NCBI GenBank assembly: GCA_964396965.1
Contig: CAYNGD010000001.1
Span: 67,596 to 131,595 of the forward strand
From: an uncultured Dehalococcoidales bacterium
Lineage (GTDB): Bacteria; Chloroflexota; Dehalococcoidia; Dehalococcoidales; BS750m-G39
Reading direction: 5' to 3'
DNA: 64,000 nt
Shown here: positions 1 to 64,000 of the stretch, piece after piece
Layout of the letters: every line of letters begins with the position of its first letter
Numbering within the stretch: position 1 is the stretch's first letter
Program-made: the position numbers and the translations under genes
The notes under the pieces: model-generated
The model's database searches: none
What the model was told of the DNA's origin: nothing
Seen by the model: the letters and a program-made list of their open reading frames with translations, nothing else

Positions 1-1113
1 CTGTTTCTCAATCTCGCCGTAGCCCTTGTAGTTGAAGTCGATAGCCTCCCTGACCACATCGGCCGGGGCGGCCACCGGCTTAATCCTCATCCGGCTCAGC
101 GCCGAAAAGGCCTCCAGGGCAAAGATGTCGGTGGGGTCGGACATGGCCACCTCTAGGGTATTGCCGGATACCGCCAGCGGTATGGCACTGTACCTTCTGG
201 CCATAACCTCGGGGATTAACTGCAGTGCTTCCGGCTGGGGGGCATGCCTTAAATGCCTCTGCGCGGACTTGGCCACCGGAGCCTCCGGCTTTTCCGCCTT
301 TACCGGCTCATTCTTGGGCGGGGCCGGCTTTTCTTCCGGCGGGGCCGGTTCCTCTTCGGCAGGCAAGGCCCGGGGAGCCGGCTGGTGATTTAACTCAAAA
401 ACCTTTATCTGCTGGTGCTCAGCAAACTGCCTGGCTTCAGGGCTGAGCCGGGGCGAGACGACGATGACCTTTTCATCAATGCCTACCTCGTAGGCCTTGG
501 TGTCAAATACGGATACCGGATCCAGGCCCACCTCTTCCTCATCGCTGATGAAATCTATGCCCAGGCTGTGGCTGACCTGGTCGGTGTTGGTATAGGCTAA
601 TACATCAAAGTTATACTCTACGCCGGAACGGCCCCGAATCTTGGCCTGTTCCTCCACAGCGTAGCCCCGGTCAATGAGGGCCTCCACCAGCTGCTCTTTG
701 GTCTCAAATTTGAGAGGCTCCAGCGGCGTAGCTGGCGTCTGGCATTTCACCTCAAACATCGACTCAATCTGCTCTATGTCAATGACCTTTATCCGCTGCT
801 TCTGGGCCAGCTGCTTGGCCTCCGGGCTGATATCGGAGGCGACCAGGAGCCGGCTCTGGATACCGGTATCGTAGGCCTTGTTGGCGAAGCTGAAGATAGC
901 CTTTATCTCCTTCTCCCGCTCACCGCCGGCGATGATGCAGATGGCAATCCGGTAGGCGGTGAAGCCGTCATCCTTCTGGGCCAGCATATCAAAGGTATGC
1001 TCAATCCCGGACTTACCCATAAGCCTGGCGTTGTCGGTTATCTGGTAGCCCTGCTTTTCCAGGTAGTCTCTAACCTGGGACTTCAGCTCTAGGTCGCTCT
1101 CAACCTTACTCAT
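1..1113 (-). CDS. GspE/PilB-type secretion or type IV pilus ATPase, N-terminal part (gene runs off the window start)
   Basis: My own translation of the minus strand from ATG at 1113 (GGAGG 7 nt upstream) stays open to nt 1 (371 codons). It is absent from the ORF track because there is no stop in the window. It has two tandem ~120-aa modules, a Pro/Glu/Lys linker, then a T2SSE_N-like segment LIPEVMARRYSAIPLAVSGNTLEVAMSDPTDIFALEAF. Confidence 0.65.
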   Translation of the reverse strand, partial: MSKVESDLELKSQVRDYLEKQGYQITDNARLMGKSGIEHTFDMLAQKDDGFTAYRIAICIIAGGEREKEIKAIFSFANKAYDTGIQSRLLVASDISPEAKQLAQKQRIKVIDIEQIESMFEVKCQTPATPLEPLKFETKEQLVEALIDRGYAVEEQAKIRGRSGVEYNFDVLAYTNTDQVSHSLGIDFISDEEEVGLDPVSVFDTKAYEVGIDEKVIVVSPRLSPEARQFAEHQQIKVFELNHQPAPRALPAEEEPAPPEEKPAPPKNEPVKAEKPEAPVAKSAQRHLRHAPQPEALQLIPEVMARRYSAIPLAVSGNTLEVAMSDPTDIFALEAFSALSRMRIKPVAAPADVVREAIDFNYKGYGEIEKQ

Positions 1114-1235
1114 GTCACCGCCTCCGTCCCCGGCTGCTTCTGTCTCGACCAAACTTTCCACTCAAAATACCCTTCCCTTATCCTAATTTTTTGGAATTAA
1201 CCCCGCGTAGAACCAGCGTTTAAATCCGGTTAAAA

Positions 1236-1919
1236 TCACACCTTTACCACCGCCGGAATCCACCCGTTGCGCATGGCCAGGGCCACGGCATGAGCCCGGT
1301 CATTGGCATTCAGCTTGCGCAGGATAGAGCTGACGTGGTTCTTTATAGTCTGCTCGCTTATCTCCAGAATGTGGGCAATCTGCTTATTGGAGTTGCCCTG
1401 GGCGATATAGTTCAGTATCTGGGTCTCCCGGTAGGTAAGAGGGGCAGTTACCGTCTCCATGACCTTTCCCGCCGAGACTATGTCCCGGAACTGCCTCAGG
1501 ACATGCTCGGCGACGGTGGGCCTGGTGATGAGGCTGTCATTGATGGGGTATTCGCCAAGACAGGCCCGCCGGATAATACTGACCAGCTCTTCGATGGTGG
1601 TGTTTTTATTAAGGTAAGCTACGGCACCGGTCTTGATAACCTCAAATAGCTCATCATCGCTGGAGTTGGGGCTGAGAATTATTACCCTGCTGTTGGGATA
1701 GCGGCGGGTAATCTTCCGCCCCAGCTCTAGCCCGCTCAAGGCCGGAAAATTTATGTCAAGCAGGACAACATCCGGAGACTCGGCTTCAATGGTATCCATG
1801 GTCTCATCATTAGGGGCACCCTCCAGCACCCTGAACCCGGACTGCTCCGATAGCGCCTGCCGGACGCCATAACGAAAAAATGCCTGCTTGTCAATTATCA
1901 TTACCGTAATATCGTTCAT
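1236..1919 (-). CDS. Response regulator, receiver domain plus LuxR/NarL-type HTH
   Basis: 227-aa ORF with an N-terminal receiver (DVVLLDINFP) and a C-terminal LuxR HTH (LTYRETQILNYIAQGNSNKQIAHILEISEQTIKNHVSSILRKL). Confidence 0.9.
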   Translation of the reverse strand: MNDITVMIIDKQAFFRYGVRQALSEQSGFRVLEGAPNDETMDTIEAESPDVVLLDINFPALSGLELGRKITRRYPNSRVIILSPNSSDDELFEVIKTGAVAYLNKNTTIEELVSIIRRACLGEYPINDSLITRPTVAEHVLRQFRDIVSAGKVMETVTAPLTYRETQILNYIAQGNSNKQIAHILEISEQTIKNHVSSILRKLNANDRAHAVALAMRNGWIPAVVKV

Positions 1920-2155
1920 CCGGACACCCCCTCACCATACTCACTAATCTTTTTCCCACCGTTGTTATGCTGCTCAGCCAGGAAGGTGGAAACATCCTCC
2001 GACCGGAACCTCCGGTCACCCCTGGAACCGATGCGATAGGTCTTTATTACCCCCTGATTGCTCCACCGCCTCACCGTATTTATATGCACATTGAGGAGGC
2101 GGGCGACATCGCTGGTGGTCAGCATGGGGTCAATATTACGACTGTCATTTGCCAT
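1916..2155 (-). CDS. MerR/excisionase-type helix-turn-helix DNA-binding protein
   Basis: 79 aa containing LTTSDVARLLNVHINTVRRWSNQGVIKTYRIGSRGDRRF. Its stop overlaps the response-regulator start in an ATGA junction (1916-1919), which suggests translational coupling. Confidence 0.75.
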   Translation of the reverse strand: MANDSRNIDPMLTTSDVARLLNVHINTVRRWSNQGVIKTYRIGSRGDRRFRSEDVSTFLAEQHNNGGKKISEYGEGVSG

Positions 2156-2325
2156 AGCTTGTTCCTCTCCTGAACTATCTAAACCTTACCTCTTACTACT
2201 GTAAATTATCTTACTTCTCGTAACAATCACCCAAAAGGGCTAGCCAAAGGTAGCAATTGGTCATAGTACTTTTGAACTAGAGTGAAAGAGATGGGCAAAT
2301 GAGTGTGGGAGTTTAAGCCAGCTGG

Positions 2326-3909
2326 CTAGCGCTTGCGCCTTTTGTACATCCAGAAGACCAGGCCCACCAGCACCAGGGCAGCCAGGCCGTAAAGGATGTA
2401 CCAGACCCCGGCGGCCATGGCCGTCCTGGAAAAGCCGACGTAGAATAACCCCACCGTTGACCACTCGCTCTCGTTTGAGGCGCCGTCCACCGCCCTTACC
2501 CGCCAGTAGTAGGCTTTCTGACCGGCTGGAGCCAGCTTTTCCTCTTCGGTCAGGGTATATTCCGAGAGGGGCAGGCCCTGTTTATCCACCAATATGTTGG
2601 TGAAATCAACGTCCGAGGCAACCTGAAGGGTATAGCTCACCCTGCTGGGGTCGGTGACATCGCTCCAATCAAAGCGTGCCTTCTCCTCGGCGGTGCCGGC
2701 GGCCTCCGGTACTTTAAGCACCGGCACCGGCGGCGGCGCTGACTCCATGATGAAGGTGGTGGTGGCGGTGATGTTCCCATCGGTGGCTGTTATAAGGTGG
2801 CTTCCCGCGGTGCTGGGGGGTACGGTAAAGTGAGTGGTGAAATTGCCGTCAGCGTCGGCAGTGGCGCTGGTCTGAGATATAACCTCGTCACCTTCATGAT
2901 AACTGATGTTAACGGCGGCCCCGCTGGCAAAGCCATCGCCGTAGATAGTAATCTCCATGCCGACATTTCCGGGGGAGTCAGGGGTGGTAAGCGGCCCCAG
3001 CCGGATGCTGCCCAGCACCGTCAGCTGGGCCTCCGCCTTATTTAAGGCCAGGTCGGTGGCCTCTACATCTATAATGGGGTTCTCGTAGAGGGGGGCGGCA
3101 AAAACACAGTTAAAGCTACCCTGAAGGTCGGTCTCCAGGTAATTAGGGGTGGTCTCAAATCTATTGCCGTCAAGGGTAAGCTTGATGGAAAGCTCGGCCC
3201 CAAAGCCGGTGCCGATAACCTGCACCGTTTTTCCCCCTGTCTGCTGGGCCGGGACCAGGGTTATCTTCGGCTTAACGGTGAATATCGCCTCGGGCTTATC
3301 GCCCGACTGGTCAGCCACCACCACGACGTGCTCACCGATAACGCCATCGGGAATAACCACGGTGCAGCTGAATTTACCCTCGCCGTCAGTCACCGTGTCC
3401 CCGCCGGCTATGTCAATTTTATCATCCCCGTACTTAACGGTGATTGCCTGCCCCGGACCGAGGTCGTCTCCGCTAATCACGACCTCGTCGCCCACCGAGC
3501 CCTCCTCCGGCTCAAGCTGGATTTCACCCTTGATTACGGTAAAGGTGGCCACCGCCACTATCTCCTTGCTGGCACTGGCGGCGTAAAGATAATACTCCCC
3601 GCCGTGCACATCCTCCTTATGGGTACCGTCTTCAAGCCTCTCCGGCACCTTGAAGGTATCGATGGTTATCTGCAGATAGGCCCTGACCTGGTTGCCGATT
3701 TTGTCACCCACTTTGGCTTTATCGCTGGAGAAATAGAAGCGCGCCGACACATCACCCGAATAGCTAATATTAACCCAGTCCCCGATCTTCCCCTCCTTAG
3801 GGGTAAGGCTGAGGGACGCCGCCGCCACCGTAGCCGCGGCCAAGGTCGATAGCAACAGGGCAAGAATAATGCCTAGTGCCAGCAGGCGACAGAGCTCTCT
3901 ATACCTCAT
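2326..3909 (-). CDS. Secreted, C-terminally membrane-anchored surface protein with TIG/IPT-like repeats and an FN3-like domain
   Basis: I trimmed the track ORF to the ATG at 3909, preceded by GGAGGT (revcomp of acctcc at 3914-3919). Signal peptide MRYRELCRLLALGIILALLLSTLAAATVAAA, repeated Ig-like beta modules, FN3-like YYWRVRAVDGASNESEWS, and a C-terminal TM helix plus KRRKR. Confidence 0.8.
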   Translation of the reverse strand: MRYRELCRLLALGIILALLLSTLAAATVAAASLSLTPKEGKIGDWVNISYSGDVSARFYFSSDKAKVGDKIGNQVRAYLQITIDTFKVPERLEDGTHKEDVHGGEYYLYAASASKEIVAVATFTVIKGEIQLEPEEGSVGDEVVISGDDLGPGQAITVKYGDDKIDIAGGDTVTDGEGKFSCTVVIPDGVIGEHVVVVADQSGDKPEAIFTVKPKITLVPAQQTGGKTVQVIGTGFGAELSIKLTLDGNRFETTPNYLETDLQGSFNCVFAAPLYENPIIDVEATDLALNKAEAQLTVLGSIRLGPLTTPDSPGNVGMEITIYGDGFASGAAVNISYHEGDEVISQTSATADADGNFTTHFTVPPSTAGSHLITATDGNITATTTFIMESAPPPVPVLKVPEAAGTAEEKARFDWSDVTDPSRVSYTLQVASDVDFTNILVDKQGLPLSEYTLTEEEKLAPAGQKAYYWRVRAVDGASNESEWSTVGLFYVGFSRTAMAAGVWYILYGLAALVLVGLVFWMYKRRKR

Positions 3910-4003
3910 CTTACCTCCAATAATATGTTCCAAAATGACTCCTGTCAATCACACTTTTTTCCTAGATTGTCCCGGTGGTCGGCAGATTTTTATCGGCTCC
4001 GAC

Positions 4004-4016
4004 TATGTGCTATACT
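4004..4016 (+). promoter_or_regulatory. Candidate extended -10 promoter (TGtGcTATACT) giving a very short-leader tsaC mRNA
   Basis: TATACT at 4011-4016 with TGTGC just upstream. The ATG of tsaC lies 14 nt after the -10 box and there is no Shine-Dalgarno sequence in between. The -35 is weak. Confidence 0.35.
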
Positions 4017-4030
4017 GTGTTTCAAGAGTA

Positions 4031-4669
4031 ATGGAGATGAAAAATCTGACTACTTCCATCCAGAAGCAGGTGGAGCAGGCCATCATCATCCTGAAACAGG
4101 GGGGCATCGTCGCCTGCCCCACCGATACCGTCTACGGAGTGGGCGCCGCCATCTACATTGAGTCGGCGGTGGAGAGGGTCTACCAGATAAAGGGGCGGCC
4201 GCGCAGCCGGCCGCTGCCCATCCTGCTGGCCGAGAAATACCAGATGACCGAAGTAGCCAAAATCGTGCCGCCGCTGGCCCGGCGCCTGGCCGACCGGTTT
4301 TTCCCCGGCGCCCTGACCATAGTGCTGCCCAAGGCCGACTCTGTCCCCGATATCGTCACCGGCGGGCGCAAGACCATCGCCCTAAGAATCGCTGACCACC
4401 CCATACCCACCGCTGTCGTCAAGGGGCTGGGGATTCCCATCGTTGGCACCAGCGCCAACCTAAGCGGAAACCCGAGCGCCCTCACCGCCGAGGAGGTGCG
4501 TGCCCAGCTCGGCGACAAGGTGGATATGATTATCGAAGGCGGACGCTGCCCCGGCGGGCGGGAATCGACCATCATCGACCTGAGCGGGGAGAGCCCGAGG
4601 ATTCTGCGCTCGGGGCCGATATCAATGGAAGAACTTAAGGAGATATGCTCCAGCCTGGTTATGGCCTGA
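4031..4669 (+). CDS. tsaC: L-threonylcarbamoyladenylate synthase (YrdC/YwlC/Sua5 family)
   Basis: I trimmed the track ORF to the ATG at 4031 (MEMKNL...). YrdC signature QGGIVACPTDTVYGVGA and GTSANLSG. Confidence 0.85.
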   Translation: MEMKNLTTSIQKQVEQAIIILKQGGIVACPTDTVYGVGAAIYIESAVERVYQIKGRPRSRPLPILLAEKYQMTEVAKIVPPLARRLADRFFPGALTIVLPKADSVPDIVTGGRKTIALRIADHPIPTAVVKGLGIPIVGTSANLSGNPSALTAEEVRAQLGDKVDMIIEGGRCPGGRESTIIDLSGESPRILRSGPISMEELKEICSSLVMA

Positions 4670-4675
4670 AGGAGA

Positions 4676-5125
4676 ATGGAGATGCGCGTTGCCATCGGCG
4701 CCGACCACCGTGGGGTGGAGCTGAAAAAAACGGTCATCAGCCTGCTTGAGGCCGCCGGATACGAGTACGAGGACTTCGGCAGCTACGGCACCGAGTCGGT
4801 GGACTTCCCCGATTTCGCTATAAAGGTGGCCAACGGGGTGGCCCGGGGTGACTTTGAACGCGGCATTTTAATCTGCGATACTGGCATCGGCATGTGCATC
4901 GCCGCCAACAAGGTGAAGGGAATCAGGGCCGCCCTCTGCTATAACGTCTTCAACGCCCGGCGCGCCCGCCAGCACAACAACGCCAACATCCTCTGCCTGG
5001 GGGCCGGCGAGGGAGAGCTGCAGGACCCGGTAGCCGAAATCGTTAACGCCTTCCTCACCACCGAGTTTGAGGGGGGGCGGCACCAGCGCCGCATCGACAA
5101 GATAACGGCCATGGAGGGCCAGTAG
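4676..5125 (+). CDS. rpiB: Ribose-5-phosphate isomerase B (RpiB/LacAB family)
   Basis: 149 aa. MRVAIGADHRGVELKK..., CDTGIGMCIAANK, NANILCLG are typical of RpiB. Confidence 0.9.
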   Translation: MEMRVAIGADHRGVELKKTVISLLEAAGYEYEDFGSYGTESVDFPDFAIKVANGVARGDFERGILICDTGIGMCIAANKVKGIRAALCYNVFNARRARQHNNANILCLGAGEGELQDPVAEIVNAFLTTEFEGGRHQRRIDKITAMEGQ

Positions 5126-5146
5126 CTACCCCTCAAGGAGGGAAAG

Positions 5147-5175
5147 TTGACAATAAATGGGAACTGTGCTATCTT
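5147..5175 (+). promoter_or_regulatory. Sigma-70-type promoter of the ilv-leu operon
   Basis: TTGACA (5147-5152), a 17-nt spacer, then TATCTT (5170-5175). Confidence 0.6.
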
Positions 5176-5183
5176 ATCTGGTA

Positions 5184-5237
5184 ATGAAAACTCAGAATCT
5201 GGTTCTGGTACTTATTGTTATGAAGCAAAGCCCGTGA
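5184..5237 (+). CDS. Putative ilv-leu leader peptide, 17 aa (MKTQNLVLVLIVMKQSP)
   Basis: Too short for the ORF track. Seven consecutive Leu/Val/Ile codons lie at 5199-5219. The ORF sits between the promoter and an intrinsic terminator just upstream of ilvD. It has no SD, and the ATG lies about 8 nt after the -10 box, so it would be leaderless or nearly so. Confidence 0.5.
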   Translation: MKTQNLVLVLIVMKQSP

Positions 5238-5259
5238 GTGGGGTTTAGCTGCAACGTGA

Positions 5260-5285
5260 GCCGTCCCCACGGGACGGCTTTTTTT
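5260..5285 (+). terminator. Intrinsic terminator/attenuator in the ilvD leader
   Basis: GCCGTCCC-CAC-GGGACGGC (8-bp GC-rich stem) followed by seven T (5279-5285), 25 nt before the ilvD start. Confidence 0.8.
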
Positions 5286-5310
5286 ATAATAAATATAAAT
5301 AGGGGAAAAT

Positions 5311-6978
5311 ATGAAAAGCGACGCTGTCAAAAGAGGTATAGAGCGGGCACCGCACCGGGCTTTGCTGCACGCCCTGGGCTGGAGCCGGGACGATATCGAT
5401 AAGCCGCTCATCGGGGTCATCAACAGCTTTACCGAGATTGTCCCCGGCCACATGCACCTGCCCCAGATTGCCCAGGCGGTCAAGGCCGGGGTGCGGAGCG
5501 GCGGCGGCGTCCCCTTCGAGGTCAACACCATCGCCGTCTGCGACGGCATCGCCATGAACCACCCCGGCATGAAGTACAGCCTGCCCAGCCGTGAGCTCAT
5601 CGCCGATTCGGCGGAGATAATGGCCGAGGCCCACGCCTTCGACGCCCTGGTCTTTATCCCCAACTGCGATAAGATAATCCCGGGGATGCTGATGGCGGCG
5701 GTGAGGCTGAACCTGCCGGCCATCTTCGTCAGCGGCGGCCCGATGCTGGCCGGGCGCCGGGAGGTCGGCGGCAGGACCGAAGCGATTGACCTAAACACCG
5801 TCTTCGAGGCGGTGGGTAGTGTGGCCGCCAGCAAAATGAAGCCGGAGGAGTTGGATGAGCTGGAGGCGCTGGCCTGCCCCGGCTGCGGCAGCTGCGCCGG
5901 TATGTTCACCGCCAACACCATGAACTGCCTGACCGAAGCCCTGGGCATGGGGCTGGCCGGCAACGGAACAATACCGGCGGTGGATGCCCGGCGGCTAGAG
6001 CTGGCCAGGAAGGCCGGAGAGCAGGTGATGAGGCTGCTGGCCGATAACATACGCCCCAGGGATATTATAACCGGGGAGGCTATTTATAACGCCTTCGCCG
6101 TGGATATGGCGCTGGGGGGGAGCACCAACTCCGTCCTGCACCTGATGGCCATCGCCAGCGAGGCCGGGGTCGATTTCCCGCTGACCAAAGTAAACGAGAT
6201 AAGCCAGCGCACCCCTCATCTATCTAAGTTGAGGCCTTCCGGCGACTATCATATCGAGGATTTGGACCGCGCCGGCGGAATACCAGCGGTAATGAAGGAA
6301 TTAAAAACGCTGCTGAATTTAAAGGTAAAAACCGTTTCGGGGAAGGCATTGGGCGAGGTTATCGCCGCCGCCCGAAATACCGATGAAGAGGTCATCCGCC
6401 CCTTTGACCGGCCTCACTCCCCTACCGGCGGCCTGGCTATCCTTTTCGGCAACCTGGCGCCGGAGGGAGCGGTGGTGAAAAAAGCGGCAGTCGCCCCGGA
6501 GATGATGTCCCACCGGGGCAAGGCGCGGGTCTTTGATTCCGAGGAAGAGACCACCAGGGCCATTATGGCTAAAAAGATAAAGGCGGGTGAGGTGGTGGTC
6601 ATCCGCTACGAGGGGCCCAAAGGGGGGCCGGGGATGAGGGAGATGCTCACCCCCACCTCGCTGCTCAGCGGGATGGGTATGGACAAAGAGGTGGCCCTGA
6701 TTACCGACGGGCGTTTCTCGGGGGCGACGCGGGGGGCGGCCATCGGCCATGTCTCCCCCGAAGCCGCCAGCCGAGGGCCCATCGCCGCCCTGAAAGACGG
6801 TGATATAATCAGGATTGATATTGAAAATTGCAAGCTCGACGCTGAGCTTTCTGATAAAGAGATAAGCGAGCGCCTAAAGCTACTGGCCGAGTTCGAGCCC
6901 AGGGTCAAGACGGGCTATCTCAAGCGCTACGCCGAGAAGGTGACCTCGGCCAGCACCGGCGCCGTGTTCACTAGATAG
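5311..6978 (+). CDS. ilvD: Dihydroxy-acid dehydratase
   Basis: 555 aa. IlvD signatures [45 protein letters not shown]. Confidence 0.97.
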
Positions 6979-6988
6979 GGGGGTTACC

Positions 6989-8719
6989 ATGAAGTTGACC
7001 GGGTCTCAGATGATAGGCGAAAGCCTGGTAAGGGAGGGGGTGGAGGTTATCTTCGGCATACTGGGCGGGGCCATCCTGCCCCTGTATGACGTCCTCCCCC
7101 AGTACCCCCAGCTACGCCACATACTGGTGCGCCACGAGCAGGGGGCGGCCCACGCCGCCGACGGCTACGCCCGGGCTACCGGTAAGGTCGGCGTGTGCTT
7201 CGCCACCTCCGGCCCGGGGGCGACCAATCTGGTAACCGGCATCGCCAACGCCTGCCTGGACTCAGTGCCCATGGTAGCCATAACCGGACAGGTAGCCCGC
7301 CCCTTTATCGGCAAGGACGCCTTCCAGGAGGTGGATATCACCGGTATCACCCTGCCCATCACCAAACACAACTACCTGGTGATGGAGGCAGCCTCAATAC
7401 CGGAGGTAGTCAAGGAGGCCTTTCACCTGGCCCGGACGGGGCGGCCGGGGCCGGTGCTCATCGACCTGCCCCGCGACGTCCAGATAGAGCAGGCCGAGTT
7501 CAACTACCCGAGCAAGCCTAACCTGCCCAGCTACAAGCCGACCTTAAAGGGGCACCCCGCCCAGATAAAGAAGGCGGCCAGGCTGATAAACGAGGCCAAG
7601 AAACCGGTGATTATCGCCGGGAGGGGGGTTACTATCTCTAAAGCCTATGACGAGCTGAAAGAGCTGGTGGAGAAGGCCCAGATACCGCTGATTACCACCC
7701 TGCTGGGCATCAGCTGCTTCCCCGAGTCACATGTTTTGAGCTACGGGATGCTGGGGATGCACGGCATGGCCTACGCCAACATGGCCGTTGACGCCTCCGA
7801 CCTGATTATCGCTATTGGGATGAGGTTCGATGACCGGGCTACCGCCAAGGTGAGTGATTTCGCTCCTCACGCCCACGTTATCCATATTGACATCGACCCC
7901 GCCGAAATCGGCAAAAACGTGCGCGTTGACGTGCCCATCGTCGGTGACGTCAAGTACGTCCTTAAAGATTTGAATAAAGAGGTCGAATCGGCCAGGCATA
8001 TCGAATGGGTAAGGCAGCTCGATGACTGGCACCGGGAGCACCCGTCAACCACCATTCGGGACAGCCAGAGCCTGCTGCCCCAGTACGTGGTGCGCTCGAT
8101 TTACGAGGTGACCAGAGGTGATGCCACCATCGTCACCGGGGTGGGACAGCACCAGATGTGGGCTGCCCAGCATTACTGGTACGATAAACCAAACACGTTT
8201 ATATCGTCGGGGGGTCTGGGGACGATGGGCTTCGGCCTGCCAGCGGCCATCGGGGCTAAAGTTGGCTGTCCCGACAGCACCGTCTGGTGCATCGACGGCG
8301 ACGGCAGCCTCCAGATGACAATACAGGAGCTGGCCACCGCCGTCCAGGAAAAGGTGGCGGTCAAGATAGCCGTCCTCCACAACACCTACCTGGGAATGGT
8401 AAGGCAGTGGCAGGAGCTTTTCTACGGGAAGAGATACGTGGCCACACCGCTATCCAGCCCGGACTTCGTCAAGATTGCCGATGCCTACGGCATTGCCGGG
8501 CTGAGGGTGAAACACCGGGAAGAGGTGATGCCCGCCCTTGAGAAGGCAATGGCCGAGCCGGGGCCCTTCCTGATTGACTTCATCGTCGAACCGGAGGAGA
8601 ATGTCTATCCGATGGTGCCGCCGGGGGCGTCCCTGGCCGAAGTCATCGAGGAACCGAAAAAGAGGGCCAGGCCCAGAGCGATTAAGGACTCGGACAAGCT
8701 ACCGGTGAGCAATATCTAA
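6989..8719 (+). CDS. ilvB: Acetolactate synthase large (catalytic) subunit
   Basis: 576 aa. TPP-enzyme motifs FGILGGAILPLYD, GVCFATSGPGATNLVTGIA, GLGTMGFGLPAAIGAK, IDGDGSLQM. Confidence 0.95.
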   Translation: MKLTGSQMIGESLVREGVEVIFGILGGAILPLYDVLPQYPQLRHILVRHEQGAAHAADGYARATGKVGVCFATSGPGATNLVTGIANACLDSVPMVAITGQVARPFIGKDAFQEVDITGITLPITKHNYLVMEAASIPEVVKEAFHLARTGRPGPVLIDLPRDVQIEQAEFNYPSKPNLPSYKPTLKGHPAQIKKAARLINEAKKPVIIAGRGVTISKAYDELKELVEKAQIPLITTLLGISCFPESHVLSYGMLGMHGMAYANMAVDASDLIIAIGMRFDDRATAKVSDFAPHAHVIHIDIDPAEIGKNVRVDVPIVGDVKYVLKDLNKEVESARHIEWVRQLDDWHREHPSTTIRDSQSLLPQYVVRSIYEVTRGDATIVTGVGQHQMWAAQHYWYDKPNTFISSGGLGTMGFGLPAAIGAKVGCPDSTVWCIDGDGSLQMTIQELATAVQEKVAVKIAVLHNTYLGMVRQWQELFYGKRYVATPLSSPDFVKIADAYGIAGLRVKHREEVMPALEKAMAEPGPFLIDFIVEPEENVYPMVPPGASLAEVIEEPKKRARPRAIKDSDKLPVSNI

Positions 8720-8739
8720 GCCGGAAAGAGAGGTGCAAT

Positions 8740-9291
8740 ATGCCCAAACATATCATCGTCGCACTGGTAGAGGACAGGCCGGGGGTGCTCAACCACATGG
8801 CCAGCCTTTTCCGCCGGCGGGGCTTCAATATCGAGAGCATCGCCGTGGGACACAGCGAATCGCCCCACCTGTCGCGGATGACTCTGGTCGTCAACGGGGC
8901 CAACACCATGGTGGAGCAGGTCAGGAAGCAGCTGGACAAGCTGATAGATGTGGTCAAGGTCTCCGATATCACCGGCGAAAAGACGATTATCCGGGAACTG
9001 GCCCTGATTAAGGTAAAGGCCACCTCGGTTACCCGAAGCGAGATTTTGCAGATTGTGGATATCTTCCGGGCGAATATAGTCGATGTCGCCGCCGATTCGG
9101 TGACCATCGAGGTCACCGGCGACGATGCTAAAATAGAATCCCTGCTCGACCTGCTGCGCGGTTTCGGCCTCAGGGAGCTGGCCCGGACGGGGCGCATCGC
9201 CCTGACCCGGGGCGAGACCAGCCCGCTGCCGGTAATAAAGCCGCCCCGGGCCAAGGGGCAGAAAGCAACTAATAAAACTAATAATAAATAG
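8740..9291 (+). CDS. ilvN: Acetolactate synthase small (regulatory) subunit
   Basis: 183 aa. ACT-domain start [34 protein letters not shown], located immediately after ilvB. Confidence 0.9.
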
Positions 9292-9304
9292 AAGGAGTAA
9301 AACG

Positions 9305-10300
<996 letters not shown>

Positions 10301-10345
10301 AGCACGGGTAGTTAGACAGGCAAAACTCTTTAAGTTAGAGAATTT

Positions 10346-10415
10346 AGAGAGGGGCGAAGCCCCTCTTATAGAAAATTCCCCCTTCCCTAGTAAGGGAAGG
10401 GGGTAAGGGGGATAG
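10346..10415 (+). repeat. REP-like double-hairpin intergenic element, copy 1
   Basis: Hairpin 1 is AGAGGGGC-GAA-GCCCCTCT. Hairpin 2 is CCCCTTCCCT-AGTA-AGGGAAGGGG, followed by GTAAGGGGGATAG. About 80 percent identical to the reverse complement of 22290-22361. Confidence 0.8.
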
Positions 10416-10574
10416 GTTGGCAGGAGTGGGAAAAGAGGTTAGTCTGACTGGTAACTAAAATGTATAAAAAACGTTCCTTTTACGGGGGAAAGAAACTCAT
10501 CCTTACCAGCCCCTCTCCGTCACCGGGGAGGGGATAAGCCGCTTTGACCAAATATTTCTCCCGAGGAGGAACCA

Positions 10575-12104
10575 ATGGCTGAGAAAACAGATAGAGTAAT
10601 CATCTTCGACACCACGCTGCGTGACGGTGAGCAGGCGGCGGGGGGAACATTAAATATCCAGGAGAAGCTGGAGATAGCCAAACAGCTGGAGAGGCTCGGC
10701 GTTGACGTCATCGAGGCCGGCTTCCCCATCAGCTCGCCGGGCGACTTCGAGGCGGTCAGCCTCATCGCCAGAGAGGTTCGCCAGCCGGTAATCTGCGGGC
10801 TGGCCAGAGCCCACCCCGACGACATTGACCGCGCCTGGGAGGCCATTAAAGATGCGGCCCGCCCCCGGATACACGTCTTTTTATCGTCATCGGATATACA
10901 CCTGGTCTACCAGCTCAAGAAAAGCCGGCAGGAAGTCCTGGAGACCTCCGCCGAGATGGTGGCCAGAGCCAAGCAATATACCGATGACATCGAGTTTTCC
11001 CCGATGGACGCCAGCCGCACCGAGCCGGAATATATCCACCAGATAGTGAAGGCGGTGATTGAGGCCGGCGCCACCACGGTGAACATACCCGACACGGTGG
11101 GCTACGCCATCCCCGGCGAGTTCGGTAGCCTCATCTTGGGCATCTTTAAGAACGTGCCCAATATCGGCAAGGCGGTCATCAGCGTCCACTGCCACAACGA
11201 TTTAGGCCTGGCGGTGGCCAACAGCCTGGAGGCGGTAAGGCGGGGGGCCAGGCAGGTGGAGTGCACCGTCAACGGCATCGGGGAGAGGGCGGGCAACGCC
11301 TCCCTCGAGGAAATCGTCATGGCCATCAAGACCCGCCAGGACTTCTTCTCCCTGACCACCGGCGTCAAGACCAGCCAGATATACAAGGCCAGCCGGCTGG
11401 TCAGCGACCTGACCGGCTTCGTCGTCCAGCCCAACAAGGCCATTGTCGGGGCCAACGCCTTCCGCCACGAGTCGGGAATCCACCAGGACGGCGTTATCAA
11501 GATGCCCATAACCTACGAGATAATAGACCCCAAGACGGTGGGCATCCCCTCCTCGAGCCTGGTGCTGGGCAAGCTCAGCGGGCGACACGCCTTCAAGGAG
11601 CGCCTGGCCGAGCTGGGCTACAGCCTGAAGGAGGAGGACTTCAACCGCGCCTTCAGCGCCTTCAAGGAGCTGGCCGATAAGAAGAAGGGGGTGTCCGACA
11701 GGGACATCGAGTCCCTCATCGCCGAGGAGCGGCGCACCGTCTCCGAGGTTTATCACCTCGACCGCGTCCAGGTCTCATCAGGCGACCGGGGCATACCCAC
11801 CGCTGCCGTCAGGCTCATCGGCCCCGATGGCAAGGTGCTGGAGGACGCCGCACTGGGCACCGGCCCGGTTGACGCCGTCTATAAGGCCATTAACAGGATA
11901 GTGAATGTGCCCAACCAGCTTACCGAGTTCACCGTCAAATCGGTAACCGAGGGCATCGATGCCATCGGCGAGGTGTTGATAAGGATAGAGAGCCAGGGCA
12001 TAACCTACACCGGCCGGGGCGCCGATACCGATATCATCGTCGCCAGCGCCAAGGCCTACATGAACGCCCTTAACCGGCTCTTAGCCAGCAAGGGAGGGAG
12101 CTGA
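10575..12104 (+). CDS. leuA: 2-isopropylmalate synthase
   Basis: 509 aa. [28 protein letters not shown], and a C-terminal LeuA regulatory domain. GAGGAGG RBS. Confidence 0.93.
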
Positions 12105-12106
12105 CA

Positions 12107-13360
12107 GTGACCTTAGTCGAGAAAATACTGGCCGAGCACAGCAATAACAAAGAGGTCAGCCCTGGCGAGTTCATCAACGTCAGGGTGGACCTGGTCATGG
12201 CCAACGATATCACCGCCCCCATCGCCATAAAGGAGTTCAAGCGGCTGGGGGTGGAGAGGGTCTTTGACCCCAATAAGGTGGCCATGGTGCCCGACCACTT
12301 CGTGCCCAACAAGGACATCGCCTCCGCCGAGCAGGCCAAGATGATGCGGGAGTTTGCCGACGAGCAGGGTATAATCTACTTCGAGGTGGGCGAGATGGGC
12401 ATCGAGCACGTTCTCCTGCCCGAGCGGGGGCTGGTGCTGCCGGGGGAGGTGGTCATCGGGGCCGACTCCCACACCTGCACCTACGGGGCTCTGGGCGCCT
12501 TCGCCACCGGCATGGGCTCGACCGATATCGCCGCCGCCATGGCTACCGGCGACATCTGGATGAAGGTTCCACCCACCATCAGGTTCATCTACCACGGCAA
12601 TCCGGGGGAGTGGGTGGGGGGTAAAGACCTTATCCTCTACACCATCGGCCAGATCGGCGTTGACGGCGCCCTTTATGCAGCCATGGAGTTTACCGGCAAG
12701 GCTATCGAAGCCCTCTCCATGGACGGGCGGTTCACCATGGCCAACATGGCCATCGAGGCCGGGGCCAAGGCCGGCATCTTCGGTGTGGACAACAAGACCC
12801 AGCTTTATGTAAAATCAAGGGCGGACCGCCCCTACCTGGTCTATGAGCCGGACAGTGACGCCAAATACGCCAAAGTCATCGAGTATGACGTCTCCGGCCT
12901 GGAGCCTCAGGTCGCCCTGCCCCACTCCCCGGCCAACATCAGGCCGGTGAGCCAGGTGGGCAACATCGAAATCAACCAGGCGGTCATCGGCAGTTGCACC
13001 AACGGCCGCATTGAGGATTTACGAACTGCCGCCCAGCTATTGAAAGGCAGAAAAGTGCACCCGGGGGTGCGCTGCATCATCATCCCCGGCTCGCAGCAGG
13101 TCTATCTCGACGCCCTGGCCGAGGGGATGCTGGGGGTATTTATCCGGGCCGGGGCGGTGGTCAGCACCCCCACCTGCGGCCCCTGCCTGGGCGGGCATAT
13201 GGGCGTGCTCGCCGACGGTGAAAAGTGCGTCTCCACCACCAACCGCAACTTCGTCGGCAGGATGGGCAGCACTAAATCAAAGGTCTACCTGGCCAACCCG
13301 GCGGTGGCCGCCGCCAGCGCCATAATGGGCAGAATCGCCAGCCCGGAGGAGATTCGATAG
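12107..13360 (+). CDS. leuC: 3-isopropylmalate dehydratase large subunit
   Basis: 417 aa, GTG start 2 nt after the leuA stop. Aconitase-family motifs [34 protein letters not shown]. Confidence 0.95.
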
Positions 13361-13402
13361 GGTGAAGGGGTGTTGAGAAGTCGTTGATGGAGGGGTGATG
13401 CT

Positions 13403-14608
13403 ATGGGATGGCTTATCTTCATTGGCATCATACTTGCCATTTGGTTTATCACTTGGCTTAGTAATAGGTTATCTAACCTGCGGAAGATGGCCAAGAAGTA
13501 TGTTGAGTGGAAACCAAAATTAGACAATTTAGACAACTATAACAGGGAATTGGAATTAAAAGAGTCTCAATTAAAGGAGCAGGAAGTAGCTATTGATACG
13601 CTAGTCAAAGAAAAAACTCAAGGCTTCCCTTGGTTAGTGAAAGTATACGACGACTATTTTTCTTTGCAGGATGGTAAGTTGGCAAATGCGCTCATAATCA
13701 AACCACATCCAGCACTAAGAGCGTCTGAGACTGTGAGACAAATTAGTAAGGAACGCCGTGAAGCTGAGAAGGCGGCGAGGTTAGCTAATTACATCCTAGA
13801 TTACTGTCGTTATCTGGCTCCTTGGTTAGATGAATATATAGGCTTGGAAACTGAGGAGTTAGATGAAATCGTAAAAGAGATACATTCAGCGTGGGAGAAA
13901 AAAGAGAAAGAGTTTGACGAGGAAGTAAGGCGACATTACGGGCCTAAATATGAAGGACTTACGCCAACCGAGAAATTGCAGAAAAAACTAGACTGGTATT
14001 GGGGAAAGCCTAACAAATCCAATTGGCAAATAGGAAGGGATTACGAAAGATATATCGGGTACTTATATGAGATAAAAGGCTGGAATGTTTACTACCATGG
14101 TAAGAAAGGATTTGAAGACTTGGGACGGGACTTGATTTGCAAAAAAGCTAATGCTGTAGAGATAATCCAGTGTAAGCGCTGGGCGCAAGAGAAAATAATC
14201 CATGAAAAGCACATCTATTATTTATTTGGCACTACGGTTGAATATTTTATTGAAAACTTCGGAGGCGAGGATTTACAATTAGCCCTATTTCCTAGCCTTG
14301 TTCGAAAAAGAAATGTAATCCCTAAGTTGGTTACCACGATTGATGTTTCCCCGAAAGCTGAACAAGTAGCGGAAGTGCTTGGGGTGGTAATAGAAAAAGT
14401 ACCATCGGAGCCATATCCCTCGGTAAAATGCAATGTAGCCAGAAGGACAGGTGAGAAAATCTTTCACCTTCCTTTCGACCAGCAATATGATACGATATTG
14501 ATTGAAGAAGAAAGACTAGAGTGTTACGTTGAAACCGTGGCGGAGGGAGAAGCTTTAGGATTTCGGCATGCTTACCGATGGAAGGGTGAGGTTGAAAAGG
14601 GCAATTAA
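13403..14608 (+). CDS. Membrane-anchored coiled-coil protein with an Mrr-type PD-(D/E)xK nuclease-like domain and a C-terminal sunset-like domain. Low-GC insert inside leuCD.
   Basis: 401 aa. N-terminal TM helix GWLIFIGIILAIWFITWL, a Lys/Glu-rich coiled coil, a nuclease-like core GFEDLGRDLICKKANAVEIIQCKRW, and a C-terminal VKCNVARRTGEKIFHLPFDQQYD...AEGEALGFRHAYRW. GC is about 30-40 percent against about 60-67 percent in the flanks (hand counts). Confidence 0.75.
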   Translation: MGWLIFIGIILAIWFITWLSNRLSNLRKMAKKYVEWKPKLDNLDNYNRELELKESQLKEQEVAIDTLVKEKTQGFPWLVKVYDDYFSLQDGKLANALIIKPHPALRASETVRQISKERREAEKAARLANYILDYCRYLAPWLDEYIGLETEELDEIVKEIHSAWEKKEKEFDEEVRRHYGPKYEGLTPTEKLQKKLDWYWGKPNKSNWQIGRDYERYIGYLYEIKGWNVYYHGKKGFEDLGRDLICKKANAVEIIQCKRWAQEKIIHEKHIYYLFGTTVEYFIENFGGEDLQLALFPSLVRKRNVIPKLVTTIDVSPKAEQVAEVLGVVIEKVPSEPYPSVKCNVARRTGEKIFHLPFDQQYDTILIEEERLECYVETVAEGEALGFRHAYRWKGEVEKGN

Positions 14609-14691
14609 ACACGGGTGGGGAAAAGGGCTTTAGCCCTACAATAAGGGCGGCGGGTGGGAAAAGATATAAAATGGGTGGAGGGGTTCTATAA

Positions 14692-15192
14692 ATGCTAAAA
14701 GGCAAAGTGCATAAATACGGGGCAAACGTAGATACCGATGCTATCATACCGGCGCGCTACCTGAATATTTCCGACCCGGCGGAGCTGGCCAAACACTGCA
14801 TGGAGGATATCGACCCGGACTTCGTTAAAAGAGTCAAGCCGGGGGACATAATGATGGCCACCACCAACTTCGGCTGCGGCTCGTCGCGGGAGCACGCCCC
14901 CATAGCTATCAAGGCGGCGGGGATTTCCTGTATAATAGCCAAGAGCTTCGCCCGCATCTTCTTCCGCAACGCCATAAACATCGGCCTGCCCCTGCTGGAG
15001 TGCGACCAGGCGGTGGATGAGACCGGGGCCGGCGATACCCTCGAGGTTGACCTGTCCAATGGAAAGATAAAGAACCTAACCCGCGGCAGCGAGTTCGAGG
15101 CTAAAGCCTACCCCGATTTCATGGCCGAGCTTACCGCCGCCGGCGGTCTGGTTGAGTACACCAAAAAGAGACTAGAAAGCAGGAGAGTCTAG
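14692..15192 (+). CDS. leuD: 3-isopropylmalate dehydratase small subunit
   Basis: 166 aa. [27 protein letters not shown]. Confidence 0.95.
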
Positions 15193-16287
15193 ATGCAATT
15201 TGAACTGGCGGTCTTACCCGGAGACGGCGTCGGCCCCGAGGTTACCACCGAGGGCATTAAAGTTTTGGAGGCAGCAGGCAAAAGGTCCGGACACAGCTTT
15301 AAGCTGCACTACGGGCTGGTGGGCGGTGTCGCCATTGACAAGGAGGGTACCGCCCTATCAGAGGAAACCCTGAAGATATGCCAACAGGCCGATGCGGTGC
15401 TGCTGGGGGCGGTGGGCGGCCCCAAGTGGGACGACCCTCTGGCCAAGGTACACCCCGAAGACGGGCTGCTCGCCCTGCGCAAGGGGCTGGGGCTCTTCGC
15501 CAACCTGCGCCCGGTCAGGGTCTCGCCGGTATTGACCGACTCCACCAACCTCAAGCCGGAGGTCATCCGGGGGGTGGACTTCGTCTTTGTCCGTGAGCTT
15601 ACCGGCGGCCTCTACTTCGCCCGCCCCAAACGGCGCTGGCGGACATCGAGGGGGAGGCGGGCTACAGATTCCATGACCTACTCCGAGCAGGAGATTGAGC
15701 GCATCGTCCGGGTGGGTTTTGAGCTGGCCAGGAGCCGACGCCAGAAGCTGACCTCGGTGGACAAGGCCAACGTGCTGGAGGCCTCCCGCCTCTGGCGGCA
15801 GGTGACCATGGAGGTCGCCACCCAGTACCCCGAGGTGGAGCTGGACCATATGCTGGTTGACGCCTGCTCCATGCGGCTCATCCAGAACCCGGGCTATTTC
15901 GACGTGCTGGTCACCGAGAACATGTTCGGCGACATCCTCACCGACGAGGCCTCGATGCTGGCCGGCTCGATGGGGATGCTGCCCTCAGCCAGCCTGGCCG
16001 GGGTGCCCCGGGAGGGGGTCAATATCTTCGGCATGTACGAGCCAATCCACGGCAGCGCCCCCCGCCTCGCCGGGCTGGATATGGCTAACCCCATCGCCAT
16101 TATCTTAAGCGTGGCCATGATGCTGCGCTACTCCTTCGGCCTGGTCGAAGCGGCGCAGGCGGTCGAGAGGGCGGTTGAAGAGGTGCTGAACCAGGGCTAC
16201 CGCACCTATGATATAATGAGCCAAGGCAAGACCAAAGTGGGGACGAGGCAGATGGGTGACTTAATCACCGGGAAGGTGGCAGGCTAG
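15193..16287 (+). CDS. leuB: 3-isopropylmalate dehydrogenase
   Basis: 364 aa. Its start abuts the leuD stop. NMFGDILTDEASMLAGSMGMLPSASL is the isopropylmalate/isocitrate dehydrogenase signature. Confidence 0.95.
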   Translation: MQFELAVLPGDGVGPEVTTEGIKVLEAAGKRSGHSFKLHYGLVGGVAIDKEGTALSEETLKICQQADAVLLGAVGGPKWDDPLAKVHPEDGLLALRKGLGLFANLRPVRVSPVLTDSTNLKPEVIRGVDFVFVRELTGGLYFARPKRRWRTSRGRRATDSMTYSEQEIERIVRVGFELARSRRQKLTSVDKANVLEASRLWRQVTMEVATQYPEVELDHMLVDACSMRLIQNPGYFDVLVTENMFGDILTDEASMLAGSMGMLPSASLAGVPREGVNIFGMYEPIHGSAPRLAGLDMANPIAIILSVAMMLRYSFGLVEAAQAVERAVEEVLNQGYRTYDIMSQGKTKVGTRQMGDLITGKVAG

Positions 16288-16290
16288 AAA

Positions 16291-17874
<1,584 letters not shown>

Positions 17875-17889
<15 letters not shown>

Positions 17890-18780
17890 CCAGGGGGCAA
17901 CGCTGAGGTATTTCCAGCCGGCATCGGCCAGAATGGCCACGATATTGCCCCTACCCATCCCGGCGGCGGTCTCTACCGCCTGACAGACCACCGCCCCGGA
18001 GGACAGGCCGGCGAAAATGCCCTCTTTCTCCAGAAGCTGCCTGGTCGCCGCCTCCGCCTGCTGGCTGGTGACAGAGGTCTTTTCAGTAAGCAGCGAGGGA
18101 TCCCAGAAAGGCGGCAGCTCCTCCCCCAGGCACTTCAAGCCTTGGATGCTATCGCCGATGGGCGGCTCAACGCCGAACACCCTGACATCGGGGTATCTCT
18201 CCCTGAGGCGGCGGGCGACACCCATCAGCGTGCCGCCGGTGCCGATGCCGCAGACTAGAACGTCAATCTTATCGTAGGGGAAATCGTTTAATATCTCGAC
18301 GGCGGTGGTCTCGTAGTGGGCCAGCGGGTTGGCCGGATTGGAGAACTGGTCGGGCATGAAATACTTTTTGTCCTTGGCCATCATCTCCCGTGCGGTGGCA
18401 ATGGCCTTGGGCATGCCGAAAGCCCCGTCGGTCAGGATAAGCTTGGCGCCGAAGATTTTGAGCAGCTGCCGCCTCTCCTGGCTCATGCTATCGGGCATAA
18501 CAATGGTCACCTTATAGCCCTTCTGCCGCCCCAGCCAGGCCAGGGCGATGCCGGTATTGCCACTGGTGGCCTCCAGTATGGTCTTATCCCTGGTCAGCTC
18601 TCCGCTTCGCTCCGCCCGCTCTATCATGTATTTAGCCACCCGGTCCTTCATGCTGGCACTCCCCCCCAGGTTCTGCCCCTCCAGCTTGGCCAGGATTCTC
18701 ACCGTCTTATTGGGGGTCACCTGGCTCAGCTCAACCAGCGGTGTGTGCCCCAGGGCCTCAATAACATTTTTAAAATACAT
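17875..18780 (-). CDS. cysK: Cysteine synthase family PLP enzyme (CysK/CysM-like)
   Basis: 301 aa. GGSASMKDRVAKYMI (PLP lysine), EATSGNTGIALAW, GIGTGGTLMGV. Its 3' end overlaps the cimA 3' end by 15 nt (convergent). Confidence 0.85.
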
Positions 18781-18784
18781 TTCT

Positions 18785-20245
18785 CTATCCTTTAACTACA
18801 CCGATTGGCCTTGACCTCGCTACCTTGAGCGAGATACCGGCCTTATCAGTTATGTCAACCACTTCACTCACGTCTTTATAGGCTTCGGAGGCCTCCTCGG
18901 CCAGCGAAGACAGGCTGCCCGCCCTGACCGTAATTCCCCTCTCGGCCAGCCCCCGGGCGACATCGGCGCCGCGCAGGCTGCGCTTGGCCGCCGCCCGGCT
19001 CTGCACCCGTCCGGCGCCGTGGCAGGTGGAGCCGAAGGTCTCCCTCATCGCCCCCTCGGTGCCCAGGGCAACAAAAGAATAGCGCCCCATATCGCCGGGG
19101 ATGAGCACCGGCTGGCCGATGCCCCGGTAGATTTCGGGGACAGCGGGGTGCCCCGCCGGGAAGGCCCGGGTCGCCCCCTTACGGTGGACGCAGAGCTTCT
19201 CCCTCTTACCGTTCACAGTATATTCCTCAATCTTGGCGATGTTATGGCAGACATCGTAGATCTGCCTCATGCCCAGCTCTTCCTGGCTTTTGCCGAAGAC
19301 CTTGCTGAAAGATTCCCTGGCCCAGTGCAGGATGAACTGCCGGTTGGCCCAGGCGTAGTTGGCGGCACAGGCCATCGCCGCCAGGTAGTCCCGCCCCTCG
19401 GCGGAGTCTATCGGGGCACAGGCGAGCTGGCGGTCGGGCAGGCTGATGCCGTAGCTCTTCACCGCCTCCTCCAGCAGGGCCACGTAGTCGGTGCATACCT
19501 GGTGGCCGAAGCCACGCGAGCCGGTGTGTATCAGCAGCAGCACCTGCCCCAGCGCCTCGATGCCCATCACTTTAGCAGCCTCAGCATTATAGAGCTCGTC
19601 AACCACCCCCACCTCCAGGAAGTGGTTGCCCGAGCCCAGTGTCCCCAGCTGGGGGATGCCCCGCTTCCTGGCCTTAGCGCCGACCCGGTCCGGGTCAGCC
19701 CCCTTCATAGTGCCTGACTCCTCGGTAACGATGCTGTCCTCAGGCAGGCCGTAGCCCTTCTCTATCGCCCAGCGGCTCCCGTTTACCATGACCTCCTCCA
19801 GCTCCTTCTCCCTGACCCTAATCTTGCCCTCCGAGCCCAGACCTGAGGGAATATCAATAAAGAGTTGATTTACCAGCTCTTCGATTTTGGGCCTGACCTC
19901 TTCCTCGGTAAGATTGGTCCGCACCAGCCTGACGCCGCAGTTAATATCGAAGCCGACCCCGCCCGGCGACACCACCCCGTCCCTCAACCTGGTGGCCGCC
20001 ACCCCACCGATAGGGAAGCCGTAGCCCCAGTGGATATCGGGCATGGCCAGCGAGTAGCCGACGATACCCGGGAGAAAGGCCACGTTGGCTACCTGCTCGA
20101 AGGCGTGCTCCTCCCAGATATGCTCCAGCATGGACCGGCTGGCGAAGATGAGGCCGGGCACCGCCATACCGGTCTTATAGCTGACCGGTATCTCCCAGCG
20201 GTAGTCGTCTATCTTCTTTACTATTTCCTTCCAGGGTGATGCCAT
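18785..20245 (-). CDS. rtcB: RNA-splicing ligase RtcB
   Basis: I trimmed the track ORF to the ATG at 20245 (GGGAGG upstream), which removes the overlap with the next gene. RtcB motifs GGVGFDINCGVR, GSGNHFLE, HTGSRGFGHQV, CHGAGR. Confidence 0.93.
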   Translation of the reverse strand: MASPWKEIVKKIDDYRWEIPVSYKTGMAVPGLIFASRSMLEHIWEEHAFEQVANVAFLPGIVGYSLAMPDIHWGYGFPIGGVAATRLRDGVVSPGGVGFDINCGVRLVRTNLTEEEVRPKIEELVNQLFIDIPSGLGSEGKIRVREKELEEVMVNGSRWAIEKGYGLPEDSIVTEESGTMKGADPDRVGAKARKRGIPQLGTLGSGNHFLEVGVVDELYNAEAAKVMGIEALGQVLLLIHTGSRGFGHQVCTDYVALLEEAVKSYGISLPDRQLACAPIDSAEGRDYLAAMACAANYAWANRQFILHWARESFSKVFGKSQEELGMRQIYDVCHNIAKIEEYTVNGKREKLCVHRKGATRAFPAGHPAVPEIYRGIGQPVLIPGDMGRYSFVALGTEGAMRETFGSTCHGAGRVQSRAAAKRSLRGADVARGLAERGITVRAGSLSSLAEEASEAYKDVSEVVDITDKAGISLKVARSRPIGVVKG

Positions 20246-20280
20246 TACCAGCTCAACCTCCCAAATCCTTAAAGCCAATA

Positions 20281-21780
20281 TCAGGGAACGGTGGTAACAA
20301 AAGGCCTTTTGTCCCTCCGGCAGATAATTTGAGCTACATGGCGCCCGGTGATGGCGCCGGTGGGCAGCCCACCACCCGGCTGAATCCACTGCCCCACCAT
20401 ATAGAACGAGTCCAGACCGGGCAGGGTCTTGCTCATACGGAGCATGGCCGTCTTGGGGGTGGGCAGCCACCCCTCAAAGCTCCCCTGCCAGTTGCCGGTA
20501 TATTGCTTAAATGTGACCGGGGTGGCCACATCGGTCATCTCCACCTGAGAGGCCAGGCCGGGAAAGCGCCTGTCCAGCACCCCTATCACCATTTCGGCCA
20601 GCCCTTCCTTCTCGGCCTGATAGGCCTTGATGTCCTTACTCAGTGACTCCCAGTAGGGGTAGTGGGACGGAAACATTACGGTAATGGCCGTCCTTCCTTC
20701 CGGGGCGAGGGTGGGGTCAAAGTTATGGATGCGCACCAGCACCCAGTTTTGCTCCTCGCCGCCCACCGTCACCGGCTTCTCAAGCTGGAGTAACAAGCCG
20801 GTAGCCATCCTGGGAAAATCGGCGAAGGAGCGCTTTACCCCCAGCCCTATAAAAACCAGCGGCTCAAAGATGGGCATTTCCTGGTAGTAGCCGCGGATGG
20901 TATCATTAACATATTTGCCCCCAAGCATCTCGAAGATGGTGGCATGGCCATCCGCCGCCGAAATCACGTAGTCAGCCCGGTGCTCGCTCCCGTCCGCCAG
21001 CTCTATGCCCACGGCGCGGTCATTCTCGACCACTATCCTGCTCACCGGCGACTTATAGTGTACCGTGCCGCCGAGGTAGAGATAGCGCTTTTCAATGGCC
21101 CGGGCAAACATAAGCGAACCGCCGATGGGATAGCCCTGTGTTTTCTTATGAAAGCCAGCCATGGTTATCGGCAATGCCATCGCGCTTATTTCAGGCGGCA
21201 TGAAGTGCCCCCAGGCATCACGCAGCAGCGGGTTCTGGAATCGGCCGGCGAACTCGGCCATGGTCATGCGCCCCCACTTCCTGAACTCGCCAAAGAAGGG
21301 GAGCATCCTGCTCATCATTTTCATCCCGTCCAGAAAATTAGATAGCTCCGGCGCTTTACCCGGAGACATATCAAATTTAGTAAAGTGGCGCATCGTCCGG
21401 GTGGTCTCTTTTATCACCACCGCATCCTCGGGGGCCGCCTCCAGCAGGTGCTGCTCCAGCCGGTCAATATCGGAGTAAATATCAATAACTTTGCCGTCAG
21501 CACTCTCGGCACGATAGAACTGGTCAAGGTTTATTATCTCCTGTCCCGGCAGGGCACCGAGCTCCTGCCAGATGTGATAGAAGCCAGAACCCGGCGCCGA
21601 GCCTACCAGCCAGTGGATGCAGAGGTCTATAGTGTATTGCTGGTGCTGCCAGGAGGTGCAGAGCCCGCCCGGTTTATCGTGCATCTCAAATATCTGGGTA
21701 CTGTAGCCGTTCATCTGGCCGTAGCACCCGGCGGAGAGCCCGGCGATTCCAGCGCCAATGATAGCTATTGACTTCCCCAT
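20281..21780 (-). CDS. FAD-dependent oxidoreductase, phytoene desaturase (CrtI/RetSat-like) family
   Basis: Start set to the ATG at 21780 (GGTGAGG 6 nt upstream). Dinucleotide-binding motif IAIIGAGIAGLSAGCYGQMNGY. Length is about 500 aa. Confidence 0.75.
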   Translation of the reverse strand: MGKSIAIIGAGIAGLSAGCYGQMNGYSTQIFEMHDKPGGLCTSWQHQQYTIDLCIHWLVGSAPGSGFYHIWQELGALPGQEIINLDQFYRAESADGKVIDIYSDIDRLEQHLLEAAPEDAVVIKETTRTMRHFTKFDMSPGKAPELSNFLDGMKMMSRMLPFFGEFRKWGRMTMAEFAGRFQNPLLRDAWGHFMPPEISAMALPITMAGFHKKTQGYPIGGSLMFARAIEKRYLYLGGTVHYKSPVSRIVVENDRAVGIELADGSEHRADYVISAADGHATIFEMLGGKYVNDTIRGYYQEMPIFEPLVFIGLGVKRSFADFPRMATGLLLQLEKPVTVGGEEQNWVLVRIHNFDPTLAPEGRTAITVMFPSHYPYWESLSKDIKAYQAEKEGLAEMVIGVLDRRFPGLASQVEMTDVATPVTFKQYTGNWQGSFEGWLPTPKTAMLRMSKTLPGLDSFYMVGQWIQPGGGLPTGAITGRHVAQIICRRDKRPFVTTVP

Positions 21781-21792
21781 CTTGAACCTCAC

Positions 21793-22215
21793 CTAGATAT
21801 CGAATACCACCTGAACCCGGTAGCCGTCATTCTTGTCAACCTTGAGCATATGGTAGGTGGCCGCTTTGACCCCTATTTTCAGCCTGTGCCTTGAGACGTC
21901 CGCCTTTTCCCCGTAGCCCCTGGCTTCAAGGTGGCTATTATCAAGCTGGCTAATCTCAAAGCGCTTGAAGAGAATGCCCTCGGTGTCAAAGCGGTAGACC
22001 AGCTCGTTAAGCCAAGCCACCAGCAGGCTCTCTATATCACCGGCCTCTACCTCTATATCCCGATGGGTGACCTCCTTCACATCATCAAGCTCGGTTATCA
22101 GGCTGAAGAGGGCCCGGGCGGCATTGGCGAAGGCCTGCTTCAGGTCAGCCCCGTAGGCGATAATACCGACATCGGCGGTATGGTCTAGAATCTCAAAGTC
22201 CTTCGTCATCAGCAT
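21793..22215 (-). CDS. Archease (RtcB activator family)
   Basis: 140 aa. FEILDHTADVGIIAYG, KAATYHMLKV. Confidence 0.85.
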   Translation of the reverse strand: MLMTKDFEILDHTADVGIIAYGADLKQAFANAARALFSLITELDDVKEVTHRDIEVEAGDIESLLVAWLNELVYRFDTEGILFKRFEISQLDNSHLEARGYGEKADVSRHRLKIGVKAATYHMLKVDKNDGYRVQVVFDI

Positions 22216-22289
22216 CAGCTTTTTGAGAAGTAAATTATATCACAATCATTCACTTCTATAAATATAAACTCTTTATTTTACCTAGCAAA

Positions 22290-22361
22290 CTATCCCCCTA
22301 ACCCCCTTCCCTTACAAGGGAAGGGGGGAGTGATTTTTTAAGAGAGGCTCTGCCTCTCTTC
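22290..22361 (-). repeat. REP-like double-hairpin intergenic element, copy 2 (inverted relative to copy 1)
   Basis: The reverse complement reads AGAGAGGC-AGA-GCCTCTCT ... CCCCTTCCCTT-G-TAAGGGAAGGGG-GTTAGGGGGATAG. Hairpin 1 carries a compensatory G:C to A:T change relative to copy 1. Confidence 0.8.
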
Positions 22362-22470
22362 TACACTCTTATATGGAGTTTAAGAGGTAAAATCTTTTGG
22401 GCGGGTGGGTATGGGAAGAAAAACGCACTTTGAGGCATTGACCGCTATCTAGTATAATATAGGTAGCACT

Positions 22471-23079
22471 ATGAATTTAGAGAACGAAGGCAACCATATC
22501 AAGAGCGCCCGTGAGATAGCCATGGAGAAGGTGGCCGAGCTGGGCGAGGTCACCGAAGAGGAGCGCCTGAGGTGGAAATATGTCCCCGAAGGGGAAAAGC
22601 TGGCCGCCAGATACCTCAAGCAAAACATCAACCTGGCCACCGAGCTGGGCAGCTACGATGAGAAGGTGGTCGGCTACGTCAAAGAGGGGGCCAGCGAGAT
22701 ACTCATCAGGAACATCAACCTGCCCCGGAACGACCCCGCCCGGAGGAACAACAAAAAAGCAATGGATGGCCTGAAGACCCTGAAGCAGGATAAGATAGGC
22801 GTGGAGAATATCTTCAGCCGGATAAGGAATATCTTCAACCACTACACCGAGCAGGGTGAGCAGCAGAGAAGGCAGGCCTACGAGCAGCTAAAGGCCGAGT
22901 TCAGTGCCAGGGTTAAACAGGCGCTCCAGCAGCAGCTGGGCACAGTGATGGGGCTGAACATAGATATAGAGAGACAGCCGCAGTTTCAGGAGGAGTGGCG
23001 CAAGCTGCTGGTCCAGCTTGACTCGCAGTACATCAACCTGCTCAACGAATACAAGCAGGAGCTATCGGCGATAAAATAG
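22471..23079 (+). CDS. Hypothetical coiled-coil protein
   Basis: 202-aa ORF, first gene of a tightly packed four-gene operon. I recognise no motif. Confidence 0.6.
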   Translation: MNLENEGNHIKSAREIAMEKVAELGEVTEEERLRWKYVPEGEKLAARYLKQNINLATELGSYDEKVVGYVKEGASEILIRNINLPRNDPARRNNKKAMDGLKTLKQDKIGVENIFSRIRNIFNHYTEQGEQQRRQAYEQLKAEFSARVKQALQQQLGTVMGLNIDIERQPQFQEEWRKLLVQLDSQYINLLNEYKQELSAIK

Positions 23080-23088
23080 GCAACAGCT

Positions 23089-23802
23089 ATGGACAGTGAG
23101 GACGAAAGAATCAGAGAGGCCGTCAAGCGCACCGAGATATTGAGGCCGCCCAAGCGGAGCCTGGCTACCTTCGGCACCACCAATATCTACTACTACCTGG
23201 TGACCGAGCCCGCCTACGCCGAGCTGGTGGAGACGGCCACCGAGACGGTGGTCAGGGAGGGACGGGTAATCGCCGAGAGGCCGAGGATTGTCACCCCCTA
23301 CTACCTCTCCCACCTGGAGGGCTTCAGCCCGGAGGCCAGGAAATACTTCGATACCCTTATTCAGACCCACGGCCCTAACGCCCCCGGGCTGTTCTACAGC
23401 TACAAGAACGAGCCCAAGGAGCTTAATATCATCTCGGATAACCTGATGGCGGTGGTGGCCAAGATAAACAGCGAAATCGATAAGCGGGGCGACCCACTGG
23501 CCTCCATCATCAGGGGGCAGGATGAGCTCTGGGACGTATCACTGATGAAGTTCATCTACGAGATGACCCGTAGCTCCCTCCCCGATAACCTGATGCAGAT
23601 GGGCAAACGGGGGCTGCTGAATACCGATTCCAGGGGCATCACCGCCGATGTCAGGATAAGGATTGAGAAGCTTTTTGACCAGGCCGCCAGAGGCGACATC
23701 GAACCCAGGGAGCTGAAGGACGAGCTCGACCGCTGGGGCGTCTTTGCCGACTACGAAGACAGGTTTTTCGCCCTTTTCCGGGGTCACAAAGGACTGATAT
23801 AG
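23089..23802 (+). CDS. Hypothetical protein
   Basis: 237-aa ORF starting 10 nt after the previous stop. I recognise no motif. Confidence 0.6.
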   Translation: MDSEDERIREAVKRTEILRPPKRSLATFGTTNIYYYLVTEPAYAELVETATETVVREGRVIAERPRIVTPYYLSHLEGFSPEARKYFDTLIQTHGPNAPGLFYSYKNEPKELNIISDNLMAVVAKINSEIDKRGDPLASIIRGQDELWDVSLMKFIYEMTRSSLPDNLMQMGKRGLLNTDSRGITADVRIRIEKLFDQAARGDIEPRELKDELDRWGVFADYEDRFFALFRGHKGLI

Positions 23803-23803
23803 C

Positions 23804-24682
23804 ATGTACGACGAACAGGTAAGAGTAAGACCGCCCAGTGAAGCCAACAGCTTCCTGCTGCCGGTGACCTTCGGCTGCTCCCACAATACCTGCACCTTCT
23901 GCGGTACCTATACCGATATGAAGTTCAGGATAAGGCCACTGGAGGACATCAAGCGTGACATCGATAAGGTGGCCGGGCACTACAGTTGGAGCGTGAGGCA
24001 GGTCTTCCTGGAGAACGGGGACGCCCTAATCTACAAACAGCCCGGGCTGGTCGAGGTGCTCAAATACCTCAACCAGAAGTTCCCCCAGCTGCACCGCATC
24101 GGCACCTACGCCACTCCCCAATCGGCGCTGATCAAGAGCGCCGACCAGCTCAAAGAGCTGAACCAGCTCGGGCTTAAGATTGCTTACATGGGGGTGGAGA
24201 CGGGCGATGAGGCGCTGCTCAAGAAGATTGACAAAGGGGCGAGCTACGACCAGATTGTTGAGGCGGGGAGGAAAATAAAGCAGGCTGGCATCACCCTCTC
24301 GGTGACGGTGATACTGGGGCTGGGCGGCATTGAGGGCAGCCAGAAGCACGCCCTGGGTACAGCAAAAATACTCACCGACCTTGACCCCGATTTCGCCGGC
24401 GCCCTCACCCTTATGCTCGTCCCCGGTACCCCGCTGCATAAAGAGTGGGAGGAGGGCAAGTTCAGCCTCATCTCGCCCTTTCAGTCCCTGGAAGAGCTAA
24501 AGCTGATAATAGAAAACTCCAATTTTACCAACTGCTTCTTCACCGCCAACCACGCCTCCAACTACCTGCCGATTAAGGCGCGCCTGCCCCGGCAGAAGGC
24601 GGAGGTGCTCAAGCTGATAGACGAGGTTTTAACCAGCCGTGACATGTCCCGGCTGCGTCCCGAGTTCATCCGGGCTCTATAG
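23804..24682 (+). CDS. Radical SAM domain protein (non-canonical CX4CX2C cluster motif)
   Basis: 292 aa. FGCSHNTCTFCGTY near the N-terminus, followed by a TIM-barrel-like GVETGDEALL. Its start is 1 nt after the upstream stop. Confidence 0.75.
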   Translation: MYDEQVRVRPPSEANSFLLPVTFGCSHNTCTFCGTYTDMKFRIRPLEDIKRDIDKVAGHYSWSVRQVFLENGDALIYKQPGLVEVLKYLNQKFPQLHRIGTYATPQSALIKSADQLKELNQLGLKIAYMGVETGDEALLKKIDKGASYDQIVEAGRKIKQAGITLSVTVILGLGGIEGSQKHALGTAKILTDLDPDFAGALTLMLVPGTPLHKEWEEGKFSLISPFQSLEELKLIIENSNFTNCFFTANHASNYLPIKARLPRQKAEVLKLIDEVLTSRDMSRLRPEFIRAL

Positions 24683-24701
24683 AAAAGGGGTAGCTTGAGT
24701 C

Positions 24702-25349
24702 GTGAAGATTTCGGTAATCGAAGCCAGAGACCTCGCCGAGGCCTGGTTCCTCTGCCTGCGCCAGGCGCTGACCGAGGGGTATGACTACAGGATTGACCGC
24801 GGCAGCTATGCCGGCCAGCAACGCAAGGAGCTCGACTTCGTCGTGGTCAGGGTGAAGAACCCGGGAACCAGGCCGATAATACCATCAACGCCCCAGGGAG
24901 TGCCACCCCCCACCTCGATGGAATATATCGATGACTACCTCCCCTATTTAATGACCGCCCACAGGAGACAGGGCGAGCAATACACCTACGGCCAGTACCT
25001 GGAAAAGCAGATAGCCAAGGTAATCGAAATGTATAAGCGTGACGGCCACAACACCAACCAGGCTTTTATGGCGGTGGGCGACGCCGCATCAATAGACCTG
25101 ACCGACCCCCCCTGCCTCAGGGCGATAGACACCCGAATCCGGGACAACAAACTCCATTTCTTCGTCTACTTCCGCTCCTGGGACCTCTGGGCCGGCTTCC
25201 CCTCCAACCTGGCCGCCATCCAGATGCTAAAAGAATATATGGCCAGCGAGATTGGCGTTGACGACGGCGAGTTGATTGCCTCAAGCAAGGGTATGCACCT
25301 CTACGAGTACGCCTGGGAGCTGGCCAGGATTACCGCCAGAATGACCTAA
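24702..25349 (+). CDS. Thymidylate synthase (ThyA)-family protein, short archaeal-like type
   Basis: 215 aa, GTG start. DPPCLRAIDTRIRDNKLHFFVYFRSWDLWAGFPSNL matches the ThyA active-site Cys and RS-D core. It is shorter than a bacterial ThyA. Confidence 0.65.
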   Translation: MKISVIEARDLAEAWFLCLRQALTEGYDYRIDRGSYAGQQRKELDFVVVRVKNPGTRPIIPSTPQGVPPPTSMEYIDDYLPYLMTAHRRQGEQYTYGQYLEKQIAKVIEMYKRDGHNTNQAFMAVGDAASIDLTDPPCLRAIDTRIRDNKLHFFVYFRSWDLWAGFPSNLAAIQMLKEYMASEIGVDDGELIASSKGMHLYEYAWELARITARMT

Positions 25350-25379
25350 GAGGTCTGATAAAGGCCGCCCGGAACGAGG

Positions 25380-26618
25380 TTGAAATATAAACTCAAGTTG
25401 AAACTGAAGCTGTTTGTCCTGGCTCTCCTATCATTCTGCTTGCTCTTCGGGAGCTGTGCCGCCGCCCCCAATTTTGACAGCTCCCTCAGATCAATCGTCA
25501 AGCCCTACCAGTTCAGCATCGCCCGCTGGGAATTCAAGGCAGTGCCGGAGTCACTAAACGGCCTGATTTCAGACCGGGGGAAAGACCTCGAGGACAAGTC
25601 CGGCGTGGTCGTTGACTATTTCAACCTGGTCGAGCAGATAAACAGCCTGAAATCAGAGATAGCCACCGTTAACGCCGGCAACAAAACGGGCGATGCCACC
25701 ACGCTGGGAGCCGAAGTGGACAGCCTGCAAGCCCAAAAGGCGGCCCTGACCGATGAGGTAGAAGGAATAATAGCCCAGCAGATAAGAGAGGTGCTGACGG
25801 AGCAGGGCATCGATAATCCATTGGACAATTTGATAGGATTAAGGGCCAACTTTCCGCCGCTGCTATTCCGGCTGGAGCCACCGCCGCACCTGCTGGTGGT
25901 CTCACCCAGGGACAGGATAGAGAGTATAAGAGAGATAGAGCTGCAGCCGGTGATGAGCGTGTCGGAGATGGAGAGCATTGAAGAGCAGGTTGACAAGCTC
26001 GGCGTCTCCTCGCTGGTGGTGGCGCTGGGGGGCATGAGCACCTATCCCACCTTCGTCATGGACGACGCCAGTCTTCAGTTTACCATCGAGACGGTAGCTC
26101 ACGAATGGCTGCACAGCTATCTAGCCTTTAAGCCGCTGGGGTTTCTCTACCTGCTGGATGCAACCGGCGTGGCACCTAACTATGACATCGCTACCATGAA
26201 CGAGACCGTGGTCGGCATCGTCAGCAAGGAGATAGCTAACATCGTCGTGCAGAAATACTACCCTAGCTTTGAAACTACCACCCCGCCGCCGGCCGAGAAG
26301 CCGGAGTTCGACTTCAACCAGGAGATGAGGGAGATAAGGAAGGCGGTTGATGCCTACCTGGCCCGGGGTGAAATCAGCCAGGCCGAGGCGTTCATGGAAG
26401 AGAAACGGGGGTACCTAGCCTCCCAGGGCTACTACATCAGAAAGCTGAACCAGGCCTATTTTGCCTTCTACGGGACCTACGCCGACAGCCCGACCTCAAT
26501 AAGTCCCATCGGCACCGAGCTGAAACAGCTGAGGACGCAGAGCCCCTCGCTGAAGGATTTCCTAGACACCGCCGCCAATATGACCAGCCGTCAGGACCTG
26601 ATTAACCGCCTGAAGTGA
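25380..26618 (+). CDS. Putative lipoprotein with an HExxH zinc-peptidase-like motif
   Basis: 412 aa, TTG start. Lipobox LLFGSC and motif VAHEWLHSY. Confidence 0.6.
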   Translation: MKYKLKLKLKLFVLALLSFCLLFGSCAAAPNFDSSLRSIVKPYQFSIARWEFKAVPESLNGLISDRGKDLEDKSGVVVDYFNLVEQINSLKSEIATVNAGNKTGDATTLGAEVDSLQAQKAALTDEVEGIIAQQIREVLTEQGIDNPLDNLIGLRANFPPLLFRLEPPPHLLVVSPRDRIESIREIELQPVMSVSEMESIEEQVDKLGVSSLVVALGGMSTYPTFVMDDASLQFTIETVAHEWLHSYLAFKPLGFLYLLDATGVAPNYDIATMNETVVGIVSKEIANIVVQKYYPSFETTTPPPAEKPEFDFNQEMREIRKAVDAYLARGEISQAEAFMEEKRGYLASQGYYIRKLNQAYFAFYGTYADSPTSISPIGTELKQLRTQSPSLKDFLDTAANMTSRQDLINRLK

Positions 26619-26645
26619 GAGCCGGCTAGCAGACTTCTCCTTCCG

Positions 26646-29600
26646 CTACCCCAGCCCGGCGATTATCAGCTCTATCTTGGTGATGTCAAGAGCGTTGACC
26701 ACGCCATCACCGTTGGCGTCGGCGCCGGAGGTCTCGACGTCCATACCGCCGATAATCCGCTCCAACTTGGTTATATCCAGGGCATTGACCACACCATCAC
26801 CGTTGGCGTCGCCCGGTGTCGCCGAGCTAATTTCCACCGAATCGCCCGCCCAGCTCGCCTCTATCTCCCCGGCCTGATTGTCGGAGAGAACGCCGTTGGA
26901 CAGGGTTATGGCGCTGCTGTCACCCTCGGAACCGACGACATGAAAGTGCAGTACTGATAGATAGCCGGAGCCGCTTACCCCGGCCACCCCGGGGACGTTC
27001 TGGATTACCCGGTACGTCCCCGAGCTTATCTCGTTGTACATGTCAACCGGCACTGTGGTCGAGCCTATCAGCCCCGGAGTTACCTCGTCCAGGCGCAGCA
27101 CCGTCGGGTCGAAGGTAACGTCGTAGTTGCCGGAGTCAAAGTCAGTTACCTCGGTGATATCGACGGCGGCAGTGAAGTCGCTGTCGTGAGCAGCGGTAGC
27201 CGGTGCGTCGATGCTGACGCTGACTCCGGGCTGGGCGCCGCTGACCTCCAGCGTCACCGGCACGGTGACCGAAGCCTCGTCGGGATCGTTGCTGGCGACG
27301 ATTATCTCGGCGTTATAGGTGCCGGCGCTGAGGCCGGTGGTATCTACGGTAACTGTTATCGGCTCGGAACCACCCGCCGCCACCGTGCCCGAAGTGGGGC
27401 TCTCGCTCAGCCAGGAGCAGTCCGGGTTAGTCACGCTGAAGCTGGCACTTGCCTCATCAAGCAGGGTCTGTCCCGAGACATAGACATCGGCAGTGATGGT
27501 ATAATCACCCAGCACCGCCTCCGCCGGCAGGCTGTAGGTGAAATTACAGCTGCTCACCTCGCCCGCCGCCACGGTTATCGCTGAGCTGTCCTCAAACACC
27601 GCTGCCCCCTCCGGGTCCGCCACATTAACGGTAACGGTGCCGTCGGTCAGGTCGGCATCACCGCCGTTGCCCACGTCAACATAGATGGTCACGTCTTGCT
27701 CGGCCAGGTAGCTGTCGCTGTCGGTAAAGAGGGTCACAATGCTCACCTCGGGAGAGCCGATTATGGCGCCGGTAGTCCCGTAATAGAAGATTACGTTCTG
27801 GGACTGGCCGGCGGAGAGAGTACCCAGCTCCCAGTACATGCCCACCGCGGTATCCGAGGTTATTGACTGGCCTGAGGTTATGGAATAGGCGAAGGGAGTA
27901 TAATAGATATCCGGCCAGTAGGCGAACTGCACCTTATAAGGCTTGTTGTTGGCGTCAAAGGTACAGTTGGAGGTCAGCGTTGGAGCGGACAGGCTGTCGG
28001 TGGCCTGCCAGTAGTTAAATACCGGATTATTGTACTCCTGCTCGGTGGTGACATCGCCCACCCCCGGCACGATAAAGGGAGCACCGTCGTTGTAGGCCAG
28101 CATGGTGTCGAGGAGAAAGCGTAGCTCTACATCGTGGCCGGCGCTGTCGTTATTGGTAATAGTAGCCTGGTATTTGGTGGTATTCGGCTGCAGGGTCAGC
28201 CTCAGTGAGACGCCGACATCAGTCGGCAGCGACCACTGCGTTATGATGCTGTCGCCGTCTATAGTGGGAGACTGGGTCACGTAGCTGTCCATCACCGAGA
28301 AATCCTGGTAGTAATCGCTGCCGTCCAGCCGCACCGTCATGTAGGAGCTCCAGGGATAGGGATAGCCGTAGAGCAGCAGCATCTCATCGGCGGTGGCCTC
28401 GGTATAGCGGCCAATGCCGTTGTAGTCGGGGAGGTCCTCAACCGAAATGCCCATGTCATAGTCAGTGTTGACCAGGTTCAGGGTACGGCTCTTCTCAGAG
28501 CTCTTCTCTTTTTTAAGCGCCGACGGGTTGCCCTCGGTGCCGTTCGGCCCTGAATCGCCGCCTGCCTCCTGGTCGCTGATGTCATAGCTGAGCTCGCCGC
28601 TGCCGTCGTTGCCGATGGTCAGGGTGTAGTCTTCGATAGTATCGGAGGGCAGGGTCATCTCAAAGCTGGCCGGAGAGACGGTGATATCGGCCACACCGGG
28701 GGTGGTGAAGAGGATGTCATAGAGGAAGGCGCCCCAGTGGGTATCGGTGCTGAAGAGGACGTCAGTCTCGTAGTCGGAGTAGTAGTTGTCCGAAGTCTCC
28801 GGGTAGTAGATGGATATGCCGTGAGAGCCAGCCATCGAGGCGGTGTGGCCCTCGGCGATAACGGCGTTGGTTACCGCCGTCATCACGTCAGCGGCAGCGT
28901 CCCTCACCGCCTGGCTGATGGTGGCATCCTGGTTTACCAGCTGGGCGAAGTGGTAGAGGTCAATGTAGTAGTAATAGTAGTACTCCTGCGCTGAACTCCT
29001 GGCCGTTTCAATGGCGTCCCAGTCGCCGGGGGCGTTGATCATGGCCTGGGCAAAGCTGTCAACCGCCGTCGACAACGCCTCCATATAGTCCAGGTTCACC
29101 GCCGACTGGGTTATGTCCCAGGAAGAGCTGTAGGAGTCCATGTAGTCATTGACTATCTGAGTGCCCAGCTCGGCGGGTGTCATCGCCGGGTCGGCGGCCA
29201 GAGCACCGAGGGTGGCGGCGTAGTCCCAGCCGTCGCCGGGCTCGGTCTCCTCCGAACCTATAGTTATGTCAACCATGGGAGAGTCAGCGCTGCCCATCAC
29301 CTGATAGGCCACCTCGGCCATCTGCATCAGGCAGGCGTCAAAGCCGAGGATATCCAGCGTCTGGCCGGTGCTGGCGTTGGCCTCGTCCAGGGCGCTGCGC
29401 AGTTCAGTCATGGTCAGCTCGTCGCCGGACTGGTCATCAATGCAGACGGACTTCACTGAATTGCCGCTCTCCTCCCTCTCCCGCCAGCCGCTGCCGTGGT
29501 TCCAGAGCACCAGGGCGTAGTGCCGGGCGGGGTAGCTGGTCACCGCCCACTCGATAAAGCTGGTAAGCACCGCCGGGTCGCCCATATTGACCTCGCCCAG

Positions 29601-31775
29601 GTCTGCCACCACCGGGGAGTTGATGATCGAAGTGTCAGCGTCCTGGGTGACGTAGAAGCGCTTGGCCCCGGTCCAGTTGCCGTTGCTGGTGTCATCGGAA
29701 GAGGCCTGTTCGGCGCGGTCCATCTGGACCACAATCTTGACGTTATCGGTAGAGCCGACGGTCTCCATCTCATTGAAATCGTCAATACCAGCGCTCTCCA
29801 GGTTGTTATCGGCGTCAAGATAGACCATAAACAGCCAGTCCGCCTCATAGTCGGCGGCGGTGGCAGCTATCGCCGCCTGTACATCAATCAGGCCGTAGCC
29901 GTCAATATCATCGTTGCTATCCGCCGAGCTGGCCGTTGACTGGAGCAGGCTTCTAACATCGGCGGGGTGTCCCTTCAGTTCCGGGTCGGCCTCGAGTAAC
30001 AGCGCCGCCGCCCCGGCGGCAATGGGAGAGGCCATACTGGTACCCTGCATCACGTAGTAGTCCGCCGGGCCGGAGCCGTTCAGGTCCAGGCCGTCGTTGT
30101 CAATAAAATAGGCGCTGGCACCGCCAGGCCAGGGATAGACATCCTGGTCGCGCGCCGAGATTATGGCGCTGCCCGGCGCCACAATATTCGGCTTCTGGGG
30201 TGCGCCGTCATCCACCCTCGGCCCGCGGCTGCTGAAATAGGCCATGGTGCCCACCGTCAGCTCGGGGTTGACAAAGTGATAGCTGGTCCCGTCATAGGCC
30301 GTCCAGTTCTTGCGGCTGGTGTAGGCGCCGACGGCGATGGCATCCTCGGCATCAGCCGGTGAACTAAGGGTGTAGAAGGGGTCGGGGCTGTGAAACTCCA
30401 CCGAAGCCCCGCCGCTGGCAATGCCATCAAAGTAGATGTGGAAGAACTGCTGATTATCCGAGTTGTTGGTCACCTTAAGGTAGTAGGTCGAGCTTCCCGA
30501 AGGCAGGTAGTAGTACCAGCCGGCTTCCGGGCCGTAGCCGGAAAGCTCATGCTCGGTGCCCTTCCAGCTCTCCTCCTGGTCACCCGCCCAGCTATTACCC
30601 AGAGCCGTCTGGGCGGAATCATAATAGGTCAGGGTCAGGTCGTTGCTCTCGGCCAGGCCGTCGAACCAGACCAGGTTGAAGCCCAGACCGGCATTACCGC
30701 CGGTGGAGCCAGTAACATCGACCTGGATAAAGCCGGTGGTGCTGTGAGCGCTGGCCGTGCCCGAGTAGTGCTCGCCAGCATCGGCATCATTACCCGCCGA
30801 GATAAAGACCACCGCCCCCTGGCTGAAGGCGTAGTCCACCGCCTGGGCGGTCTGTCTGGTGCCGTCATGGTAGTCCCCCCAGCCGCCGTAGCTCATGGTG
30901 ATGATATCGGCATCATAGGTATCCACCGCCGCCTTGATGGCGTTGGTCATGGCATCAAGCGAGGCGCTGCCGGTGGTATCGTTGCCAATCTTGAGAAAGA
31001 CAAGGTCGGCACCCGGGGCCATACCTTTATACTCACTGGCGGCCCCGGCGGACTGTGTTCCCCGCCCCAGCGCCGAGCCGGTGACATGGGTGCCGTGGCC
31101 GGTGACGCTGTTGGCGATGGTGTCGTCCAGCACCGGCCAGTTTGAGTAGTCCTTGCTGGCTACCGGCGCCGGGATATCGGGGTGGGAGGTGTCCAGGCCG
31201 GAATCGAGCACGGCTATCCTGACGCCCTCGCCGGTATAGCCCGAGCCCCAGACGTCGTCGGCGTTGATGGCGGCGGCGGCCAGGTCATTCTGGGGCTCCA
31301 GCATCTGCTCGGCGGTATCCAGCCGGGCGATATAGTCTTTAGTCGCTAATTCGCCGAGCCTATCTACCGGCATCTCGGCCACGATAAAGCCGGTGGGGAA
31401 CTCCCCTACCGGCGGTATCCAGGAGTCGGGGTAAGGGGTAACGCCGAGCGCCTCAAGCTCATTTAGCTGCTTGGCCGTCGGCTCCTGTGCCATGTGGATA
31501 AACACCCGCTGCGTCTCCAAGTCTCTAGTTTTCATACCTTTGGCCCGCATCACGCTCATATCAGCGGCAGCCAGCGGAAGCTGCTGGCAGCGCAGCTTGG
31601 CCTCCACCTGCAGAGCCAGCAGTGAGCTCACCTTGGCCTCTGGCTCAGGCTTAGAAAATGAAATCGCCTGAGGTTCATTTGGGGGTGGGGAAAGAGCCTG
31701 AACACCGGGCATAGTACCAAGGGTGAGTGCCAATAAAAGGGAAAAAACACCCAAAATCTTTAAGGGGGTTTTCAT
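26646..31775 (-). CDS. Giant secreted multidomain protease: propeptide, S8 subtilase, C11 clostripain-like domain, beta-sandwich modules, cohesin-like module, dockerin
   Basis: 1709 aa. AAGGAGG RBS and signal peptide MKTPLKILGVFSLLLALTLGTMPGVQA. S8 triad at D191 (AVLDSG), H227 (GHGTH), S580 (GTSMASP). C11 dyad at H760 (LWNHGSGW), C815 (GFDACLM). C-terminal cohesin-like and dockerin segments. Confidence 0.9.
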   Translation of the reverse strand: MKTPLKILGVFSLLLALTLGTMPGVQALSPPPNEPQAISFSKPEPEAKVSSLLALQVEAKLRCQQLPLAAADMSVMRAKGMKTRDLETQRVFIHMAQEPTAKQLNELEALGVTPYPDSWIPPVGEFPTGFIVAEMPVDRLGELATKDYIARLDTAEQMLEPQNDLAAAAINADDVWGSGYTGEGVRIAVLDSGLDTSHPDIPAPVASKDYSNWPVLDDTIANSVTGHGTHVTGSALGRGTQSAGAASEYKGMAPGADLVFLKIGNDTTGSASLDAMTNAIKAAVDTYDADIITMSYGGWGDYHDGTRQTAQAVDYAFSQGAVVFISAGNDADAGEHYSGTASAHSTTGFIQVDVTGSTGGNAGLGFNLVWFDGLAESNDLTLTYYDSAQTALGNSWAGDQEESWKGTEHELSGYGPEAGWYYYLPSGSSTYYLKVTNNSDNQQFFHIYFDGIASGGASVEFHSPDPFYTLSSPADAEDAIAVGAYTSRKNWTAYDGTSYHFVNPELTVGTMAYFSSRGPRVDDGAPQKPNIVAPGSAIISARDQDVYPWPGGASAYFIDNDGLDLNGSGPADYYVMQGTSMASPIAAGAAALLLEADPELKGHPADVRSLLQSTASSADSNDDIDGYGLIDVQAAIAATAADYEADWLFMVYLDADNNLESAGIDDFNEMETVGSTDNVKIVVQMDRAEQASSDDTSNGNWTGAKRFYVTQDADTSIINSPVVADLGEVNMGDPAVLTSFIEWAVTSYPARHYALVLWNHGSGWREREESGNSVKSVCIDDQSGDELTMTELRSALDEANASTGQTLDILGFDACLMQMAEVAYQVMGSADSPMVDITIGSEETEPGDGWDYAATLGALAADPAMTPAELGTQIVNDYMDSYSSSWDITQSAVNLDYMEALSTAVDSFAQAMINAPGDWDAIETARSSAQEYYYYYYIDLYHFAQLVNQDATISQAVRDAAADVMTAVTNAVIAEGHTASMAGSHGISIYYPETSDNYYSDYETDVLFSTDTHWGAFLYDILFTTPGVADITVSPASFEMTLPSDTIEDYTLTIGNDGSGELSYDISDQEAGGDSGPNGTEGNPSALKKEKSSEKSRTLNLVNTDYDMGISVEDLPDYNGIGRYTEATADEMLLLYGYPYPWSSYMTVRLDGSDYYQDFSVMDSYVTQSPTIDGDSIITQWSLPTDVGVSLRLTLQPNTTKYQATITNNDSAGHDVELRFLLDTMLAYNDGAPFIVPGVGDVTTEQEYNNPVFNYWQATDSLSAPTLTSNCTFDANNKPYKVQFAYWPDIYYTPFAYSITSGQSITSDTAVGMYWELGTLSAGQSQNVIFYYGTTGAIIGSPEVSIVTLFTDSDSYLAEQDVTIYVDVGNGGDADLTDGTVTVNVADPEGAAVFEDSSAITVAAGEVSSCNFTYSLPAEAVLGDYTITADVYVSGQTLLDEASASFSVTNPDCSWLSESPTSGTVAAGGSEPITVTVDTTGLSAGTYNAEIIVASNDPDEASVTVPVTLEVSGAQPGVSVSIDAPATAAHDSDFTAAVDITEVTDFDSGNYDVTFDPTVLRLDEVTPGLIGSTTVPVDMYNEISSGTYRVIQNVPGVAGVSGSGYLSVLHFHVVGSEGDSSAITLSNGVLSDNQAGEIEASWAGDSVEISSATPGDANGDGVVNALDITKLERIIGGMDVETSGADANGDGVVNALDITKIELIIAGLG
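26649..26813 (-). other. Dockerin (two Ca-binding repeats)
   Basis: GDANGDGVVNALDITKLERIIGG...ADANGDGVVNALDITKIELIIAGLG. This is a duplicated D-x-N-x-D-G-x-x-N-x-x-D loop plus helix. Confidence 0.8.
26814..27227 (-). other. Cohesin-like module inside the protease
   Basis: 138 aa (VSVSIDAPATAAHDSDFTAAVDITEVTDFDSGNYDVTFDPTVLRL...YLSVLHFHVVGSEGDSSAITLSNGVLSD). It is a paralog of the three modules in 36596-39313. Confidence 0.65.
28895..29843 (-). other. Clostripain-like (peptidase C11) domain of the 1709-aa protein
   Basis: WLFMVYLDADNNLE, then H760 (29496-29498) in WNHGSGW and C815 (29331-29333) in FDACLM. The C-terminal domain boundary is approximate. Confidence 0.7.
29856..31262 (-). other. 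Subtilase (peptidase S8) domain of the 1709-aa protein
   Basis: Catalytic codons are D191 at 31203-31205, H227 at 31095-31097 and S580 at 30036-30038 (checked against the DNA). A large insert of about 250 aa lies between the oxyanion Asn and Ser. Confidence 0.85.
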
Positions 31776-31909
31776 AGCTGCCTCCTTTTAATTTGTGGAC
31801 AGTTGTGCACCAGTATAGCACATTTTTTGCCCACTGTCAACGAAAAGAGGCGCTAATTTATAGTACTTTTGGGTGACTGTTGGGCAACTTAAGGCAACTT
31901 TGGCGCCTT

Positions 31910-32635
31910 TTAGGCCAGCGGCTCTGAAGCTTGCTCGGCAGAGTCCAGCCGGACTATGTAGGCCTTACCCATCAGCTCGTCGAGCTTATCTATGGGCATA
32001 TCAGCCACCAGAAAGCCGGCAGCAGGCCCTCCTGCGGTGGCTATCCAGGAATCGAGGTAAGGGGTAACGCCGAGCGCCTCAAGCTCTTTTAGCTGCCCCG
32101 CCGTAGGCTCCTGGGCCAGGTGGATAAACACCCGCTGCATTGTCAGGTCGGCTGTGTTCATACCCATCGTCTGCATCTGCTCCAGCCTCTCCGGGGTGGG
32201 ATCAGCCAGCTGCTGCCGCCTTAAGTCTATCTGGAGCAGGAGCCGGCTGGTGGCCTTGGTCGCCTCTACCTCTACTTCTTCAGCCACCAGATAGGGCTCA
32301 CCCTCATCAGTCAGCTCAATGCGTCCGGTAACCTTTATCGGACGGCCGATATCATCCATGGGGTTAAGGTCGCCAGCCGCTTTCCCGCTAACGTAGAGCC
32401 AGCCGGTGTCGTCTTCAACCAGCCAGTCGCTGCGCGTTAGCGGCGGACTGCCGTGACCCTCCTTCCAGCCCTGATACACCCCCTCAACGGCGACCGTCTG
32501 CCCCCGGTAATGGCTGGGGTCGGCCCTTATCTCCCCGATGGTGGCCCCGGCGGGAGGGGTTGGCGGGCAGGCGGTCACCAGCAGGACAGCCAGCAGCGCC
32601 AGTATAACCAGTTTGCCATTCAATAATCTGCGCAT
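31910..32635 (-). CDS. Lipoprotein with a C-terminal copy of the protease propeptide (I9-inhibitor-like)
   Basis: 241 aa. Lipobox LLVTAC. The C-terminal ~110 aa (QRVFIHLAQEPTAGQLKELEALGVTPYLDSWI...FLVADMPIDKLDELMGKAYIVRLDSAEQ) aligns with aa 60-165 of the neighbouring protease. Confidence 0.75.
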   Translation of the reverse strand: MRRLLNGKLVILALLAVLLVTACPPTPPAGATIGEIRADPSHYRGQTVAVEGVYQGWKEGHGSPPLTRSDWLVEDDTGWLYVSGKAAGDLNPMDDIGRPIKVTGRIELTDEGEPYLVAEEVEVEATKATSRLLLQIDLRRQQLADPTPERLEQMQTMGMNTADLTMQRVFIHLAQEPTAGQLKELEALGVTPYLDSWIATAGGPAAGFLVADMPIDKLDELMGKAYIVRLDSAEQASEPLA

Positions 32636-32711
32636 CGTTCTCTAATTATAGCAAAACGGGGCCAGCCCTCGGCTGCTTTCAGCCGAGGGCTTAAACCTGC
32701 TATCTACCTAA

Positions 32712-33410
32712 TTAGTATGCCCGGCTTCTGGCCACTATGAAGGCGATAATCAGCCCCAACAGAACCACGCCGCCGATTACCAGCCAGAGGACCGGCACAC
32801 CGCCGACGCCGTTTGAAGGCGCTGGCGGCGGCAGCGGTGCTGAGGCGCCGGTATCCGGTGGTGTTGAGCCACCAGCGTCAGGGGGCGTCGAGCCGCCGGT
32901 ATCCGGTGGTACTGAACTGCCGGTATCCGTGGGTGCCGGGGCAGTTACATCTGGTGGCGTCGAGCCGCCGGTGTCCGGTGGTGTTGTGTTAATTGGTTCC
33001 TCGGGCTCTTCGGGGGTAGCGCTTTCCTCTATGGTTGCCGACAGGTCTAGTTCGGTCACCTCGCCGCTGTGCCACTGGGCGGTCTGCCCGGTAGAGAAAC
33101 CGTTGACATAGAAGGTCACGGTAGCCCCTTCGGCGATGTCCCCCTGGACAATGAGCTTGGGCTCCAGCGGGTCGGCGCCGCCGCCGTACTCACCCTCAAC
33201 GGTAATCTCTATCGGGTTGTTGCCAACCCCGGTGGTAACCCCCTCTCCTCTCGCCTCGACCTCGGTCCCCACCGGCGCCGGGCTGCCGTTTATCTCGACG
33301 GTACCGTAGAAGGCGTGGGGCAGCGCCGGGGCATTATCAGCATAGGCCGGGCTGACCGCCGTCGCCAGCAACACCGCCAGAAGAATAAAGGCAAACATCT
33401 TCGTTTTCAT
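32712..33410 (-). CDS. Secreted, C-terminally anchored protein with a Pro/Thr-rich stalk
   Basis: 232 aa. Signal peptide ...AVSPAYA, an N-terminal domain ALPHAFYGTVEINGSPAPVGTEVEA (also at the N-terminus of 39447-40949), TPPDTGGSTPPD repeats, and a C-terminal TM helix. Confidence 0.8.
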   Translation of the reverse strand: MKTKMFAFILLAVLLATAVSPAYADNAPALPHAFYGTVEINGSPAPVGTEVEARGEGVTTGVGNNPIEITVEGEYGGGADPLEPKLIVQGDIAEGATVTFYVNGFSTGQTAQWHSGEVTELDLSATIEESATPEEPEEPINTTPPDTGGSTPPDVTAPAPTDTGSSVPPDTGGSTPPDAGGSTPPDTGASAPLPPPAPSNGVGGVPVLWLVIGGVVLLGLIIAFIVARSRAY

Positions 33411-33506
33411 TGCTTTCCTCCTTTGGTTATTTTTAACTCCCTTCTAGCTTTATTTACCTCCCCACCCCTACCCACCGCCGGCTCGACCTGCCAGCGGCGG
33501 GTATTT

Positions 33507-36500
33507 TTAGTCCAGTGACGGCTCTACCGGGGTAACGGTAAAACCGACCAGGGTGCAGTCGTTCTGCATATAGATCCAGTAGCCCTCACCCACCAACATG
33601 TCCTCATCGGTGTAGCTCTGGCCGTAGGAATAGGTCCAGTCCTGGCTGTTCATCGAGGGGCTGATAACCTGCGAGTAGCCGGGCAGGTTGGTCGGGGTAT
33701 TGGCCACCGACTGCACGGCATCATCAACGGGCTTGGTCTCCAGGCTGGCCAGGCCTATCAGGTTCCAGCCGGCATAAAGCTGCCGGGTCGGCAGGGAAAT
33801 ATCAACGGCGTTATACTTCAGCAGGACGCTGTCGGCGGCGTTCATCTTGATGTAGATGGCGTCACACGGGGCAAGCTCATAGTCAGCGGTCACCTGCTCC
33901 CAGTAGCTGCCGTCGTCATCGGCGTCAGCGGCGTCGTACCAGTAGGCGATGACTACCTTATCCAAGTCTACCACCTCGCCGACGGTATCGGTTGAGCTGT
34001 CGAGGATTATCGGCGCCGAAAGGGTATTCCAGCCCACGTTTAGACTTACCGCCCGGCAGTAGTAGGCGGCGTTATCGGCGATAACGTCGGCGATGGGCTT
34101 ATAGAGCCACTCGTAATAGGTGACGCGGTCGGTGATATTCTCGCCGGTGCCCTCGGGGTTGGACACGGTAACACTGGCGCCGGTGGCCGCGGTATAGCTC
34201 GGCCCGCTGGCATCTCCCCACCAGTTATACCTACCGTCAACCGTTGACACCGAGGAGGGCACATAAACACCGTAGCCGGTGTTATCATAGATATCGTTGT
34301 AGTTGATAAGATGGCTTGACGAAGTTAGCTCCACATCAACGCCGTCACCGAGGTTACCGGTGATTACGTTCTTCTTGATGGTATAGGCGGTGCCGGAGAC
34401 ATAGATGCCATCACTGTAACCGCCGGTTAGGCTATTGCCGGTTACTGAAACGGTAGCAGTGTAAGTGTCGCCCTGAAGGCCGTAGCTGGTGGCACTGGTG
34501 ATAGTGTTGCCGGTGATGGTTATCGATGAGACGGTATAGGTGCTGCTGTTACCGGCAAGATAGATACCCTTGCCCTTCTGCCCGGTGATGGTGTTACCGC
34601 TGATGGTAATACTGCTTACGGCATAGCTGGCGCTGGCCCGGACATCAACGGCGGCATCGGTGCTGGCCGGGGGGTCACCGCCGCCGTTAGTGAAAGTATT
34701 ACCGCTTATCGTCCCTTCGGTGAAGGCGGCGCTGGTCGAAACCAGCCTGATTCCCTGATTATATATGTAGCTGAAGACGCAATTCTGTATGGTAAAATAG
34801 TCGGCGGAGCTATTGTAGATGCCGTCGGTAAAGACGGTGCCGCTCCTGAGCCGTTCAAAGGTTATGCCGTCAATGGTAACGCCGTAGGTGGCACTGCCGG
34901 TGGCGGTTATCTCTATCGCCTGGGCCAGGGTGGTGGTTGGCCTGAGGGTGACGGCAGCGCCGCTGGCCGACTCCAGGGTAATCGCCTTGGCCACGGTAAG
35001 GGCGGTATCTAGCTCATATATACCGTCGCCCAGCCTGACCGTCTCGCCGGGCAGGGCGTCATTAATGGCATTCTGCACATAATCCCCGCTGTTAGCCGAT
35101 GCCGATTCGACCACCGGGGCGGTGGCGGTGGGAGAATAGCTACCCACCAGCTCATCGCTGGTGTCATACAGCGCCACCGCCGGGGCCACCGTTATCGTCC
35201 AGCTAGCCTGAGTATAGCCGCCGGCGGTGGCGGTAATGGTATGAGTTCCGGCGGTGGTATCCTTGTATAAAAAGGAAAACTGGCCAGCGGTGGTACCGTC
35301 AGGGTCGCCGGTGCCGTCATATAGCGTGGCCGAGCTTATCTGGGAATCGGCGGCGGAGTAAAACCGGCCGGTAGCCGAAGTCGAACTAAGGCTCGCCGTA
35401 AGGTCACTACCCGGCGCCTTGATATTCCTGTACTGGTCCTGAAGCTGTAAGTATATTGTGCTGGAGTACATATTTATCATGGTGGCGTCGTCGGAATAGG
35501 TGCCGTTAACATTGGCAAACCCCAGCTTGGTAGCGTTACCGGAGGTTACGGCGTAGCCGGTAGCGGCGGTGGCGTATTGGGGCTCGGCGCTGGTAAATAT
35601 CTTAACCTTGGCCGCCGAGGCCGACTCGGTGGGGTTGACCAGCCCGAAACCGGCGGTGAAATAGACATAGACGTTGGCATCATCAGCCACCGACTGGGGA
35701 ACGGTCAGGGTCACGGTGCGGCTGGCGGGGTGGCAGGCAGGGTCAACGGTGCAGGGCGTCAGCGAATAGGTCCCGGCGCTGCCGTCGGCATCCACCTGCA
35801 CATAGCTCATGCTGGCCGAGGCGGGCACGGTGGTCCCCGAGGGGAAGATGACGGTTATAGTGCCCGAACCGCCGGTCAGGGCACCACTGGAACCAACGGT
35901 AAACTCAAACTTATAGCCGGCGGCGGTGCCAACGGTGGCCGGATTGGGGTAACCGGTGAGGTGGTCAACACCGCTGACGGCGGTGCTGCCCAGATAGAAG
36001 TACTCGGAGTAGACCGGAACGGTATCCTGGCTGGTCTCCACCTTCACCCGGTAGAAACACAGGTCACCGCTTTCCGTCTTGCTCTGGGCGGCGCTGGTGA
36101 TATCGGCACCGGTCTCAAACTTGATATAGGGTGAGGCGCCGGCGGCAATATCCTCGGGGACGGTCAGCCTCACCCGGTAGGTGCCGACATCGGGGTCGGC
36201 ATAGCAGTCGGTATAGCCAGTGGTGGTGGTCAATGCCCCATCAGGGTCAACCGCCACGTAGTCCTTGTCTATCGAGGCGGGCAGGTCGAAGGCATATTCC
36301 GAGCCCTCCTCCCCAGCCATATCGGTGCTCCCGTTGGGGAAGGATACGGTTATAGTGTCCCGGCCACCGCTCAGGGCGGTGGTGGTGGTGAAATGGATAA
36401 CGTACTCAAGGGCGGTGCCGGTCGAATTAAGTGCGGTGCCGTCCGATAGCTCAACCCAGGCATTGCTGACACTGGATGCTCTGGCCGTCTCCACGGCCAT

Positions 36501-36575
36501 AAAAGGGGAAAGTGCCATGCCCAGAACAATCAGGACAGGCACCAGTATCCTATAAATCGTTTTTACTTTCCCCAT
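33507..36575 (-). CDS. Large secreted right-handed beta-helix protein (putative S-layer or wall protein), paralog 1
   Basis: I trimmed the track ORF to the ATG at 36575 (MGKVKTIYRILVPVLIVLGMALSPFMAVETARA), which removes the overlap with the upstream gene. It has PbH1-type repeats (ISGNTFTNGG, ITISGNTITGQKGKGIYLAG, ITGNTITSATSYG) and is collinear with 41078-44251. Confidence 0.8.
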   Translation of the reverse strand: MGKVKTIYRILVPVLIVLGMALSPFMAVETARASSVSNAWVELSDGTALNSTGTALEYVIHFTTTTALSGGRDTITVSFPNGSTDMAGEEGSEYAFDLPASIDKDYVAVDPDGALTTTTGYTDCYADPDVGTYRVRLTVPEDIAAGASPYIKFETGADITSAAQSKTESGDLCFYRVKVETSQDTVPVYSEYFYLGSTAVSGVDHLTGYPNPATVGTAAGYKFEFTVGSSGALTGGSGTITVIFPSGTTVPASASMSYVQVDADGSAGTYSLTPCTVDPACHPASRTVTLTVPQSVADDANVYVYFTAGFGLVNPTESASAAKVKIFTSAEPQYATAATGYAVTSGNATKLGFANVNGTYSDDATMINMYSSTIYLQLQDQYRNIKAPGSDLTASLSSTSATGRFYSAADSQISSATLYDGTGDPDGTTAGQFSFLYKDTTAGTHTITATAGGYTQASWTITVAPAVALYDTSDELVGSYSPTATAPVVESASANSGDYVQNAINDALPGETVRLGDGIYELDTALTVAKAITLESASGAAVTLRPTTTLAQAIEITATGSATYGVTIDGITFERLRSGTVFTDGIYNSSADYFTIQNCVFSYIYNQGIRLVSTSAAFTEGTISGNTFTNGGGDPPASTDAAVDVRASASYAVSSITISGNTITGQKGKGIYLAGNSSTYTVSSITITGNTITSATSYGLQGDTYTATVSVTGNSLTGGYSDGIYVSGTAYTIKKNVITGNLGDGVDVELTSSSHLINYNDIYDNTGYGVYVPSSVSTVDGRYNWWGDASGPSYTAATGASVTVSNPEGTGENITDRVTYYEWLYKPIADVIADNAAYYCRAVSLNVGWNTLSAPIILDSSTDTVGEVVDLDKVVIAYWYDAADADDDGSYWEQVTADYELAPCDAIYIKMNAADSVLLKYNAVDISLPTRQLYAGWNLIGLASLETKPVDDAVQSVANTPTNLPGYSQVISPSMNSQDWTYSYGQSYTDEDMLVGEGYWIYMQNDCTLVGFTVTPVEPSLD

Positions 36576-36595
36576 ATCGTTAGTAAGCCTCAACT

Positions 36596-39313
36596 CTAAT
36601 GAGTTCTTCTCCTTGTGGCCAGCCACAGGATAATCACACCGACTACGATTACGCCGGCCATTGTTCCCCAGATGATTGGCCAGTTGATGGTCGGTTTCAC
36701 CGGGGTTTCCGGCGGCGTGGTCGTTTCCGGCGGTTTCTCGGCAACGATGAAGGAAGCGCTGAGACCGCCGACCTCCACCGAGTAGGTGCCAGCCACATCC
36801 TTTAACGTGTTGAAGGTCTCCTCCTCACTGGCATCGGCGTCAAGCGATATATCCCTGGTCTCCTCCACCTCACCGTTTATCTTTAGTCTCAGCGTATAGC
36901 TACCGGCGGCATCGCCGTTGTTGGTAACCAGCACGCTGATTTTAACCGCCTCCCCGACATATACCTTGCCCGGAGAGACCGAGAGCTGGCCGGCGGTGAA
37001 AGCGGACTCCCCCGGCAGGGTGGTGAAGGTGTGCTCCTCGGACTCAGCCAGGTTGCCCGCAGCGTCGGCTGACCTGACCTGGAAGTAGTAGTTGCTGCCC
37101 GGCTTCAGCTCATCAAGGTGGATGTTATGCTGGGTGACCAGCGTGGTATCCAGGGGGGTAGTCACCGGCGGGCTGGCCCAGTACTTCACCTGGCTGTCAC
37201 TAGCCTCATTGGTGCTCCAGGCGATATCGGCACTGGTCTTGGTAACGCCGGACACCCCTACCCCGGAAATTATCGGGGGTGTGGTATCCGCTGGTGCCCC
37301 ACCACCACCGCCGCCTCCTCCGCCTCCCCCACCCCCACCACCGCCGGACGGCCGGGTGATAGTCACCGAATCGGCGACCCATACCGCCGCTATCGCCTGG
37401 GCCTGGGTGCTGGAAAGCGTGCCGTTGGTGAGGTTTATAACGCTGACATCACCCGCGGCGCCGATAACATGAAAGTCCAACGCCGACAGGTAGCCGGAGC
37501 CGGTGGCCCCGTCCAGGCCGGGCACATTCTGGACCACCCGGAATGTCCCGGCGGAAAGCTCGTTGTAGATGTCAACCGGTACTTCGATTGAGCCTATCTC
37601 ACCGGCGGTGACATCGTCCAGCCGCAGCACCGAGGCATCAAAGCTGACGTCGTACTGGCAGGCGTCAAAGTCGGTCACGTCGCTGATGCTGACATTGGCG
37701 GTGAAGTCGCTGCCGGCCTTCGGCCCATCCGGCGCGTCAACGCTGACCAAGACCGTTCCCGGCGGTATAGATTCGGTGGTAAAGCTCCAGGAATAGGCCG
37801 CGGCTAAATGATTGCCGGCGGCATCGGTGATGGTGGTGCTTAAACTGGCAGTGTAGGCGGTGTCATAGGCCAGGTTTGCCGCCGGGGTAAAGGTGGCGGT
37901 ATAGCTACCACTATTATAGGAAACACTACCTGATACAGGCGTGGAGCCAATCTTCAGGCTAAAGCTGCTGGTGGTGATGGTGGACTGGTCCAGCGCCTCG
38001 CTGAAGGTGGCCGTTATCACACTGTCCACGGCCACGTCGGTGGCATCAGACGCCGGTGAGGTGCTGATCACCGTGGGAGGTACTAAATCAGCAATCGCCA
38101 CCGTGCCTCCGCTCCATACCGCCTCTATAGCCTGGGCCTGGACGTCGGAGAGCACACCGTTGGACAGGTCTATTGAGCTGACATCGCCCTCGGTGCCGAT
38201 AACATGAAAGTGCAGCACCGCCAGGTAGCCGGAGCCGGTGACACCGGATAGGCCGGGAACGTTCTGGATTACCCGGAATGTCCCGGCGGAAAGCTCGTTG
38301 TAGATGTCAACCGGCACCGCGGTCGAGCCTATCAGCCCCGAACTAACGTTGTCCAGCCGCAGCACCGCCGCGTCAAAGCTGACATCGTACTGGCAGGCAT
38401 CAAAGTCAGTTATGCCGCTGATAGCGACATTGGCGGTAAAGTCGCTGTCGGCGGTGGCTTCAGCCGGTGCGTCAATGCTGACGGTAACCACCCCTGGCTC
38501 AGAACCGGTGGTAAAGCTCCAGGAATAGGCCGCGGCTAAATGATTGCCGGCGGCATCGGTGATGGTGGTGCTTAAACTGGCAGTGTAGGCGGTGTCATAG
38601 GCCAGGTTTGCCGCCGGGGTAAAGGTGGCGGTATAGCTACCACTATTATAGGAAACACTACCTGATACAGGCGTGGAGCCAATCTTCAGGCTAAAGCTGC
38701 TGGTGGTGATGGTGGACTGGTCCAGCGCCTCGCTGAAGGTTGCCGTTACCGTTGTATCTACCGCCACACCACTGGCTCCGCTGGCCGGTGAGGTGCTGGC
38801 CACGGTGGGTGCCGTTAAATCGGAAACGGTGACGCTATCGCCCGTCCAAGTGGCCGCTATCGGGCTGGCAGTAATATCACTGAGCACGCCGTTGGACAGG
38901 TCTATGGCGCTACTCTCACCCTCGGCGCCGAGAACATGGAAGTGCAGCACCGCCAGGTAGCCGGAGCCGGTGACACCGGATAGGCCGGGCACGTTCTGGA
39001 TTACCCGGTAGTTACCGGCGGAAAGCTCGGTGTAGAGGTCAACCGGCACCGCGGTCGAGCCTATCAACCCCGAACTAACGTTGTCCAGCCGAAGCACTGA
39101 GGCATCAAAACTGACGTCGTACTGGCAGGCGTCAAAATCGGTCACGTCGCTGATGCTGACATTGGCGGTAAAGTCGCTGTCGGCGGCGGCCTCAGCCGGT
39201 GCGTCAATGCTGACGGCGGCTTCTCCCTGCGCTAACACCGGGAACAGCGCCCCACCCCCCAGAAACAGAGCCACAATGGCTACTAAGCCCAGAATCTTCG
39301 CTATCCTTCCCAT
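36596..39313 (-). CDS. Membrane-anchored scaffoldin-like protein: 3 cohesin-like modules, 2 Ig-like modules, Gly16 linker, FN3, CARDB-like domain, TM anchor
   Basis: 905 aa. Signal peptide MGRIAKILGLVAIVALFLGGGALFPVLAQG, modules as listed separately, and a C-terminal PT linker plus TM helix (IIWGTMAGVIVVGVIILWLA) and RRRTH. Confidence 0.85.
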   Translation of the reverse strand: MGRIAKILGLVAIVALFLGGGALFPVLAQGEAAVSIDAPAEAAADSDFTANVSISDVTDFDACQYDVSFDASVLRLDNVSSGLIGSTAVPVDLYTELSAGNYRVIQNVPGLSGVTGSGYLAVLHFHVLGAEGESSAIDLSNGVLSDITASPIAATWTGDSVTVSDLTAPTVASTSPASGASGVAVDTTVTATFSEALDQSTITTSSFSLKIGSTPVSGSVSYNSGSYTATFTPAANLAYDTAYTASLSTTITDAAGNHLAAAYSWSFTTGSEPGVVTVSIDAPAEATADSDFTANVAISGITDFDACQYDVSFDAAVLRLDNVSSGLIGSTAVPVDIYNELSAGTFRVIQNVPGLSGVTGSGYLAVLHFHVIGTEGDVSSIDLSNGVLSDVQAQAIEAVWSGGTVAIADLVPPTVISTSPASDATDVAVDSVITATFSEALDQSTITTSSFSLKIGSTPVSGSVSYNSGSYTATFTPAANLAYDTAYTASLSTTITDAAGNHLAAAYSWSFTTESIPPGTVLVSVDAPDGPKAGSDFTANVSISDVTDFDACQYDVSFDASVLRLDDVTAGEIGSIEVPVDIYNELSAGTFRVVQNVPGLDGATGSGYLSALDFHVIGAAGDVSVINLTNGTLSSTQAQAIAAVWVADSVTITRPSGGGGGGGGGGGGGGGGAPADTTPPIISGVGVSGVTKTSADIAWSTNEASDSQVKYWASPPVTTPLDTTLVTQHNIHLDELKPGSNYYFQVRSADAAGNLAESEEHTFTTLPGESAFTAGQLSVSPGKVYVGEAVKISVLVTNNGDAAGSYTLRLKINGEVEETRDISLDADASEEETFNTLKDVAGTYSVEVGGLSASFIVAEKPPETTTPPETPVKPTINWPIIWGTMAGVIVVGVIILWLATRRRTH
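37298..37345 (-). other. Poly-glycine (16 x Gly) linker
   Basis: Sixteen consecutive GGN codons using mixed synonymous codons, flanked by RPS and APADTTPP. Confidence 0.95.
37358..37753 (-). other. Cohesin-like module 3 (aa 521-652), the most diverged
   Basis: VLVSVDAPDGPKAGSDFTANVSISDVTDFDACQYDVSFDASVLRLDDVTAGEIGSIEVPVD... Confidence 0.65.
37775..38011 (-). repeat. Coding repeat unit (Ig-like module), identical copy 1
   Basis: About 237 nt that read identical by eye to 38507-38743, at an offset of 732 nt (244 codons). Confidence 0.85.
38093..38488 (-). other. Cohesin-like module 2 (aa 276-407)
   Basis: Same pattern as module 1 (VTVSIDAPAEATADSDFTANVAISGITDFDACQYDVSFDAAVLRLDNV...). Confidence 0.65.
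38507..38743 (-). repeat. Coding repeat unit (Ig-like module), identical copy 2
   Basis: See 37775-38011. A third, diverged copy lies in the next gene at about 39948-40195. Confidence 0.85.
38822..39217 (-). other. Cohesin-like module 1 (aa 33-164)
   Basis: VSIDAPAEAAADSDFTANVSISDVTDFDACQYDVSFDASVLRLDNVSSGLIGSTAVPVD...GYLAVLHFHVLGAEGESSAIDLSNGVLSD. Confidence 0.65.
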
Positions 39314-39446
39314 TGCTTCCTCCTTACATCACCCTTCCACCCCCTCTTTTAGAGGGGGGAACCAGGTTCTAACATAGAATGTCACTCCTCCAGGCCCCGG
39401 TCAGGGGTCTTACCTCCTTATTCGTTTATCCTGACTAAAGCTCCTC

Positions 39447-40949
39447 TTAATCCAGGCCGGCAATAATCCTCTCCACCTTGGTAATATCCAGGGCGTTGAC
39501 CAAGCCGTCTTGGTTGGCATCAGCCCCGCCTGTTTCCGCATCCAGCCCGGCGATAATCCTCTCCACCTTGGTAATGTCCAGGGCGTTGACCTCGCCGTCC
39601 TCGTTGGCATCCCCCGGAATCACTGTAGATGACACCGTGAAGGTATCAGTGGCGTAGTTTGCCTCAGCCGTGGTGTTATGAGCAGTATCAGTGGCCCGGA
39701 CATATACCGTGTGCTCCGCATAGGAAAGCTCAGCGGTGGTAAAGGTATAGCCCTCGCTAAGGCTGTCAAAAGCACCATCACTGGCAGCAGCCACAATCCA
39801 GCTGCCATCATCAACCTTGTACTCCACCCCGGCAATATTGCTTTGGCTATCGGTAGCCGTCCCGGTGAAGGTCGGCGTAGTATCAGAGGTGGTGCCAATG
39901 CCGTTTATCGTGACCGAGGGTGGTGTAGTATCCGGTCCGGTGCCGGTGGTAAAGCTCCAGCTGGAGGCTGATGCCAGGGCGTTGCCGGCGGCATCGGTGA
40001 TGGCGGTGCTTAAGCTGGCGGTATAGGTGGTGCTCGAAGCCAGGGTGGCACTCGGGGTAAAGGTGGCAGTATAGCTACCACTATTATAGGAAACACTACC
40101 TGATACCGGCGTGGAGCCGGTCTCCAGACTAAAGCTGCCGGTGGTAATGGTCGAGGCATCCATCGCCTCGCTGAAGGTGGCCGTTACCGCTGTGGTTATT
40201 GGTACATTGGTCTGCCCGGAAGTCGGGTATCGGCTGGCCACGGTGGGCGCGGTGGTATCAACGGTAAAGCTGTCACTGGCGTATTGATCCTCGGTGTTGG
40301 TGTTACCCTGGGAATCGGTCGAACGGACATATACCGTATAACCTCCGTCAGCCAGCGCCGGTATGGTGAAGGTGTATTCCTCGCTGGGACTGTCGAAGGC
40401 ACCGTCAACGGCAGTAGCCGCCGTCCAGACCCTCCAGCTCCCGGCACCAACCTGGTACTCCACCGAGGTGATGTTGCTCAGGGCATCGGTAGCAGTACCG
40501 GTAAAGGTTGGGGTGTTGTCGTTGGTGGGGTCGGGGCTGAGCGGGATTATATCCACCACTGGCGGGGTAATATCAGTAGTAATCGCCAGGTTATGCTCGG
40601 TTACCGCCCCCGGGCTGAAGGTGTAGTCATATGACCGGCCGGTGTCGTACCCATTGATAAAAAAGGATATGGTAGCCCCGGTCTCAATCTCACCGGTGAC
40701 GGTAAGCTTGGGGTCAAAGGCACCCGAGCCGCCGTACTGGCCGGCCACAGTAGTAGTGATGCTGCCGCACTGCACGTCATTTACCTTAGCCGTGACCACC
40801 GTCCCTACCGGGGCCGGAGAACTACCTATCGTCAGTGTCCCATAGAAGGCGTGGGGTAGAGTCGGTATATCGGCATAGGCAGGGATGGCACAGAGGAATA
40901 GCGCCGCTACTATCAAAGGGCAGAGGAGCCATTTTCTCATCTTTTTCAT
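39447..40949 (-). CDS. Secreted dockerin-bearing protein with Ig-like modules
   Basis: I trimmed the track ORF to the ATG at 40949 (GGGAGGG upstream; MKKMRKWLLCPLIVAALFLCAIPAYA). N-terminal PHAFYGTLTIGSSPAPVGTVV domain, two TPTFTGTATD Ig-like modules, one SbsA-type Ig module, and a C-terminal dockerin. Confidence 0.85.
   Translation of the reverse strand: MKKMRKWLLCPLIVAALFLCAIPAYADIPTLPHAFYGTLTIGSSPAPVGTVVTAKVNDVQCGSITTTVAGQYGGSGAFDPKLTVTGEIETGATISFFINGYDTGRSYDYTFSPGAVTEHNLAITTDITPPVVDIIPLSPDPTNDNTPTFTGTATDALSNITSVEYQVGAGSWRVWTAATAVDGAFDSPSEEYTFTIPALADGGYTVYVRSTDSQGNTNTEDQYASDSFTVDTTAPTVASRYPTSGQTNVPITTAVTATFSEAMDASTITTGSFSLETGSTPVSGSVSYNSGSYTATFTPSATLASSTTYTASLSTAITDAAGNALASASSWSFTTGTGPDTTPPSVTINGIGTTSDTTPTFTGTATDSQSNIAGVEYKVDDGSWIVAAASDGAFDSLSEGYTFTTAELSYAEHTVYVRATDTAHNTTAEANYATDTFTVSSTVIPGDANEDGEVNALDITKVERIIAGLDAETGGADANQDGLVNALDITKVERIIAGLD
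39450..39614 (-). other. Dockerin (two Ca-binding repeats)
   Basis: GDANEDGEVNALDITKVERIIAGLDAETGGADANQDGLVNALDITKVERIIAGLD. Confidence 0.8.
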
Positions 40950-41002
40950 ATTTCCCTCCCCAGTTTCTTTCTTGTTTCCATCCCCAATGTTTACTAAAGT
41001 TA

Positions 41003-41038
41003 TGGGGGAGGGGGAGTTGGGGGTCCCCCTCCCCCATC
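41003..41038 (-). other. 14-bp-stem G/C hairpin between the beta-helix gene and the dockerin gene
   Basis: ATGGGGGAGGGGGA-GTTGGGGG-TCCCCCTCCCCCAT. The arms are perfectly complementary and there is no U-tract, so it may be an intra-operon processing or pausing element. Confidence 0.5.
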
Positions 41039-41077
41039 CTAAGTCAGCCAACCATGTTCACCATCAGTAAGGCTGTT

Positions 41078-44000
41078 CTAGTCAAGGTCGGGCACTATCG
41101 GCGTGATTTCAAATCCCGCCAGGGTAGCCGCATTCGACATGTAGACCCAGTAGCCAAGACCGGCGTACATGGTGTTAGTACCAGAACCGGTAGTCTCATC
41201 GACGGAGTATGTCCAGCTCGTTCCGGTGTTGCCGTACATATCTGTCTGAGCGGCATTACCCGATGGGCTAACCACCAGGGAGTAACCGGGCAGGTTGTCC
41301 GCTGTCCGGTAAACCGAAGCTACTACCTGCTTGTCATACTTGCCATCGGAGTCAAGGGCAGCCATACTAATCAGGTTCCACCCCGCATTAAGGTCTTTGC
41401 TCGGGGTAGTGAAGGCAGCGGCGTCAAACTTGAGCTGTACGTAGGTGGCCGTGCTCATCTTGACGTAGACGGCATCGCACGGGCTGAGTACGTAGCCGGT
41501 GGTTATCTGCTGCCAGCCGTTATTGTAGTAGTAGCCGATGGTCATGCCGGAAGGAATCAGCTCATCAATGGCATCGGCGGAGGAGATGAGCTTAACCGGT
41601 GTGGACAGGGTATTCCAGCCCGCAACCAGGTACATCGTGCTCGTTTGGTAGGAGGCATCGTCAGCTACCACGTCTGCCAGCGGCTTGTGCAGCCACGGGT
41701 AGTAGAAGACCCGGTCGGTGATGGTATCACCGGTGCCGTTGGGGTTGGACTTGGTAACGGTGGCACCAGTCAGAGCGGTGTAGTTGGGACCAGAGGCATC
41801 GCCGTAGTAGTTGTACCAGCAGTTAATCTCGGTAACGGCGATAGTGTCGGTTGAATCTACCTTAATGGCATAACCAGCGTTGTCGTAGATGTCATTGTAC
41901 TGGATATAGTGGCAGCCGGTATCCGGCTGACGCTCGATGCGAACCGCATAGCTGGTGCTGGTGCCGGCGCACCCGGTGATGGTGTTCTTCTTGATGGTTA
42001 TCGGGCCGTCGTGGGCCCCCTCAACCTTTATGGCGTAGCTGTAAGCGCCGGTGATAGTGTTACCGATTATGCTCAGCCCGGTACTGCTTATGTAGTCAGC
42101 GATGTCAATAGCACTGTAGCCATTGGTTATGGTGTTGTTGGTGATTTTACCAGTGGCGTCGTTGGTGCTATTGCCGCCAAAGGTGATACCGTACTGGCCA
42201 CAGTTGGTCAGCGTGTTGCCGTCTATGGTCACCCCGCTTATAGCCGAGGTACCACCGAACGCCTGACCGTCAATAATGATGCAGCCAGACTTGGCCCCAC
42301 TGCCCATATCGGGCCAGGTGGTGACACAGCTATTGAAGGTGTTGTTGCTGATGGTGGCCGAGGTTATGGTATCACTGTTGGTGAACCAGACCACACCCTC
42401 CTGAGCTGAACTGTCATCCGGCTCTATGTTATTGAAGACGCAGTTCTGCACGGTGACGTAGTCGTTACCGGCGTTGCGAATAGCCATGTCAATGTCAACC
42501 GTTACCCTCAGCCGCTGGAAGGTAAGGTTCTCAATGACTATCGGGTTGGCGGCACTGCCGTCGGTGCCCACCTCCAGCGCCTTGTCAATCTCGGCGGTGT
42601 TCCTTATGGTGGTGGACGAGGCGCCGTTGACCGAGGTCAAGGTTATCTTCTCGTTCACATTGATGTAGCTATCGCTATCCACCTCATAGATGCCATCACC
42701 CAGCTTCACCGTATCGCCAGCTATCGCCGCATCTATGGCGCTGTTGATATAGTCGGCGCCATATTTTTGGGTAGTAATGGTGGTACTACCAGCAACTTCG
42801 GCCACAGGTGAGGTAGATGTGGCAGCATAGGTATTTACCAGATTACCACTGGCATCATACAGCGAGACCGCCGGGGCCACCGTAATCGTCCAGGTGGCCG
42901 AGGTATAGCCGGTTGCCGAGAAGGTCAGGGTGTAAGTCCCGGCGGCGGTATCCTTGTAAAACACCTGCTGAGCAGCGGTAGCCGGACTTGCTGTGCTCAC
43001 GGTGATACTGGTTATCGTGGTATAAGCGCCTGAGCCAGGAGTGGCACTGGCATTCTTATAGAACGTACCAGAAGCTGAAGATGAACTTGGGGTCACCGTC
43101 ACCGAACTGGCCGAAGCCTTGGCATTGCCATACTCGTCGCCCAGGGTTATGTAGAGGTAGCTGCTGAGCATGTTAATCATAGTAGCGTCATCGGAATAGT
43201 AGGTGCTCGATAACCCAACCTCACCGTTGCAGACCATCAGCTGGGTAGCCGAGCCCGCCGAGATGGTGTGGGCGGAATCAGCCTTGACCCACTTGCCGTC
43301 CTGGCTGGTGCGCAACATACAGTAGTAGTCATCAGTAGACGCTCTCGTCGGATTGGTGATGCCGGCAGCGGAGAGTACCTTCACGTACAGGGTCTCGCTG
43401 GCCGCAGTGATAGTCTCCGAGGTGGTGGCAGTTATCGTCCTCTTGTCGGTATTAACCACGGGTGCCGAGCTGGAGGCGGTATAGGTGCTGCCATCATCGC
43501 TAAACTGGACGTTGCTGGCGGATATGGAGCCGGGAAGAGTTGTTCCCACCGGGAACATGATGGTTACCGTGTCCGTATCCGCGGTAAGGTTGGTGGCGCA
43601 GGTTGCACTTAAGCTGTACTGTGCAGCCGCTCCAGCCGTAGCCGGGCTGACAGTGGTGGAAAGTGACGAGCAGGTGCTGTCGCCCAGGGCAAAGGCACTG
43701 GACAGTACCGGGGTGGTATCCTTGGTGGTGGACACAGATACCTTGTAGGTGGAACCCTCGGTGCTGGCTGAGGTAATGTTGGTGGAAGTAATTCTCAGCC
43801 AGACATCAGTGCCGGCAGCATAGTCAAAGGGCACCAGCACCTTAACCCGGTAGCCACCGACGATGGCATTAGACGTACTTCTATACCAGTTGGCGCTAGT
43901 CACCAGGGAAGTCCCGTAGTCGGTGCTGAACTCAAGGTCAGCCGCCGCTACCGAACTGCCTACGGTAAAGGCATATGCCGAACCAGCACCCCCCATGGCT

Positions 44001-44251
44001 GCCGTACCATCAGGGAAGGTCACCGTAACGTAGTCCACCCCCCGCTCCAGGGCAGTGGTAGGCGTAAAGTGTATATAGTACTCACCGGCTGTGCTGCTGG
44101 TGGCATTTTTAGCCGAGGTAAAAGGAAACTCCACCCAGACATTGGTCACCGCGGTGGCGGCCTGGGCTACCGGCGCCAGTACCAGCACTAGGGTAGCTAC
44201 CAGGAACAGGGCCAGCCCGATACGCCCCAAAAGCTTAAACTTTCCTTTCAT
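41078..44251 (-). CDS. Large secreted right-handed beta-helix protein (putative S-layer or wall protein), paralog 2
   Basis: 1057 aa. Signal peptide MKGKFKLLGRIGLALFLVATLVLVLAPVAQA. PbH1-type repeats (ISNNTFNSC, IDGNTLTNCGQYGITFGG, ITNNTITNGYSAIDI, IIGNTITGAYSYAIKVEG). GGAGGAG RBS 12 nt upstream. Confidence 0.85.
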   Translation of the reverse strand: MKGKFKLLGRIGLALFLVATLVLVLAPVAQAATAVTNVWVEFPFTSAKNATSSTAGEYYIHFTPTTALERGVDYVTVTFPDGTAAMGGAGSAYAFTVGSSVAAADLEFSTDYGTSLVTSANWYRSTSNAIVGGYRVKVLVPFDYAAGTDVWLRITSTNITSASTEGSTYKVSVSTTKDTTPVLSSAFALGDSTCSSLSTTVSPATAGAAAQYSLSATCATNLTADTDTVTIMFPVGTTLPGSISASNVQFSDDGSTYTASSSAPVVNTDKRTITATTSETITAASETLYVKVLSAAGITNPTRASTDDYYCMLRTSQDGKWVKADSAHTISAGSATQLMVCNGEVGLSSTYYSDDATMINMLSSYLYITLGDEYGNAKASASSVTVTPSSSSASGTFYKNASATPGSGAYTTITSITVSTASPATAAQQVFYKDTAAGTYTLTFSATGYTSATWTITVAPAVSLYDASGNLVNTYAATSTSPVAEVAGSTTITTQKYGADYINSAIDAAIAGDTVKLGDGIYEVDSDSYINVNEKITLTSVNGASSTTIRNTAEIDKALEVGTDGSAANPIVIENLTFQRLRVTVDIDMAIRNAGNDYVTVQNCVFNNIEPDDSSAQEGVVWFTNSDTITSATISNNTFNSCVTTWPDMGSGAKSGCIIIDGQAFGGTSAISGVTIDGNTLTNCGQYGITFGGNSTNDATGKITNNTITNGYSAIDIADYISSTGLSIIGNTITGAYSYAIKVEGAHDGPITIKKNTITGCAGTSTSYAVRIERQPDTGCHYIQYNDIYDNAGYAIKVDSTDTIAVTEINCWYNYYGDASGPNYTALTGATVTKSNPNGTGDTITDRVFYYPWLHKPLADVVADDASYQTSTMYLVAGWNTLSTPVKLISSADAIDELIPSGMTIGYYYNNGWQQITTGYVLSPCDAVYVKMSTATYVQLKFDAAAFTTPSKDLNAGWNLISMAALDSDGKYDKQVVASVYRTADNLPGYSLVVSPSGNAAQTDMYGNTGTSWTYSVDETTGSGTNTMYAGLGYWVYMSNAATLAGFEITPIVPDLD

Positions 44252-44328
44252 GTTTCTATCGATCTCCTCCTCTAAATTGATTTGGTTTCGGTGATTATCA
44301 TTAGTTTGGTCAAAACCTTTCCACTAAG

Positions 44329-44393
44329 CATCACCTCCTTCAATCTGGCGTTATTCTCTCCTTCTCCTTTCAATCAATAAACATCACCTCCTT
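44329..44393 (-). promoter_or_regulatory. Two extended Shine-Dalgarno-like boxes (AAGGAGGTGATG) in the 5' UTR of the beta-helix gene
   Basis: The plus strand reads CATCACCTCCTT at 44329-44340 and 44382-44393. Eleven nt are identical to the conserved 16S rRNA 3' tail, so the mRNA strand is complementary to it. A third AAGGAG-rich stretch lies at 44357-44371. Confidence 0.55.
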
Positions 44394-44410
44394 TAAGTAA
44401 AAGCTGGTAT

Positions 44411-44578
44411 TTATTTCTCCCCCGCCGCTTCTTTTTTCTTCCAGCACATAACCAGGTCCCGGATTAGACCCTCGTAACTCTGTCCGGTATGCTTTATAGA
44501 GTCCAGAAAATCTTTGGTTTCCTTTGAAATACTCACTGTCACCCGCTTTTTGCTTTTAGCTTTCACTTTCACGACCAT
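44411..44578 (-). CDS. Small ribbon-helix-helix-like (CopG/Arc-type) protein, 55 aa
   Basis: Not in the ORF track (under 60 aa). ATG at 44578 with GGGAG upstream, encoding MVVKVKAKSKKRVTVSISKETKDFLDSIKHTGQSYEGLIRDLVMCWKKKEAAGEK. The pattern is a beta strand followed by two helices. Confidence 0.5.
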   Translation of the reverse strand: MVVKVKAKSKKRVTVSISKETKDFLDSIKHTGQSYEGLIRDLVMCWKKKEAAGEK

Positions 44579-44690
44579 AACTCCCGAATCAGATTAGCTA
44601 TTGGCGACTATCAGCTATATCGTGACCTTTGGGCACTAATTTGCCAGTTAACTAACTCCGAACTGGACTACAAGTCTATTTACCTATGTA

Positions 44691-44750
44691 GAAGTAAGCA
44701 TTAAAGAATACTTTTGTCAACATAGTAGCATAAGAAAATACTCTTGTCAA
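44691..44750 (-). promoter_or_regulatory. Tandemly duplicated sigma-70-type promoter (30-bp period) reading toward the RHH gene and surface cluster
   Basis: The minus strand reads TTGACAagagtattttcttatgcTACTATg followed by TTGACAaaagtattctttaatgcTTACTTc. Each has a 17-nt spacer. Confidence 0.5.
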
Positions 44751-44886
44751 TACCACCAAAGGGGTAAATTTCCGGCTTTTTTTACAAAAATTAAACGCCA
44801 ATTCTATGGGCAATTAACCCCGCTTTCCTAAACTAAAAATAGAAGCTGGATGCCATTTAAATGGAAAAAAGGATTAAGGGAAGGAA

Positions 44887-45408
44887 ATGAAACGAGATAG
44901 TTTTACCGCTCTATTGTTCGGGGGACTGGGCATACTGCTGGCGTTGGCCCTGCTATCGGGCTGTACCTCATCGGAGGCCGCACCCGCCCAGCCGGTAGTA
45001 CCAGAGCCGCCTGAACTCAGCTACAGCGTTACCGTATCAGCGGTACCGATACAGATAAGCAGCGGCAACCTCCACTGGCAGAGAGAGCTGCCCGATGACA
45101 GCTACACCCTGGAGGACGTGACACTGGAAATCAACAATTTTGGCGATTCTGATATCCCGATTGCCCAGCTGGAGATAAGGGTTGACGATGACACCGCCCT
45201 GTTCAACATTGACCGGGTGGTAGCCGGTGGTGCGAAGGAGAGCCTAGCCCTACAGCCGATGATGGCCGGCTTTGACGGCGGTGTCCACCGTGTTTCCCTG
45301 TCCCTGCTGGACGATAAAGGCGGGATTTTATACCAGACTGAAGGCGAGGACATAGGCCCGCTGGAGCCGATACCGGGGACGGGCAGCTGGCAGTCTGTGC
45401 CAGGCTAA
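44887..45408 (+). CDS. Hypothetical lipoprotein
   Basis: 173 aa. Lipobox LALALLSGC. Confidence 0.65.
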   Translation: MKRDSFTALLFGGLGILLALALLSGCTSSEAAPAQPVVPEPPELSYSVTVSAVPIQISSGNLHWQRELPDDSYTLEDVTLEINNFGDSDIPIAQLEIRVDDDTALFNIDRVVAGGAKESLALQPMMAGFDGGVHRVSLSLLDDKGGILYQTEGEDIGPLEPIPGTGSWQSVPG

Positions 45409-45441
45409 CCCCAGCATAAAAAACAAAAGCGCCGCATTTAT

Positions 45442-45484
45442 CAGTGTCGGCTTCACTACAAAATAGTGAAGCCGACACTTGTTT
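45442..45484 (+). terminator. Intrinsic terminator
   Basis: AGTGTCGGCTTCACT-ACAAAAT-AGTGAAGCCGACACT (15-bp perfect stem) followed by TGTTTA. Confidence 0.75.
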
Positions 45485-45599
45485 ACGGCGGCGACAATGC
45501 ATTCTCTAACTGCCAACACTCAGGTCAACATTGTCGCTAAAAAGCGGCTAACCTGCTTCCCGTTCACCCCGCCGTGCCTCCTGACCAAGGATTCACCGG

Positions 45600-45654
45600 G
45601 TTTAACCAAAGTTTTACCAGATTTTAACAAATTCAAAACACAGCCTTAAACTTG
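45600..45654 (+). promoter_or_regulatory. Pho-box-like array: five 11-bp-phased TTAAC-type direct repeats upstream of pstS
   Basis: GTTTAACCAAA GTTTTACCAGA TTTTAACAAAT TCAAAACACAG CCTTAAACTTG, followed by a -10-like TGAATAAT. Confidence 0.6.
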
Positions 45655-45785
45655 ACCCTGAATAATAAAAGAGGAATGAAGTGCGAAAATGAAGTCCCAC
45701 GGGAGGAGGCCAAGGGTGTAGATGGCAAGAGTGAAGAAACAGAGGATTTGAGAAAGGGAAACAAGGAGGAAGAAATACACTTTTG

Positions 45786-46916
45786 ATGAACAGGATGAAA
45801 TGGTTCTCGTTAGCAATAACTCTAGCGCTACTTCTCACCATCGGGTTAGCCGGTTGCACTCAATCTTACGCACCGGTAGCCGGGGCGACGTCTAACCCGG
45901 CGACCAATCCTGCCCCGACATCAACGACAACCCAAGCGATGAGTCTGGACGGCGCAGGCGGCACATTTATCGCACCTTTGGCTACCAAGTGGTTCGACGA
46001 GTACTACAAACTCACCGGGGTCAAGGTGAACTATAACCCCATCGGCTCCGGGGGCGGCATCAAGGCCATCACCGACGGTACGGTAGACTTCGGCGAAAGT
46101 GACGCTATCCTGACGGACGCGCAGGTCGCCGCAGCCAAAGCCGCCGGCGGTCCCATCCTGCATATCCCGATGACCAGCGGCGCGGTGGCCATCTGCTATA
46201 ACCTACCGGACATCGCCTCGGGGCAGATGAAGCTGACCCCGGATGTCCTGGCAAATATCTACCTTGGTAAGATAACCAAGTGGAACGACCCCGCCATCAC
46301 CGACATCAACCCCGGTCTCAACCTGCCCAACACCGACATCGCCGTGGTGCACCGCTCCGACGGCTCAGGCACCACCTTCATCTTCACCAACTACCTTTCC
46401 AAGGTAAGCGATGAATGGCAGACTGAGGTCGGCAATGCTACGTCGGTGGACTGGCCGGTTGGCATCGGCGGCGAGAAGAATGCTGGTGTGGCCGGGCAGA
46501 TAAAGCAGATACCCGGTGCCATCGGCTACATCGAGCTGGCCTACTCCATGCAGAACAACATCCCCTACGTCCTGCTGCAGAACGCCTCCGGCGACTACAT
46601 CGCCCCCTCGCTAGAGGCCACCACCAAGGCCGCCGAGGGCGTATCATTACCCGACGACATGAAGGTCATGATTACCAACTCTACCAATCCAGATGCTTAT
46701 CCGATTGCCGGCTTCACCTGGATACTGGCCTTCCAGAACCAGAAAGACCAGGCCAAGGGCCTGGCCCTGGTGAACATGCTCTGGTGGGCGATTCACGATG
46801 GTCAGCAATATGGCAACGCGCTGGACTATGCGCCGCTATCAAGCGATGCCGTCAAGAAAGCAGAGAACGAAATACTCTCCATCAGCTACCAGGGACAACC
46901 TCTGCTCAAACGCTAA
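45786..46916 (+). CDS. pstS: Phosphate ABC transporter substrate-binding protein
   Basis: About 376 aa. Lipobox LTIGLAGC. GAGGTFIAPL, HRSDGSGTTFIFTNYL. The start is uncertain (TTG 45783, ATG 45786 or ATG 45795). Confidence 0.92.
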   Translation: MNRMKWFSLAITLALLLTIGLAGCTQSYAPVAGATSNPATNPAPTSTTTQAMSLDGAGGTFIAPLATKWFDEYYKLTGVKVNYNPIGSGGGIKAITDGTVDFGESDAILTDAQVAAAKAAGGPILHIPMTSGAVAICYNLPDIASGQMKLTPDVLANIYLGKITKWNDPAITDINPGLNLPNTDIAVVHRSDGSGTTFIFTNYLSKVSDEWQTEVGNATSVDWPVGIGGEKNAGVAGQIKQIPGAIGYIELAYSMQNNIPYVLLQNASGDYIAPSLEATTKAAEGVSLPDDMKVMITNSTNPDAYPIAGFTWILAFQNQKDQAKGLALVNMLWWAIHDGQQYGNALDYAPLSSDAVKKAENEILSISYQGQPLLKR

Positions 46917-47039
46917 CCAGAGCAGTGGTACAGTAGTAAATGCGGGCGGTCAAAAACTTGCCTGCATTTGCTGTTGTCTTCGTGTCGGTGGTCTAAGCAG
47001 AAGAACGGAGAGGGCGGTACGAAAGCAGTGGCAAGACAG

Positions 47040-47981
47040 ATGACGGTCGGGAAAATTTCCCGACACCGGCGTTTTGGCGACAGAATCTTCGCCAACCTCA
47101 CCCTGTTCTTTGCCTGCGTTATCGTTGCCATACTGATAGGTATGGTCATCGCCCTTAACATCGACGCCATGCCGGCTCTCCGCAAGTTTGGCATCGACTT
47201 TATTGGGAGCATGTCATGGAACGCCGTCACCGGCGAGTTTGGCGCCCTGCCGGCCATATATGGCACGCTGCTGAGTTCAGCCATCGGCCTTATCATTGCC
47301 GTACCGACAAGTCTGGGGGCGGCCATTTTCCTGGTAGAGCTGGCGCCTGGCTGGATACGCGGGCCCGGCTCCTTCCTTATTGAGATGCTGGCGGCGATAC
47401 CCAGCGTCATCATCGGTCTTTGGGGCCTGTTTATCCTGGTACCCTTTGTCCGAGAGCCGATTGAGAAATGGCTGGGGGCAAATCTGGGCTTCATACCCCT
47501 TTTCCAGGGGCCACCATTTGGGCTCGGTTTTCTGGCGGCGGGCATAATTCTGGCCATCATGGTCATACCTATCATAACGGCGATGAGCCGTGATGTCATG
47601 CAGGCGGTCCCCGCTAGCCAGCGTGAGGCCATACTGGCACTGGGAGCCACGCGCTGGGAGATGATTCGGGGGGCAGTGCTCCCCTACTGTCGTTCGGGCC
47701 TGGTAGGAGCGGTAATACTCGGGCTGGGCCGTGCCCTGGGCGAGACAATGGCGGTGACTATGGTCATCGGCAATAAATACGTGGTAACCGCGTCGCTCTT
47801 TTCCCCGGGTACCACCATCGCCAGCAAGATTGCCGGCGAGTTCGGTGAGGCAACCGGCAACCTCTTTATCGGCAGCCTGGTGGAACTGGCGCTGGTGCTG
47901 TTTGCCGTAACGATGCTGGTCAATATTATCGCTCGCTTGATGGTATGGCGCCTGACGGCGGTAAAGGCGGAACAGGAATAG
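47040..47981 (+). CDS. pstC: Phosphate ABC transporter permease PstC
   Basis: I trimmed the track ORF to the ATG at 47040 (MTVGKISRHRRFGDRIF...). Multi-pass permease with the EAA-loop-like REAILALGATRWEMI. Confidence 0.9.
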   Translation: MTVGKISRHRRFGDRIFANLTLFFACVIVAILIGMVIALNIDAMPALRKFGIDFIGSMSWNAVTGEFGALPAIYGTLLSSAIGLIIAVPTSLGAAIFLVELAPGWIRGPGSFLIEMLAAIPSVIIGLWGLFILVPFVREPIEKWLGANLGFIPLFQGPPFGLGFLAAGIILAIMVIPIITAMSRDVMQAVPASQREAILALGATRWEMIRGAVLPYCRSGLVGAVILGLGRALGETMAVTMVIGNKYVVTASLFSPGTTIASKIAGEFGEATGNLFIGSLVELALVLFAVTMLVNIIARLMVWRLTAVKAEQE

Positions 47982-47985
47982 TAAG

Positions 47986-48828
47986 ATGCCAGAGAGTAGT
48001 TACTTACGCCGGAAATGGTTTAGCCGCCTGATGCTGGCCTTGAGCGGAGTCGCCGCCGGTATCAGTATCGCCATGCTGGCCTTAATCCTGGGGTACACCC
48101 TGGCCCACGGCATCGCCTACCTCAACCTGGACCTGCTTACTAATGCGGCCAAGCCAGCCGGAGAAATTGGCGGGGGAATGCGCAATGAAATCATCGGAAC
48201 CCTTATCCTGGTGGCCATGGCTTCGGTACTGGCGCTGCCGGTGGGGCTGATGGCGGGCGTCTTCCTCTCCGATTTTGCCAGCGCCCGGATGGCGTCTGCC
48301 GTCCGGTTTGTCGCCGATATCCTAGCCGGCGTGCCCTCAATAGTCGTCGGTGTCTTCGCTTATGCTATCGTGGTACGCCCGATGCACTCCTACTCGGCGC
48401 TGTCGGGAGGGGTGGCGCTGGCGATCATCATGATACCTATCGTTGCCCGCACTGCCGAAGAGTCCCTGCGGCTGGTGCCGAACTCGATGCGTGAAGCGGC
48501 GCTGGCCCTGGGCATCACCCGCTGGCGGGCGGTGATGGGGGTGGTCGTACCGGGGGCACTGACCGGTATTGTCACCGGAGTCATGCTGGCGGTGGCACGC
48601 ATCGCCGGGGAGACAGCCCCGCTATTATTCACCGCGTTCGGCAGCTACTTCGGGTTTGAGAGCCTGAGCAAGCCAATAGGGGCCTTGCCCCTCTCGATAT
48701 ACCGCTATGCCCTGTCGGCGTACAGTGACCAGAACCAGCTGGCCTGGGCAGGTGCTTTCTTACTGATAATGCTGGTCCTGGGTATAAGTGTCGTAGTGCG
48801 CTTGATTAGCCGCCGGAGGAGGATATAA
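47986..48828 (+). CDS. pstA: Phosphate ABC transporter permease PstA
   Basis: 280 aa. REAALALGITRWRAVMGVVVP. Confidence 0.9.
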   Translation: MPESSYLRRKWFSRLMLALSGVAAGISIAMLALILGYTLAHGIAYLNLDLLTNAAKPAGEIGGGMRNEIIGTLILVAMASVLALPVGLMAGVFLSDFASARMASAVRFVADILAGVPSIVVGVFAYAIVVRPMHSYSALSGGVALAIIMIPIVARTAEESLRLVPNSMREAALALGITRWRAVMGVVVPGALTGIVTGVMLAVARIAGETAPLLFTAFGSYFGFESLSKPIGALPLSIYRYALSAYSDQNQLAWAGAFLLIMLVLGISVVVRLISRRRRI

Positions 48829-48843
48829 CCCCTCCGGGAGGAC

Positions 48844-49701
48844 TTGAGAAAGGAAAGACAAATGGTTATGCTGAATGGTATGGATAGAACCAAGACAGAC
48901 CAACTTCCCCTCCAGCCTGAAGATAAGGCCGGTATCCTGAAGGTGGAGAACCTGAGCGCCTGGTACGGCGATACTCTGGCCATCAAGAACGTCAGCCTGC
49001 TTATCTCGGCACGGGCGATAACGGCCATCATTGGCCCTTCCGGATGCGGCAAGTCAACCTTTATCCGGTGCCTGAACCGTCTGCACGAGGCTTCCAATGG
49101 GGGACGGATAGCCGGACGTGTTTTACTTAACGGCCAAGATATCTACGACCGTAATGTTGATCCCGTGGTGATACGCCGGCGCATCGGTATGGTCTTCCAG
49201 AAACCAAGCCCTTTCCCCACCATGTCCGTTTTTGACAATGTGGCCGCCGGTCTGCGGCTGACGCGCCTCTGGAGCCGCCACGGAGAGCTGGCGGAGGTGG
49301 TGGAACGCAGCCTGCGCCATGCCGCTCTGTGGGACGAGGTCAAGGATAAGCTCAACCAGTCGGGGGCTTCCCTTTCCGGCGGGCAGCAGCAGCGGCTCTG
49401 CATCGCCCGGGCGCTGGCCGTGGAGCCGGAGATAATACTCCTTGACGAGCCGTGCAGCGCCCTAGACCCGGTGGCGACACTCAAGATTGAGGACTTAATG
49501 AGAAACCTAGCCCGGGAATACACCATCGTCATCGTCACCCATAACATGCAGCAGGCGGCGCGCGTGTCGGATATGACCGCTTTCATGCTCATGGACAGCG
49601 ACCGCGCCGGCATGCTGATAGAATACGGGGCGACCGCCAATCTCTTCGCCAACCCTAAAGACAAACGCACCGAAGACTATATCACCGGGCGCTTCGGCTA
49701 A
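48844..49701 (+). CDS. pstB: Phosphate ABC transporter ATP-binding protein
   Basis: Walker [10 protein letters not shown], signature [15 protein letters not shown], Walker B ILLDEP. The exact start is uncertain (TTG 48844 or a downstream ATG). Confidence 0.92.
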
Positions 49702-49723
49702 CTAGAAGGAGGTCTTTTTAAAA

Positions 49724-50392
49724 ATGGAGATAAGAACAGCCTTTCACAGGAAGCTGCAGGAGATACACAACGATGTCCTGTTCATGGGTAGTATGGTGGA
49801 AAAGGCAATCCTCTCGTCGGTCAAAGCACTGAAAAACCGAGACCTGGGACTGGCCGAGCAGGTAATCGCTGACGACGAGAATATCAATGCCAAGAGATTT
49901 GAAATAGAGAACAAGTGCATCCAGCTTATTGTCACCCAGCAGCCGATGGCCGGTGACCTGCGGGTCATTATGGCGGTAGCTAACGTGATAACCGAGCTCG
50001 AGAGAATCGGCGATTACGCCGAGGGTATCGCCAAGATCGTCATCATGATTGGTGACGAGGCGCCTCTAAAACCCCTCATCGATGTTCCCCGTATGGCAGA
50101 AAAGACAGTGGATATGCTGCACCGCAGCCTGGAGGCTTTTGTTAATCATGACGCCGATGCCGCACGGCGGATAGTAACCGAGGATGACGAAGTGGACAAC
50201 CTTTACAGCCAGGTCTTTAGAGAACTACTCACCTTCATGGCAGAAGATCCCAAGACAATCACTCGAGCGACTCGTCTCATCTGGGTTTCTCACAATCTGG
50301 AACGTGCCGCCGACCGCGTCACCAATATCTGCGAGCGGGTGGTCTTTACCGTCACCGGGGAAATGGATGAGATAGGCGCCTCCAAATACTAA
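49724..50392 (+). CDS. phoU: Phosphate signalling complex protein PhoU
   Basis: 222 aa. Two PhoU repeats (ERIGDYAEGIAK and LERAADRVTNICE). Confidence 0.92.
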   Translation: MEIRTAFHRKLQEIHNDVLFMGSMVEKAILSSVKALKNRDLGLAEQVIADDENINAKRFEIENKCIQLIVTQQPMAGDLRVIMAVANVITELERIGDYAEGIAKIVIMIGDEAPLKPLIDVPRMAEKTVDMLHRSLEAFVNHDADAARRIVTEDDEVDNLYSQVFRELLTFMAEDPKTITRATRLIWVSHNLERAADRVTNICERVVFTVTGEMDEIGASKY

Positions 50393-50429
50393 ATTCACCG
50401 CCTTGAAACGTAGTGGCCAGCCCGCCAGG

Positions 50430-50495
50430 CCTTAACCAGGATTTAAACAAAAAATAACCATCCCCTAACCGGCCCTTAACACAGCCTTAAACCAT
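50430..50495 (+). promoter_or_regulatory. Second Pho-box-like array: six 11-bp-phased TTAAC/TAACC repeats downstream of phoU
   Basis: CCTTAACCAGG ATTTAAACAAA AAATAACCATC CCCTAACCGGC CCTTAACACAG CCTTAAACCAT. It shares the 15-mer AACACAGCCTTAAAC with the pstS site. Confidence 0.55.
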
Positions 50496-50545
50496 TGATG
50501 TTATTCTGAAGATGGAGCATTAGTTGGAGGGAATGACATCGACCT

Positions 50546-50800
50546 ATGAATCGCACTATGGAAACAGAGACTAACCATCGAAAGCAAAGACAAACTGCGA
50601 CATATAGAAAGTATGAGGTCAGCTCTAAAAGCTGCGAGGTTAAATTAGGCGAGTTTGTTTCGCCGGAAACAGTCATCGGCAGGCACTTCGCCAGCGGCCA
50701 GGCGGTCCAGGCCGGTATCTTCGGACAGATTGCCACCATCTATTTCAACCCGATGCATGATTCGCTACTGATACTGGCTGTGTCCGGAAGCAGCAACTAA
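50546..50800 (+). CDS. Hypothetical 84-aa protein downstream of the second Pho-box array
   Basis: The call rests on the ORF alone. GGAGGG lies 14-16 nt upstream, which is long spacing. I recognise no motif. An 87-aa antisense ORF overlaps it. Confidence 0.3.
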   Translation: MNRTMETETNHRKQRQTATYRKYEVSSKSCEVKLGEFVSPETVIGRHFASGQAVQAGIFGQIATIYFNPMHDSLLILAVSGSSN

Positions 50801-51195
50801 AAGACAACTCGGCCATGACAGCCAGTCTCCAGAGAATAGCCCTATTGATTAGTGGCTAAGTCTCCTCCCCAAACGCTTCAGGCTTAGTGAATGTCTTCTG
50901 GTTTGTGACCAGAACCCCCCGCCAGCAAGGCTATATTCAAGCGCCGCATAAGAAAGATACTGAGAACTGCGCCAAATTATGCCAAAATAACAGCAGCCAT
51001 GCCCAAAGGAAATAGAAAGTTTGTCTGGTCTGGCGCCATCCTTCTGGCCATCATAGTGATAGGCACGAGGGACCATTATATCGTACGCGGCCTCGGCTCG
51101 GTGGAATAGCAGGCTCCGCCGCTTTAAGTACATACCAGAGGGTAGTAGAATGGAGTTAGTAAAGAAATAAGCTGAAACCGGTGGAGGAGAGAACC

Positions 51196-51828
51196 ATGAA
51201 AACAGTGGGTAAACTGATTATTTTCGAACATCTGAAAGAAATTGTTGACCCAGAACATACCTCTTTAGTCCTCTGGGACTGTCAAAACGGACTGGTCAAC
51301 AACATCTTCAATCGTGATGACTACCTACTAAACCTGAAAACGCTGCTTACCGCCGCCCGCCGTCAAAAAATTCCTGTAATCTATACCAAGATTACGCCGT
51401 TGCCCACCGGCTACCAGTCTGCCTGGAGTATTTACCAAGGTATGAAGCGTTTCAATGTGGACGACCCATCAAAAATCCCCGTTTTCATGAAGCCAGGCAG
51501 TCCCGAAGCTGAAATTAGCACGGAGTTGGCCCCCAACGAGGGCGAGATAGTTCTTAACAAGCATACAGCCAACATCTTCTTCGGCACCAACTTTGAGCAG
51601 TTGATGCGTTTCCATGGCGTGCAGACTATCCTCTTTACTGGCATTGCCACCGAATACGGCGTGGAGCACAGTGCCCGTGAGGCTTCAATCCGCGGTTTCT
51701 ATACTATCGTCGTCTCAGACTGTGTCTCGTCGAGCAACAAGACAGCGCACGAAATGGCACTCAAAATCATGCCTCGTATGTGTCTGGTGCTACCCTCGAA
51801 GGGTATTATCAAGGAATGGGCGGTATAG
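51196..51828 (+). CDS. Isochorismatase-family cysteine hydrolase
   Basis: I trimmed the track ORF to the ATG at 51196 (GGAGGAG upstream). LVLWDCQNG (Asp), a conserved Lys region, and a Cys in VVSDCVSS. Confidence 0.8.
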   Translation: MKTVGKLIIFEHLKEIVDPEHTSLVLWDCQNGLVNNIFNRDDYLLNLKTLLTAARRQKIPVIYTKITPLPTGYQSAWSIYQGMKRFNVDDPSKIPVFMKPGSPEAEISTELAPNEGEIVLNKHTANIFFGTNFEQLMRFHGVQTILFTGIATEYGVEHSAREASIRGFYTIVVSDCVSSSNKTAHEMALKIMPRMCLVLPSKGIIKEWAV

Positions 51829-51987
51829 CTTTTCCGCAGCTCAAGTTTCCACCGGTGGCTGCTCGTTGACATGCTCCATAGCTGTGATTATAATCAGAAT
51901 GTCAAAACCTCGGGATGTGGGCGACGAAGCGATACGCTACTCCCCCCAAAAATTGTGGCATCACCGTGGTTTGCTTGAAGCTAAAGC

Positions 51988-52030
51988 GGGCCGCTAGCTC
52001 AACTGGCAGAGCAGCTGACTCTTAATCAGG
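51988..52030 (+). pseudogene. Truncated tRNA-Lys(CUU): 5' half only (acceptor 5' strand, D-arm, anticodon arm)
   Basis: GGGCCGC-TA-GCTC-AACTGGCA-GAGC-A-GCTGA-CTCTTAA-TCAGg. The anticodon CTT is at 52021-52023. No variable loop, T-arm or acceptor 3' strand follows, and the last stem base is mismatched. Confidence 0.75.
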
Positions 52031-52049
52031 GAATGAGGGAAATTCTGGT

Positions 52050-52173
52050 TGACAAAAGTGCAATTTTCAATGACATTTTGTCATCTTTAGATACGAAGCT
52101 GTCCAAAATGCTGTCCAATAAGTGCTGTCCTGTCTGGGGGATGCTGACCTAAATGTTAGCAAAATGTTAGCAA
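52050..52173 (+). repeat. Cluster of short repeats next to the tRNA fragment (att/arm-site-like)
   Basis: Inverted repeat TGACAAAA (52050-52057) / TTTTGTCA (52076-52083). GCTGTCC occurs three times (52098, 52110, 52124). A perfect tandem AATGTTAGCAA x2 lies at 52152-52173. Confidence 0.7.
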
Positions 52174-52656
52174 AAATGCGTACCCTTTACTCCCCGGCTG
52201 CCCTGTGGTAGCCTGTGCGGGGTGGTCTGGCGCCATGGTCAGGATAAAGAAGTATCGCCTGCCGGCAACAGGAGCACAGGAGTATGTCTGCCAGTGCCCG
52301 CGCAGCCTGACCCTTGAGACCCTGTGGTTCAGGGGTGGTGTCCTGGTCCCGACAAAGAAGTTCAGCCAGGGGGAAGACGGCAGCATCTATCATGATTGTA
52401 ACCGGGGCTCAGCTAGGCCGTGCCGACTGTTCTCCACGTGGAAGGTAAAGCCCCGGATGTTGTAACCGTAAAAAGGTGTATGCCATACACCTTTGTTGTC
52501 ATATCTAAAGCCAATGACCAAGAGTAAACGGCAAAAAGAACTGTCTAAAGATAGATTGAGAGTCTGGATTTAACCACCACCGCCGAGCTAAGAAAGACTT
52601 GCATTTTACGCCGTGCTGGAATAATCTGTATTAGGAGCAGCAGTTAGGAGATTGCA

Positions 52657-53289
52657 TTGGGAGAAGGGAAAGCGAAACCAAGGATTTCACTTTTAGCCAA
52701 CGATATCTTTGTAAAAGCGCCCTGTGTCATGTGTGGCAAGTCTTTTAAAACAGGAGAGATTTTGCCTACGCTTTACGAAGAAGATGGGCTTGGCGGCTAT
52801 GTTTGCGATGACTGTGCTTATGAACCACAGAACTACGCCGCCAAACTAAGAGCGCAAGCCGAGGACTTGGAAAATGAAGCTCAAGGCTTGGCGGCGTGGC
52901 TTAGGAGCTTAGCTGACTCTGGTATCGAGCCACCGGATGCTGACTATAGACTGGAATTGGAGAGCCTTATCGCCGTAGGAGACTCTAAGGAGACCGAGAA
53001 GTTAAATGCTGCGGAGCAGGAAAAGGACCTGCCTGCGGAGAATTTGAAGGGCAAGAAGTTTCTAGGCCTTACCTGGGACGGAGGTGGCAAAAAGTTAGTT
53101 CTCCTCTTCGAGGGGGACAGGATTCTGTGGATTGCACCGGCTAGGAAAGGGGAAGAGGGTGAGGAGCTTGTTGTCGATACAGATGCCGCGTTGATCCTTG
53201 GAGAGGGCCCCCGCGGTGATGAGCTTATTGACCACACCAAGGGATACTTCGGGCCTGCCCCGGGGACTGCATTGCACAAGTGGAGTTAG
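52657..53289 (+). CDS. Hypothetical protein with an N-terminal CxxC...CxxC zinc-ribbon-like motif
   Basis: 210 aa, TTG start. CVMCGKSF...CDDCAY. Confidence 0.5.
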   Translation: MGEGKAKPRISLLANDIFVKAPCVMCGKSFKTGEILPTLYEEDGLGGYVCDDCAYEPQNYAAKLRAQAEDLENEAQGLAAWLRSLADSGIEPPDADYRLELESLIAVGDSKETEKLNAAEQEKDLPAENLKGKKFLGLTWDGGGKKLVLLFEGDRILWIAPARKGEEGEELVVDTDAALILGEGPRGDELIDHTKGYFGPAPGTALHKWS

Positions 53290-53359
53290 TCTGAGCAGTG
53301 GAACGGCCTAATCTACTTCAGCGTTACCTGCCTTACCCTTAACCCAATCCCTCTTTCCC

Positions 53360-53685
53360 TATCGGGGATTCTAGCGGAAGGAATGTCCCATAGCCCCCAA
53401 CAATGTCAAAGCTAGTTGGTCCCATACACCATAGCTGGCCGTTGCCATTATGTCCCATATGCTCGCCTCCAGTTGTTAACGGTCTGGAAACTGGACCGCG
53501 GTAGATTTTCATCCAAAATGCAGCAGCTGGAATGTGAGTCGAGAATAAGTGTAACTGGCGGAAGCTGAACTGATTTTATTTTTTCGTCTTATCCTCCACT
53601 AAGCGCCGTTGGAACCAGTGGGAAGATGATTATATCTAGCACTGCTACCAAATTCTGGGCAGATAGATTGATTGGCGTGTAACCT
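53360..53685 (+). repeat. Long non-coding direct repeat, copy A (about 326 bp)
   Basis: Aligns block by block with 55183-55665 (for example ACACCATAGCTGGCCGTTGCCATTATGTCCCATATGCTCGCCTCCAGTTGTTAACGGTCTGG). No conserved reading frame on either strand. Confidence 0.8.
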
Positions 53686-53750
53686 AATCCTTAAACAACC
53701 TCTCCCCCGGGCGGGGTGAGAATGGTAGGTCTGCGAAACAGAGGAAGATT

Positions 53751-54770
53751 TCAGGCGGGCAGGGTCTCGCGTGCTTTATCCGCTTTACCCAGTTCGTCCT
53801 TGGCCGGCTCCTTAGGCGGTGAAACCTCTTTCTTCATCAGCTCGTCAGTGTCGATATACCTTTCCTCGGCAAGGCGGTTCAACATGCCACTAAGCTTGAG
53901 AGCTCCCTTGACAAACTCCTCGCCATCCTCAAAGTTTAGCCACTCGTCAAAGGCATTAATGAGGTCTTCGTCACGGGCTGTTACTATCCGCTCCCTCCTT
54001 TTGACCATTATCTGGATTATGCTACGCTTTTCCTCGGGGTGCCCGGTAATGATGTTGATGAACTCACGGCAGAGGGGTTGAAGCTCGTCCATATCGTCCC
54101 CCCATTGGAGCTCATTGACCATTTCCAGCTGCGAGCCCAGCGTTCCTGCCCAATCTTCATAGCCGTAATTACCGAGGAATCTACCTACCACACCCTTAAT
54201 GTATTTAGGGCAGGGAATATACCAGGGGAGGATATCCATATAGTGCTGCCTCAGTGTCTCATCTGCTTTTCTTCTTCTGGCTGCCTCTCCCTGGCGTTCC
54301 TTATCTTCCCGCTCGAGGCGTTCCCTTTCCAGCTTAGCATCCTCTTCCAGGACCGGATTCAGCTCCTCACGTTTTTGATTGACTAGATTAGCTAGCGAGT
54401 CCAACTCATCGAGTTTCTCTGCCTTTTTTACTTTGTCTTTGAGAAATCTCAGATTGTCAATAGCCAGCTGTCCCTTCTTTCTCAGCTCGCGGGTTTCCCA
54501 ATGTCTGTTTTCGATCTTGCTGAGCGTCTCACCAATGTCCCAGCTGAGTTCGTTTCTGGTGGTGATCAGGCAGAACTCATCCTCGAGGGAGAGCTTAACC
54601 TCTGGTGTCTCTTCTACCTTGCTTTCTTCCTTCTCCTCGGGCCAGTATTTCCTGACCGTTGCTCGGTCCAGGTTAAGCTCCCTGCCTGCAGCCGACTTGG
54701 AGTAGCCCCGACCAGCGAATTCAGCTATCTTGGCAATCAGGTCTTCGTTTATTATTCTCGGCATTTTCAT
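53751..54770 (-). CDS. Hypothetical protein: N-terminal HTH, central charged coiled coil, C-terminal globular domain
   Basis: About 339 aa. HTH-like FAGRGYSKSAAGRELNLDRATVRKYW and an E/K/R-rich coiled coil. The start is ATG 54770 (or GTG 54773, or ATG 54764). Confidence 0.65.
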   Translation of the reverse strand: MKMPRIINEDLIAKIAEFAGRGYSKSAAGRELNLDRATVRKYWPEEKEESKVEETPEVKLSLEDEFCLITTRNELSWDIGETLSKIENRHWETRELRKKGQLAIDNLRFLKDKVKKAEKLDELDSLANLVNQKREELNPVLEEDAKLERERLEREDKERQGEAARRRKADETLRQHYMDILPWYIPCPKYIKGVVGRFLGNYGYEDWAGTLGSQLEMVNELQWGDDMDELQPLCREFINIITGHPEEKRSIIQIMVKRRERIVTARDEDLINAFDEWLNFEDGEEFVKGALKLSGMLNRLAEERYIDTDELMKKEVSPPKEPAKDELGKADKARETLPA

Positions 54771-55182
54771 CACCGCCTATAACGCTTTTTTCTTTTTAAC
54801 GCTGGGAGTCCGTTTAAGCCTTGATTTTCTGCCTGGTTGAAGACCAGCGTATCAACCCCCAAAAATAATGGTTTTAGGGGGCTTAAGCGGGCATTAGCGG
54901 GCATAAAACCTTAATCAGCACCGAAAAAGCTGACATCCGACAGCTAGCCATTACTTCTTTATCTCGAGATTTTTTACGCTGTTTCATCATCTATATTCTA
55001 CCAGTTTTTCTACTATTCTTCACCCCTGATGTCACCTGGGTGATGAATTAACTTGATAGTGGGTGGTAAATTAAGTCGGTAAACGACAAAAGGTTGGTGA
55101 TTTACAGGTTTTTTTACCCGCCTTTGAATAAAGTTTCTGGCATAAATGAAATAAATACCCTGAGACTTTTTGATGGAACTTT

Positions 55183-55665
55183 GAGGGGGATTATGCCCTA
55201 GTGGGAGTAATGTTCCAGTGGTTTTCAGTTATCTCAAAGCTAATTTGTCGCAGACACCATAGCTTGCCGCTACCATTATGTCCCATATCTCGCTTCCCGG
55301 TTGTTAACAGTCTGGGAATGGACTGGACCACGGGTAGACTTTCATCCCAAATGCGGCGTACAACTGGAATGTAAGTCGAGAATGAGTAACTGGCGAAATA
55401 GAAGCTCCTAACAAGCGGTAAATCATCTGCGAAGATTATTGAGCTTGGCTGTGGGAAACCCGCTGTCTACAAAGTGAGGAAAACGAAACAACCGAATGCT
55501 TCTCCGTCCTGCGGTGCTATATTCTTTAGCACTACTCTGTCTGGCAAGCCCCTCTGATTTTGTTACATTCTCCTCCGCTAAGCACTTGTTGGAACCAACC
55601 ACAACAAGGCTTATATCTGGCAATGCGACCAAATTCTAGGTAGATAGATTGACTGGCATGGAACC
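55183..55665 (+). repeat. Long non-coding direct repeat, copy B (about 483 bp, with an extra internal segment of about 150 bp at 55400-55555)
   Basis: See copy A. It shares the 5' block (to about 55400) and the 3' block (CTCCTCCGCTAAGCACTTGTTGGAACC...CCAAATTCTAGGTAGATAGATTGACTGGC). Confidence 0.8.
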
Positions 55666-55868
55666 AAATGCCATGATAACCCCTTTCTTCAAGCCAGCAA
55701 CCTCAGCTTTAGCAGACCTCCCGCAAAGGGTGGTGACTACCGAATGGATGGCTTACCTGCTGCACAAAGCGATGTTACGTTCAGTGGGTTACAAACTGGC
55801 TAATGGGTGAAGAAGAGAACACCTACACACCGCGCATATACCGAATTCAACCATGACCATCTTACTCT

Positions 55869-56681
55869 CTATGTTTCCTCTTCAGCGTGTTGAGGTGTCT
55901 CTGGTGACTGCGGGAACTCGCCGTCCAGGGCATTTATAGCAATCTTTCTGACCTCCACAGAGAAATCTGCACCGATAATCCAGCTCAGGTAACTCGTATC
56001 TTCCATAGCTATATCTTTTAATTTTCGGCCCCTATGCTTCTTACCGAAGTTGCAGACTGCTTCACCCTCCGACCATATAAACTTGCCCTCTGCATCTATA
56101 TAGTTCTCCTCAACCTTGTAGCACAAGGCACAGAGTCCGGCTACATCCCTAGGCAGGTCTTGATACATCTCTAGCTGACCTTCCAATATCTCAGCCGATG
56201 CCTTGGCATCCTCTTTAGCTATATGGGCATTATTCATTTCCTTACCACAATACTTTTGATAGGCGGCTTGGAGGTCACGTGGTTCACGTTGGTGGTAAAT
56301 GGTCTTACTGTCAACTAGGTACCGACCTTGGCGAGAGAATTCAATGCCAGCTCTCGCAAGTTCAGACTCCAAGCAAGGCAAGTCAAACGTAATAACATTG
56401 AATCCCGCAATATCGCAACCATCAAGAAAGTCACGAATACTCTTTGCGTACTGGCCAAATTTAGGTTTATCAGCAACGTCCTCGTCAGTGATGCCATGTA
56501 CTGCTGTTGCTTCGGGTGGAATGGGTACCCCGGGGTTAATCCTGCGGCTGTGATATCCTTCCGTACCGTCAGGTTGAATCTTGAGAATAGACAATTCCAC
56601 TATTCTATCTGAATATGGGTTGAGACCAGTAGTCTCCAAATCGATAAATGCAAGAGGCCTGTCAAGTTTAAGGTTCTTCAT
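55869..56681 (-). CDS. DEDDh 3'-5' exonuclease (DnaQ/ExoX-like) with a C-terminal FGKHRG...YLSWI domain
   Basis: 270 aa. Exo I FIDLETTGL, Exo II AGFNVITFDL, Exo III HIAKEDAKA. The C-terminal NFGKKHRGRKLKDIAMEDTSYLSWII resembles the DUF3820-type tail. Confidence 0.8.
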   Translation of the reverse strand: MKNLKLDRPLAFIDLETTGLNPYSDRIVELSILKIQPDGTEGYHSRRINPGVPIPPEATAVHGITDEDVADKPKFGQYAKSIRDFLDGCDIAGFNVITFDLPCLESELARAGIEFSRQGRYLVDSKTIYHQREPRDLQAAYQKYCGKEMNNAHIAKEDAKASAEILEGQLEMYQDLPRDVAGLCALCYKVEENYIDAEGKFIWSEGEAVCNFGKKHRGRKLKDIAMEDTSYLSWIIGADFSVEVRKIAINALDGEFPQSPETPQHAEEET

Positions 56682-56766
56682 TACTCAACCCCCTCTGGAA
56701 TTTCCCATTCTCGGTTTTCTAAACCGATGGCGTTTTCAGGCGTTGTGATATATATAGGCAACATTC

Positions 56767-57132
56767 TTATTTCGACAGTATCAGCCTATTGACTATTTCC
56801 TCGATGCGCTTAGTATCTGAAACAACTCTTTTCAGCAGTGTGTTTAGTTCAATCCGTAATTTCTCTCTCTGCCCATCTGATGATAACGATGTTCCTGGTG
56901 ATAAATGACCAGTCATAATAAGCAACTCGTACAGGTCAAAACCAAGAGGTTCAGCAATCTTTTGCAGGGTCAGGGTGGATGCTCCACGCTGTCCCTGTTC
57001 TATACGCCCCAAATGAGCAACAGAAACACCGGACAGCTTGGCCAGTTGATTCAGGGTAAGAGATCGTTTCTTCCTCTGTTCCCTTATCATTTTGCCCAAG
57101 TCCGATTTTCTACCCATCTCTACTCTTAGCAC
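56767..57132 (-). CDS. XRE-family HTH transcriptional regulator
   Basis: 121 aa. IREQRKKRSLTLNQLAKLSGVSVAHLGRIEQGQRGASTLTLQKIAEPLG. Confidence 0.85.
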   Translation of the reverse strand: MLRVEMGRKSDLGKMIREQRKKRSLTLNQLAKLSGVSVAHLGRIEQGQRGASTLTLQKIAEPLGFDLYELLIMTGHLSPGTSLSSDGQREKLRIELNTLLKRVVSDTKRIEEIVNRLILSK

Positions 57133-57285
57133 CTTAATCTCTTTATATTTTGGATAATCCTAGTTCCGAGATGGGAGATTGTCAATAGACCGCTTAAAGA
57201 TGAAGCTCTGGGCGTGCGGAATATTGTTGCAACGATTGAGAGGGGGCATTGACCTTGCGATTACGGGTAAACGTCCAGGAGCAGC

Positions 57286-58200
57286 TTACTTTGTGGTTTG
57301 TATTGTATATTTCTCACCATCGGTAGTTGCTATGATAGTACCGTTAACGTCCGTGCCGTATATCTTGGCTCCAATCTGAGCGAGGGCGTCAAGAGTCTCC
57401 TGGTGAGGGTGACCGTAACTATTGTCTTGCCCAGCCATGTAGACAGCGACTTCCGGGCTTGTCGCTGCTAAAAAGTCTTTTGAGGAGGCTGTTCTAGACC
57501 CGTGGTGACCTACTTTCAGAATCTCTACCTCGGGGACCGGTATGTCCGATGCAAGGAGCATGGCTGCTTCAGCCTCCTGCTCCGCATCACCGGTGAATAA
57601 AAAATCAACGTTACCATAGCTCAGGCTGGTAACTATACTGTTATTGTTTGTAGTGCCAGCCAATGTAGTTGGATTGAGAATCGTGAAAGTGAGCTCGCCA
57701 GCGTTAATATTATCTCCTCGCCTTCCTATATGCACCTGTGCGCCTTCAGACTGGACCGCCGACATAAACTCGGCATATGTTTTAGATGTGCTTGTATCTC
57801 CATTGTGCCAAATCTGCTCCACTTGGAAAGCGTCGAGGACTGCGATTAGTCCCCCTATGTGGTCAGCGTGGGGATGGGTGGCCACCATCACTTCAAGTGG
57901 CCCATCTACGTACTCTTCGAGGTATGGAACTACTCCCGGCGATTTCTCGCCGCCGTCGATCAGCACTTCGGTCTCTCCGAGGTCAATCAGAATCGAATCT
58001 CCCTGTCCGACATCTATGAAGTGAACTTTCAATTCACCTTGGGTCGGTGTAGTAATCGATGGAGGTGGGGACTGTGTGGTCGCAGGTGTTGAAAATGGTG
58101 GGGTTGTAGCTGGTGTGGTTTGCTCATAACAAGCAGCTAATGTCGCCAGAAGAGTGAAGACAAACAGGATAACACAAGAAAGAAGGACCGGCTTTTTCAT
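57286..58200 (-). CDS. Metallo-beta-lactamase-fold lipoprotein (ComEC C-terminal-like)
   Basis: 304 aa. Lipobox LATLAAC, HFIDVGQGDSILI, ATHPHADHIGG. Confidence 0.85.
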   Translation of the reverse strand: MKKPVLLSCVILFVFTLLATLAACYEQTTPATTPPFSTPATTQSPPPSITTPTQGELKVHFIDVGQGDSILIDLGETEVLIDGGEKSPGVVPYLEEYVDGPLEVMVATHPHADHIGGLIAVLDAFQVEQIWHNGDTSTSKTYAEFMSAVQSEGAQVHIGRRGDNINAGELTFTILNPTTLAGTTNNNSIVTSLSYGNVDFLFTGDAEQEAEAAMLLASDIPVPEVEILKVGHHGSRTASSKDFLAATSPEVAVYMAGQDNSYGHPHQETLDALAQIGAKIYGTDVNGTIIATTDGEKYTIQTTK

Positions 58201-58265
58201 TTGCGCTAATTCTCGTTAGACAGTTTAACAGGTTTACAGCTCAAATGAAATCAGAGTATGTATAA

Positions 58266-59171
58266 TCATTTCCCTTTCTCAGGATTTTCCGCTTCATCTT
58301 CTTGAAGCGTAATCTGTACTGGCAGTTCGGTAAAGGGTAACTTTAAAGCTTTCATCATATCAACGGCATTTCGAGGAGCATAACCCTGCCAGTGGTTGTT
58401 GAAGAGCGCGAAAGTCAGCTTGGTTTGCTCCGAGGCAGCTTTTACCTTCTCGGCCAGCTCTTTTATCTCATCGCTCGAATACAGGTAATTGTACCGGCTC
58501 TCGCTGTCTCCCTTCCACCACATCTCCGCGTTCCTGCCATGAAAACGGAAATAAGCCAATTCTGCTGTTATTGGAATCTCGGTTGATATTGAAGACCGGA
58601 ACTTCGGCTCATCAATCTGAACCCAGGCAACGTTATTCTCCCTCAGAAAGCGGGCAGTGTTCTCGTCGTCGCTCCAGCTGCGGTGCCTAAGCTCAACCGC
58701 CAGCCTGTACTCATTGAAAGTCTTGATAACTGCATTCATTATCTGTCGCCCAAAACCGTCGTTTTTAAAGCTAGGCGGGAATTGGGCTAGCAGGGCCCCC
58801 AGCTTCCTGTACCTGGCCAGTGGCTCAAGGCTACGCTTGAACAGGTCAACGTCATCCTGAGAGATAGCTGCCACTTCACCGGTAGCCTCTTCATACATTT
58901 TGGGATGGGTAAACTTCTGCCAGAGCTTGACAGTGAAAAGAAAATCCTCCGGGACTCGCTTTATCCAGTTGTAAACATATCCGGGGTTGGGAGGCCGGTA
59001 GAACGAGTTGTTGATTTCTACAGTTTTGAAAAACTGGCTGTAGTACTCCAGTTCATCAATCTGGCTAGTAGGGTAGAAATGGCCTTTCCAGGTGCCTTCC
59101 CCTTTGGGGTAGGACCAGCCGGAAGTGCCGACGTATATTTTAGACTGGCCGGACGTTTCACTGTTTGTCAT
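58266..59171 (-). CDS. DUF72 (UPF0759/YecE-like) protein
   Basis: 301 aa. IYVGTSGWSYPKGEGTWKGHFYP, VEINNSFYRPP. Confidence 0.8.
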   Translation of the reverse strand: MTNSETSGQSKIYVGTSGWSYPKGEGTWKGHFYPTSQIDELEYYSQFFKTVEINNSFYRPPNPGYVYNWIKRVPEDFLFTVKLWQKFTHPKMYEEATGEVAAISQDDVDLFKRSLEPLARYRKLGALLAQFPPSFKNDGFGRQIMNAVIKTFNEYRLAVELRHRSWSDDENTARFLRENNVAWVQIDEPKFRSSISTEIPITAELAYFRFHGRNAEMWWKGDSESRYNYLYSSDEIKELAEKVKAASEQTKLTFALFNNHWQGYAPRNAVDMMKALKLPFTELPVQITLQEDEAENPEKGK

Positions 59172-59216
59172 TAGGATAATTATACGACATTAAAATGATT
59201 TTCCGCCAAAAACCCC

Positions 59217-59246
59217 TTGACAGTTGAACAAATGTTCTAGTATAAT
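59217..59246 (+). promoter_or_regulatory. Strong sigma-70 promoter with an embedded LexA (Cheo-type) SOS box
   Basis: TTGACA (59217-59222), an 18-nt spacer, then TATAAT (59241-59246). The spacer contains GAACAAATGTTC (59226-59237), which matches GAAC-N4-GTTC. Confidence 0.7.
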
Positions 59247-59277
59247 GGTATTCCCTTTCCCTAATGAGGCCAGTTCG

Positions 59278-59526
59278 ATGTCCAAGATTATCGGTGAACC
59301 GGTCAAGGTGCACGGAAAAGAAGAATCCGCCATAGATGCATTTATCTGGAGGAAGCGGCTTTATCGGGTGAAAGAGGTCGTCGGCTGGTGGCGGGAGCCC
59401 GACGAGTGGTGGAATGGCAAGGCGGCGCGCTTTTTCGTACGTGTTACCGCTACCAACTCAGGCACGGGAACCTACGAGCTTTACCGCCTGGGCGAGGAAT
59501 GGTTCCTGCACCGGGTCCTGGACTAG
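59278..59526 (+). CDS. Small protein (82 aa) resembling the C-terminal Trp-rich segment of ImuB-type proteins
   Basis: I trimmed the track ORF to the ATG at 59278 (MSKIIGEPVKV...). Motif VVGWWREPDEWWNGKAARFFVRVTATNSGTGTYELYRLGEEWFLHRVLD. It lies 9 nt upstream of the polymerase gene. The family assignment comes from memory. Confidence 0.55.
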   Translation: MSKIIGEPVKVHGKEESAIDAFIWRKRLYRVKEVVGWWREPDEWWNGKAARFFVRVTATNSGTGTYELYRLGEEWFLHRVLD

Positions 59527-59535
59527 GGTATCAAA

Positions 59536-62500
59536 ATGGGTTTTGTTCATCTCCACGTTCACTCTCAGTATAGCTTTCTCGACGGTGCCTCTTCCCTGGA
59601 CAGGCTCCTAGAGAAGGCTAAAGCGCTTGGCATGCCCGCCCTGGCGCTTACCGACCACAACCGGCTGACCGGCGTAATAAAGTTCTACGATAAGGCTAGG
59701 GCTCTGGGCATAAAGCCTGTCATAGGTGCTGAGATTGACCTTGAAGGCGGCTACCACCTTACTCTGCTCTGCAAAGACAGTAAGGGCTACTCCAACCTGT
59801 GCCGGCTGCTGACGGAGGCCCACCTGTCCAACCAACGCAAGCAGCCCGCGGTCACCCAGGAGATGTTGGGCAAATTCCACGACGGCCTCATAGCCCTGTC
59901 CAGCTGCAGCCGGGGCGAGATACCAGCTCTTATCGCAAAGGGTAAGGTCGAGCAGGCGAAGGAAGCCGCCCTTTTCTATCGAGAGGTCTTCGGGGATGAC
60001 TTCTTCGTGGAGCTCATCCGTTACCCCTCGCGGGAGGGAATGTCCCGCATCCGTTGGCTCGCTGGCTTTGCCGGGGAAGAAGGAATACCCGTGGTTGCCA
60101 CCAACAACGTCCACTACGTCGAAACGGAGGATTACCGTGTCAAGGAGCTACTCAACGCCATCGACCGGAATATCCCTGTCTCCAAACTGGAGGGATACCG
60201 CACCGTGGAGCAATACCTTAAGTCAGCTCAGGAGATGGCAAGGCTTTTCCAAGATCTGCCAGAAGCATTAGCCATGACGGAAGAGATTGCTTCCAGGTGC
60301 AACTTGGAGCTGGATTTGGGAAAGCGGCATTTCCCCAGGTTCGACGTCCCCGGAGGCGAGACCGAATACAGCTACCTGGCAAAGATAGCTCGGGTTGGAG
60401 CGCTGAAGAGATGTGGCCGTATAACGAAGGGAGTCGAGGAGCGGCTGGTGCGAGAGATGGACACCATCCAGGCCCTCGGTTTCTGCGGCTACTTCCTGGT
60501 TGTCTGGGACATCGTCCGATGGGCCAGGGAGCGTGGCATAAGGTGCCAAGCGAGGGGCAGCGCCGCGGATAGCCTGGTCGTCTACGTGCTGGACATCAGC
60601 ACCGTCGACCCAATAAAGCATAACCTGCTCTTCGAGCGTTTCATGCACCCACTGCGCCACCAGCCGCCCGACATCGACCTCGATATCGACCGGAAACGCC
60701 GGGACGAGGTAAGGGACTATGTCTACCAGAAATACGGCCCTGAAAACGTGGCCTGCGTGGGTACCACCAACACCTACATGGCCCGCGGGGCCATCCGGGA
60801 CGCCGGCAAGGCCCTGCAGATACCACAGGATCTGATAGAGGAAGCCTGCAGGGGCATCCACTGGCTGTCGGCCTCACAGTTGCTGGAATGTATGGATTCC
60901 CGCCCAGAGCTGAAGAAAAGCGACATATATAGGCGGCCCGAGCTAGCCGAGCTCTTCAAACTGTGCGCCGCCATCGACGGCTTTCCCAGGCACATGTCGG
61001 TCCACCTGGGGGGACTGCTCATCGGGGACGGAGGGCTCTCGGGCCTTGTCCCCCTGGAGTGGTCCAGCGGTGGAGACATCATCAGCCAGTACGACAAGGA
61101 CGACATCGAGAAGCTGGGCATCGTTAAGATGGACCTGCTGGCGCTGCCGACGCTCACCGTTATAGAAGACACCCTGGCCGGTATCAAGAAGGACCGCGGC
61201 ATAGACGTCGACCTGGACAGGATAGACCACAATGACCCAGCGGCTTTCGCCATGCTCCGCGACGGTAAGACTATAGGTACTTTTCAGCTGGAGTCTCCGG
61301 CGCAGCGGGAAATGGCGGGCAGGCTGCTACCCAACCGCTTCGAGGACATAATCGTCTCCATCTCCCTGGTCAGGCCAGGCCCGCTCAAGTCAAACATGGA
61401 CAAGATCTACCTCCCGAGGAGACATGGCAAAGAGCCGGTGACCTATATCCACCCCGGGCTCAAGAAAGCCCTGGGTGAAACGCTGGGGGTGATACTCTAC
61501 CAGGAGCAGGTGCTCAAAGTGGCACATGACTTGGCCGGGATGAGCTATGCCGAGGCCGACGGCTTTCGGAGGGCAATGACCCATGACCGCACCGAGGAAG
61601 AGATGGAGAAGATGCGTGAGTCATTCATGGCCTCCGCCGTCAGGTGCAGTGTGAGTAAAACCATCGCTAAAAAGGTGTTTGAGCAGCTTGCGGCCTTCGC
61701 CGCCTACGGGTTCTGCAAGGCCCATGCCGCCGCCTATGCCGAGCTCGCCTACCAGACTCTCTGGCTGAAATGCCACTATCCCGCCGAGTTTTTAGCGGCG
61801 GTGCTCTCAAATCAGCCCATGGGCTATTATCCATCCCGGGTTCTGGTGGCTGAGGCCAGAAGAAGCGGCGTTAAAATATTACCCGTCGACATCAACTGCT
61901 CCGCCGGGGACTACATTGTTGAGGACGGGTCGATAAGGGTAAGTCTCAGACAGCTCAAGGGAATGTCGGCAGAAGCGGAGAAGTCCATATTGGGCGAAAG
62001 AGAAAAGGGTAGCTTTACTTGCCTGAGAGACTTTGTACTGAGGACCAGCGTCAGCCGGCCCATCACAGAGAACCTCATCAGGGTCGGGGCTTTTGATTCC
62101 TTAGGCAATAGGAGCGAGCTGCTTGCAGAAATCACCAAGATCATGGAGCTCAAGCACAAAACCGGCAACGGCGTCAGGCCTCTATTCGAGGACGTGGAGT
62201 TAGAATTGCCGTCAGTGGATAAAACAGCTAACGCTGACAGAAAAGCGAACATGATGGTGGAGAGGGAGCTGTTGTCACTCAATCTGTCGGCGCACCCCCT
62301 TGATTTTTGCTCCATGGACGAAGGGGTGACCCAGATGAAGGACCTGCATTTGATATCTAGAGGTAAAACGGTTAAGATTGCCGGTTCGGTAATCCGCTAC
62401 CAGACACCGCCCACCAGGAACGGCAACAGGGTGGTCTACATAATCATGGAGGATGGGACAGGGGTGGCGGATGTGATCGTATTCGGTGACGTCCAGGAAA

Positions 62501-62619
62501 AGTGCGGGCAGGCACTGTTCCGGGAAGGCTGGTTAATGGTTCGGGGTAAGGTGCAAAGGAGGGGCCCGAAGGCGCTTTCTATTATTGCTGAGGGCTTAGT
62601 ACCTCTAAAGATAACCTAG
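59536..62619 (+). CDS. dnaE2: DNA polymerase III alpha-family protein, error-prone DnaE2 type
   Basis: 1027 aa. PHP domain FVHLHVHSQYSFLDGAS, ALTDHNRL. Polymerase core PDIDLDIDRKRRDEV, FPRHMSVHLGG, FGFCKAHAAAYA. OB fold near the C-terminus. The length and the SOS-box promoter favour DnaE2 over the replicative DnaE. Confidence 0.75.
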   Translation: MGFVHLHVHSQYSFLDGASSLDRLLEKAKALGMPALALTDHNRLTGVIKFYDKARALGIKPVIGAEIDLEGGYHLTLLCKDSKGYSNLCRLLTEAHLSNQRKQPAVTQEMLGKFHDGLIALSSCSRGEIPALIAKGKVEQAKEAALFYREVFGDDFFVELIRYPSREGMSRIRWLAGFAGEEGIPVVATNNVHYVETEDYRVKELLNAIDRNIPVSKLEGYRTVEQYLKSAQEMARLFQDLPEALAMTEEIASRCNLELDLGKRHFPRFDVPGGETEYSYLAKIARVGALKRCGRITKGVEERLVREMDTIQALGFCGYFLVVWDIVRWARERGIRCQARGSAADSLVVYVLDISTVDPIKHNLLFERFMHPLRHQPPDIDLDIDRKRRDEVRDYVYQKYGPENVACVGTTNTYMARGAIRDAGKALQIPQDLIEEACRGIHWLSASQLLECMDSRPELKKSDIYRRPELAELFKLCAAIDGFPRHMSVHLGGLLIGDGGLSGLVPLEWSSGGDIISQYDKDDIEKLGIVKMDLLALPTLTVIEDTLAGIKKDRGIDVDLDRIDHNDPAAFAMLRDGKTIGTFQLESPAQREMAGRLLPNRFEDIIVSISLVRPGPLKSNMDKIYLPRRHGKEPVTYIHPGLKKALGETLGVILYQEQVLKVAHDLAGMSYAEADGFRRAMTHDRTEEEMEKMRESFMASAVRCSVSKTIAKKVFEQLAAFAAYGFCKAHAAAYAELAYQTLWLKCHYPAEFLAAVLSNQPMGYYPSRVLVAEARRSGVKILPVDINCSAGDYIVEDGSIRVSLRQLKGMSAEAEKSILGEREKGSFTCLRDFVLRTSVSRPITENLIRVGAFDSLGNRSELLAEITKIMELKHKTGNGVRPLFEDVELELPSVDKTANADRKANMMVERELLSLNLSAHPLDFCSMDEGVTQMKDLHLISRGKTVKIAGSVIRYQTPPTRNGNRVVYIIMEDGTGVADVIVFGDVQEKCGQALFREGWLMVRGKVQRRGPKALSIIAEGLVPLKIT

Positions 62620-62893
62620 TCTTTGAATATTTTAGCTTTCGTTACGTCTCAATAAGATGAAAAGTGTAGCAATCAACTGCGGCCCTTGTGCGTCTGCAGG
62701 CAGTGTGCTTTTGGCTTTAGGAATTCTCTTTTTCTTCTTAGGGAGTCCGGGAAGCAAGTAGTTCGAGGAACTGAACAGACGACAGACACCAGAAGCGGCA
62801 GCCACAAGGGGAGTCAGGGGATAGGTCACATTTTCCCAGAATGAAAAGAAGCTCCTGTCTAATAATAGTAAGCATCTATACAGAAGGGTTTTG

Positions 62894-63310
62894 TTAGCCC
62901 TTCTGTCGTCCGAGCCAGATTAAAAAGACTGCCAAGGTAGTTAGTGCCAGTAAAGGTTTCCAAGGAGTTAATTGCTTTGGGGGATAAAGCGTTACGCTCA
63001 TTTGGGGCAGGCTCCCTTTTGATTCATAGGGAATGCTATAAGCATCCAATATTTGTGTCAGTTCCAATGTTGCATCCCGCCTATATGTATCGTCAAAATG
63101 CTCTAGGTAATCCCTTGATATTTCTATTTCACTTTCTAAACTTCCGTCACTAAAACCTCTGACGTGCATCTCCCAAACGTTATCGACCTTCTTGACCACT
63201 CCAAAAACCTGGTTTGGCTTCACTGTTTGGAGCATTGTCCCGCTAAAGCTCTCTTGTATTAGTACTTCTTTAACCATTTGAAGCCATTCCCTCGTCCCCA
63301 TCCATTCCAT
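62894..63310 (-). CDS. Hypothetical protein with a C-terminal TM helix
   Basis: 138-aa ORF in a low-GC segment. The C-terminal LLALTTLAVFLIWL is hydrophobic. Confidence 0.45.
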   Translation of the reverse strand: MEWMGTREWLQMVKEVLIQESFSGTMLQTVKPNQVFGVVKKVDNVWEMHVRGFSDGSLESEIEISRDYLEHFDDTYRRDATLELTQILDAYSIPYESKGSLPQMSVTLYPPKQLTPWKPLLALTTLAVFLIWLGRQKG

Positions 63311-63331
63311 CTTTGATTACCCACCTTAACT

Positions 63332-63664
63332 TTATTCTAATGCTCTACCAATCAAATAGGCTAGGGCAGCGATTCCGAGGGCCATCAGTGCCCCTTTGCC
63401 TAAATCAGCAAGTGCGGAGCCAGTATCAACGTTAACTTGCTCTAGCTGAAAGATAGGCTGTCCATAGCCACAATCTTCACATTTGCGGTAGCCTACTCTA
63501 ACTTTAGCGTCGATTCCTTGCATTGTGCCACCACAAAGGGGGCACTTTGTAGGGTTCAAGACTTTTGGAGGCAACGTCTTTACATGATTCGCGATTGCTT
63601 GTGCCCTTATTACCTGTACTGAATCATCAGCATAGTTCGGGACACGCATTACCTTATACTCCAT
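63332..63664 (-). CDS. Hypothetical zinc-ribbon protein with a C-terminal TM helix
   Basis: 110 aa. CPLCGG...CEDCGY, and a C-terminal GALMALGIAALAYLIG. It lies 21 nt upstream of the previous ORF. Confidence 0.5.
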   Translation of the reverse strand: MEYKVMRVPNYADDSVQVIRAQAIANHVKTLPPKVLNPTKCPLCGGTMQGIDAKVRVGYRKCEDCGYGQPIFQLEQVNVDTGSALADLGKGALMALGIAALAYLIGRALE

Positions 63665-64000
63665 GATACTTTACCCCTTCTGTAGATATTGCTACATTTC
63701 TACAATTCTACACTATTAGAGAAAAATGTCAAGCCCCCTTTGTCACAATGGAGGTATAACCTAAAAGTGTATGATAGTGAGGCTCCAATATTAAATTGGT
63801 GCAAAAGAGTACTTGCTGGGGACAACAAGACGAAAAATAAAAACAAACTGGCTAAATGTTACCACTGCGACTAACAGTAGTCTGAGTTGCAATGCTATAA
63901 TAACCCTTGAGAGACGGTGTTTGATAGTAATCTGTAGCCTAGCCAGCGGATATGGAGAGAGACTACTGTAATTGTTGTCAGCCCGTCAGTCTAGCATTAC

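Follow-up and report, generated by a model that had tools for sequence, protein, structure and literature searches.

A predicted membrane-tethered Mrr-family nuclease encoded between leuC and leuD of an uncultured Dehalococcoidales bacterium

Gene content and base composition of the locus

In the window, the 64,000-nucleotide stretch of an uncultured Dehalococcoidales contig that was analysed here, the genes for the two subunits of 3-isopropylmalate dehydratase are parted by a single ORF with a spacer on either side (Table 1), as the initial annotation had described. The GC content is 0.38–0.44 inside this ORF and 0.60–0.64 in its flanks. Its GC3 of 0.41 (leuC 0.84, leuD 0.74) is the lowest among the 40 window ORFs of at least 150 aa (median 0.73, sd 0.105), and both the GC profile and the GC3 rank agree with the earlier reading of a low-GC insert foreign to its host. 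A sequence scan found promoter-like and terminator-like sites at the insert in no excess over chance, and no integrase or transposase was seen in the genes up to about 10 kb away, which matches what was first noted. A tRNA scan of the window found no tRNA genes, and the Rfam scan gave no match, hence no known leader RNA; the coupling to amino-acid starvation that was first proposed is thus unsupported. Furthermore, neither a methyltransferase nor another partner gene adjoins the nuclease gene in the window. Because the gene has no promoter of its own and no mobility gene accompanies it, read-through of the operon is the likely route of its expression, and the suggestion that it rides on the operon transcript is thus supported.

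Table 1. Features of the leuC–leuD slot, in window coordinates
Feature	Position	Strand	Basis
leuC, large subunit of 3-isopropylmalate dehydratase; bounds the cargo slot upstream	12107–13360	+	Pfam Aconitase E = 3.8e-108; GC3 0.84
Upstream spacer, 42 bp; degraded remnant of the final 12 codons of an ATL/MGMT-like gene, holding the nuclease Shine-Dalgarno (SD) site at 13388–13396	13361–13402	+	
ORF of 401 aa, predicted membrane-tethered Mrr-family nuclease	13403–14608	+	Domain matches, AlphaFold2 (AF2) model, Foldseek; dN/dS 0.06–0.10
N-terminal TM helix, about aa 3–21, predicted N-out/C-in	13409–13465	+	Kyte-Doolittle; flanking charges; homology to the TM of a Zn-ribbon partner
Charged coiled-coil stalk, aa 22–72, hypervariable with indels among relatives	13466–13618	+	AF2; L004–L152 comparison
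All-helical conserved central domain, aa 77–205	13631–14017	+	AF2 helices; many invariant residues
Mrr-type PD-(D/E)xK core, aa 207–332	14021–14398	+	Pfam Mrr_cat; invariant residues; Foldseek
Putative catalytic residues E215; D243; Q256; K258	14045–14047; 14129–14131; 14168–14170; 14174–14176	+	
Sunset-like domain, aa 339–395, KCN...GEKIFHLPFDQQYD...EALGFRHAYRW	14417–14587	+	NCBIfam NF051437 (weak)
Downstream spacer, 83 bp; decayed REP/MITE-like two-hairpin intergenic repeat	14609–14691	+	Alignment with the relatives' module
Internal direct repeats in the downstream spacer	14612–14625 and 14651–14663		
Residual hairpin in the downstream spacer	14625–14636		
leuD Shine-Dalgarno site, in the downstream spacer	14676–14684	+	
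leuD, small subunit; downstream border of the cargo slot	14692–15192	+	Pfam Aconitase_C E = 1.4e-19

Domain architecture of the predicted protein

The N-terminal TM helix and the long charged coiled coil that had been read from the translation were both recovered. Residues 1–19 have the highest 19-residue Kyte-Doolittle mean of the protein (2.29), the stretch after the TM is biased in charge (seven K/R and one D/E in residues 22–40), and residues 3–72 form a single unbroken helix in the AlphaFold2 model. The TM segment is homologous to that of a separate Zn-ribbon partner ORF (BLASTP E = 2e-12). In the stalk, the nucleotide identity between L004 and L152 (labels with the prefix L denote related loci or contigs compared with the window) is only 52–63%, compared with 94–97% in the flanks. 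A wholesale allele replacement between these two loci is unsupported, the hypervariability being confined to the coiled-coil segment. The helical domain that follows contains R119, P140, W141, L142, L196 and K205 among its invariant residues, and no Pfam domain recurs in it across the 78 family members scanned.

The Mrr-type core, which had been proposed from its motif, stands on several lines of evidence. Mrr_cat (PF04471) matches aa 211–278 with 22.9 bits, above the Pfam cut-off of 21; among the family members, 39 of 78 match Mrr_cat (best 2.6e-9) and 62 of 78 match Mrr_cat_2. The residues E215, D243, Q256 and K258 are unchanged across 78 sequences and fit the E...D...(Q/E)xK motif. The AlphaFold2 model of the core has a pLDDT of 80–90, and Foldseek places EndoMS (5gkj, E = 1.2e-4) at the top, with MspJI (4f0p), AF1548 (1y88) and AspBHI (4oc8) also found, at a probability of 1.00. 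Taken together, model and fold search predict a restriction-endonuclease-like alpha/beta fold. Neither an Mrr_N winged-helix nor an SRA-type reader domain was matched in the protein by Pfam at E ≤ 1, and PDB sequence searches with the whole protein and with the C-terminal profile gave nothing useful.

The C-terminus had been likened to a sunset DNA-binding motif. All 30 of the family C-termini match NF051437 at E ≤ 1 (best 1.1e-7), but the window protein itself reaches only 14.3 bits (E = 0.031), below the curated cut-off of 27 bits, so a divergent sunset-like domain is weakly suggested. The model of this domain has a pLDDT of 84. A fold search of the domain against the PDB returned no significant match, with N-Ada (1u8b; TMq 0.41, E = 5) as a mere lead, and a literature search found nothing on the sunset domain.

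Origin of the two spacers

The upstream spacer reads ...VEKSLMEG-stop, compared with ...VKDFEKALVEV-stop at the ATL C-terminus, with a 1-nt frameshift, and the junction taaTGCT-ATG is common to the window, L010 and L092. The ATL-like gene itself matches PF01035 (25.6 bits). These alignments indicate that the leuC–Mrr junction of the window arose through deletion of an ATL/MGMT-like gene. The downstream spacer aligns with a REP-like module of L010, L011, L092, L094, L095, L004 and L111, and this module is found at many further intergenic sites in both orientations. The folding energy is –13.2 kcal/mol for the window spacer (z = +0.66) and –40.7 kcal/mol for the L010 module (z = –3.05). The repeat CGGGTGGG(G)AAAAG, reported earlier at 14612 and 14651, was confirmed.

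The 9-mer TGGAGGGGT that had been seen at both junctions is indeed present in two exact copies, which coincide with the two SD sites, and it is absent from the rest of the window. However, at least two matches also occurred in 18 of 100 shuffles, and the pair is no insertion scar. The 9-mer is unrepeated in L010 and L092. Since the upstream copy belongs to the relic of the ATL-like gene and the downstream copy to the end of the REP repeat, a target-site duplication is ruled out. Apart from this 9-mer, which is not conserved in relatives, the window has no flanking direct repeat, none longer than 30 bp being present. An integron cassette was rejected on inspection as well: the 3' spacer is a two-hairpin REP-like repeat without the R''/R' GTTRRRY cores, and the flanks are leu genes.

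Occupancy of the slot, selection and descent

The nuclease gene occupies the same leuC–leuD slot on at least 16 related Dehalococcoidia contigs. In the synteny check proposed at the outset, five close relatives have an empty junction of 11–12 bp; the shared slot speaks against a recent insertion in this genome. Of the gaps between leuC and leuD, 12 of 21 in Chloroflexota and 5 of 50 in other taxa measure at least 150 bp (p = 6e-5). Elsewhere in the clade, the slot holds another Mrr_cat nuclease, GIY-YIG, HicB, PNPOx, RidA or GNAT genes, and in L011, which has the closest LeuD, it is filled by a different Mrr_cat nuclease. On this comparative evidence the leuC–leuD junction of the clade is a cargo hotspot. 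The nuclease gene was absent from all 80 loci that LeuD retrieved from GTDB species representatives; its prevalence is thus low. A literature search found nothing on inserts between leuC and leuD.

With a dN/dS of 0.06–0.10, the nuclease gene is under strong purifying selection, and in L003 and L098 its stop codon shares bases with the start of leuD (TAATG). The window and L010 differ by a dS of 0.45 in the nuclease gene and of 0.6 in the flanks; the arrangement at the slot is thus older than the split of these two lineages, or nearly so. The composition of the nuclease gene is foreign in every host, with a GC below that of the host everywhere; the GC3 of the ATL-like gene follows the host and that of the nuclease gene never does. 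On the window branch, synonymous W→S changes amount to 0.11 per site in the nuclease gene and 0.73 per site in leuC (p = 3e-9). A family-wide requirement for AT-rich coding is unsupported, GC3 being 0.57 in L121 and 0.68 in L127.

The leuC and nuclease trees disagree over L001 and are otherwise broadly parallel. In the nuclease tree, L094 groups with L092 in 96.5% of bootstraps, and a six-member clade located outside the leu operon is nested within the leu copies (94% of bootstraps). The leu-slot copies are not monophyletic, and the direction of movement is clear for L094 only, namely out of the slot; the leu-slot REP relic is present in L094, together with a flanking 75-bp direct repeat. From these comparisons, the nuclease gene is a long-standing, selectively maintained resident of the slot and not a fresh insertion.

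Distribution of the family

When clustered at 50% identity, relatives of the protein make up 1,738 clusters at E < 1e-3 and 762 at E < 1e-30, and the matches span almost the whole length. NCBIfam has no full-length match to the protein, and the PADLOC scan that had been suggested did not recognise it (0 families of PADLOC-DB v2.0.0 at E ≤ 1). L009 lies within a prophage lysogeny module, where its neighbours are an integrase and a gene matching PDC-M11A (681 bits). Downstream of L006 come HNH_5 and a Fic/PDC-S23 gene, L110 adjoins PDC-M41A and DUF5131 genes, and L130 adjoins an N6_N4 methylase–Mrr_cat fusion plus an HNH gene. Outside the leu slot, members of the family thus occur next to prophage integrases, defence-candidate genes and tRNAs, and on plasmids, among them plasmids of Hymenobacter. 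Relatives are encoded on 125 viral contigs, and in 31 of 61 long viral contigs the relative lies within 4 kb of a contig end (13 expected, p = 9e-7); integrases make up 7/10 of the downstream neighbours of viral relatives. No INPHARED phage genome contains a relative. Because relatives stand beside prophage integrases and PADLOC defence candidates, the anti-phage or anti-plasmid role first suggested for the gene is plausible, although PADLOC does not match the protein itself.

Proposed function and alternatives

We hypothesize, with a little better than even confidence, that the gene is expressed by read-through of the operon and encodes a defence-type Mrr nuclease that acts alone and is tethered to the membrane. 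The protein would be a PD-(D/E)xK endonuclease of the Mrr family (Type IV-like), anchored to the inner membrane face through its TM and stalk. It comes from a large accessory family that is usually found at prophage ends beside the integrase, in defence islands, in islands next to tRNAs and on plasmids. The gene would have lodged in the leuC–leuD slot within one Dehalococcoidia sub-lineage and then descended mostly vertically, with some exchange of alleles and an occasional copy moving elsewhere; in the window lineage, later loss of the neighbouring ATL-like gene would have left the order leuC–nuclease–leuD. After read-through transcription and translation from its own SD, the nuclease is predicted to insert in the membrane N-out/C-in, and it may dimerise through the stalk. 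DNA would be bound via the sunset-like and/or the helical domain and cut at E215/D243/Q256/K258, as fold and invariance predict. The chromosome might be spared either because only a modified or foreign substrate is cut, or because the tether restricts access to membrane-near DNA; both options are speculative.

A bolder form of this idea, to which we give only limited credence, is a widespread new one-gene module of anti-phage or anti-plasmid immunity in which an Mrr nuclease at the cytoplasmic face of the membrane tells foreign from self DNA by location. Incoming DNA would be cut on entry and the nucleoid would be beyond reach. There would also be a two-gene form with the separate TM–Zn-ribbon partner, and the Dehalococcoidia copy would be wired into an essential biosynthetic operon, which would assure expression and hinder loss.

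An unlikely alternative, although the best placed of those below, is a domesticated housekeeping nuclease for DNA repair or processing, for instance of alkylation damage together with the ATL-like protein or of membrane-proximal DNA, with the leu operon merely giving constitutive expression. In most leu-slot loci the nuclease gene comes directly after the ATL/MGMT-like gene, whose product binds DNA damage, a long association, its dN/dS is as low as in the biosynthetic neighbours, it is tightly integrated in the operon and in some relatives translationally coupled to leuD, and its tree broadly parallels that of leuC. However, the distribution is patchy (the 80 representative loci and the five empty junctions above), the ATL-like gene occurs without the nuclease in L013 and L016 and the nuclease without ATL in the window, L092, L153 and L154, and only the ATL-like gene tracks the host in GC3. 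Moreover, relatives are cargo of prophages, plasmids and islands.

Somewhat less probable still is an abortive-infection or toxin effector, which would sit idle at the membrane until a phage or envelope-stress signal set off indiscriminate degradation of cellular and phage DNA. Mrr of E. coli is stress-activated, which counts in favour of this idea, as do the membrane tether, the lack of a partner conferring sequence or modification specificity, and the HicB-like antitoxin gene downstream in L105 and L111. The AT-rich, rare-codon make-up could also hold a dangerous protein at a low level. On the other hand, the protein has no recognisable sensor domain, HicB occurs in these two loci only and HicA in none, and such an effector is inseparable from direct restriction by sequence alone.

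A selfish homing-like or addictive nuclease, which would cut empty leuC–leuD junctions or kill cells losing the gene, seems improbable. Clean loss would be difficult for a gene wedged between two essential genes, and the foreign composition in every host, the conflict between the nuclease and leuC trees, suggestive of alleles being swapped at one fixed site, and a GIY-YIG gene in the same slot of L004 and L152 all fit such an element; restriction genes are known as mobile, selfish units (PMC2853133). Empty junctions were seen, but the occupied sites differ in junction sequences, flanks and co-cargo, many unrelated non-nuclease genes use the slot, and relatives lie at many different loci, hence there is no single target. 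In addition, a membrane anchor is unexpected in a homing enzyme, and an antitoxin or methylase partner is absent.

Finally, the horizontally acquired single-gene cassette of the initial claim, taken as a recent arrival straight into the canonical leuC–leuD junction of this genome, would agree with the GC3 gap to leuC and, as a late-arriving allele, with the absence of GC-ward drift on the window branch, but it is very improbable given the many contigs that share the slot, the ATL-like relic upstream where relatives still have ATL between leuC and the nuclease, the REP relic that resides in the slot even where a different nuclease fills it, and the dS values between the window and L010.

The protein belongs to a large family, with no fewer than 760 clusters at 50% identity, which PADLOC, Pfam and NCBIfam lack as a full-length entry. 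It is a testable candidate: the architecture is clear, the catalytic residues are invariant, and guilt by association ties it strongly to prophage ends and defence candidates. If the family is active, bacterial immunity would gain a class of membrane-tethered nucleases, and the sunset domain its first functional context. The locus also suggests that the spacer of a core amino-acid operon can be a long-lived bay for accessory or defence genes in the small-genome Dehalococcoidia. Its foreign composition has been kept at a dS of about 0.5–1 while the neighbour moved strongly GC-ward, and this case of compositional persistence may be useful for studies of amelioration, biased gene conversion or codon-content selection.

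Comparison with known systems

The core and the E...D...(Q/E)xK motif are common to the window protein and to Mrr/Type IV enzymes as well as MspJI, AspBHI and AF1548, and the nuclease is likewise solitary, with no cognate methylase. It differs from canonical Mrr/Type IV enzymes in lacking a reader domain, whether Mrr_N winged-helix or SRA-like, and has in its stead the TM helix with the coiled coil, a helical domain that is novel, and the sunset-like C-terminus. The likeness to NucS/EndoMS (5gkj) does not go beyond the fold, with 12% identity in 131 aligned columns, and the window protein has neither the NucS N-terminal domain nor a PCNA/clamp motif.

Epona is a validated single-gene anti-phage system from cassettes of Vibrio chromosomal integrons with a TM segment and Mrr_cat (Darracq et al., bioRxiv 10.1101/2024.07.02.601686). 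Compared by description, it likewise combines a membrane segment and an Mrr_cat nuclease within one protein, and it is likewise a small promoterless accessory gene driven by an upstream promoter. Its membrane part, however, is described as a holin-like domain with two TM segments, its description does not mention a coiled coil, helical domain or sunset domain, and it sits in an integron with attC sites, which are not evident at the window locus.

Restriction genes behave as mobile units through insertion with long target duplication, allelic substitution and low-GC inserts (Furuta, Abe & Kobayashi 2010, PMC2853133). The 75-bp direct repeat of L094 may be comparable, the different Mrr_cat gene at the same locus in L011 is a parallel, and a GC lower than that of the host and the absence of a dedicated recombinase gene are held in common. 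In contrast to those cases, the window shows a gene relic and a REP relic as flanks instead of a long target duplication, and its site is inside a biosynthetic operon.

The viral relatives resemble integrase-proximal prophage defence or moron genes in that they immediately precede a tyrosine or serine integrase gene at the end of a prophage, although the window copy lies outside any prophage. The leu slot itself has the same varied occupancy as defence hotspots flanked by core genes, but differs from the usual ones in being an intra-operon spacer that also houses small metabolic genes.

Composition of the insert and its surroundings

A single 401-aa ORF lies between leuC and leuD on the same strand as both, with spacers of 42 bp upstream and 83 bp downstream. 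At this insert the GC content of the window drops from 0.60–0.64 to 0.38–0.44, and the GC3 of 0.41 (vs 0.84 in leuC and 0.74 in leuD) is the lowest among all 40 window ORFs of at least 150 aa (median 0.73). The initial annotation had described a low-GC nuclease-like gene at this place; the observation is real, its domain calls are good, and the 9-mer and 13/14-mer repeats it reported were recovered at the same positions. A scan found no excess of promoter-like or terminator-like sites over chance, and Rfam and tRNA gene scans of the window returned nothing. A second low-GC block (GC 0.45–0.53; ORF GC3 0.45–0.60 vs the window median) may be another acquired region. The window also contains two very long ORFs.

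Coordinates of features in the window and in loci of relatives
Locus	Feature	Position	Strand	Remark
Window	leuC end	13360
Window	401-aa ORF (insert)	13403-14608	+
Window	leuD start	14692
Window	ilvC-leuA gap	10301-10574		274 bp
Window	Long ORF	26646-31775	-	1709 aa
Window	Long ORF	41078-44251	-	1057 aa; no Pfam match at E<=1e-3
Window	Second low-GC block	50000-59200
Window	Isochorismatase	51181-51828		in second low-GC block
Window	RNase_T/ExoX-like exonuclease	55869-56681	-	in second low-GC block
Window	Metallo-beta-lactamase-fold protein	57286-58200	-	in second low-GC block
Window	DUF72	58266-59171	-	in second low-GC block
L011	Mrr_cat gene	3-746		MAG contig JAUWGI010000008.1; upstream of leuD at 847
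L015	leuC-leuD gap	2787-3776
L033	leuC-leuD gap	513-1451
L094	75-bp direct repeats	1105-1181, 2586-2657
L111	Operon	5995-7934		ilvB-ilvN-ilvC-leuA-[Zn-ribbon ORF]-[nuclease]-[8-codon leuD relic]-[REP]-[HicB-like]-leuB-cimA
L119	Split nuclease	2271-3478		252- and 156-aa ORFs
Several	REP/MITE-like repeat	L001:998; L004:2137, 7284; L010:3404; L011:797; L020:11602; L098:1890; L101:6755; L109:4469; L123:3864		both orientations; Dehalococcoidia
L009	Relative outside leu slot			prophage lysogeny module; adjoins PDC-M11A gene and integrase
L006	Relative outside leu slot			adjoins HNH_5 and Fic/PDC-S23 genes
L110	Relative outside leu slot			adjoins PDC-M41A and DUF5131 genes and integrase
L130	Relative outside leu slot			adjoins methylase-Mrr_cat fusion and HNH gene
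L100, L102	Relatives outside leu slot			adjoin tRNA 3' ends

Protein anatomy and family

Residues 1–19 form the only strongly hydrophobic segment of the insert protein (KD19 2.29) and are followed by a K/R-rich stretch (residues 22–40, seven K/R vs one D/E), which together predict an N-out/C-in anchor. The AlphaFold2 model, with 78 homologs as input (pLDDT 75.5), begins with a helix (3–72) and a helical domain (77–224), continues with an alpha/beta core of the PD-(D/E)xK type and closes with a small C-terminal domain rich in beta structure. Pfam Mrr_cat scores above its cut-off (22.9 vs 21 bits); across the 78 family members Mrr_cat_2 was found in 62 and Mrr_cat in 39, with no other recurrent domain. 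Foldseek neighbours of the core are EndoMS/NucS, MspJI, AF1548, Cdn1 and AspBHI, and E215, D243, Q256 and K258 are invariant in the 78-homolog set. The protein has the fold of a nuclease, and its catalytic residues are intact. In each of the 30 family members examined, the last 60 residues match the NCBIfam sunset model (best E=1e-7), and the window's own segment reaches 14.3 bits, under the 27-bit cut-off. A model of this domain alone (pLDDT 84) had no significant match in the PDB; DNA-bound N-Ada was a structural lead below significance. Searches of PADLOC, full-length NCBIfam models and PDB sequences gave no match to the insert protein.

A word-indexed search returned more than 4,800 matching proteins, and an exhaustive search gave 1,738 clusters at 50% identity with E<1e-3 (762 with E<1e-30), aligning over about aa 45–396. 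Common in the family is a two-gene form: the nuclease ORF lacks a TM segment, and directly next to it or overlapping with it is an ORF of 100–125 aa that encodes a TM helix, a coiled coil and a Zn ribbon (Zn_ribbon_Top1, 45.6 bits). Since the TM segments of this partner and the window protein are homologous (E=2e-12), the one-gene form is probably a fusion in which the Zn ribbon was lost.

The leuC–leuD slot and its junctions

Among loci of relatives, the nuclease gene occupies the leu slot in L001, L003, L004, L010, L092, L093, L095, L097/98, L099, L104, L105, L113, L119, L152, L153 and L154, usually directly after an ATL/MGMT-like gene and, depending on the locus, with PNPOx-like, GNAT, GIY-YIG, HicB-like or Zn-ribbon genes. 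None of the 80 loci from species representatives that were retrieved via LeuD contains it. Chloroflexota more often have leuC and leuD 150 bp or more apart (12 of 21 loci, vs 5 of 50 for other taxa; p=6e-5); wide gaps hold PNPOx-like, ATL-like, DsrE, GNAT, RidA and DUF3052 genes, and five loci have the canonical 11–12 bp junction. In L011, which has the closest LeuD (88%), the slot is occupied by another Mrr_cat restriction endonuclease, unrelated to this one (37 bits; GC3 0.29 vs 0.61–0.72 in the host), and behind it lies the REP-like module described below. We conclude that the nuclease gene is a long-term resident of a cargo hotspot.

In L119 a frameshift immediately ahead of the catalytic QxK motif splits the leu-slot nuclease, through either pseudogenization or faulty assembly. 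The gaps of about 1.0–1.2 kb in L015 and L033 contain no sense-strand ORF, only antisense ORFs homologous to each other. Small extra genes also occur at other junctions of the operon in L001, L003, L004 and L152: Usp (ilvN-ilvC), 66–114-aa ORFs (ilvC-leuA), MgtC-like (leuA-leuC) and a 116-aa ORF (leuD-leuB).

The 42-bp upstream spacer aligns, with one frameshift, with the 3' end of the ATL-like gene of L010 (...VEKSLMEG* vs ...VKDFEKALVEV*), and the taaTGCT-ATG junction is common to both; L092 keeps 15 codons of an ATL-like relic. This alignment indicates that the ATL-like gene was deleted in the window's lineage; the upstream Shine-Dalgarno 9-mer is made up of that gene's final codons. The downstream spacer (83 bp) can be aligned with a REP/MITE-like module of two hairpins; these genomes have the module in many of their intergenic regions, and L011 has it 5' of leuD. 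The L010 module folds at -40.7 kcal/mol (z=-3.05) vs -13.2 (z=+0.66) in the window, where the copy is decayed. The 9-mer as a target-site duplication is ruled out by these origins of the two spacers. In two loci, L003 and L098, the start of leuD overlaps the stop codon of the nuclease gene. The REP/MITE-like repeat comprises a GGGGC..GCCCC hairpin, a CCCTCTCCCC..GGGGAGAGGG hairpin and a GGGTGAGGGGTT end, and may supply homology for cargo shuffling.

Selection and mobility

The dN/dS of the insert (0.06–0.10) equals that of leuA, leuC, leuD and leuB, and the gene is under purifying selection. Leu-slot copies have GC3 of 0.24–0.42 irrespective of host GC3 (0.49–0.84); the ATL-like gene (0.53–0.79) tracks the host. 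Along the branch leading to the window, synonymous W->S change is 0.73 per site in leuC vs 0.11 in the insert (p=3e-9), and S->W rates do not differ. Low GC3 is not a constraint on the whole family, since L121 and L127 reach 0.57 and 0.68. The persistent low GC3 could reflect recurrent allele import, weaker biased gene conversion on a gene polymorphic for presence/absence, or selection acting on codon content.

The insert tree is roughly parallel to the leuC tree, with a conflict over L001, which groups with L003 in the leuC tree (86%) and with the window and L010 in the insert tree (87%); dS ratios among pairs vary both ways. L094, sister to L092 in 96.5% of bootstraps, carries the gene at a different, non-leu locus (aminotransferase / nuclease / 102-aa gene) and retains a leu-slot REP relic. 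Its nuclease lies between 75-bp direct repeats composed of an intrinsic terminator and a consensus TTGACA-N17-TATAAT promoter; this flanking repeat, known from the occupied locus alone, resembles the "insertion with long target duplication" described for restriction genes (PMC2853133). A six-member non-leu clade falls inside the leu copies (94% of bootstraps). In L111 the pair of Zn-ribbon ORF and nuclease stands in place of the expected leuC and leuD, before an 8-codon leuD relic; either this genome has leuCD at another locus or its organism is auxotrophic for leucine. The nuclease gene is mobile between loci.

Relatives are also carried by Hymenobacter plasmids and by 125 IMG/VR contigs. Of 61 long IMG/VR contigs, 31 have the gene no more than 4 kb from an end (13 expected), and in 28 of these 31 that end is on the downstream side; integrases make up 7 of 10 downstream neighbours. 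The family is associated with prophages and defence islands.

Reading of the insert

The insert encodes a solitary nuclease of the Mrr family. Its membrane-tethered architecture is unusual, and so is its site, a hotspot within an operon. We hypothesize, at somewhat better than even probability, that it is a defence-type nuclease, a mechanism that rests on association. The gene would be co-transcribed with the operon, and its product, with the predicted membrane topology, may dimerise via its stalk, bind DNA through the sunset-like domain and act in defence with some way of sparing self DNA. That it is instead a domesticated repair nuclease is unlikely, an abortive-infection effector is slightly less probable, and a selfish or homing nuclease is doubtful. 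The fresh cassette first proposed is very improbable, as the window arrangement is that of a long-resident gene after deletion of the ATL-like neighbour. The gene is well suited to experimental study, and the persistence of its composition is odd. Among validated systems its closest analogue is Epona, a single-gene anti-phage system of Vibrio chromosomal-integron cassettes that joins a TM segment to Mrr_cat (bioRxiv 10.1101/2024.07.02.601686).

Follow-up and report, generated by a model that had tools for sequence, protein, structure and literature searches.

A conserved cluster of seven genes on the chromosome of an uncultured Dehalococcoidia-type bacterium, kept in its clade, probably encodes a cellulosome-like surface assembly whose cargo is peptidases and adhesin-like proteins. 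In our best reading of the sequence, a membrane-anchored scaffoldin would display a complex that is both proteolytic and adhesive. Positions below are those of the window, that is, the whole 64-kb stretch of DNA that was analyzed, in which the cluster is a row of minus-strand ORFs at 26646-44251, placed as the original prediction had placed them:

41078-44251, minus strand: g7, 1057-aa secreted protein, candidate envelope or S-layer-like protein
39447-40949, minus strand: g6, 500-aa Ig-like protein with a dockerin (Pfam)
36596-39313, minus strand: g5, 905-aa anchoring scaffoldin (Pfam)
33507-36575, minus strand: g4, 1022-aa paralogue of g7 with a beta-helix (start taken at Met18 of the ORF)
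32712-33410, minus strand: g3, 232-aa membrane-anchored protein
31910-32635, minus strand: g2, 241-aa putative lipoprotein (lipobox-like VTAC)
26646-31775, minus strand: g1, 1709-aa S8+C11 protease (Pfam)

The intergenic gaps from g7 to g1 are 128, 133, 20, 96, 76 and 134 nt. Kyte-Doolittle profiles give a hydrophobic signal-like N-terminal segment in all seven proteins, and a TM helix, then a basic tail, at the C-termini of g3 and g5; the co-orientation, short gaps and signal-peptide-like starts that had been described are thus all present. The flanking genes are housekeeping genes (pstSCA, ilvD, leuA, dnaE, rtcB), so the cluster is taken as chromosomal. Pfam and NCBIfam profiles found no glycoside hydrolase (GH) or CBM family in the seven genes, as had been claimed, and no GH, PL or CE family was found there. 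Within the 64-kb window there are no cohesins or dockerins beyond those in g1, g5 and g6.

One further small ORF belongs to the conserved arrangement:

44411-44578, minus strand: ribbon-helix-helix (RHH)-like ORF, 55 aa, upstream of g7, candidate regulator

Its Pfam matches are weak and fall short of the curated thresholds (DUF7557, E 4e-4; VAPB_antitox, E 3e-3). It is found at the same position in relatives, 98% identical in L004, 90% in L005/L006 and 69% in L009, and a promoter-like site lies at 44750-44722. The order RHH ORF, g7, g6, g5, g4, g3, g2, g1 is fully or partly kept on seven other contigs (L002 and L004-L009) at 40-85% protein identity, which answers the question, raised with the original prediction, of whether the gene set co-occurs in related genomes. 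The named relatives are Dehalococcoidales or Chloroflexota, and dockerin proteins are encoded at every scaffoldin locus.

The scaffoldin g5 runs from a signal-like N-terminus through two cohesin-Big_5 units and a third cohesin to a Gly run, FN3, CARDB, a Pro/Thr linker, a C-terminal TM helix and an RRRTH tail. The tandem unit, cohesin plus Big_5, measures 732-735 nt. A further cohesin lies in g1, so that the modules are as follows (bits are Pfam Cohesin scores):

38819-39223, minus strand: g5 cohesin 1, 45.8 bits
38087-38494, minus strand: g5 cohesin 2, 42.4 bits, 80% identical to cohesin 1
37355-37759, minus strand: g5 cohesin 3, 51.1 bits, 68-72% identical to cohesins 1 and 2
36611-36682, minus strand: g5 C-terminal transmembrane anchor, Kyte-Doolittle segment aa 878-901, then RRRTH
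26826-27236, minus strand: g1 cohesin, fourth of the locus, aa 1519-1640, 39.5 bits

Each module was scored separately against Pfam Cohesin PF00963, and all four pass its curated cut-off of 24.1 bits. Their pairwise identity is 60-80% (tblastn E 1e-47 to 1e-70). The structure model covers the g1 cohesin, to which the g5 cohesins are linked by 61-70% identity. AlphaFold (AF2) gave an all-beta model of this module with pLDDT >95, good in only one of five models. When it was searched against the PDB with Foldseek, every one of the top 50 matches was a cohesin (E 4e-10 to 7e-6; target TM-score up to 0.85), with only 12-21% sequence identity to solved cohesins. The modelled fold is a cohesin beta-sandwich, in keeping with the nine-stranded jelly roll expected of cohesins. 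Besides cohesins, Pfam finds only Big_5, FN3 and CARDB on g5, with no CBM; no SLH module or LPXTG motif for wall anchoring was found, and the protein ends instead in the TM helix and basic tail. Metagenomic homologues of g5 have three or four cohesins and are 893-1139 aa long.

Two proteins of the cluster end in a dockerin:

39450-39626, minus strand: g6 type-I dockerin, two Ca-loop/helix segments, Dockerin_1 45.6 bits
26649-26816, minus strand: g1 type-I dockerin, Dockerin_1 46.0 bits

The curated cut-off of Pfam Dockerin_1 (PF00404) is 22.9 bits. The two segments of the g6 dockerin are identical to each other at 20 of 22 residues and those of the g1 dockerin at 19 of 22. Each dockerin has two complete D-x-N-x-D-G-x-V-N-x-x-D loops, making four in all (DANGDGVVNALD twice, DANEDGEVNALD and DANQDGLVNALD), and the two are 79% identical to each other; the repeats are strongly conserved both at the Ca ligands and at helix positions. 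Among PDB sequences, the g1 dockerin matches type-I dockerins 6kg9, 1daq and 2mte at E ~1e-4. Its AF2 model consists of two helices at low confidence (pLDDT 52-62).

The original prediction had read the three ~132-aa modules of g5 as cohesins alternating with Ig-like modules ahead of a single TM end, and the duplicated C-terminal segments of g1 and g6 as dockerins; it had named the two HMMs and the cohesin fold as ways to check this, and the HMM scores, module by module, and the fold of the one module modelled have come out in its favour. It had missed the cohesin of g1, and since this cargo protein carries a cohesin of its own, the whole may form a chain-forming network and not just a scaffold with cargo.

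The cargo protein g1 comprises a putative pro-region, an S8 subtilase, a C11 clostripain-like domain, an unassigned region, Ig-like domains, the cohesin and the dockerin; the Pfam matches are Peptidase_C11 (E 4e-59), Peptidase_S8 (E 2e-41), Cohesin and Dockerin_1. The peptidase domains are:

29892-31232, minus strand: g1 S8 subtilase domain with an insert of ~125 aa, Pfam stretches aa 182-338 and 465-628
28722-29825, minus strand: g1 C11 (clostripain-family) domain, Pfam aa 651-1018, profile positions 1-356 of 359

The S8 Asp, His and Ser are intact within the motifs AVLDSG, HGTHVTG and GTSMASP (aa 187-193, 227-233 and 578-584), and the oxyanion motif SAGN is present. In the C11 domain the His and Cys are intact within WNHGSG and FDACLM (aa 758-763 and 812-817). 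Against the NCBIfam clostripain equivalog this domain scores 116.9 bits, below the cut-off of 550, and it is therefore a C11 family member; a clostripain orthologue is rejected. The expectation that the cargo would be an S8 plus C11 mega-protease together with an Ig-like protein is thus borne out by the domains of g1 and g6. Among the cluster representatives listed, S8, C11 and dockerin are combined in ~46.

The other dockerin-bearing protein, g6, has an N-terminal ‘PHAFYG’ domain, two Big_13 domains, a Big_5 domain (E 1.4e-25) and the Dockerin_1 module, with no catalytic domain found by Pfam; its orthologues adjoin the scaffoldin in L004-L007 and L009. The ‘PHAFYG’ domain is shared, at 44% identity, with g3, in which it is followed by a Pro/Thr-rich linker and the C-terminal TM helix (aa 200-231), and g3 has no Pfam or NCBIfam family match. 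The C-terminal half of g2 (aa 127-239, nt 31919-32257) copies the N-terminal region of g1 (57% identity to g1 aa 48-161 over 115 aa, E 6e-34). In L002, L005 and L007-L009 the protease has a g2 orthologue of 243-250 aa just upstream. For g1 aa 1-161 there is no Pfam match, to I9 or any other family, at E up to 1, and Pfam gives g2 no match to I9 or another inhibitor, only the sub-threshold and unrelated DUF5818 (E 0.034) and tRNA_anti-codon OB-fold (E 0.1). Position and the paralogy of g1 and g2 are the grounds for calling the g1 N-terminus a pro-region.

The cargo was surveyed beyond the window in 50 representatives with the closest dockerins, chosen by dockerin likeness, 30 of which were scanned individually. 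Peptidase domains occur in six of the 30 (C1 twice, S8 twice, C13 and C25), with the S8+C11 family in addition. Peptidases are the only recognisable enzymes in the 30, none of which has a GH, PL, CE or CBM family, and no GH, PL or CE family is among the 25 commonest of the 79 families in the 50-representative scan; the preference for proteases over glycosidases first proposed for the cluster thus extends to these 30 representatives. Most dockerin-bearing representatives have non-catalytic binding-type modules (e.g. NHL, PD40 and RCC1 propellers, PKD, Big_2, Big_5, LamG, CARDB). Cohesin and dockerin share one chain in 14 of the 50, and eight of the 30 scanned have a terminal cohesin-dockerin cassette; with about a quarter of representatives ending in such a cassette, cargo could daisy-chain.

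By its AF2 model (mean pLDDT 85, pTM 0.82), g7 has about five Ig-like domains, a right-handed beta-helix and, at the C-terminus, a conserved domain with a tail. Its Foldseek matches are weak: Ig arrays, the beta-helices of tailspike, GH87 and AlgE4, and a multi-domain match to the Haloferax volcanii S-layer protein 7ptp_A (E 3e-4, TM-scores 0.11 and 0.14). It has no PDB sequence match. Pfam and NCBIfam detect no SLH or other S-layer family in g4 or g7. The g7 family has 149 matches, the named ones from Chloroflexota or Dehalococcoidales. Its paralogue g4 is 40% identical over the full length and has a Pfam Beta_helix match (E 4e-19); g4 orthologues in L002 and L004 are 83-85% identical from residue 1, and g4 is a 76-aa remnant in L005-L007, which makes it dispensable. 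Beta-helix domains can be carbohydrate-active, and g4 and g7 could for that reason have some glycan-directed activity. Having neither cohesin nor dockerin, both are tied to the complex by synteny alone, and we infer that they may be wall proteins of an S-layer-type envelope, as first proposed.

If g4 and g7 are S-layer proteins, the locus might be one of envelope biogenesis, with the S8+C11 protease maturing or turning over envelope proteins and not serving for feeding. The protease might even be a clan-CD transpeptidase acting on the conserved C-terminal tail of g4 and g7, and the cohesin-dockerin pairs would do no more than keep the processing enzyme where assembly takes place. We consider this unlikely, with several observations in its favour. 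The cluster opens with g7, its best-conserved gene, which lies downstream of the conserved small regulator-like ORF; the most conserved 15-mer of g7 is the C-terminal tail. Conservation in the family is highest in the final ~18 residues of g4 and g7, although disorder is predicted there, a combination reminiscent of a sorting or recognition motif. For cellulosomal peptidases a part in post-translational processing, not in substrate degradation, has been proposed (PMC12484212), and cultured Dehalococcoidia have been observed to bear S-layers to which complexes are attached (PMC10284905). Against this, the same type of dockerin is found on five peptidase families and many binding-type modules, which suggests a general display system; g4 is lost while the protease stays; and the likeness of g7 to a solved S-layer protein does not go beyond the weak multi-domain match.

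The prevalence of non-catalytic binding-type modules among dockerin-bearing representatives and the non-catalytic make-up of g6 would also fit an apparatus for adhesion or cell-cell contact, in which Ig-like, beta-helix and beta-propeller modules shown via cohesin-dockerin pairs bind particles or partner cells and the protease is an accessory; for ANME archaea a comparable function has been put forward (PMC9012536). This is a rather improbable account of the cluster, however, in which the S8+C11 protease with its intact catalytic motifs is the largest gene and is constantly retained, and in which the dedicated pro-region paralogue g2 is co-conserved with g1. Very improbably, the modules are not mutual partners and form no defined complex, as generic beta-sandwich spacers and Ca-binding EF-hand-like stabilising tails would, for although many non-cellulosomal cohesin- and dockerin-like modules lack a demonstrated partner and the AF2 confidence of the g1 dockerin is low, both module types here pass curated models, co-occur in one conserved operon across many contigs and are often on one chain, and the dockerin repeats are conserved at helix positions and Ca ligands.

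Taken in the strict sense of a cellulosome, the cluster has the multi-cohesin scaffoldin (three cohesins on g5) and dockerin subunits (g1 and g6), and is without dockerin-tagged GH or other plant-cell-wall enzymes, a scaffoldin CBM, and SLH or sortase anchoring. It resembles the clostridial cellulosome (Acetivibrio/Clostridium thermocellum, C. cellulolyticum) in its repeated cohesins on a cell-bound scaffoldin, in its secreted proteins with C-terminal duplicated-segment type-I dockerins, and in the fold and HMM matches to cellulosomal modules; the proteins with both cohesin and dockerin resemble clostridial adaptor scaffoldins. It differs in having no GH or CBM, in the single C-terminal TM helix in place of SLH modules or sortase, in the cohesin on the catalytic cargo itself, and in a Chloroflexota/Dehalococcoidia-type host in place of a cellulolytic Firmicute.

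A non-cellulosomal cohesin from Archaeoglobus fulgidus (PDB 2xdh) was the second-best structural match to the g1 cohesin (E 5.7e-10, target TM-score 0.81, 20% identity). We take the 2xdh pair to be AF2375/AF2376, presumably one protein with both cohesin and dockerin adjoining a dockerin-bearing neighbour. Compared with this pair, our cluster has three to four cohesins per scaffoldin, a conserved seven-gene operon and a defined protease cargo; in the archaeon the modules are single and a multi-cohesin scaffoldin is absent (PMC9012536).

Non-cellulosomal cohesin-dockerin systems and dockerin-bearing peptidases are already described elsewhere, and the idea has more precedent than the original prediction implied. 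Cellulosomes have minor S8 and cysteine peptidase components, with dedicated protease inhibitors known (PMC12484212). The C. thermocellum S8 protease has a tandem double dockerin (PDB 8x39/8x3a; PMC12484212); it is a subtilase brought to scaffoldins by dockerins, as g1 is predicted to be, and a sequence search with the g1 dockerin matches its chain (E 0.01). Unlike g1, it plays a minor accessory part in a complex that degrades carbohydrates, and it is without C11, cohesin or an adjoining pro-region paralogue. For the non-Firmicute ‘Ca. Stygibacter’ (Cloacimonadota), a cellulosome-like complex was predicted from the genome, in which two peptidases, a serine peptidase of S8/S53 and a gingipain-like one of C25, have dockerins and a scaffoldin-like protein has tandem cohesins, as here; that complex also has dockerin-tagged GH18 and GH57, and its 3755-aa scaffoldin, for which a C-terminal domain (CTD) is the attachment, bears CBM2/CBM3 (PMC8542988). 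Our cluster has instead no GH or CBM, a TM-helix anchor, an S8+C11 fusion and cohesin-dockerin cassettes on cargo. ANME archaea, non-cellulolytic organisms of sediments, have dockerin and cohesin expansions for which a role in surface organisation was proposed, and proteins in which one dockerin is joined by up to five cohesins are a point of likeness; their cargo, unlike that here, is mainly ABC-transporter substrate-binding proteins, with no conserved protease-centred operon (PMC9012536).

The assembly that we favour, a scaffoldin-displayed proteolytic and adhesive complex, would begin with Sec export, after which g5 would stay in the cytoplasmic membrane and expose its cohesins on the outer side. 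The cohesins of g5 and the dockerins of g1 and g6, predicted partners by their co-occurrence, would join in a Ca-dependent manner, probably with two alternative orientations open to them; the likeness among the four cohesins, and between the two dockerins, is too great for each dockerin to be assigned to a cohesin. The g1 cohesin would be an extra socket, allowing cargo chains or branches. The lipoprotein g2, with its copy of the g1 pro-region, may hold the surface subtilase in check by inhibiting it, or chaperoning its folding, in trans. The proteins g4 and g7 would build a surrounding proteinaceous envelope layer, with the conserved C-terminal domain and tail as the attachment part. The role would be cell-bound extracellular proteolysis and particle attachment; on ecological grounds, the g1 protease may be nutritional, its peptide products being kept at the cell surface of a slow-growing anaerobe. 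In this organism the cohesin-dockerin kit is apparently used to hang a double protease and adhesin-like proteins on the membrane, and not sugar-cutting enzymes.

Seven co-oriented minus-strand genes with short gaps had been proposed for window positions 26646-44251, and seven ORFs, separated by gaps of 20-134 nt, lie there, g7 being transcribed first:

41078-44251, minus strand: g7, beta-helix protein, 1057 aa
39447-40949, minus strand: g6, dockerin-bearing Ig-like protein, 500 aa
36596-39313, minus strand: g5, anchoring scaffoldin, 905 aa
33507-36575, minus strand: g4, beta-helix paralogue of g7, 1022 aa
32712-33410, minus strand: g3, protein with a C-terminal transmembrane (TM) helix, 232 aa
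31910-32635, minus strand: g2, putative pro-region paralogue, 241 aa
26646-31775, minus strand: g1, S8+C11 protease, 1709 aa

The start of g6 was taken as the Met after the TTG of a longer ORF, and that of g4 as Met18 of its ORF, which is supported by orthologue alignments beginning at residue 1. All seven proteins have a hydrophobic signal-like N-terminal segment, g2 has a lipobox-like VTAC, and in both g3 and g5 a TM helix and then basic residues form the C-terminus; the label 'secreted' rests on these features. Plus-strand ORFs within the cluster (e.g. 40835-41854 and 30390-31145) were rejected as antisense artefacts of GC-rich coding DNA, since they have zero family matches and overlap conserved genes. 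None of g2-g7 could be given a specific NCBIfam family, scans of the 64-kb window for tRNAs and Rfam families were empty, and promoter and terminator scans of the locus gave consensus-level hints only.

A ribbon-helix-helix (RHH)-like ORF of 55 aa (44411-44578, minus strand) lies 159 nt upstream of g7, with weak DUF7557 and VapB matches. Its identity to its counterparts on related contigs (98% in L004, 90% in L005 and L006) exceeds that of every structural gene of the cluster, and it may be a regulator of the locus.

The central claim of the original prediction was that three repeat modules of g5 are cohesins and that g1 and g6 end in dockerins. Both parts hold. Pfam finds three Cohesin, two Big_5, an FN3 and a CARDB domain in g5; Peptidase_S8, Peptidase_C11, Ig-like domains, Cohesin and Dockerin_1 in g1; Big_13, Big_5 and Dockerin_1 in g6; and Beta_helix in g4. 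A fourth cohesin, overlooked in the prediction, occupies aa 1519-1640 of g1 and is 61-70% identical to the g5 modules. Scanned singly, the four cohesins each pass the cut-off (39.5-51.1 bits against 24.1), as do the two dockerins with Dockerin_1 (45.6-46.0 bits against 22.9). The 64-kb window contains no cohesins or dockerins beyond these modules. In g5 the DNA forms a tandem unit of cohesin plus Big_5, 732-735 nt long.

The dockerins of g1 and g6 are 79% identical and together carry four complete Ca-loop motifs. Within each, the paired segments are nearly the same (19 and 20 of 22 residues identical); in type-I dockerins such segment symmetry underlies a dual binding mode. Sequence matches to the solved type-I dockerins 6kg9, 1daq and 2mte have E about 1e-4. 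We modelled the last 199 residues of g1, a natural cohesin-dockerin tandem that served as a stand-in for a complex, with AlphaFold2 from a 29-sequence alignment. The cohesin fold expected of the module was returned as an all-beta cohesin with pLDDT above 95; the dockerin part was of low confidence (pLDDT 52-62), four of five models being poor. When the cohesin model was compared with the PDB using Foldseek, all of the top 50 matches were cohesins, the best being 6kgf_C (E 4e-10) and the next the non-cellulosomal cohesin 2xdh of A. fulgidus (E 5.7e-10, target TM-score 0.81).

Both catalytic centres of g1 are intact: the S8 motifs (Asp, His, Ser and the oxyanion Asn) and the C11 His/Cys dyad. 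The C-terminal half of g2 (31919-32257, minus strand) is 57% identical to g1 aa 48-161 (31293-31634, minus strand), the segment preceding the subtilase domain; in g2 this half is attached to a lipoprotein signal and a small N-terminal domain. In every related locus an orthologue of 243-250 aa lies directly upstream of the protease. No inhibitor or propeptide model matches the g2 C-terminal half or the g1 pro-region, and the label 'pro-region paralogue' is therefore positional. With Pfam at E up to 1, nothing significant was found for g2, g3, the g6 N-terminal domain, the g1 pro-region or g1 aa 1020-1350.

Relatives of g1 among the database proteins (P0268-P0286, S8+C11+dockerin proteases of 2041-2312 aa) in some cases carry extra modules, alpha-macroglobulin TED-like (PF07678) and squalene-hopene-cyclase-like (PF13243). 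With the TED-like module, a protease is oddly joined to a domain resembling a protease trap. A further shared module, an N-terminal domain of ~100 aa with the motif LPHAFYGT…, occurs once on a dockerin protein (g6; 40572-40871, minus strand) and once on a TM-anchored protein (g3; 33027-33338, minus strand). The two copies are 44% identical and matched no Pfam or NCBIfam model.

The beta-helix proteins g4 and g7 share 40% identity from end to end. In the predicted model of g7 (pLDDT 85, pTM 0.82), about five Ig-like domains (aa 33-480) precede a right-handed beta-helix (aa 500-800), which is followed by a C-terminal domain (aa 860-1040). A PDB sequence search with g7 found nothing, and whole-chain Foldseek against the PDB turned up nothing beyond weak multi-domain matches (Ig arrays, phage tailspikes, GH87, AlgE4 and, at E 3e-4, the H. 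volcanii S-layer protein 7ptp_A), so that neither an S-layer nor an enzyme assignment could be made for g7. A role for g4 and g7 as envelope proteins is plausible, and a carbohydrate-directed activity of their beta-helix is possible. Across an alignment of 103 sequences, conservation among the parts of the protein is highest in the C-terminal domain (0.76 versus 0.57 elsewhere), and the last ~18 residues (…LAGFEITPIVPDLD) have the top conservation of the whole protein (0.93). This tail, with the motif …LAGFEITPI.PDLD, is encoded at 41078-41131 in g7 and at 33507-33560 in g4 (both minus strand). It is disordered in the g7 model and has the look of a linear motif for docking or sorting.

The cluster is flanked by housekeeping genes (pstSCA, a thymidylate-synthase-like gene, ilvD, ilvB, leuA, rtcB and dnaE) and GC content is even across the region; on these grounds we reject a mobile-element or phage origin. 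The thymidylate-synthase-like ORF (24702-25349, plus strand, 215 aa) matches the methanogen-type model TIGR03283 at 95.7 bits, under the cut-off of 174.55, and would represent an archaeal-type enzyme in a bacterial genome. Directly downstream of g1 and convergent with it is an ORF of 412 aa (25380-26618, plus strand) that has no match in Pfam or NCBIfam and is 73% identical to one at the same position in L005.

Co-occurrence of the gene set in related genomes had been suggested as a check, and the gene order does recur, fully or partly, on contigs L002 and L004-L009 at 40-85% identity. In full it reads: divergent lipoprotein gene, RHH-like ORF of 52-55 aa, g7, g6, g5, g4, g3, g2, g1. In L005-L007 g4 has been deleted, leaving an ORF of 70-76 aa (L005 9851-10081; L006 8823-9053; L007 5282-5494) that retains just the final ~50 residues (66% identity); relatives can thus dispense with the second beta-helix protein, though its tail region persists. 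At the g3 position L008 and L009 have a CARDB protein whose g3-like N-terminal domain is 66-73% identical to g3 aa 1-128. L005 (17203-17931) and L008 (12224-13051) have additional single-cohesin genes, encoding 242-275 aa, beyond the downstream end of the protease gene, directly after it in L005 and following a dockerin-Ig gene in L008; the window has none. The L005 protein has a C-terminus like that of g3, a Pro/Thr linker plus TM tail, and so could be a second, minimal anchor.

Among species-representative genomes, the relatives are a MAG of Dehalococcoidales, another of Chloroflexi and a further one labelled Deltaproteobacteria. Where homologues of g7 or of the g1 S8 domain carry a name, it is Chloroflexota, Dehalococcoidales or Dehalogenimonas, which makes an uncultured member of the Dehalococcoidia the most likely host; scaffoldin homologues with three or four cohesins are found in metagenomes and MAGs only. 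The contig L002 (JAUVYB010000006.1), from the MAG labelled 'Deltaproteobacteria bacterium', has g4, g3, g2 and g1 at 72-83% protein identity; it is probably mis-binned or mislabelled, since every other named relative is from Chloroflexota.

We used the g6 dockerin as a phmmer query against 1.84 billion representatives, and 423 proteins matched at E <= 1e-10. Most have a single C-terminal dockerin, 67-88% identical to that of g6. The representatives carry no taxonomy labels; from dockerin identity alone we infer that they come from the same lineage. A cohesin was present as well in 14 of 50 dockerin-bearing representatives scanned, and of the 30 longest, each scanned on its own, 8 have a cohesin-dockerin cassette as their C-terminus; the cassette-ending cargo includes peptidases of families S8, C11 and C1. 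Cargo consisting of peptidases rather than glycosidases had been predicted, and among the 30 longest we found no GH, CBM or PL family, the only recognisable enzymes being peptidases. The peptidase cargo is as follows:

C1: P0397, P0398
S8: P0430, P0459
C13: P0432
C25: P0491
S8+C11 (from the dockerin match list): P0245, P0286

Other cargo among the 30 longest comprises beta-propellers, Ig arrays, LamG, beta-helix and CARDB modules. Five proteins (P0362-P0364, P0414 and P0470) are poly-dockerin chains made up of 6-11 dockerin-like stretches in a row, each with about 35-40% identity to the g6 dockerin. P0492 (540 aa) joins a C-terminal dockerin of the g6 subtype to MauE/DoxX membrane domains, thioredoxin and EGF-like repeats; a redox protein of the membrane, it would use this same system for docking.

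Non-cellulosomal cohesin-dockerin modules have long been known, and to our knowledge almost none of the catalogued pairs has a defined function or partner set. By analogy, the predicted g1-g7 complex would work in the manner of a cellulosome. It is not a cellulosome in the strict sense, because it has no GH cargo, CBM or SLH/sortase anchoring, each of which was tested. True cellulosomes include peptidase cargo (PMC12484212), multi-cohesin proteins occur in ANME archaea (PMC9012536), and peptidase cargo has been inferred for a Cloacimonadota complex, which unlike the g1-g7 system also has GHs and CBMs (PMC8542988). Among the papers searched, those that name Chloroflexi with these modules are CAZyme surveys, and none ties cohesin and dockerin to Dehalococcoidia. 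New here are an operon-encoded, protease-centred set, an S8+C11 fusion with a cohesin of its own, a pro-region paralogue adjoining the protease, a TM anchor and the frequency of the cohesin-dockerin cassette on cargo.

We propose that g5, as a type-I membrane protein, would offer three sockets into which the dockerins of g1 and g6 would plug, and that chains or branches would become possible through the g1 cohesin, as through the cassettes on related cargo. A membrane-tethered copy of the pro-region, as g2 would be, is a candidate in-trans inhibitor or chaperone; cellulosomes provide a parallel in their serpin and Dpi protease inhibitors (PMC12484212). The surrounding layer would be built by g4 and g7; cultured Dehalococcoidia have S-layers with attached complexes (PMC10284905). 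Alternatively, the proteins could serve envelope maturation, or adhesion only, or the modules might not be partners.

The surface-complex reading can be extended, tentatively and with considerable doubt, to a cohesin-dockerin pair that is a general self-extending surface builder in this Dehalococcoidia lineage, giving a daisy-chained, branched coat with peptidases as its sole enzymes. TM-anchored scaffoldins would be the starting points of chains and each docked cassette protein would add a fresh socket; the coat may have an additional docking or sorting signal in the invariant disordered tail of g4 and g7. If true, this would be a previously unrecognised cell-bound 'proteolysome', and could explain some of the protein degradation that takes place outside cells in anoxic sediments.

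With four cohesins and two dockerins, the locus is a small, tractable system for the function of non-cellulosomal cohesin-dockerin systems: the putative partners adjoin each other in one conserved operon, the cargo is clearly catalytic by sequence (a double protease plus the pro-region paralogue) and the anchor is simple. The cassette on cargo would contribute a chain-forming mode of assembly, perhaps useful in designer protein scaffolds. Should the complex prove to be a cell-bound protease machine, it would show a route of peptide acquisition for the abundant uncultured Dehalococcoidia of sediments.

What the first reader, a model, noticed from the sequence alone, without database searches (positions are those of the whole stretch)
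26646..31775. Single polypeptide fusing a subtilase and a clostripain-like cysteine protease, with both a cohesin and a dockerin
Seen in sequence:
- There is a complete S8 triad (D191 AVLDSG, H227 GHGTH, S580 GTSMASP; I verified the codon positions in the DNA).
- It is followed directly by a C11-type His/Cys dyad (WNHGSGW at H760, GFDACLM at C815).
- About 750 aa of beta-rich modules come next, then a cohesin-like module, then a dockerin.

Two catalytic classes on one chain is uncommon. A protein with both a cohesin and a dockerin could daisy-chain with itself or act as an adaptor between the anchored scaffoldin and other dockerin proteins.

The S8 domain also has an unusually large insert (about aa 335-510) between the oxyanion Asn and the catalytic Ser.
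Basis: partly seen in the sequence, partly recalled or inferred. Interest (0 to 1): 0.65.

Follow-up and report, generated by a model that had tools for sequence, protein, structure and literature searches.

The report
Two-headed surface protease with cohesin and dockerin
An uncultured sediment bacterium (most likely Dehalococcoidia) encodes one secreted 1709-residue protein that joins an intact subtilisin-type serine protease to an intact clostripain-type cysteine protease and ends in a cohesin plus a dockerin, so it probably plugs into a cellulosome-like, membrane-anchored protein scaffold encoded next door; the design is real and conserved but has not been described in the papers I could search.

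Summary
The gene lies on the minus strand (26646-31775, 1709 aa). It encodes a signal peptide, an I9-like prodomain, Peptidase_S8 (D191/H227/N329/S580) and Peptidase_C11 (H760/D813/C815). These are followed by Ig-like modules, an unknown 245-aa module, a cohesin and a dockerin.

It is not an assembly artefact. About 46 protein clusters from independent assemblies share the same junction, and both catalytic sets are invariant in them.

The "large insert" in S8 is a Csp-type jellyroll domain, at the same insertion point as in the clostridial germination proteases.

The C11 part keeps the clostripain S1 Asp. It also keeps basic residues at both clostripain linker-excision sites, and the linker between them is variable and disordered in the model.

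The fusion is rare: 4 of about 185,000 species representatives, all but one labelled Dehalococcoidia or Dehalococcoidales. More distant S8-C11 fusions exist, including an archaeal one, as do M14+C11, C1+C11 and S8+C11+C1 proteins.

The neighbourhood encodes a membrane-anchored three-cohesin scaffoldin and a second dockerin protein. The gene just upstream encodes a lipoprotein carrying a free-standing copy of the protease's own prodomain.

The most likely function is a cell-surface-tethered, dual-specificity endopeptidase for extracellular protein. This is a new variant of known kinds, of moderate interest.

The parts
31812..31840 (-). Promoter-like site TTGACA-17-TATACT with an upstream TG. 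A Shine-Dalgarno sequence AAAGGAGG follows, ending 5 nt before the ATG at 31775.
   Evidence: It matches 11 of 12 consensus positions. This is a consensus match only, not evidence of function.
31695..31775 (-). Signal peptide, aa 1-27 (MKTPLKILGVFSLLLALTLGTMPGVQA|L).
   Evidence: Read from the sequence: basic n-region, hydrophobic core and a VQA cleavage motif. Inferred; no predictor was run.
31281..31694 (-). N-terminal pro-region, aa 28-165. It has two helices followed by a beta-alpha-beta-beta-alpha-beta (I9/fervidolysin-N-pro-like) prodomain. The likely autoprocessing site is near aa 157-165.
   Evidence: AF2 secondary structure, with a disordered segment at aa 157-163. Foldseek matches to pro-subtilases 3whi, 3afg and 1r6v. 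There is no Pfam hit.
30780..31280 (-). Subtilase (S8) catalytic domain, N-terminal part, aa 166-332, with D191, H227 and the oxyanion N329.
30363..30779 (-). Csp-type beta jellyroll domain inserted into the subtilase domain just after the oxyanion Asn, about aa 333-471.
   Evidence: All-beta with high pLDDT. A profile of this region matches the C. difficile/C. perfringens Csp proteases colinearly across the whole insertion, E 1e-6. Csp proteases are top structural matches. Single-sequence Pfam finds nothing.
29841..30362 (-). Subtilase catalytic domain, C-terminal part, aa 472-645, with S580 (GTSMASP).
28701..29840 (-). Clostripain-family (C11) cysteine protease domain, aa 646-1025, with H760, the S1-pocket D813 and C815. 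It starts about 8 residues after the last S8 helix.
   Evidence: Pfam full-length match. Clostripain 9cip: E 8e-32 by sequence and TM 0.71 by fold. Residues are invariant in the clade.
29451..29483 (-). Clostripain-like activation linker, R765...K775. The basic residues align with clostripain R181 and R190. The segment between them is variable and is predicted to be disordered.
   Evidence: pLDDT below 50 at aa 769-774. That it is cleaved is inferred.
28485..28700 (-). Short Ig-like segment and a low-complexity Lys/Ser/Glu-rich linker, aa 1026-1097.
   Evidence: Sequence. The model here has low confidence.
27747..28484 (-). Conserved beta-rich module of about 245 aa with unknown fold and function, aa 1098-1343.
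   Evidence: No Pfam match and no PDB match. Outside the clade there are only 23 relatives, mostly stand-alone proteins of 325-425 aa.
27246..27746 (-). Two Ig-like spacer modules: CARDB/MG2/NPCBM_assoc-like (aa 1344-1449) and BACON/HYDIN-like (aa 1450-1510).
   Evidence: Pfam matches near threshold. AF2 pLDDT is 70-90 for the first module.
26841..27245 (-). Cohesin module, aa 1511-1645.
   Evidence: Pfam 34 bits against a cut-off of 24. It is 61-70% identical to the three scaffoldin cohesins. A profile of this cohesin family hits solved cohesins, ScaB 3l8q at E 2e-7.
26649..26840 (-). Dockerin, aa 1646-1709. It has two near-identical repeats, DANGDGVVNALDITK(L/I)E(R/L)II, with canonical Ca-binding positions D1, N3, D5, N9 and D12.
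   Evidence: Pfam E 5e-10. Motif scan.
31910..32635 (-). Upstream partner gene encoding a 241-aa lipoprotein (lipobox VTAC). Its C-terminal 115 aa are a free-standing copy of the protease's prodomain, and it ends close to the predicted pro/mature junction.
   Evidence: 57% identity, E 2e-37. It is syntenic in 4 related genomes. It is also found upstream of S8-only relatives, including Dehalogenimonas sp. THU2.
32712..33410 (-). 232-aa protein with a signal peptide, an N-domain shared with the 534-aa dockerin protein, a TPPD-rich stalk and a C-terminal TM anchor. It sits upstream of the lipoprotein gene in the related genomes too.
36596..39313 (-). Membrane-anchored scaffoldin, 905 aa: signal peptide, Coh-Big_5-Coh-Big_5-Coh, a long poly-Gly run, fn3, CARDB and a C-terminal TM helix followed by RRRTH.
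39447..41051 (-). Second dockerin-bearing protein, 534 aa (Big_13/Big_5 modules plus a dockerin very like the protease's).

Best explanation
The gene encodes a secreted, cell-surface-tethered compound endopeptidase of an uncultured sediment bacterium, most likely Dehalococcoidia.

Shown:
- One reading frame carries a complete Csp-like subtilase: prodomain, catalytic domain and a jellyroll insert.
- It is fused, with almost no linker, to a complete clostripain-family protease.
- Ig-like spacers, an unknown module, a cohesin and a dockerin follow.
- Both catalytic sets are invariant across the clade, and the two domains are about equally conserved.

Inferred:
1. The protein is exported by Sec.
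2. The subtilase folds on its prodomain and cuts it off near aa 157-165.
3. The C11 domain activates itself as clostripain does, by cutting after R765 and K775 and freeing a disordered linker. The S1 Asp813 gives it Arg/Lys specificity.
4. The two heads then cut proteins at complementary sites: broad for S8, after basic residues for C11.
5. The dockerin fixes the enzyme to one of the three cohesins of the neighbouring membrane-anchored scaffoldin.
6. The enzyme's own cohesin offers a further docking site, for the 534-aa dockerin protein or for another copy of the protease. Peptides are thus released at the cell surface.
7. The upstream lipoprotein, which carries a spare copy of the prodomain, acts as a membrane-tethered I9-type inhibitor or chaperone of the subtilase head.
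For: Architecture and residues.

Both triad and dyad are invariant in 44-47 of 47 aligned clade sequences (the window protein plus 46 homologues). R765 is R/K in 46 of 46 and K775 is K in 44 of 47, while the linker between them varies.

Alignment to clostripain 9cip puts R765 and K775 at clostripain R181 and R190, and D813 two residues before the catalytic Cys. That R181 and R190 are the linker-excision sites, and that Asp229 is the S1 determinant, is my own knowledge of clostripain.

AF2 model of aa 28-1030: pLDDT 83, disordered exactly at aa 157-163 and aa 769-774. Foldseek: clostripain TM 0.71, subtilisins TM about 0.87, Csp proteases among the top matches.

The jellyroll insert is colinear with the Csp insert.

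Mean identity to the window protein within the clade is 70% for the prodomain, 88% and 80% for the two S8 parts, 79% for the insert and 79% for C11.

Cohesin and dockerin. Scaffoldin with three cohesins and a C-terminal TM anchor.

Synteny is conserved in four genomes. The cohesin-dockerin tail is present in 32 of 46 clade members.

Prodomain-copy lipoprotein. A free-standing propeptide-like protein is a potent subtilase inhibitor in Plasmodium (PMC6993865, by title and abstract).

The gene has its own promoter-like site and a strong SD sequence.

Clostripain-type activity was the most active extracellular peptidase measured in Baltic subsurface sediment (PMC8485070).
Against: - No activity, processing or binding was measured.
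- pTM is only 0.63, so the relative placement of the two heads is uncertain.
- The C-terminal 690 aa modelled poorly (pLDDT 48).
- Csp proteases, the closest structural relatives of the S8 head, are specific processing enzymes that keep their prodomain bound (PMC3567191). This argues against taking broad digestive activity for granted.
- No peptide transporter lies in the window. The ABC system at 45.8-49.7 kb looks like a PBP_like_2 phosphate-type system.
- The cohesin Pfam score is modest (34 bits).
Confidence: 0.65

Rival explanations
1. It is a dedicated maturation or processing protease for the surface structure encoded around it (the giant beta-helix proteins, anchors and scaffoldin), not a nutritional enzyme. 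The Csp-like S8 head would be a specific convertase kept in check by retained or spare prodomains.
For: - The closest structural and sequence relatives of the S8 head are the Csp proteases, which activate one substrate and retain their prodomain (PMC3567191).
- The order beta-helix protein / TM-anchored protein / prodomain lipoprotein / protease / cohesin proteins is conserved in four genomes.
- A dedicated inhibitor-like partner suggests tight control.
Against: - Relatives of the C11 head are widespread stand-alone secreted enzymes in sediment archaea and bacteria.
- The same S8 subfamily is attached to dozens of different binding modules in Chloroflexota, which looks like substrate capture.
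- Two heads with complementary specificity fit bulk proteolysis better than a single cleavage.
Confidence: 0.2
2. One head serves only the other. For example, the subtilase cuts the C11 activation linker (or the C11 removes the S8 prodomain), so only one head acts on external substrates. Alternatively, the chain is cut at the junction after export, so that only the C11 head stays on the scaffold.
For: - The fusion is very tight, with a junction of about 8 residues of conserved length.
- The CspBA fusion is cut at its junction by another protease (PMC3567191).
Against: - The cleavage-site residues are Arg/Lys, which suits C11 self-cleavage.
- A sibling protein with the same S8 head but no C11 (P0046) exists, as do stand-alone C11 relatives, so each head works alone elsewhere.
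- The junction is moderately confident in the model, not a floppy linker.
Confidence: 0.1
3. The fusion is an assembly or frameshift artefact joining two neighbouring genes.
For: None was found. It is the obvious null hypothesis for a metagenome-derived contig.
Against: - The frame is uninterrupted over 5130 nt.
- About 46 independent clusters from four data sources have the same junction.
- Four species-representative genomes carry it.
- One homologue has the identical length at 88% identity.
Confidence: 0.01

Closest known systems
Clostripain (Hathewaya histolytica; MEROPS C11; PDB 9cip) and the Bacteroides/Parabacteroides C11 enzymes (6n9j, 3uws)
   Same: - Full-length C11 fold and the His/Cys dyad.
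- An Asp two residues before the catalytic Cys (S1 pocket).
- Basic residues at both clostripain linker-excision positions, flanking a disordered linker.
   Different: - It is only about 25% identical to clostripain.
- It scores far below the NCBIfam clostripain equivalog cut-off (117 against 550 bits).
- It is fused behind a subtilase and carries a cohesin-dockerin tail.
- Its nearest stand-alone relatives (45-51% identical) are in sediment archaea and bacteria.
Csp germination subtilases of clostridia (CspB 4i0w, CspC 6mw4, CspA 9pr9)
   Same: - Prodomain plus a subtilase domain interrupted by a beta jellyroll of about 130-140 aa, at the same point after the oxyanion Asn (PMC3567191).
- CspBA is also a two-protease-domain fusion.
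   Different: - The organism is probably not a spore former.
- The protein is secreted and surface-tethered.
- The second domain is a cysteine protease, not a second subtilase.
- Whether the prodomain stays bound is unknown.
Adaptor scaffoldins and non-cellulosomal cohesin-dockerin proteins (Acetivibrio cellulolyticus ScaB, Ruminococcus flavefaciens ScaA, Archaeoglobus fulgidus and ANME proteins)
   Same: - Cohesin and dockerin sit on one chain.
- A neighbouring multi-cohesin anchored scaffoldin is present.
- ANME archaea also have dockerin-plus-multi-cohesin proteins with no link to cellulose (PMC9012536).
- The nearest PDB cohesins are from ScaB.
   Different: - The cargo is a pair of proteases, and no glycoside hydrolase or CBM lies in the cluster.
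- The anchor is a C-terminal TM helix, not SLH or a sortase signal.
- The protease's cohesin belongs to the same sequence family as the scaffoldin cohesins (60-80% identical). Adaptor scaffoldins, by contrast, use a different cohesin type from the one their dockerin binds (my own knowledge).
Free-standing propeptide-like (I9) subtilase inhibitors (POIA1, yeast PBI2, the Plasmodium SUB1 inhibitor)
   Same: The upstream lipoprotein ends in a copy of the cognate prodomain that stops near the processing site. POIA1-subtilisin (1v5i) is among the fold matches of the S8 head. Precedent: PMC6993865.
   Different: - Here the copy is bacterial and lipid-anchored.
- It is encoded directly upstream of its presumed target.
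- It is fused to an extra N-terminal domain.
- Inhibition has not been tested.

Membership tests
Subtilases (MEROPS S8 / Pfam PF00082) | Asp-His-Ser triad in that order within the D(S/T)G, HGTH and GTSMA(S/T)P motifs, plus the oxyanion Asn. | tested here: met
   D191, H227, N329 and S580. They align to the Tk-SP and subtilisin catalytic residues. They are invariant in the clade.
Subtilases (MEROPS S8 / Pfam PF00082) | Profile score above the curated threshold, and the subtilisin fold. | tested here: met
   142.6 bits against a cut-off of 21.8. Foldseek TM about 0.87 normalised to subtilisin.
Subtilases (MEROPS S8 / Pfam PF00082) | Serine-protease activity, PMSF-sensitive. | not testable with these tools
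   Needs the recombinant enzyme.
Csp-like subtilases | A beta jellyroll domain interrupting the subtilase domain after the oxyanion Asn. | tested here: met
   The profile of aa 322-520 aligns colinearly with CspA, CspC and CspB through the whole insertion, E 1e-6 to 8e-3. The region is all-beta with high pLDDT.
Csp-like subtilases | The prodomain is retained after autoprocessing, and the enzyme acts in spore germination. | not testable with these tools
   No biochemical data. I saw no sporulation genes in the window, but I did not look for them specifically.
Clostripain family (MEROPS C11 / Pfam PF03415) | Catalytic His then Cys on a caspase-like alpha/beta fold, and a profile score above threshold over the full model. 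| tested here: met
   201 bits against a cut-off of 25.8, model positions 1-356 of 359. H760 and C815 align to the clostripain NHGGG and FDACLM motifs. TM 0.71 to 9cip.
Clostripain family (MEROPS C11 / Pfam PF03415) | Orthology to clostripain itself (NCBIfam TIGR02806 equivalog). | tested here: not met
   116.9 bits against a cut-off of 550. It is a member of the family, not a clostripain ortholog.
Clostripain family (MEROPS C11 / Pfam PF03415) | Autocatalytic cleavage after basic residues in the loop following the catalytic His, and Arg/Lys specificity through the S1 Asp. | tested here: inconclusive
   R765, K775 and D813 are conserved and the loop is disordered. Cleavage itself was not observable.
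Cohesin (PF00963) | Profile score above threshold and relatedness to solved cohesins. | tested here: met
   34.2 bits against a cut-off of 24.1. It is 61-70% identical to the scaffoldin cohesins, which together score 112 bits. All top PDB hits of the family profile are cohesins.
Dockerin type I (PF00404) | Two repeats of about 22 residues, each a Ca-binding loop (D/N at positions 1, 3, 5, 9 and 12) followed by a helix. | tested here: met
   Repeats at aa 1656 and 1686. Pfam 39.9 bits against a cut-off of 22.9.
Cohesin-dockerin complex | Ca-dependent binding of this dockerin to a cohesin of the same organism. | not testable with these tools
   No multimer prediction or binding assay was available.
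Cellulosome | A scaffoldin with several cohesins that is anchored to the cell. | tested here: met
   The 905-aa protein has three cohesins and a C-terminal TM helix.
Cellulosome | Dockerin-bearing carbohydrate-active enzymes, and a carbohydrate-binding module on the scaffoldin. | tested here: not met
   Only two dockerin proteins are in the window, the protease and a Big_5/Big_13 protein. No GH or CBM family was found. The system is cellulosome-like in assembly only.

The most novel reading that the evidence does not exclude
Dehalococcoidia, which are reported to lack a peptidoglycan wall (my own knowledge), build a cohesin-dockerin "proteolysome". In it, two-headed S8-C11 proteases with a cohesin-dockerin tail polymerise head-to-tail from a membrane-anchored three-cohesin scaffoldin. 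A lipid-anchored spare copy of the subtilase prodomain protects the cell's own surface. This would be a protein-degrading counterpart of the cellulosome in one of the most abundant subseafloor lineages.
Probability: 0.3. Interest if true: 0.75.

Novelty: new variant of a known kind. Interest (0 to 1): 0.55.

Why it matters
Clostripain-type activity is among the strongest extracellular peptidase signals measured in subsurface sediments (PMC8485070), and Dehalococcoidia are major inhabitants there (my own knowledge). A surface-tethered enzyme that combines a serine head and an Arg/Lys-specific cysteine head would give these cells a way to keep both the enzymes and their products close by in a diffusion-limited habitat.

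It also extends three ideas:
- The Csp-type jellyroll subtilase, described as unique to clostridial germination proteases (PMC3567191), is a widespread secreted subfamily in Chloroflexota.
- Cohesin-dockerin assembly is used for proteases, with a cohesin-dockerin tail that could build chains.
- Bacteria may pair a subtilase with a lipid-anchored copy of its own prodomain.

The compact S8-C11 unit and its natural docking tail could also be of practical use as a dual-specificity protease module.

Tried and rejected
- **Plus-strand reading:** the plus strand at the stated coordinates gives only stop-ridden translation; the gene is on the minus strand.
- **Misassembly:** rejected.
- **PA-domain or PPC identity for the S8 insert:** single-sequence Pfam gave nothing. 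A profile search identified it as the Csp jellyroll instead.
- **AF2 of the C-terminal 690 aa:** pLDDT was 48, too poor for a fold search, so none was run.
- **The 245-aa module (aa 1098-1343):** no Pfam, no PDB match (best E 0.34) and only 23 unannotated relatives. Its function remains unknown.
- **Single origin of all S8-C11 fusions:** a rough neighbour-joining tree of 138 C11 domains did not group the fusions apart from stand-alone C11s. The tree has no support values, so origin (single or repeated) stays open.
- **Literature:** no paper in the searched library combines Dehalococcoidia with cohesin and dockerin, clostripain with subtilisin and Dehalococcoidia, or Peptidase_C11 with Peptidase_S8. 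Peer et al. 2009 (PMC3035643) could not be read.
- **RNA genes:** no tRNA or Rfam match in the window.
- **Model coordinates:** not exposed, so catalytic distances and active-site accessibility could not be measured.
Full report
**1. What is there.** The coordinates hold a single ORF on the minus strand, 26646-31775, 1709 aa, starting with ATG. The plus strand is full of stops. On the minus strand, a near-consensus promoter-like site (TTGACA-17-TATACT with an upstream TG) lies at 31840-31812. A strong AAAGGAGG Shine-Dalgarno sequence ends 5 nt before the start codon.

Pfam finds the following:
- Peptidase_S8: E 2e-41, split into two stretches.
- Peptidase_C11: E 4e-59, model positions 1-356 of 359, aa 651-1018.
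- Weak Ig-like matches (MG2, NPCBM_assoc, BACON_2): aa 1349-1507.
- Cohesin: 34 bits against a cut-off of 24, aa 1519-1640.
- Dockerin_1: E 5e-10, aa 1654-1699.

The oxyanion Asn is N329.

**2. It is not an artefact.** A search of 5.8 billion proteins returned about 46 clusters (P0002-P0047, 66-88% identical) with the same S8-C11 order. They come from JGI, ENA, NCBI and Logan assemblies, and one has the same 1709-aa length. In an alignment of the 47 sequences, every catalytic residue of both domains is invariant in 44-47 of them. The shortfalls are truncated sequences, plus one Ser at C815. The junction (…GYGL(I/L)D(V/I)QAA…(A/V/L)DWLFMVYLDADNNLE) keeps the same length throughout. Mean identity to the window protein is 88% and 80% for the two parts of S8, 79% for the insert and 79% for C11. 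Neither head is decaying.

**3. The subtilase head.** The best sequence matches among solved structures are Tk-SP and the classical subtilisins, with the triad aligned. An AlphaFold2 model of aa 28-1030 (84-sequence alignment, mean pLDDT 83, pTM 0.63) shows two features:
- a beta-alpha-beta-beta-alpha-beta prodomain preceded by two helices, followed by a disordered stretch at aa 157-163, the likely processing site;
- an all-beta, high-confidence domain inside the subtilase.

Foldseek places the C. difficile CspA and CspC structures just after clostripain. A profile of aa 322-520, built from 14 relatives, matches CspA, CspC and CspB. The alignment runs from the AGN oxyanion motif through the whole insertion to the DP(F/Y)YT…PA…I(A/S)VGAY strand, at E 1e-6. 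The "unusually large insert" is therefore the Csp-type jellyroll, about aa 333-471. Adams et al. described that domain as a unique feature of Csp proteases that rigidifies the enzyme and helps autoprocessing (PMC3567191). The same S8 subfamily, at 50-60% identity and attached to many different binding modules, is abundant in proteins labelled Chloroflexota, Dehalococcoidia or Dehalogenimonas.

**4. The clostripain head.** It starts about 8 residues after the last S8 helix. It aligns over its full length with clostripain 9cip (E 8e-32; TM 0.71). H760 aligns with the clostripain NHGGG motif and C815 with FDACLM. Asp813 is two residues before the Cys. R765 and K775 align with clostripain R181 and R190. 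From my own knowledge of clostripain, Asp229 sets Arg specificity, and R181 and R190 are where the linker nonapeptide is excised on activation. In the clade, R765 is R/K in 46 of 46 and K775 is K in 44 of 47, while the residues between them vary in sequence and length. The model is disordered exactly there, at aa 769-774. Self-activation and Arg/Lys specificity are therefore well-founded inferences, not observations. The protein is a family member, not a clostripain ortholog (NCBIfam equivalog 117 against 550 bits).

**5. The tail.** After C11 come a short Ig-like piece and a charged linker. Next is a strongly conserved beta-rich module of about 245 aa (aa 1098-1343) with no Pfam or PDB match and only 23 unannotated relatives elsewhere. 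Two Ig-like modules, the cohesin and the dockerin follow.
- The cohesin is 61-70% identical to the three cohesins of the neighbouring scaffoldin.
- A profile of eleven such cohesins hits only cohesins in the PDB (ScaB 3l8q, E 2e-7).
- The dockerin has two nearly identical repeats with canonical Ca-binding positions. It closely resembles the dockerin of the 534-aa neighbour.
- The second AF2 job, on aa 1020-1709, was too poor to use (pLDDT 48).

**6. Neighbourhood.** The window is chromosomal. It carries an ilv/leu operon, RtcB, a PBP_like_2 phosphate-type ABC transporter (PstSCAB-like) and DnaE.

From 44.3 to 26.6 kb, all on the minus strand, lie these genes:

| Window coordinates | Product |
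|---|---|
| 41078-44251 | beta-helix giant, 1057 aa |
| 39447-41051 | Big_13/Big_5 protein with a dockerin, 534 aa |
| 36596-39313 | scaffoldin, 905 aa: signal peptide, Coh-Big_5-Coh-Big_5-Coh, poly-Gly, fn3, CARDB, C-terminal TM helix + RRRTH |
| 33507-36626 | second beta-helix giant, 1039 aa |
| 32712-33410 | TM-anchored protein, 232 aa |
| 31910-32635 | lipoprotein, 241 aa |
| 26646-31775 | the protease |

The window holds four cohesins and two dockerin proteins, and no carbohydrate-active enzyme.

The order TM-anchored protein / lipoprotein / protease is kept in four related genomes; beta-helix genes lie upstream and cohesin-only or cohesin-dockerin genes downstream in the two loci whose gene tables I read. 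In one of these genomes the same cohesin-dockerin tail also ends two beta-propeller proteins, and a 237-aa single-cohesin protein has the same C-terminal TM anchor. Of the 46 clade members, 32 end in cohesin-dockerin, 12 in dockerin alone, one lacks both (it appears truncated) and one has only a fragmentary cohesin match. All these cohesins form one sequence family at 60-80% identity. Nothing therefore argues against the protease's dockerin binding its own kind of cohesin. Head-to-tail chains or an adaptor role are plausible but untested.

**7. An unreported partner.** The C-terminal 115 aa of the upstream lipoprotein are 57% identical (E 2e-37) to the protease's own prodomain, aa 48-161. The lipoprotein stops a few residues past the position of the predicted pro/mature junction (…LDSAEQASEPLA* against …LDTAEQMLEPQND…). 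The pair is conserved in all four fusion genomes. It is also conserved next to P0046, a sibling with the same S8 head but no C11, and next to a 50%-identical S8-only protein of Dehalogenimonas sp. THU2. Free-standing propeptide-like proteins are known subtilase inhibitors in eukaryotes (for example PMC6993865). I infer a membrane-tethered inhibitor or chaperone acting in trans.

**8. Distribution.** Among about 185,000 species-representative genomes, only four carry the junction. Three are labelled Dehalococcoidia or Dehalococcoidales and one is labelled Deltaproteobacteria. All other hits start at the C11 domain. I did not test the window's own taxonomy with marker genes, so the Dehalococcoidia assignment rests on these labels and on the labels of the S8-only relatives.

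The nearest stand-alone C11 proteins are 45-51% identical and come from Theionarchaea, Methanofastidiosia, Atribacterota, Bathyarchaeia, Thermoplasmata and others.

An exhaustive scan of 1.84 billion cluster representatives with a junction-spanning query found further, distant S8-C11 fusions whose S8 lacks the jellyroll. These are P0245, P0264, P0267 and the cluster of P0127, whose full-length member is MEA3283310.1 from a "Euryarchaeota archaeon". Other combinations also exist:
- M14 + C11 (P0263);
- C1 + C11 (P0269);
- S8 + C11 + C1 (P0267);
- C11-C11 tandems.

Compound proteases built around this C11 clade are thus a recurring but undescribed theme. None of my literature searches found a paper on them or on cohesin-dockerin systems in Dehalococcoidia.

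The most likely function (confidence about 0.65) is a surface-tethered, dual-specificity endopeptidase. It would dock on a membrane-anchored scaffoldin and be controlled by its own prodomain and a spare lipid-anchored copy. The main rival (about 0.2) is a processing protease for the neighbouring surface proteins.

The finding is a new variant of known kinds. Every module belongs to a known family, but the combination, its Csp-like subtilase, the cohesin-dockerin tail on a protease and the paired prodomain lipoprotein are not described in the literature I could search. Clostripain-type activity is prominent in subsurface sediments (PMC8485070), which gives the finding ecological weight. Interest is moderate (0.55).

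Noticed in passing
window 31910-32635 (-): A 241-aa lipoprotein whose C-terminal 115 aa are a 57%-identical free-standing copy of the protease's prodomain. The same pairing occurs upstream of S8-only relatives, including one from Dehalogenimonas sp. THU2 (L066 5509-5982) and P0046 (L067 533-1285).
   Followed up: yes
window 36596-39313 (-): A 905-aa scaffoldin with three cohesins alternating with Big_5 domains, a long poly-Gly run, fn3, CARDB and a C-terminal TM helix followed by RRRTH. This is a multi-cohesin anchored scaffoldin in a bacterium with no cellulolytic genes nearby.
   Followed up: partly
window 33507-36626 (-) and 41078-44251 (-): Two paralogous proteins of about 1040-1060 aa. 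Each has a shared N-terminal region, a central right-handed beta-helix and a shared C-terminal domain ending in …TP(V/I)(E/V)P(S/D)LD. Neither has a cohesin or a dockerin. They may be S-layer or adhesin components. The GTG start listed at 36626 overlaps the scaffoldin's stop, so the true start is probably a downstream Met.
   Followed up: no
window 32712-33410 (-) and 39447-41051 (-): The 232-aa TM-anchored protein and the 534-aa dockerin protein share an N-terminal domain of about 120 aa (…LPHAFYGT…NG(F/Y)…TG…) of unknown function. The C-terminal TM anchor (GGVPVLWL…ARSRAY) of the 232-aa protein is the same as on the single-cohesin anchor protein in L001 15247-15960.
   Followed up: partly
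P0027-P0045 (homologues of the window protein): Many clade members replace the window's middle modules with an alpha-macroglobulin TED-like / squalene-hopene-cyclase-like alpha/alpha toroid (PF07678, PF13243). A thioester-domain-like module on a protease chain is unexpected.
   Followed up: no
P0267, P0263, P0269, P0242, P0249, P0260 (metagenomic proteins): Other compound proteases built on the same C11 clade: S8+C11+papain C1+dockerin, M14 carboxypeptidase+C11, C1+C11 and C11-C11 tandems.
   Followed up: partly
window 27747-28484 (-) (aa 1098-1343): A strongly conserved beta-rich module of about 245 aa with no Pfam or PDB relative. It also occurs as rare stand-alone proteins of 325-425 aa (P0381-P0402).
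   Followed up: partly
L002 17041-24044: In an uncultured Dehalococcoidales genome, a full gas-vesicle gene cluster (GvpA, F/L, G, O, K, N-like AAA) lies about 3 kb downstream of the homologous protease locus.
   Followed up: no
L001/L003 (JAUVYB010000006.1): The MAG with the closest genome-collection homologue of the protease (82% identity over the S8-C11 junction region) and shared flanking genes is labelled "Deltaproteobacteria bacterium". The other three carriers, and the S8-only relatives, are labelled Dehalococcoidia or Chloroflexota. This is probably a taxonomic mislabel.
   Followed up: no
window 24702-25349 (+): A short (215-aa) thymidylate-synthase-like ORF matching only the C-terminal part of the Pfam model, next to a radical SAM gene. 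The pair is syntenic in L001.
   Followed up: no
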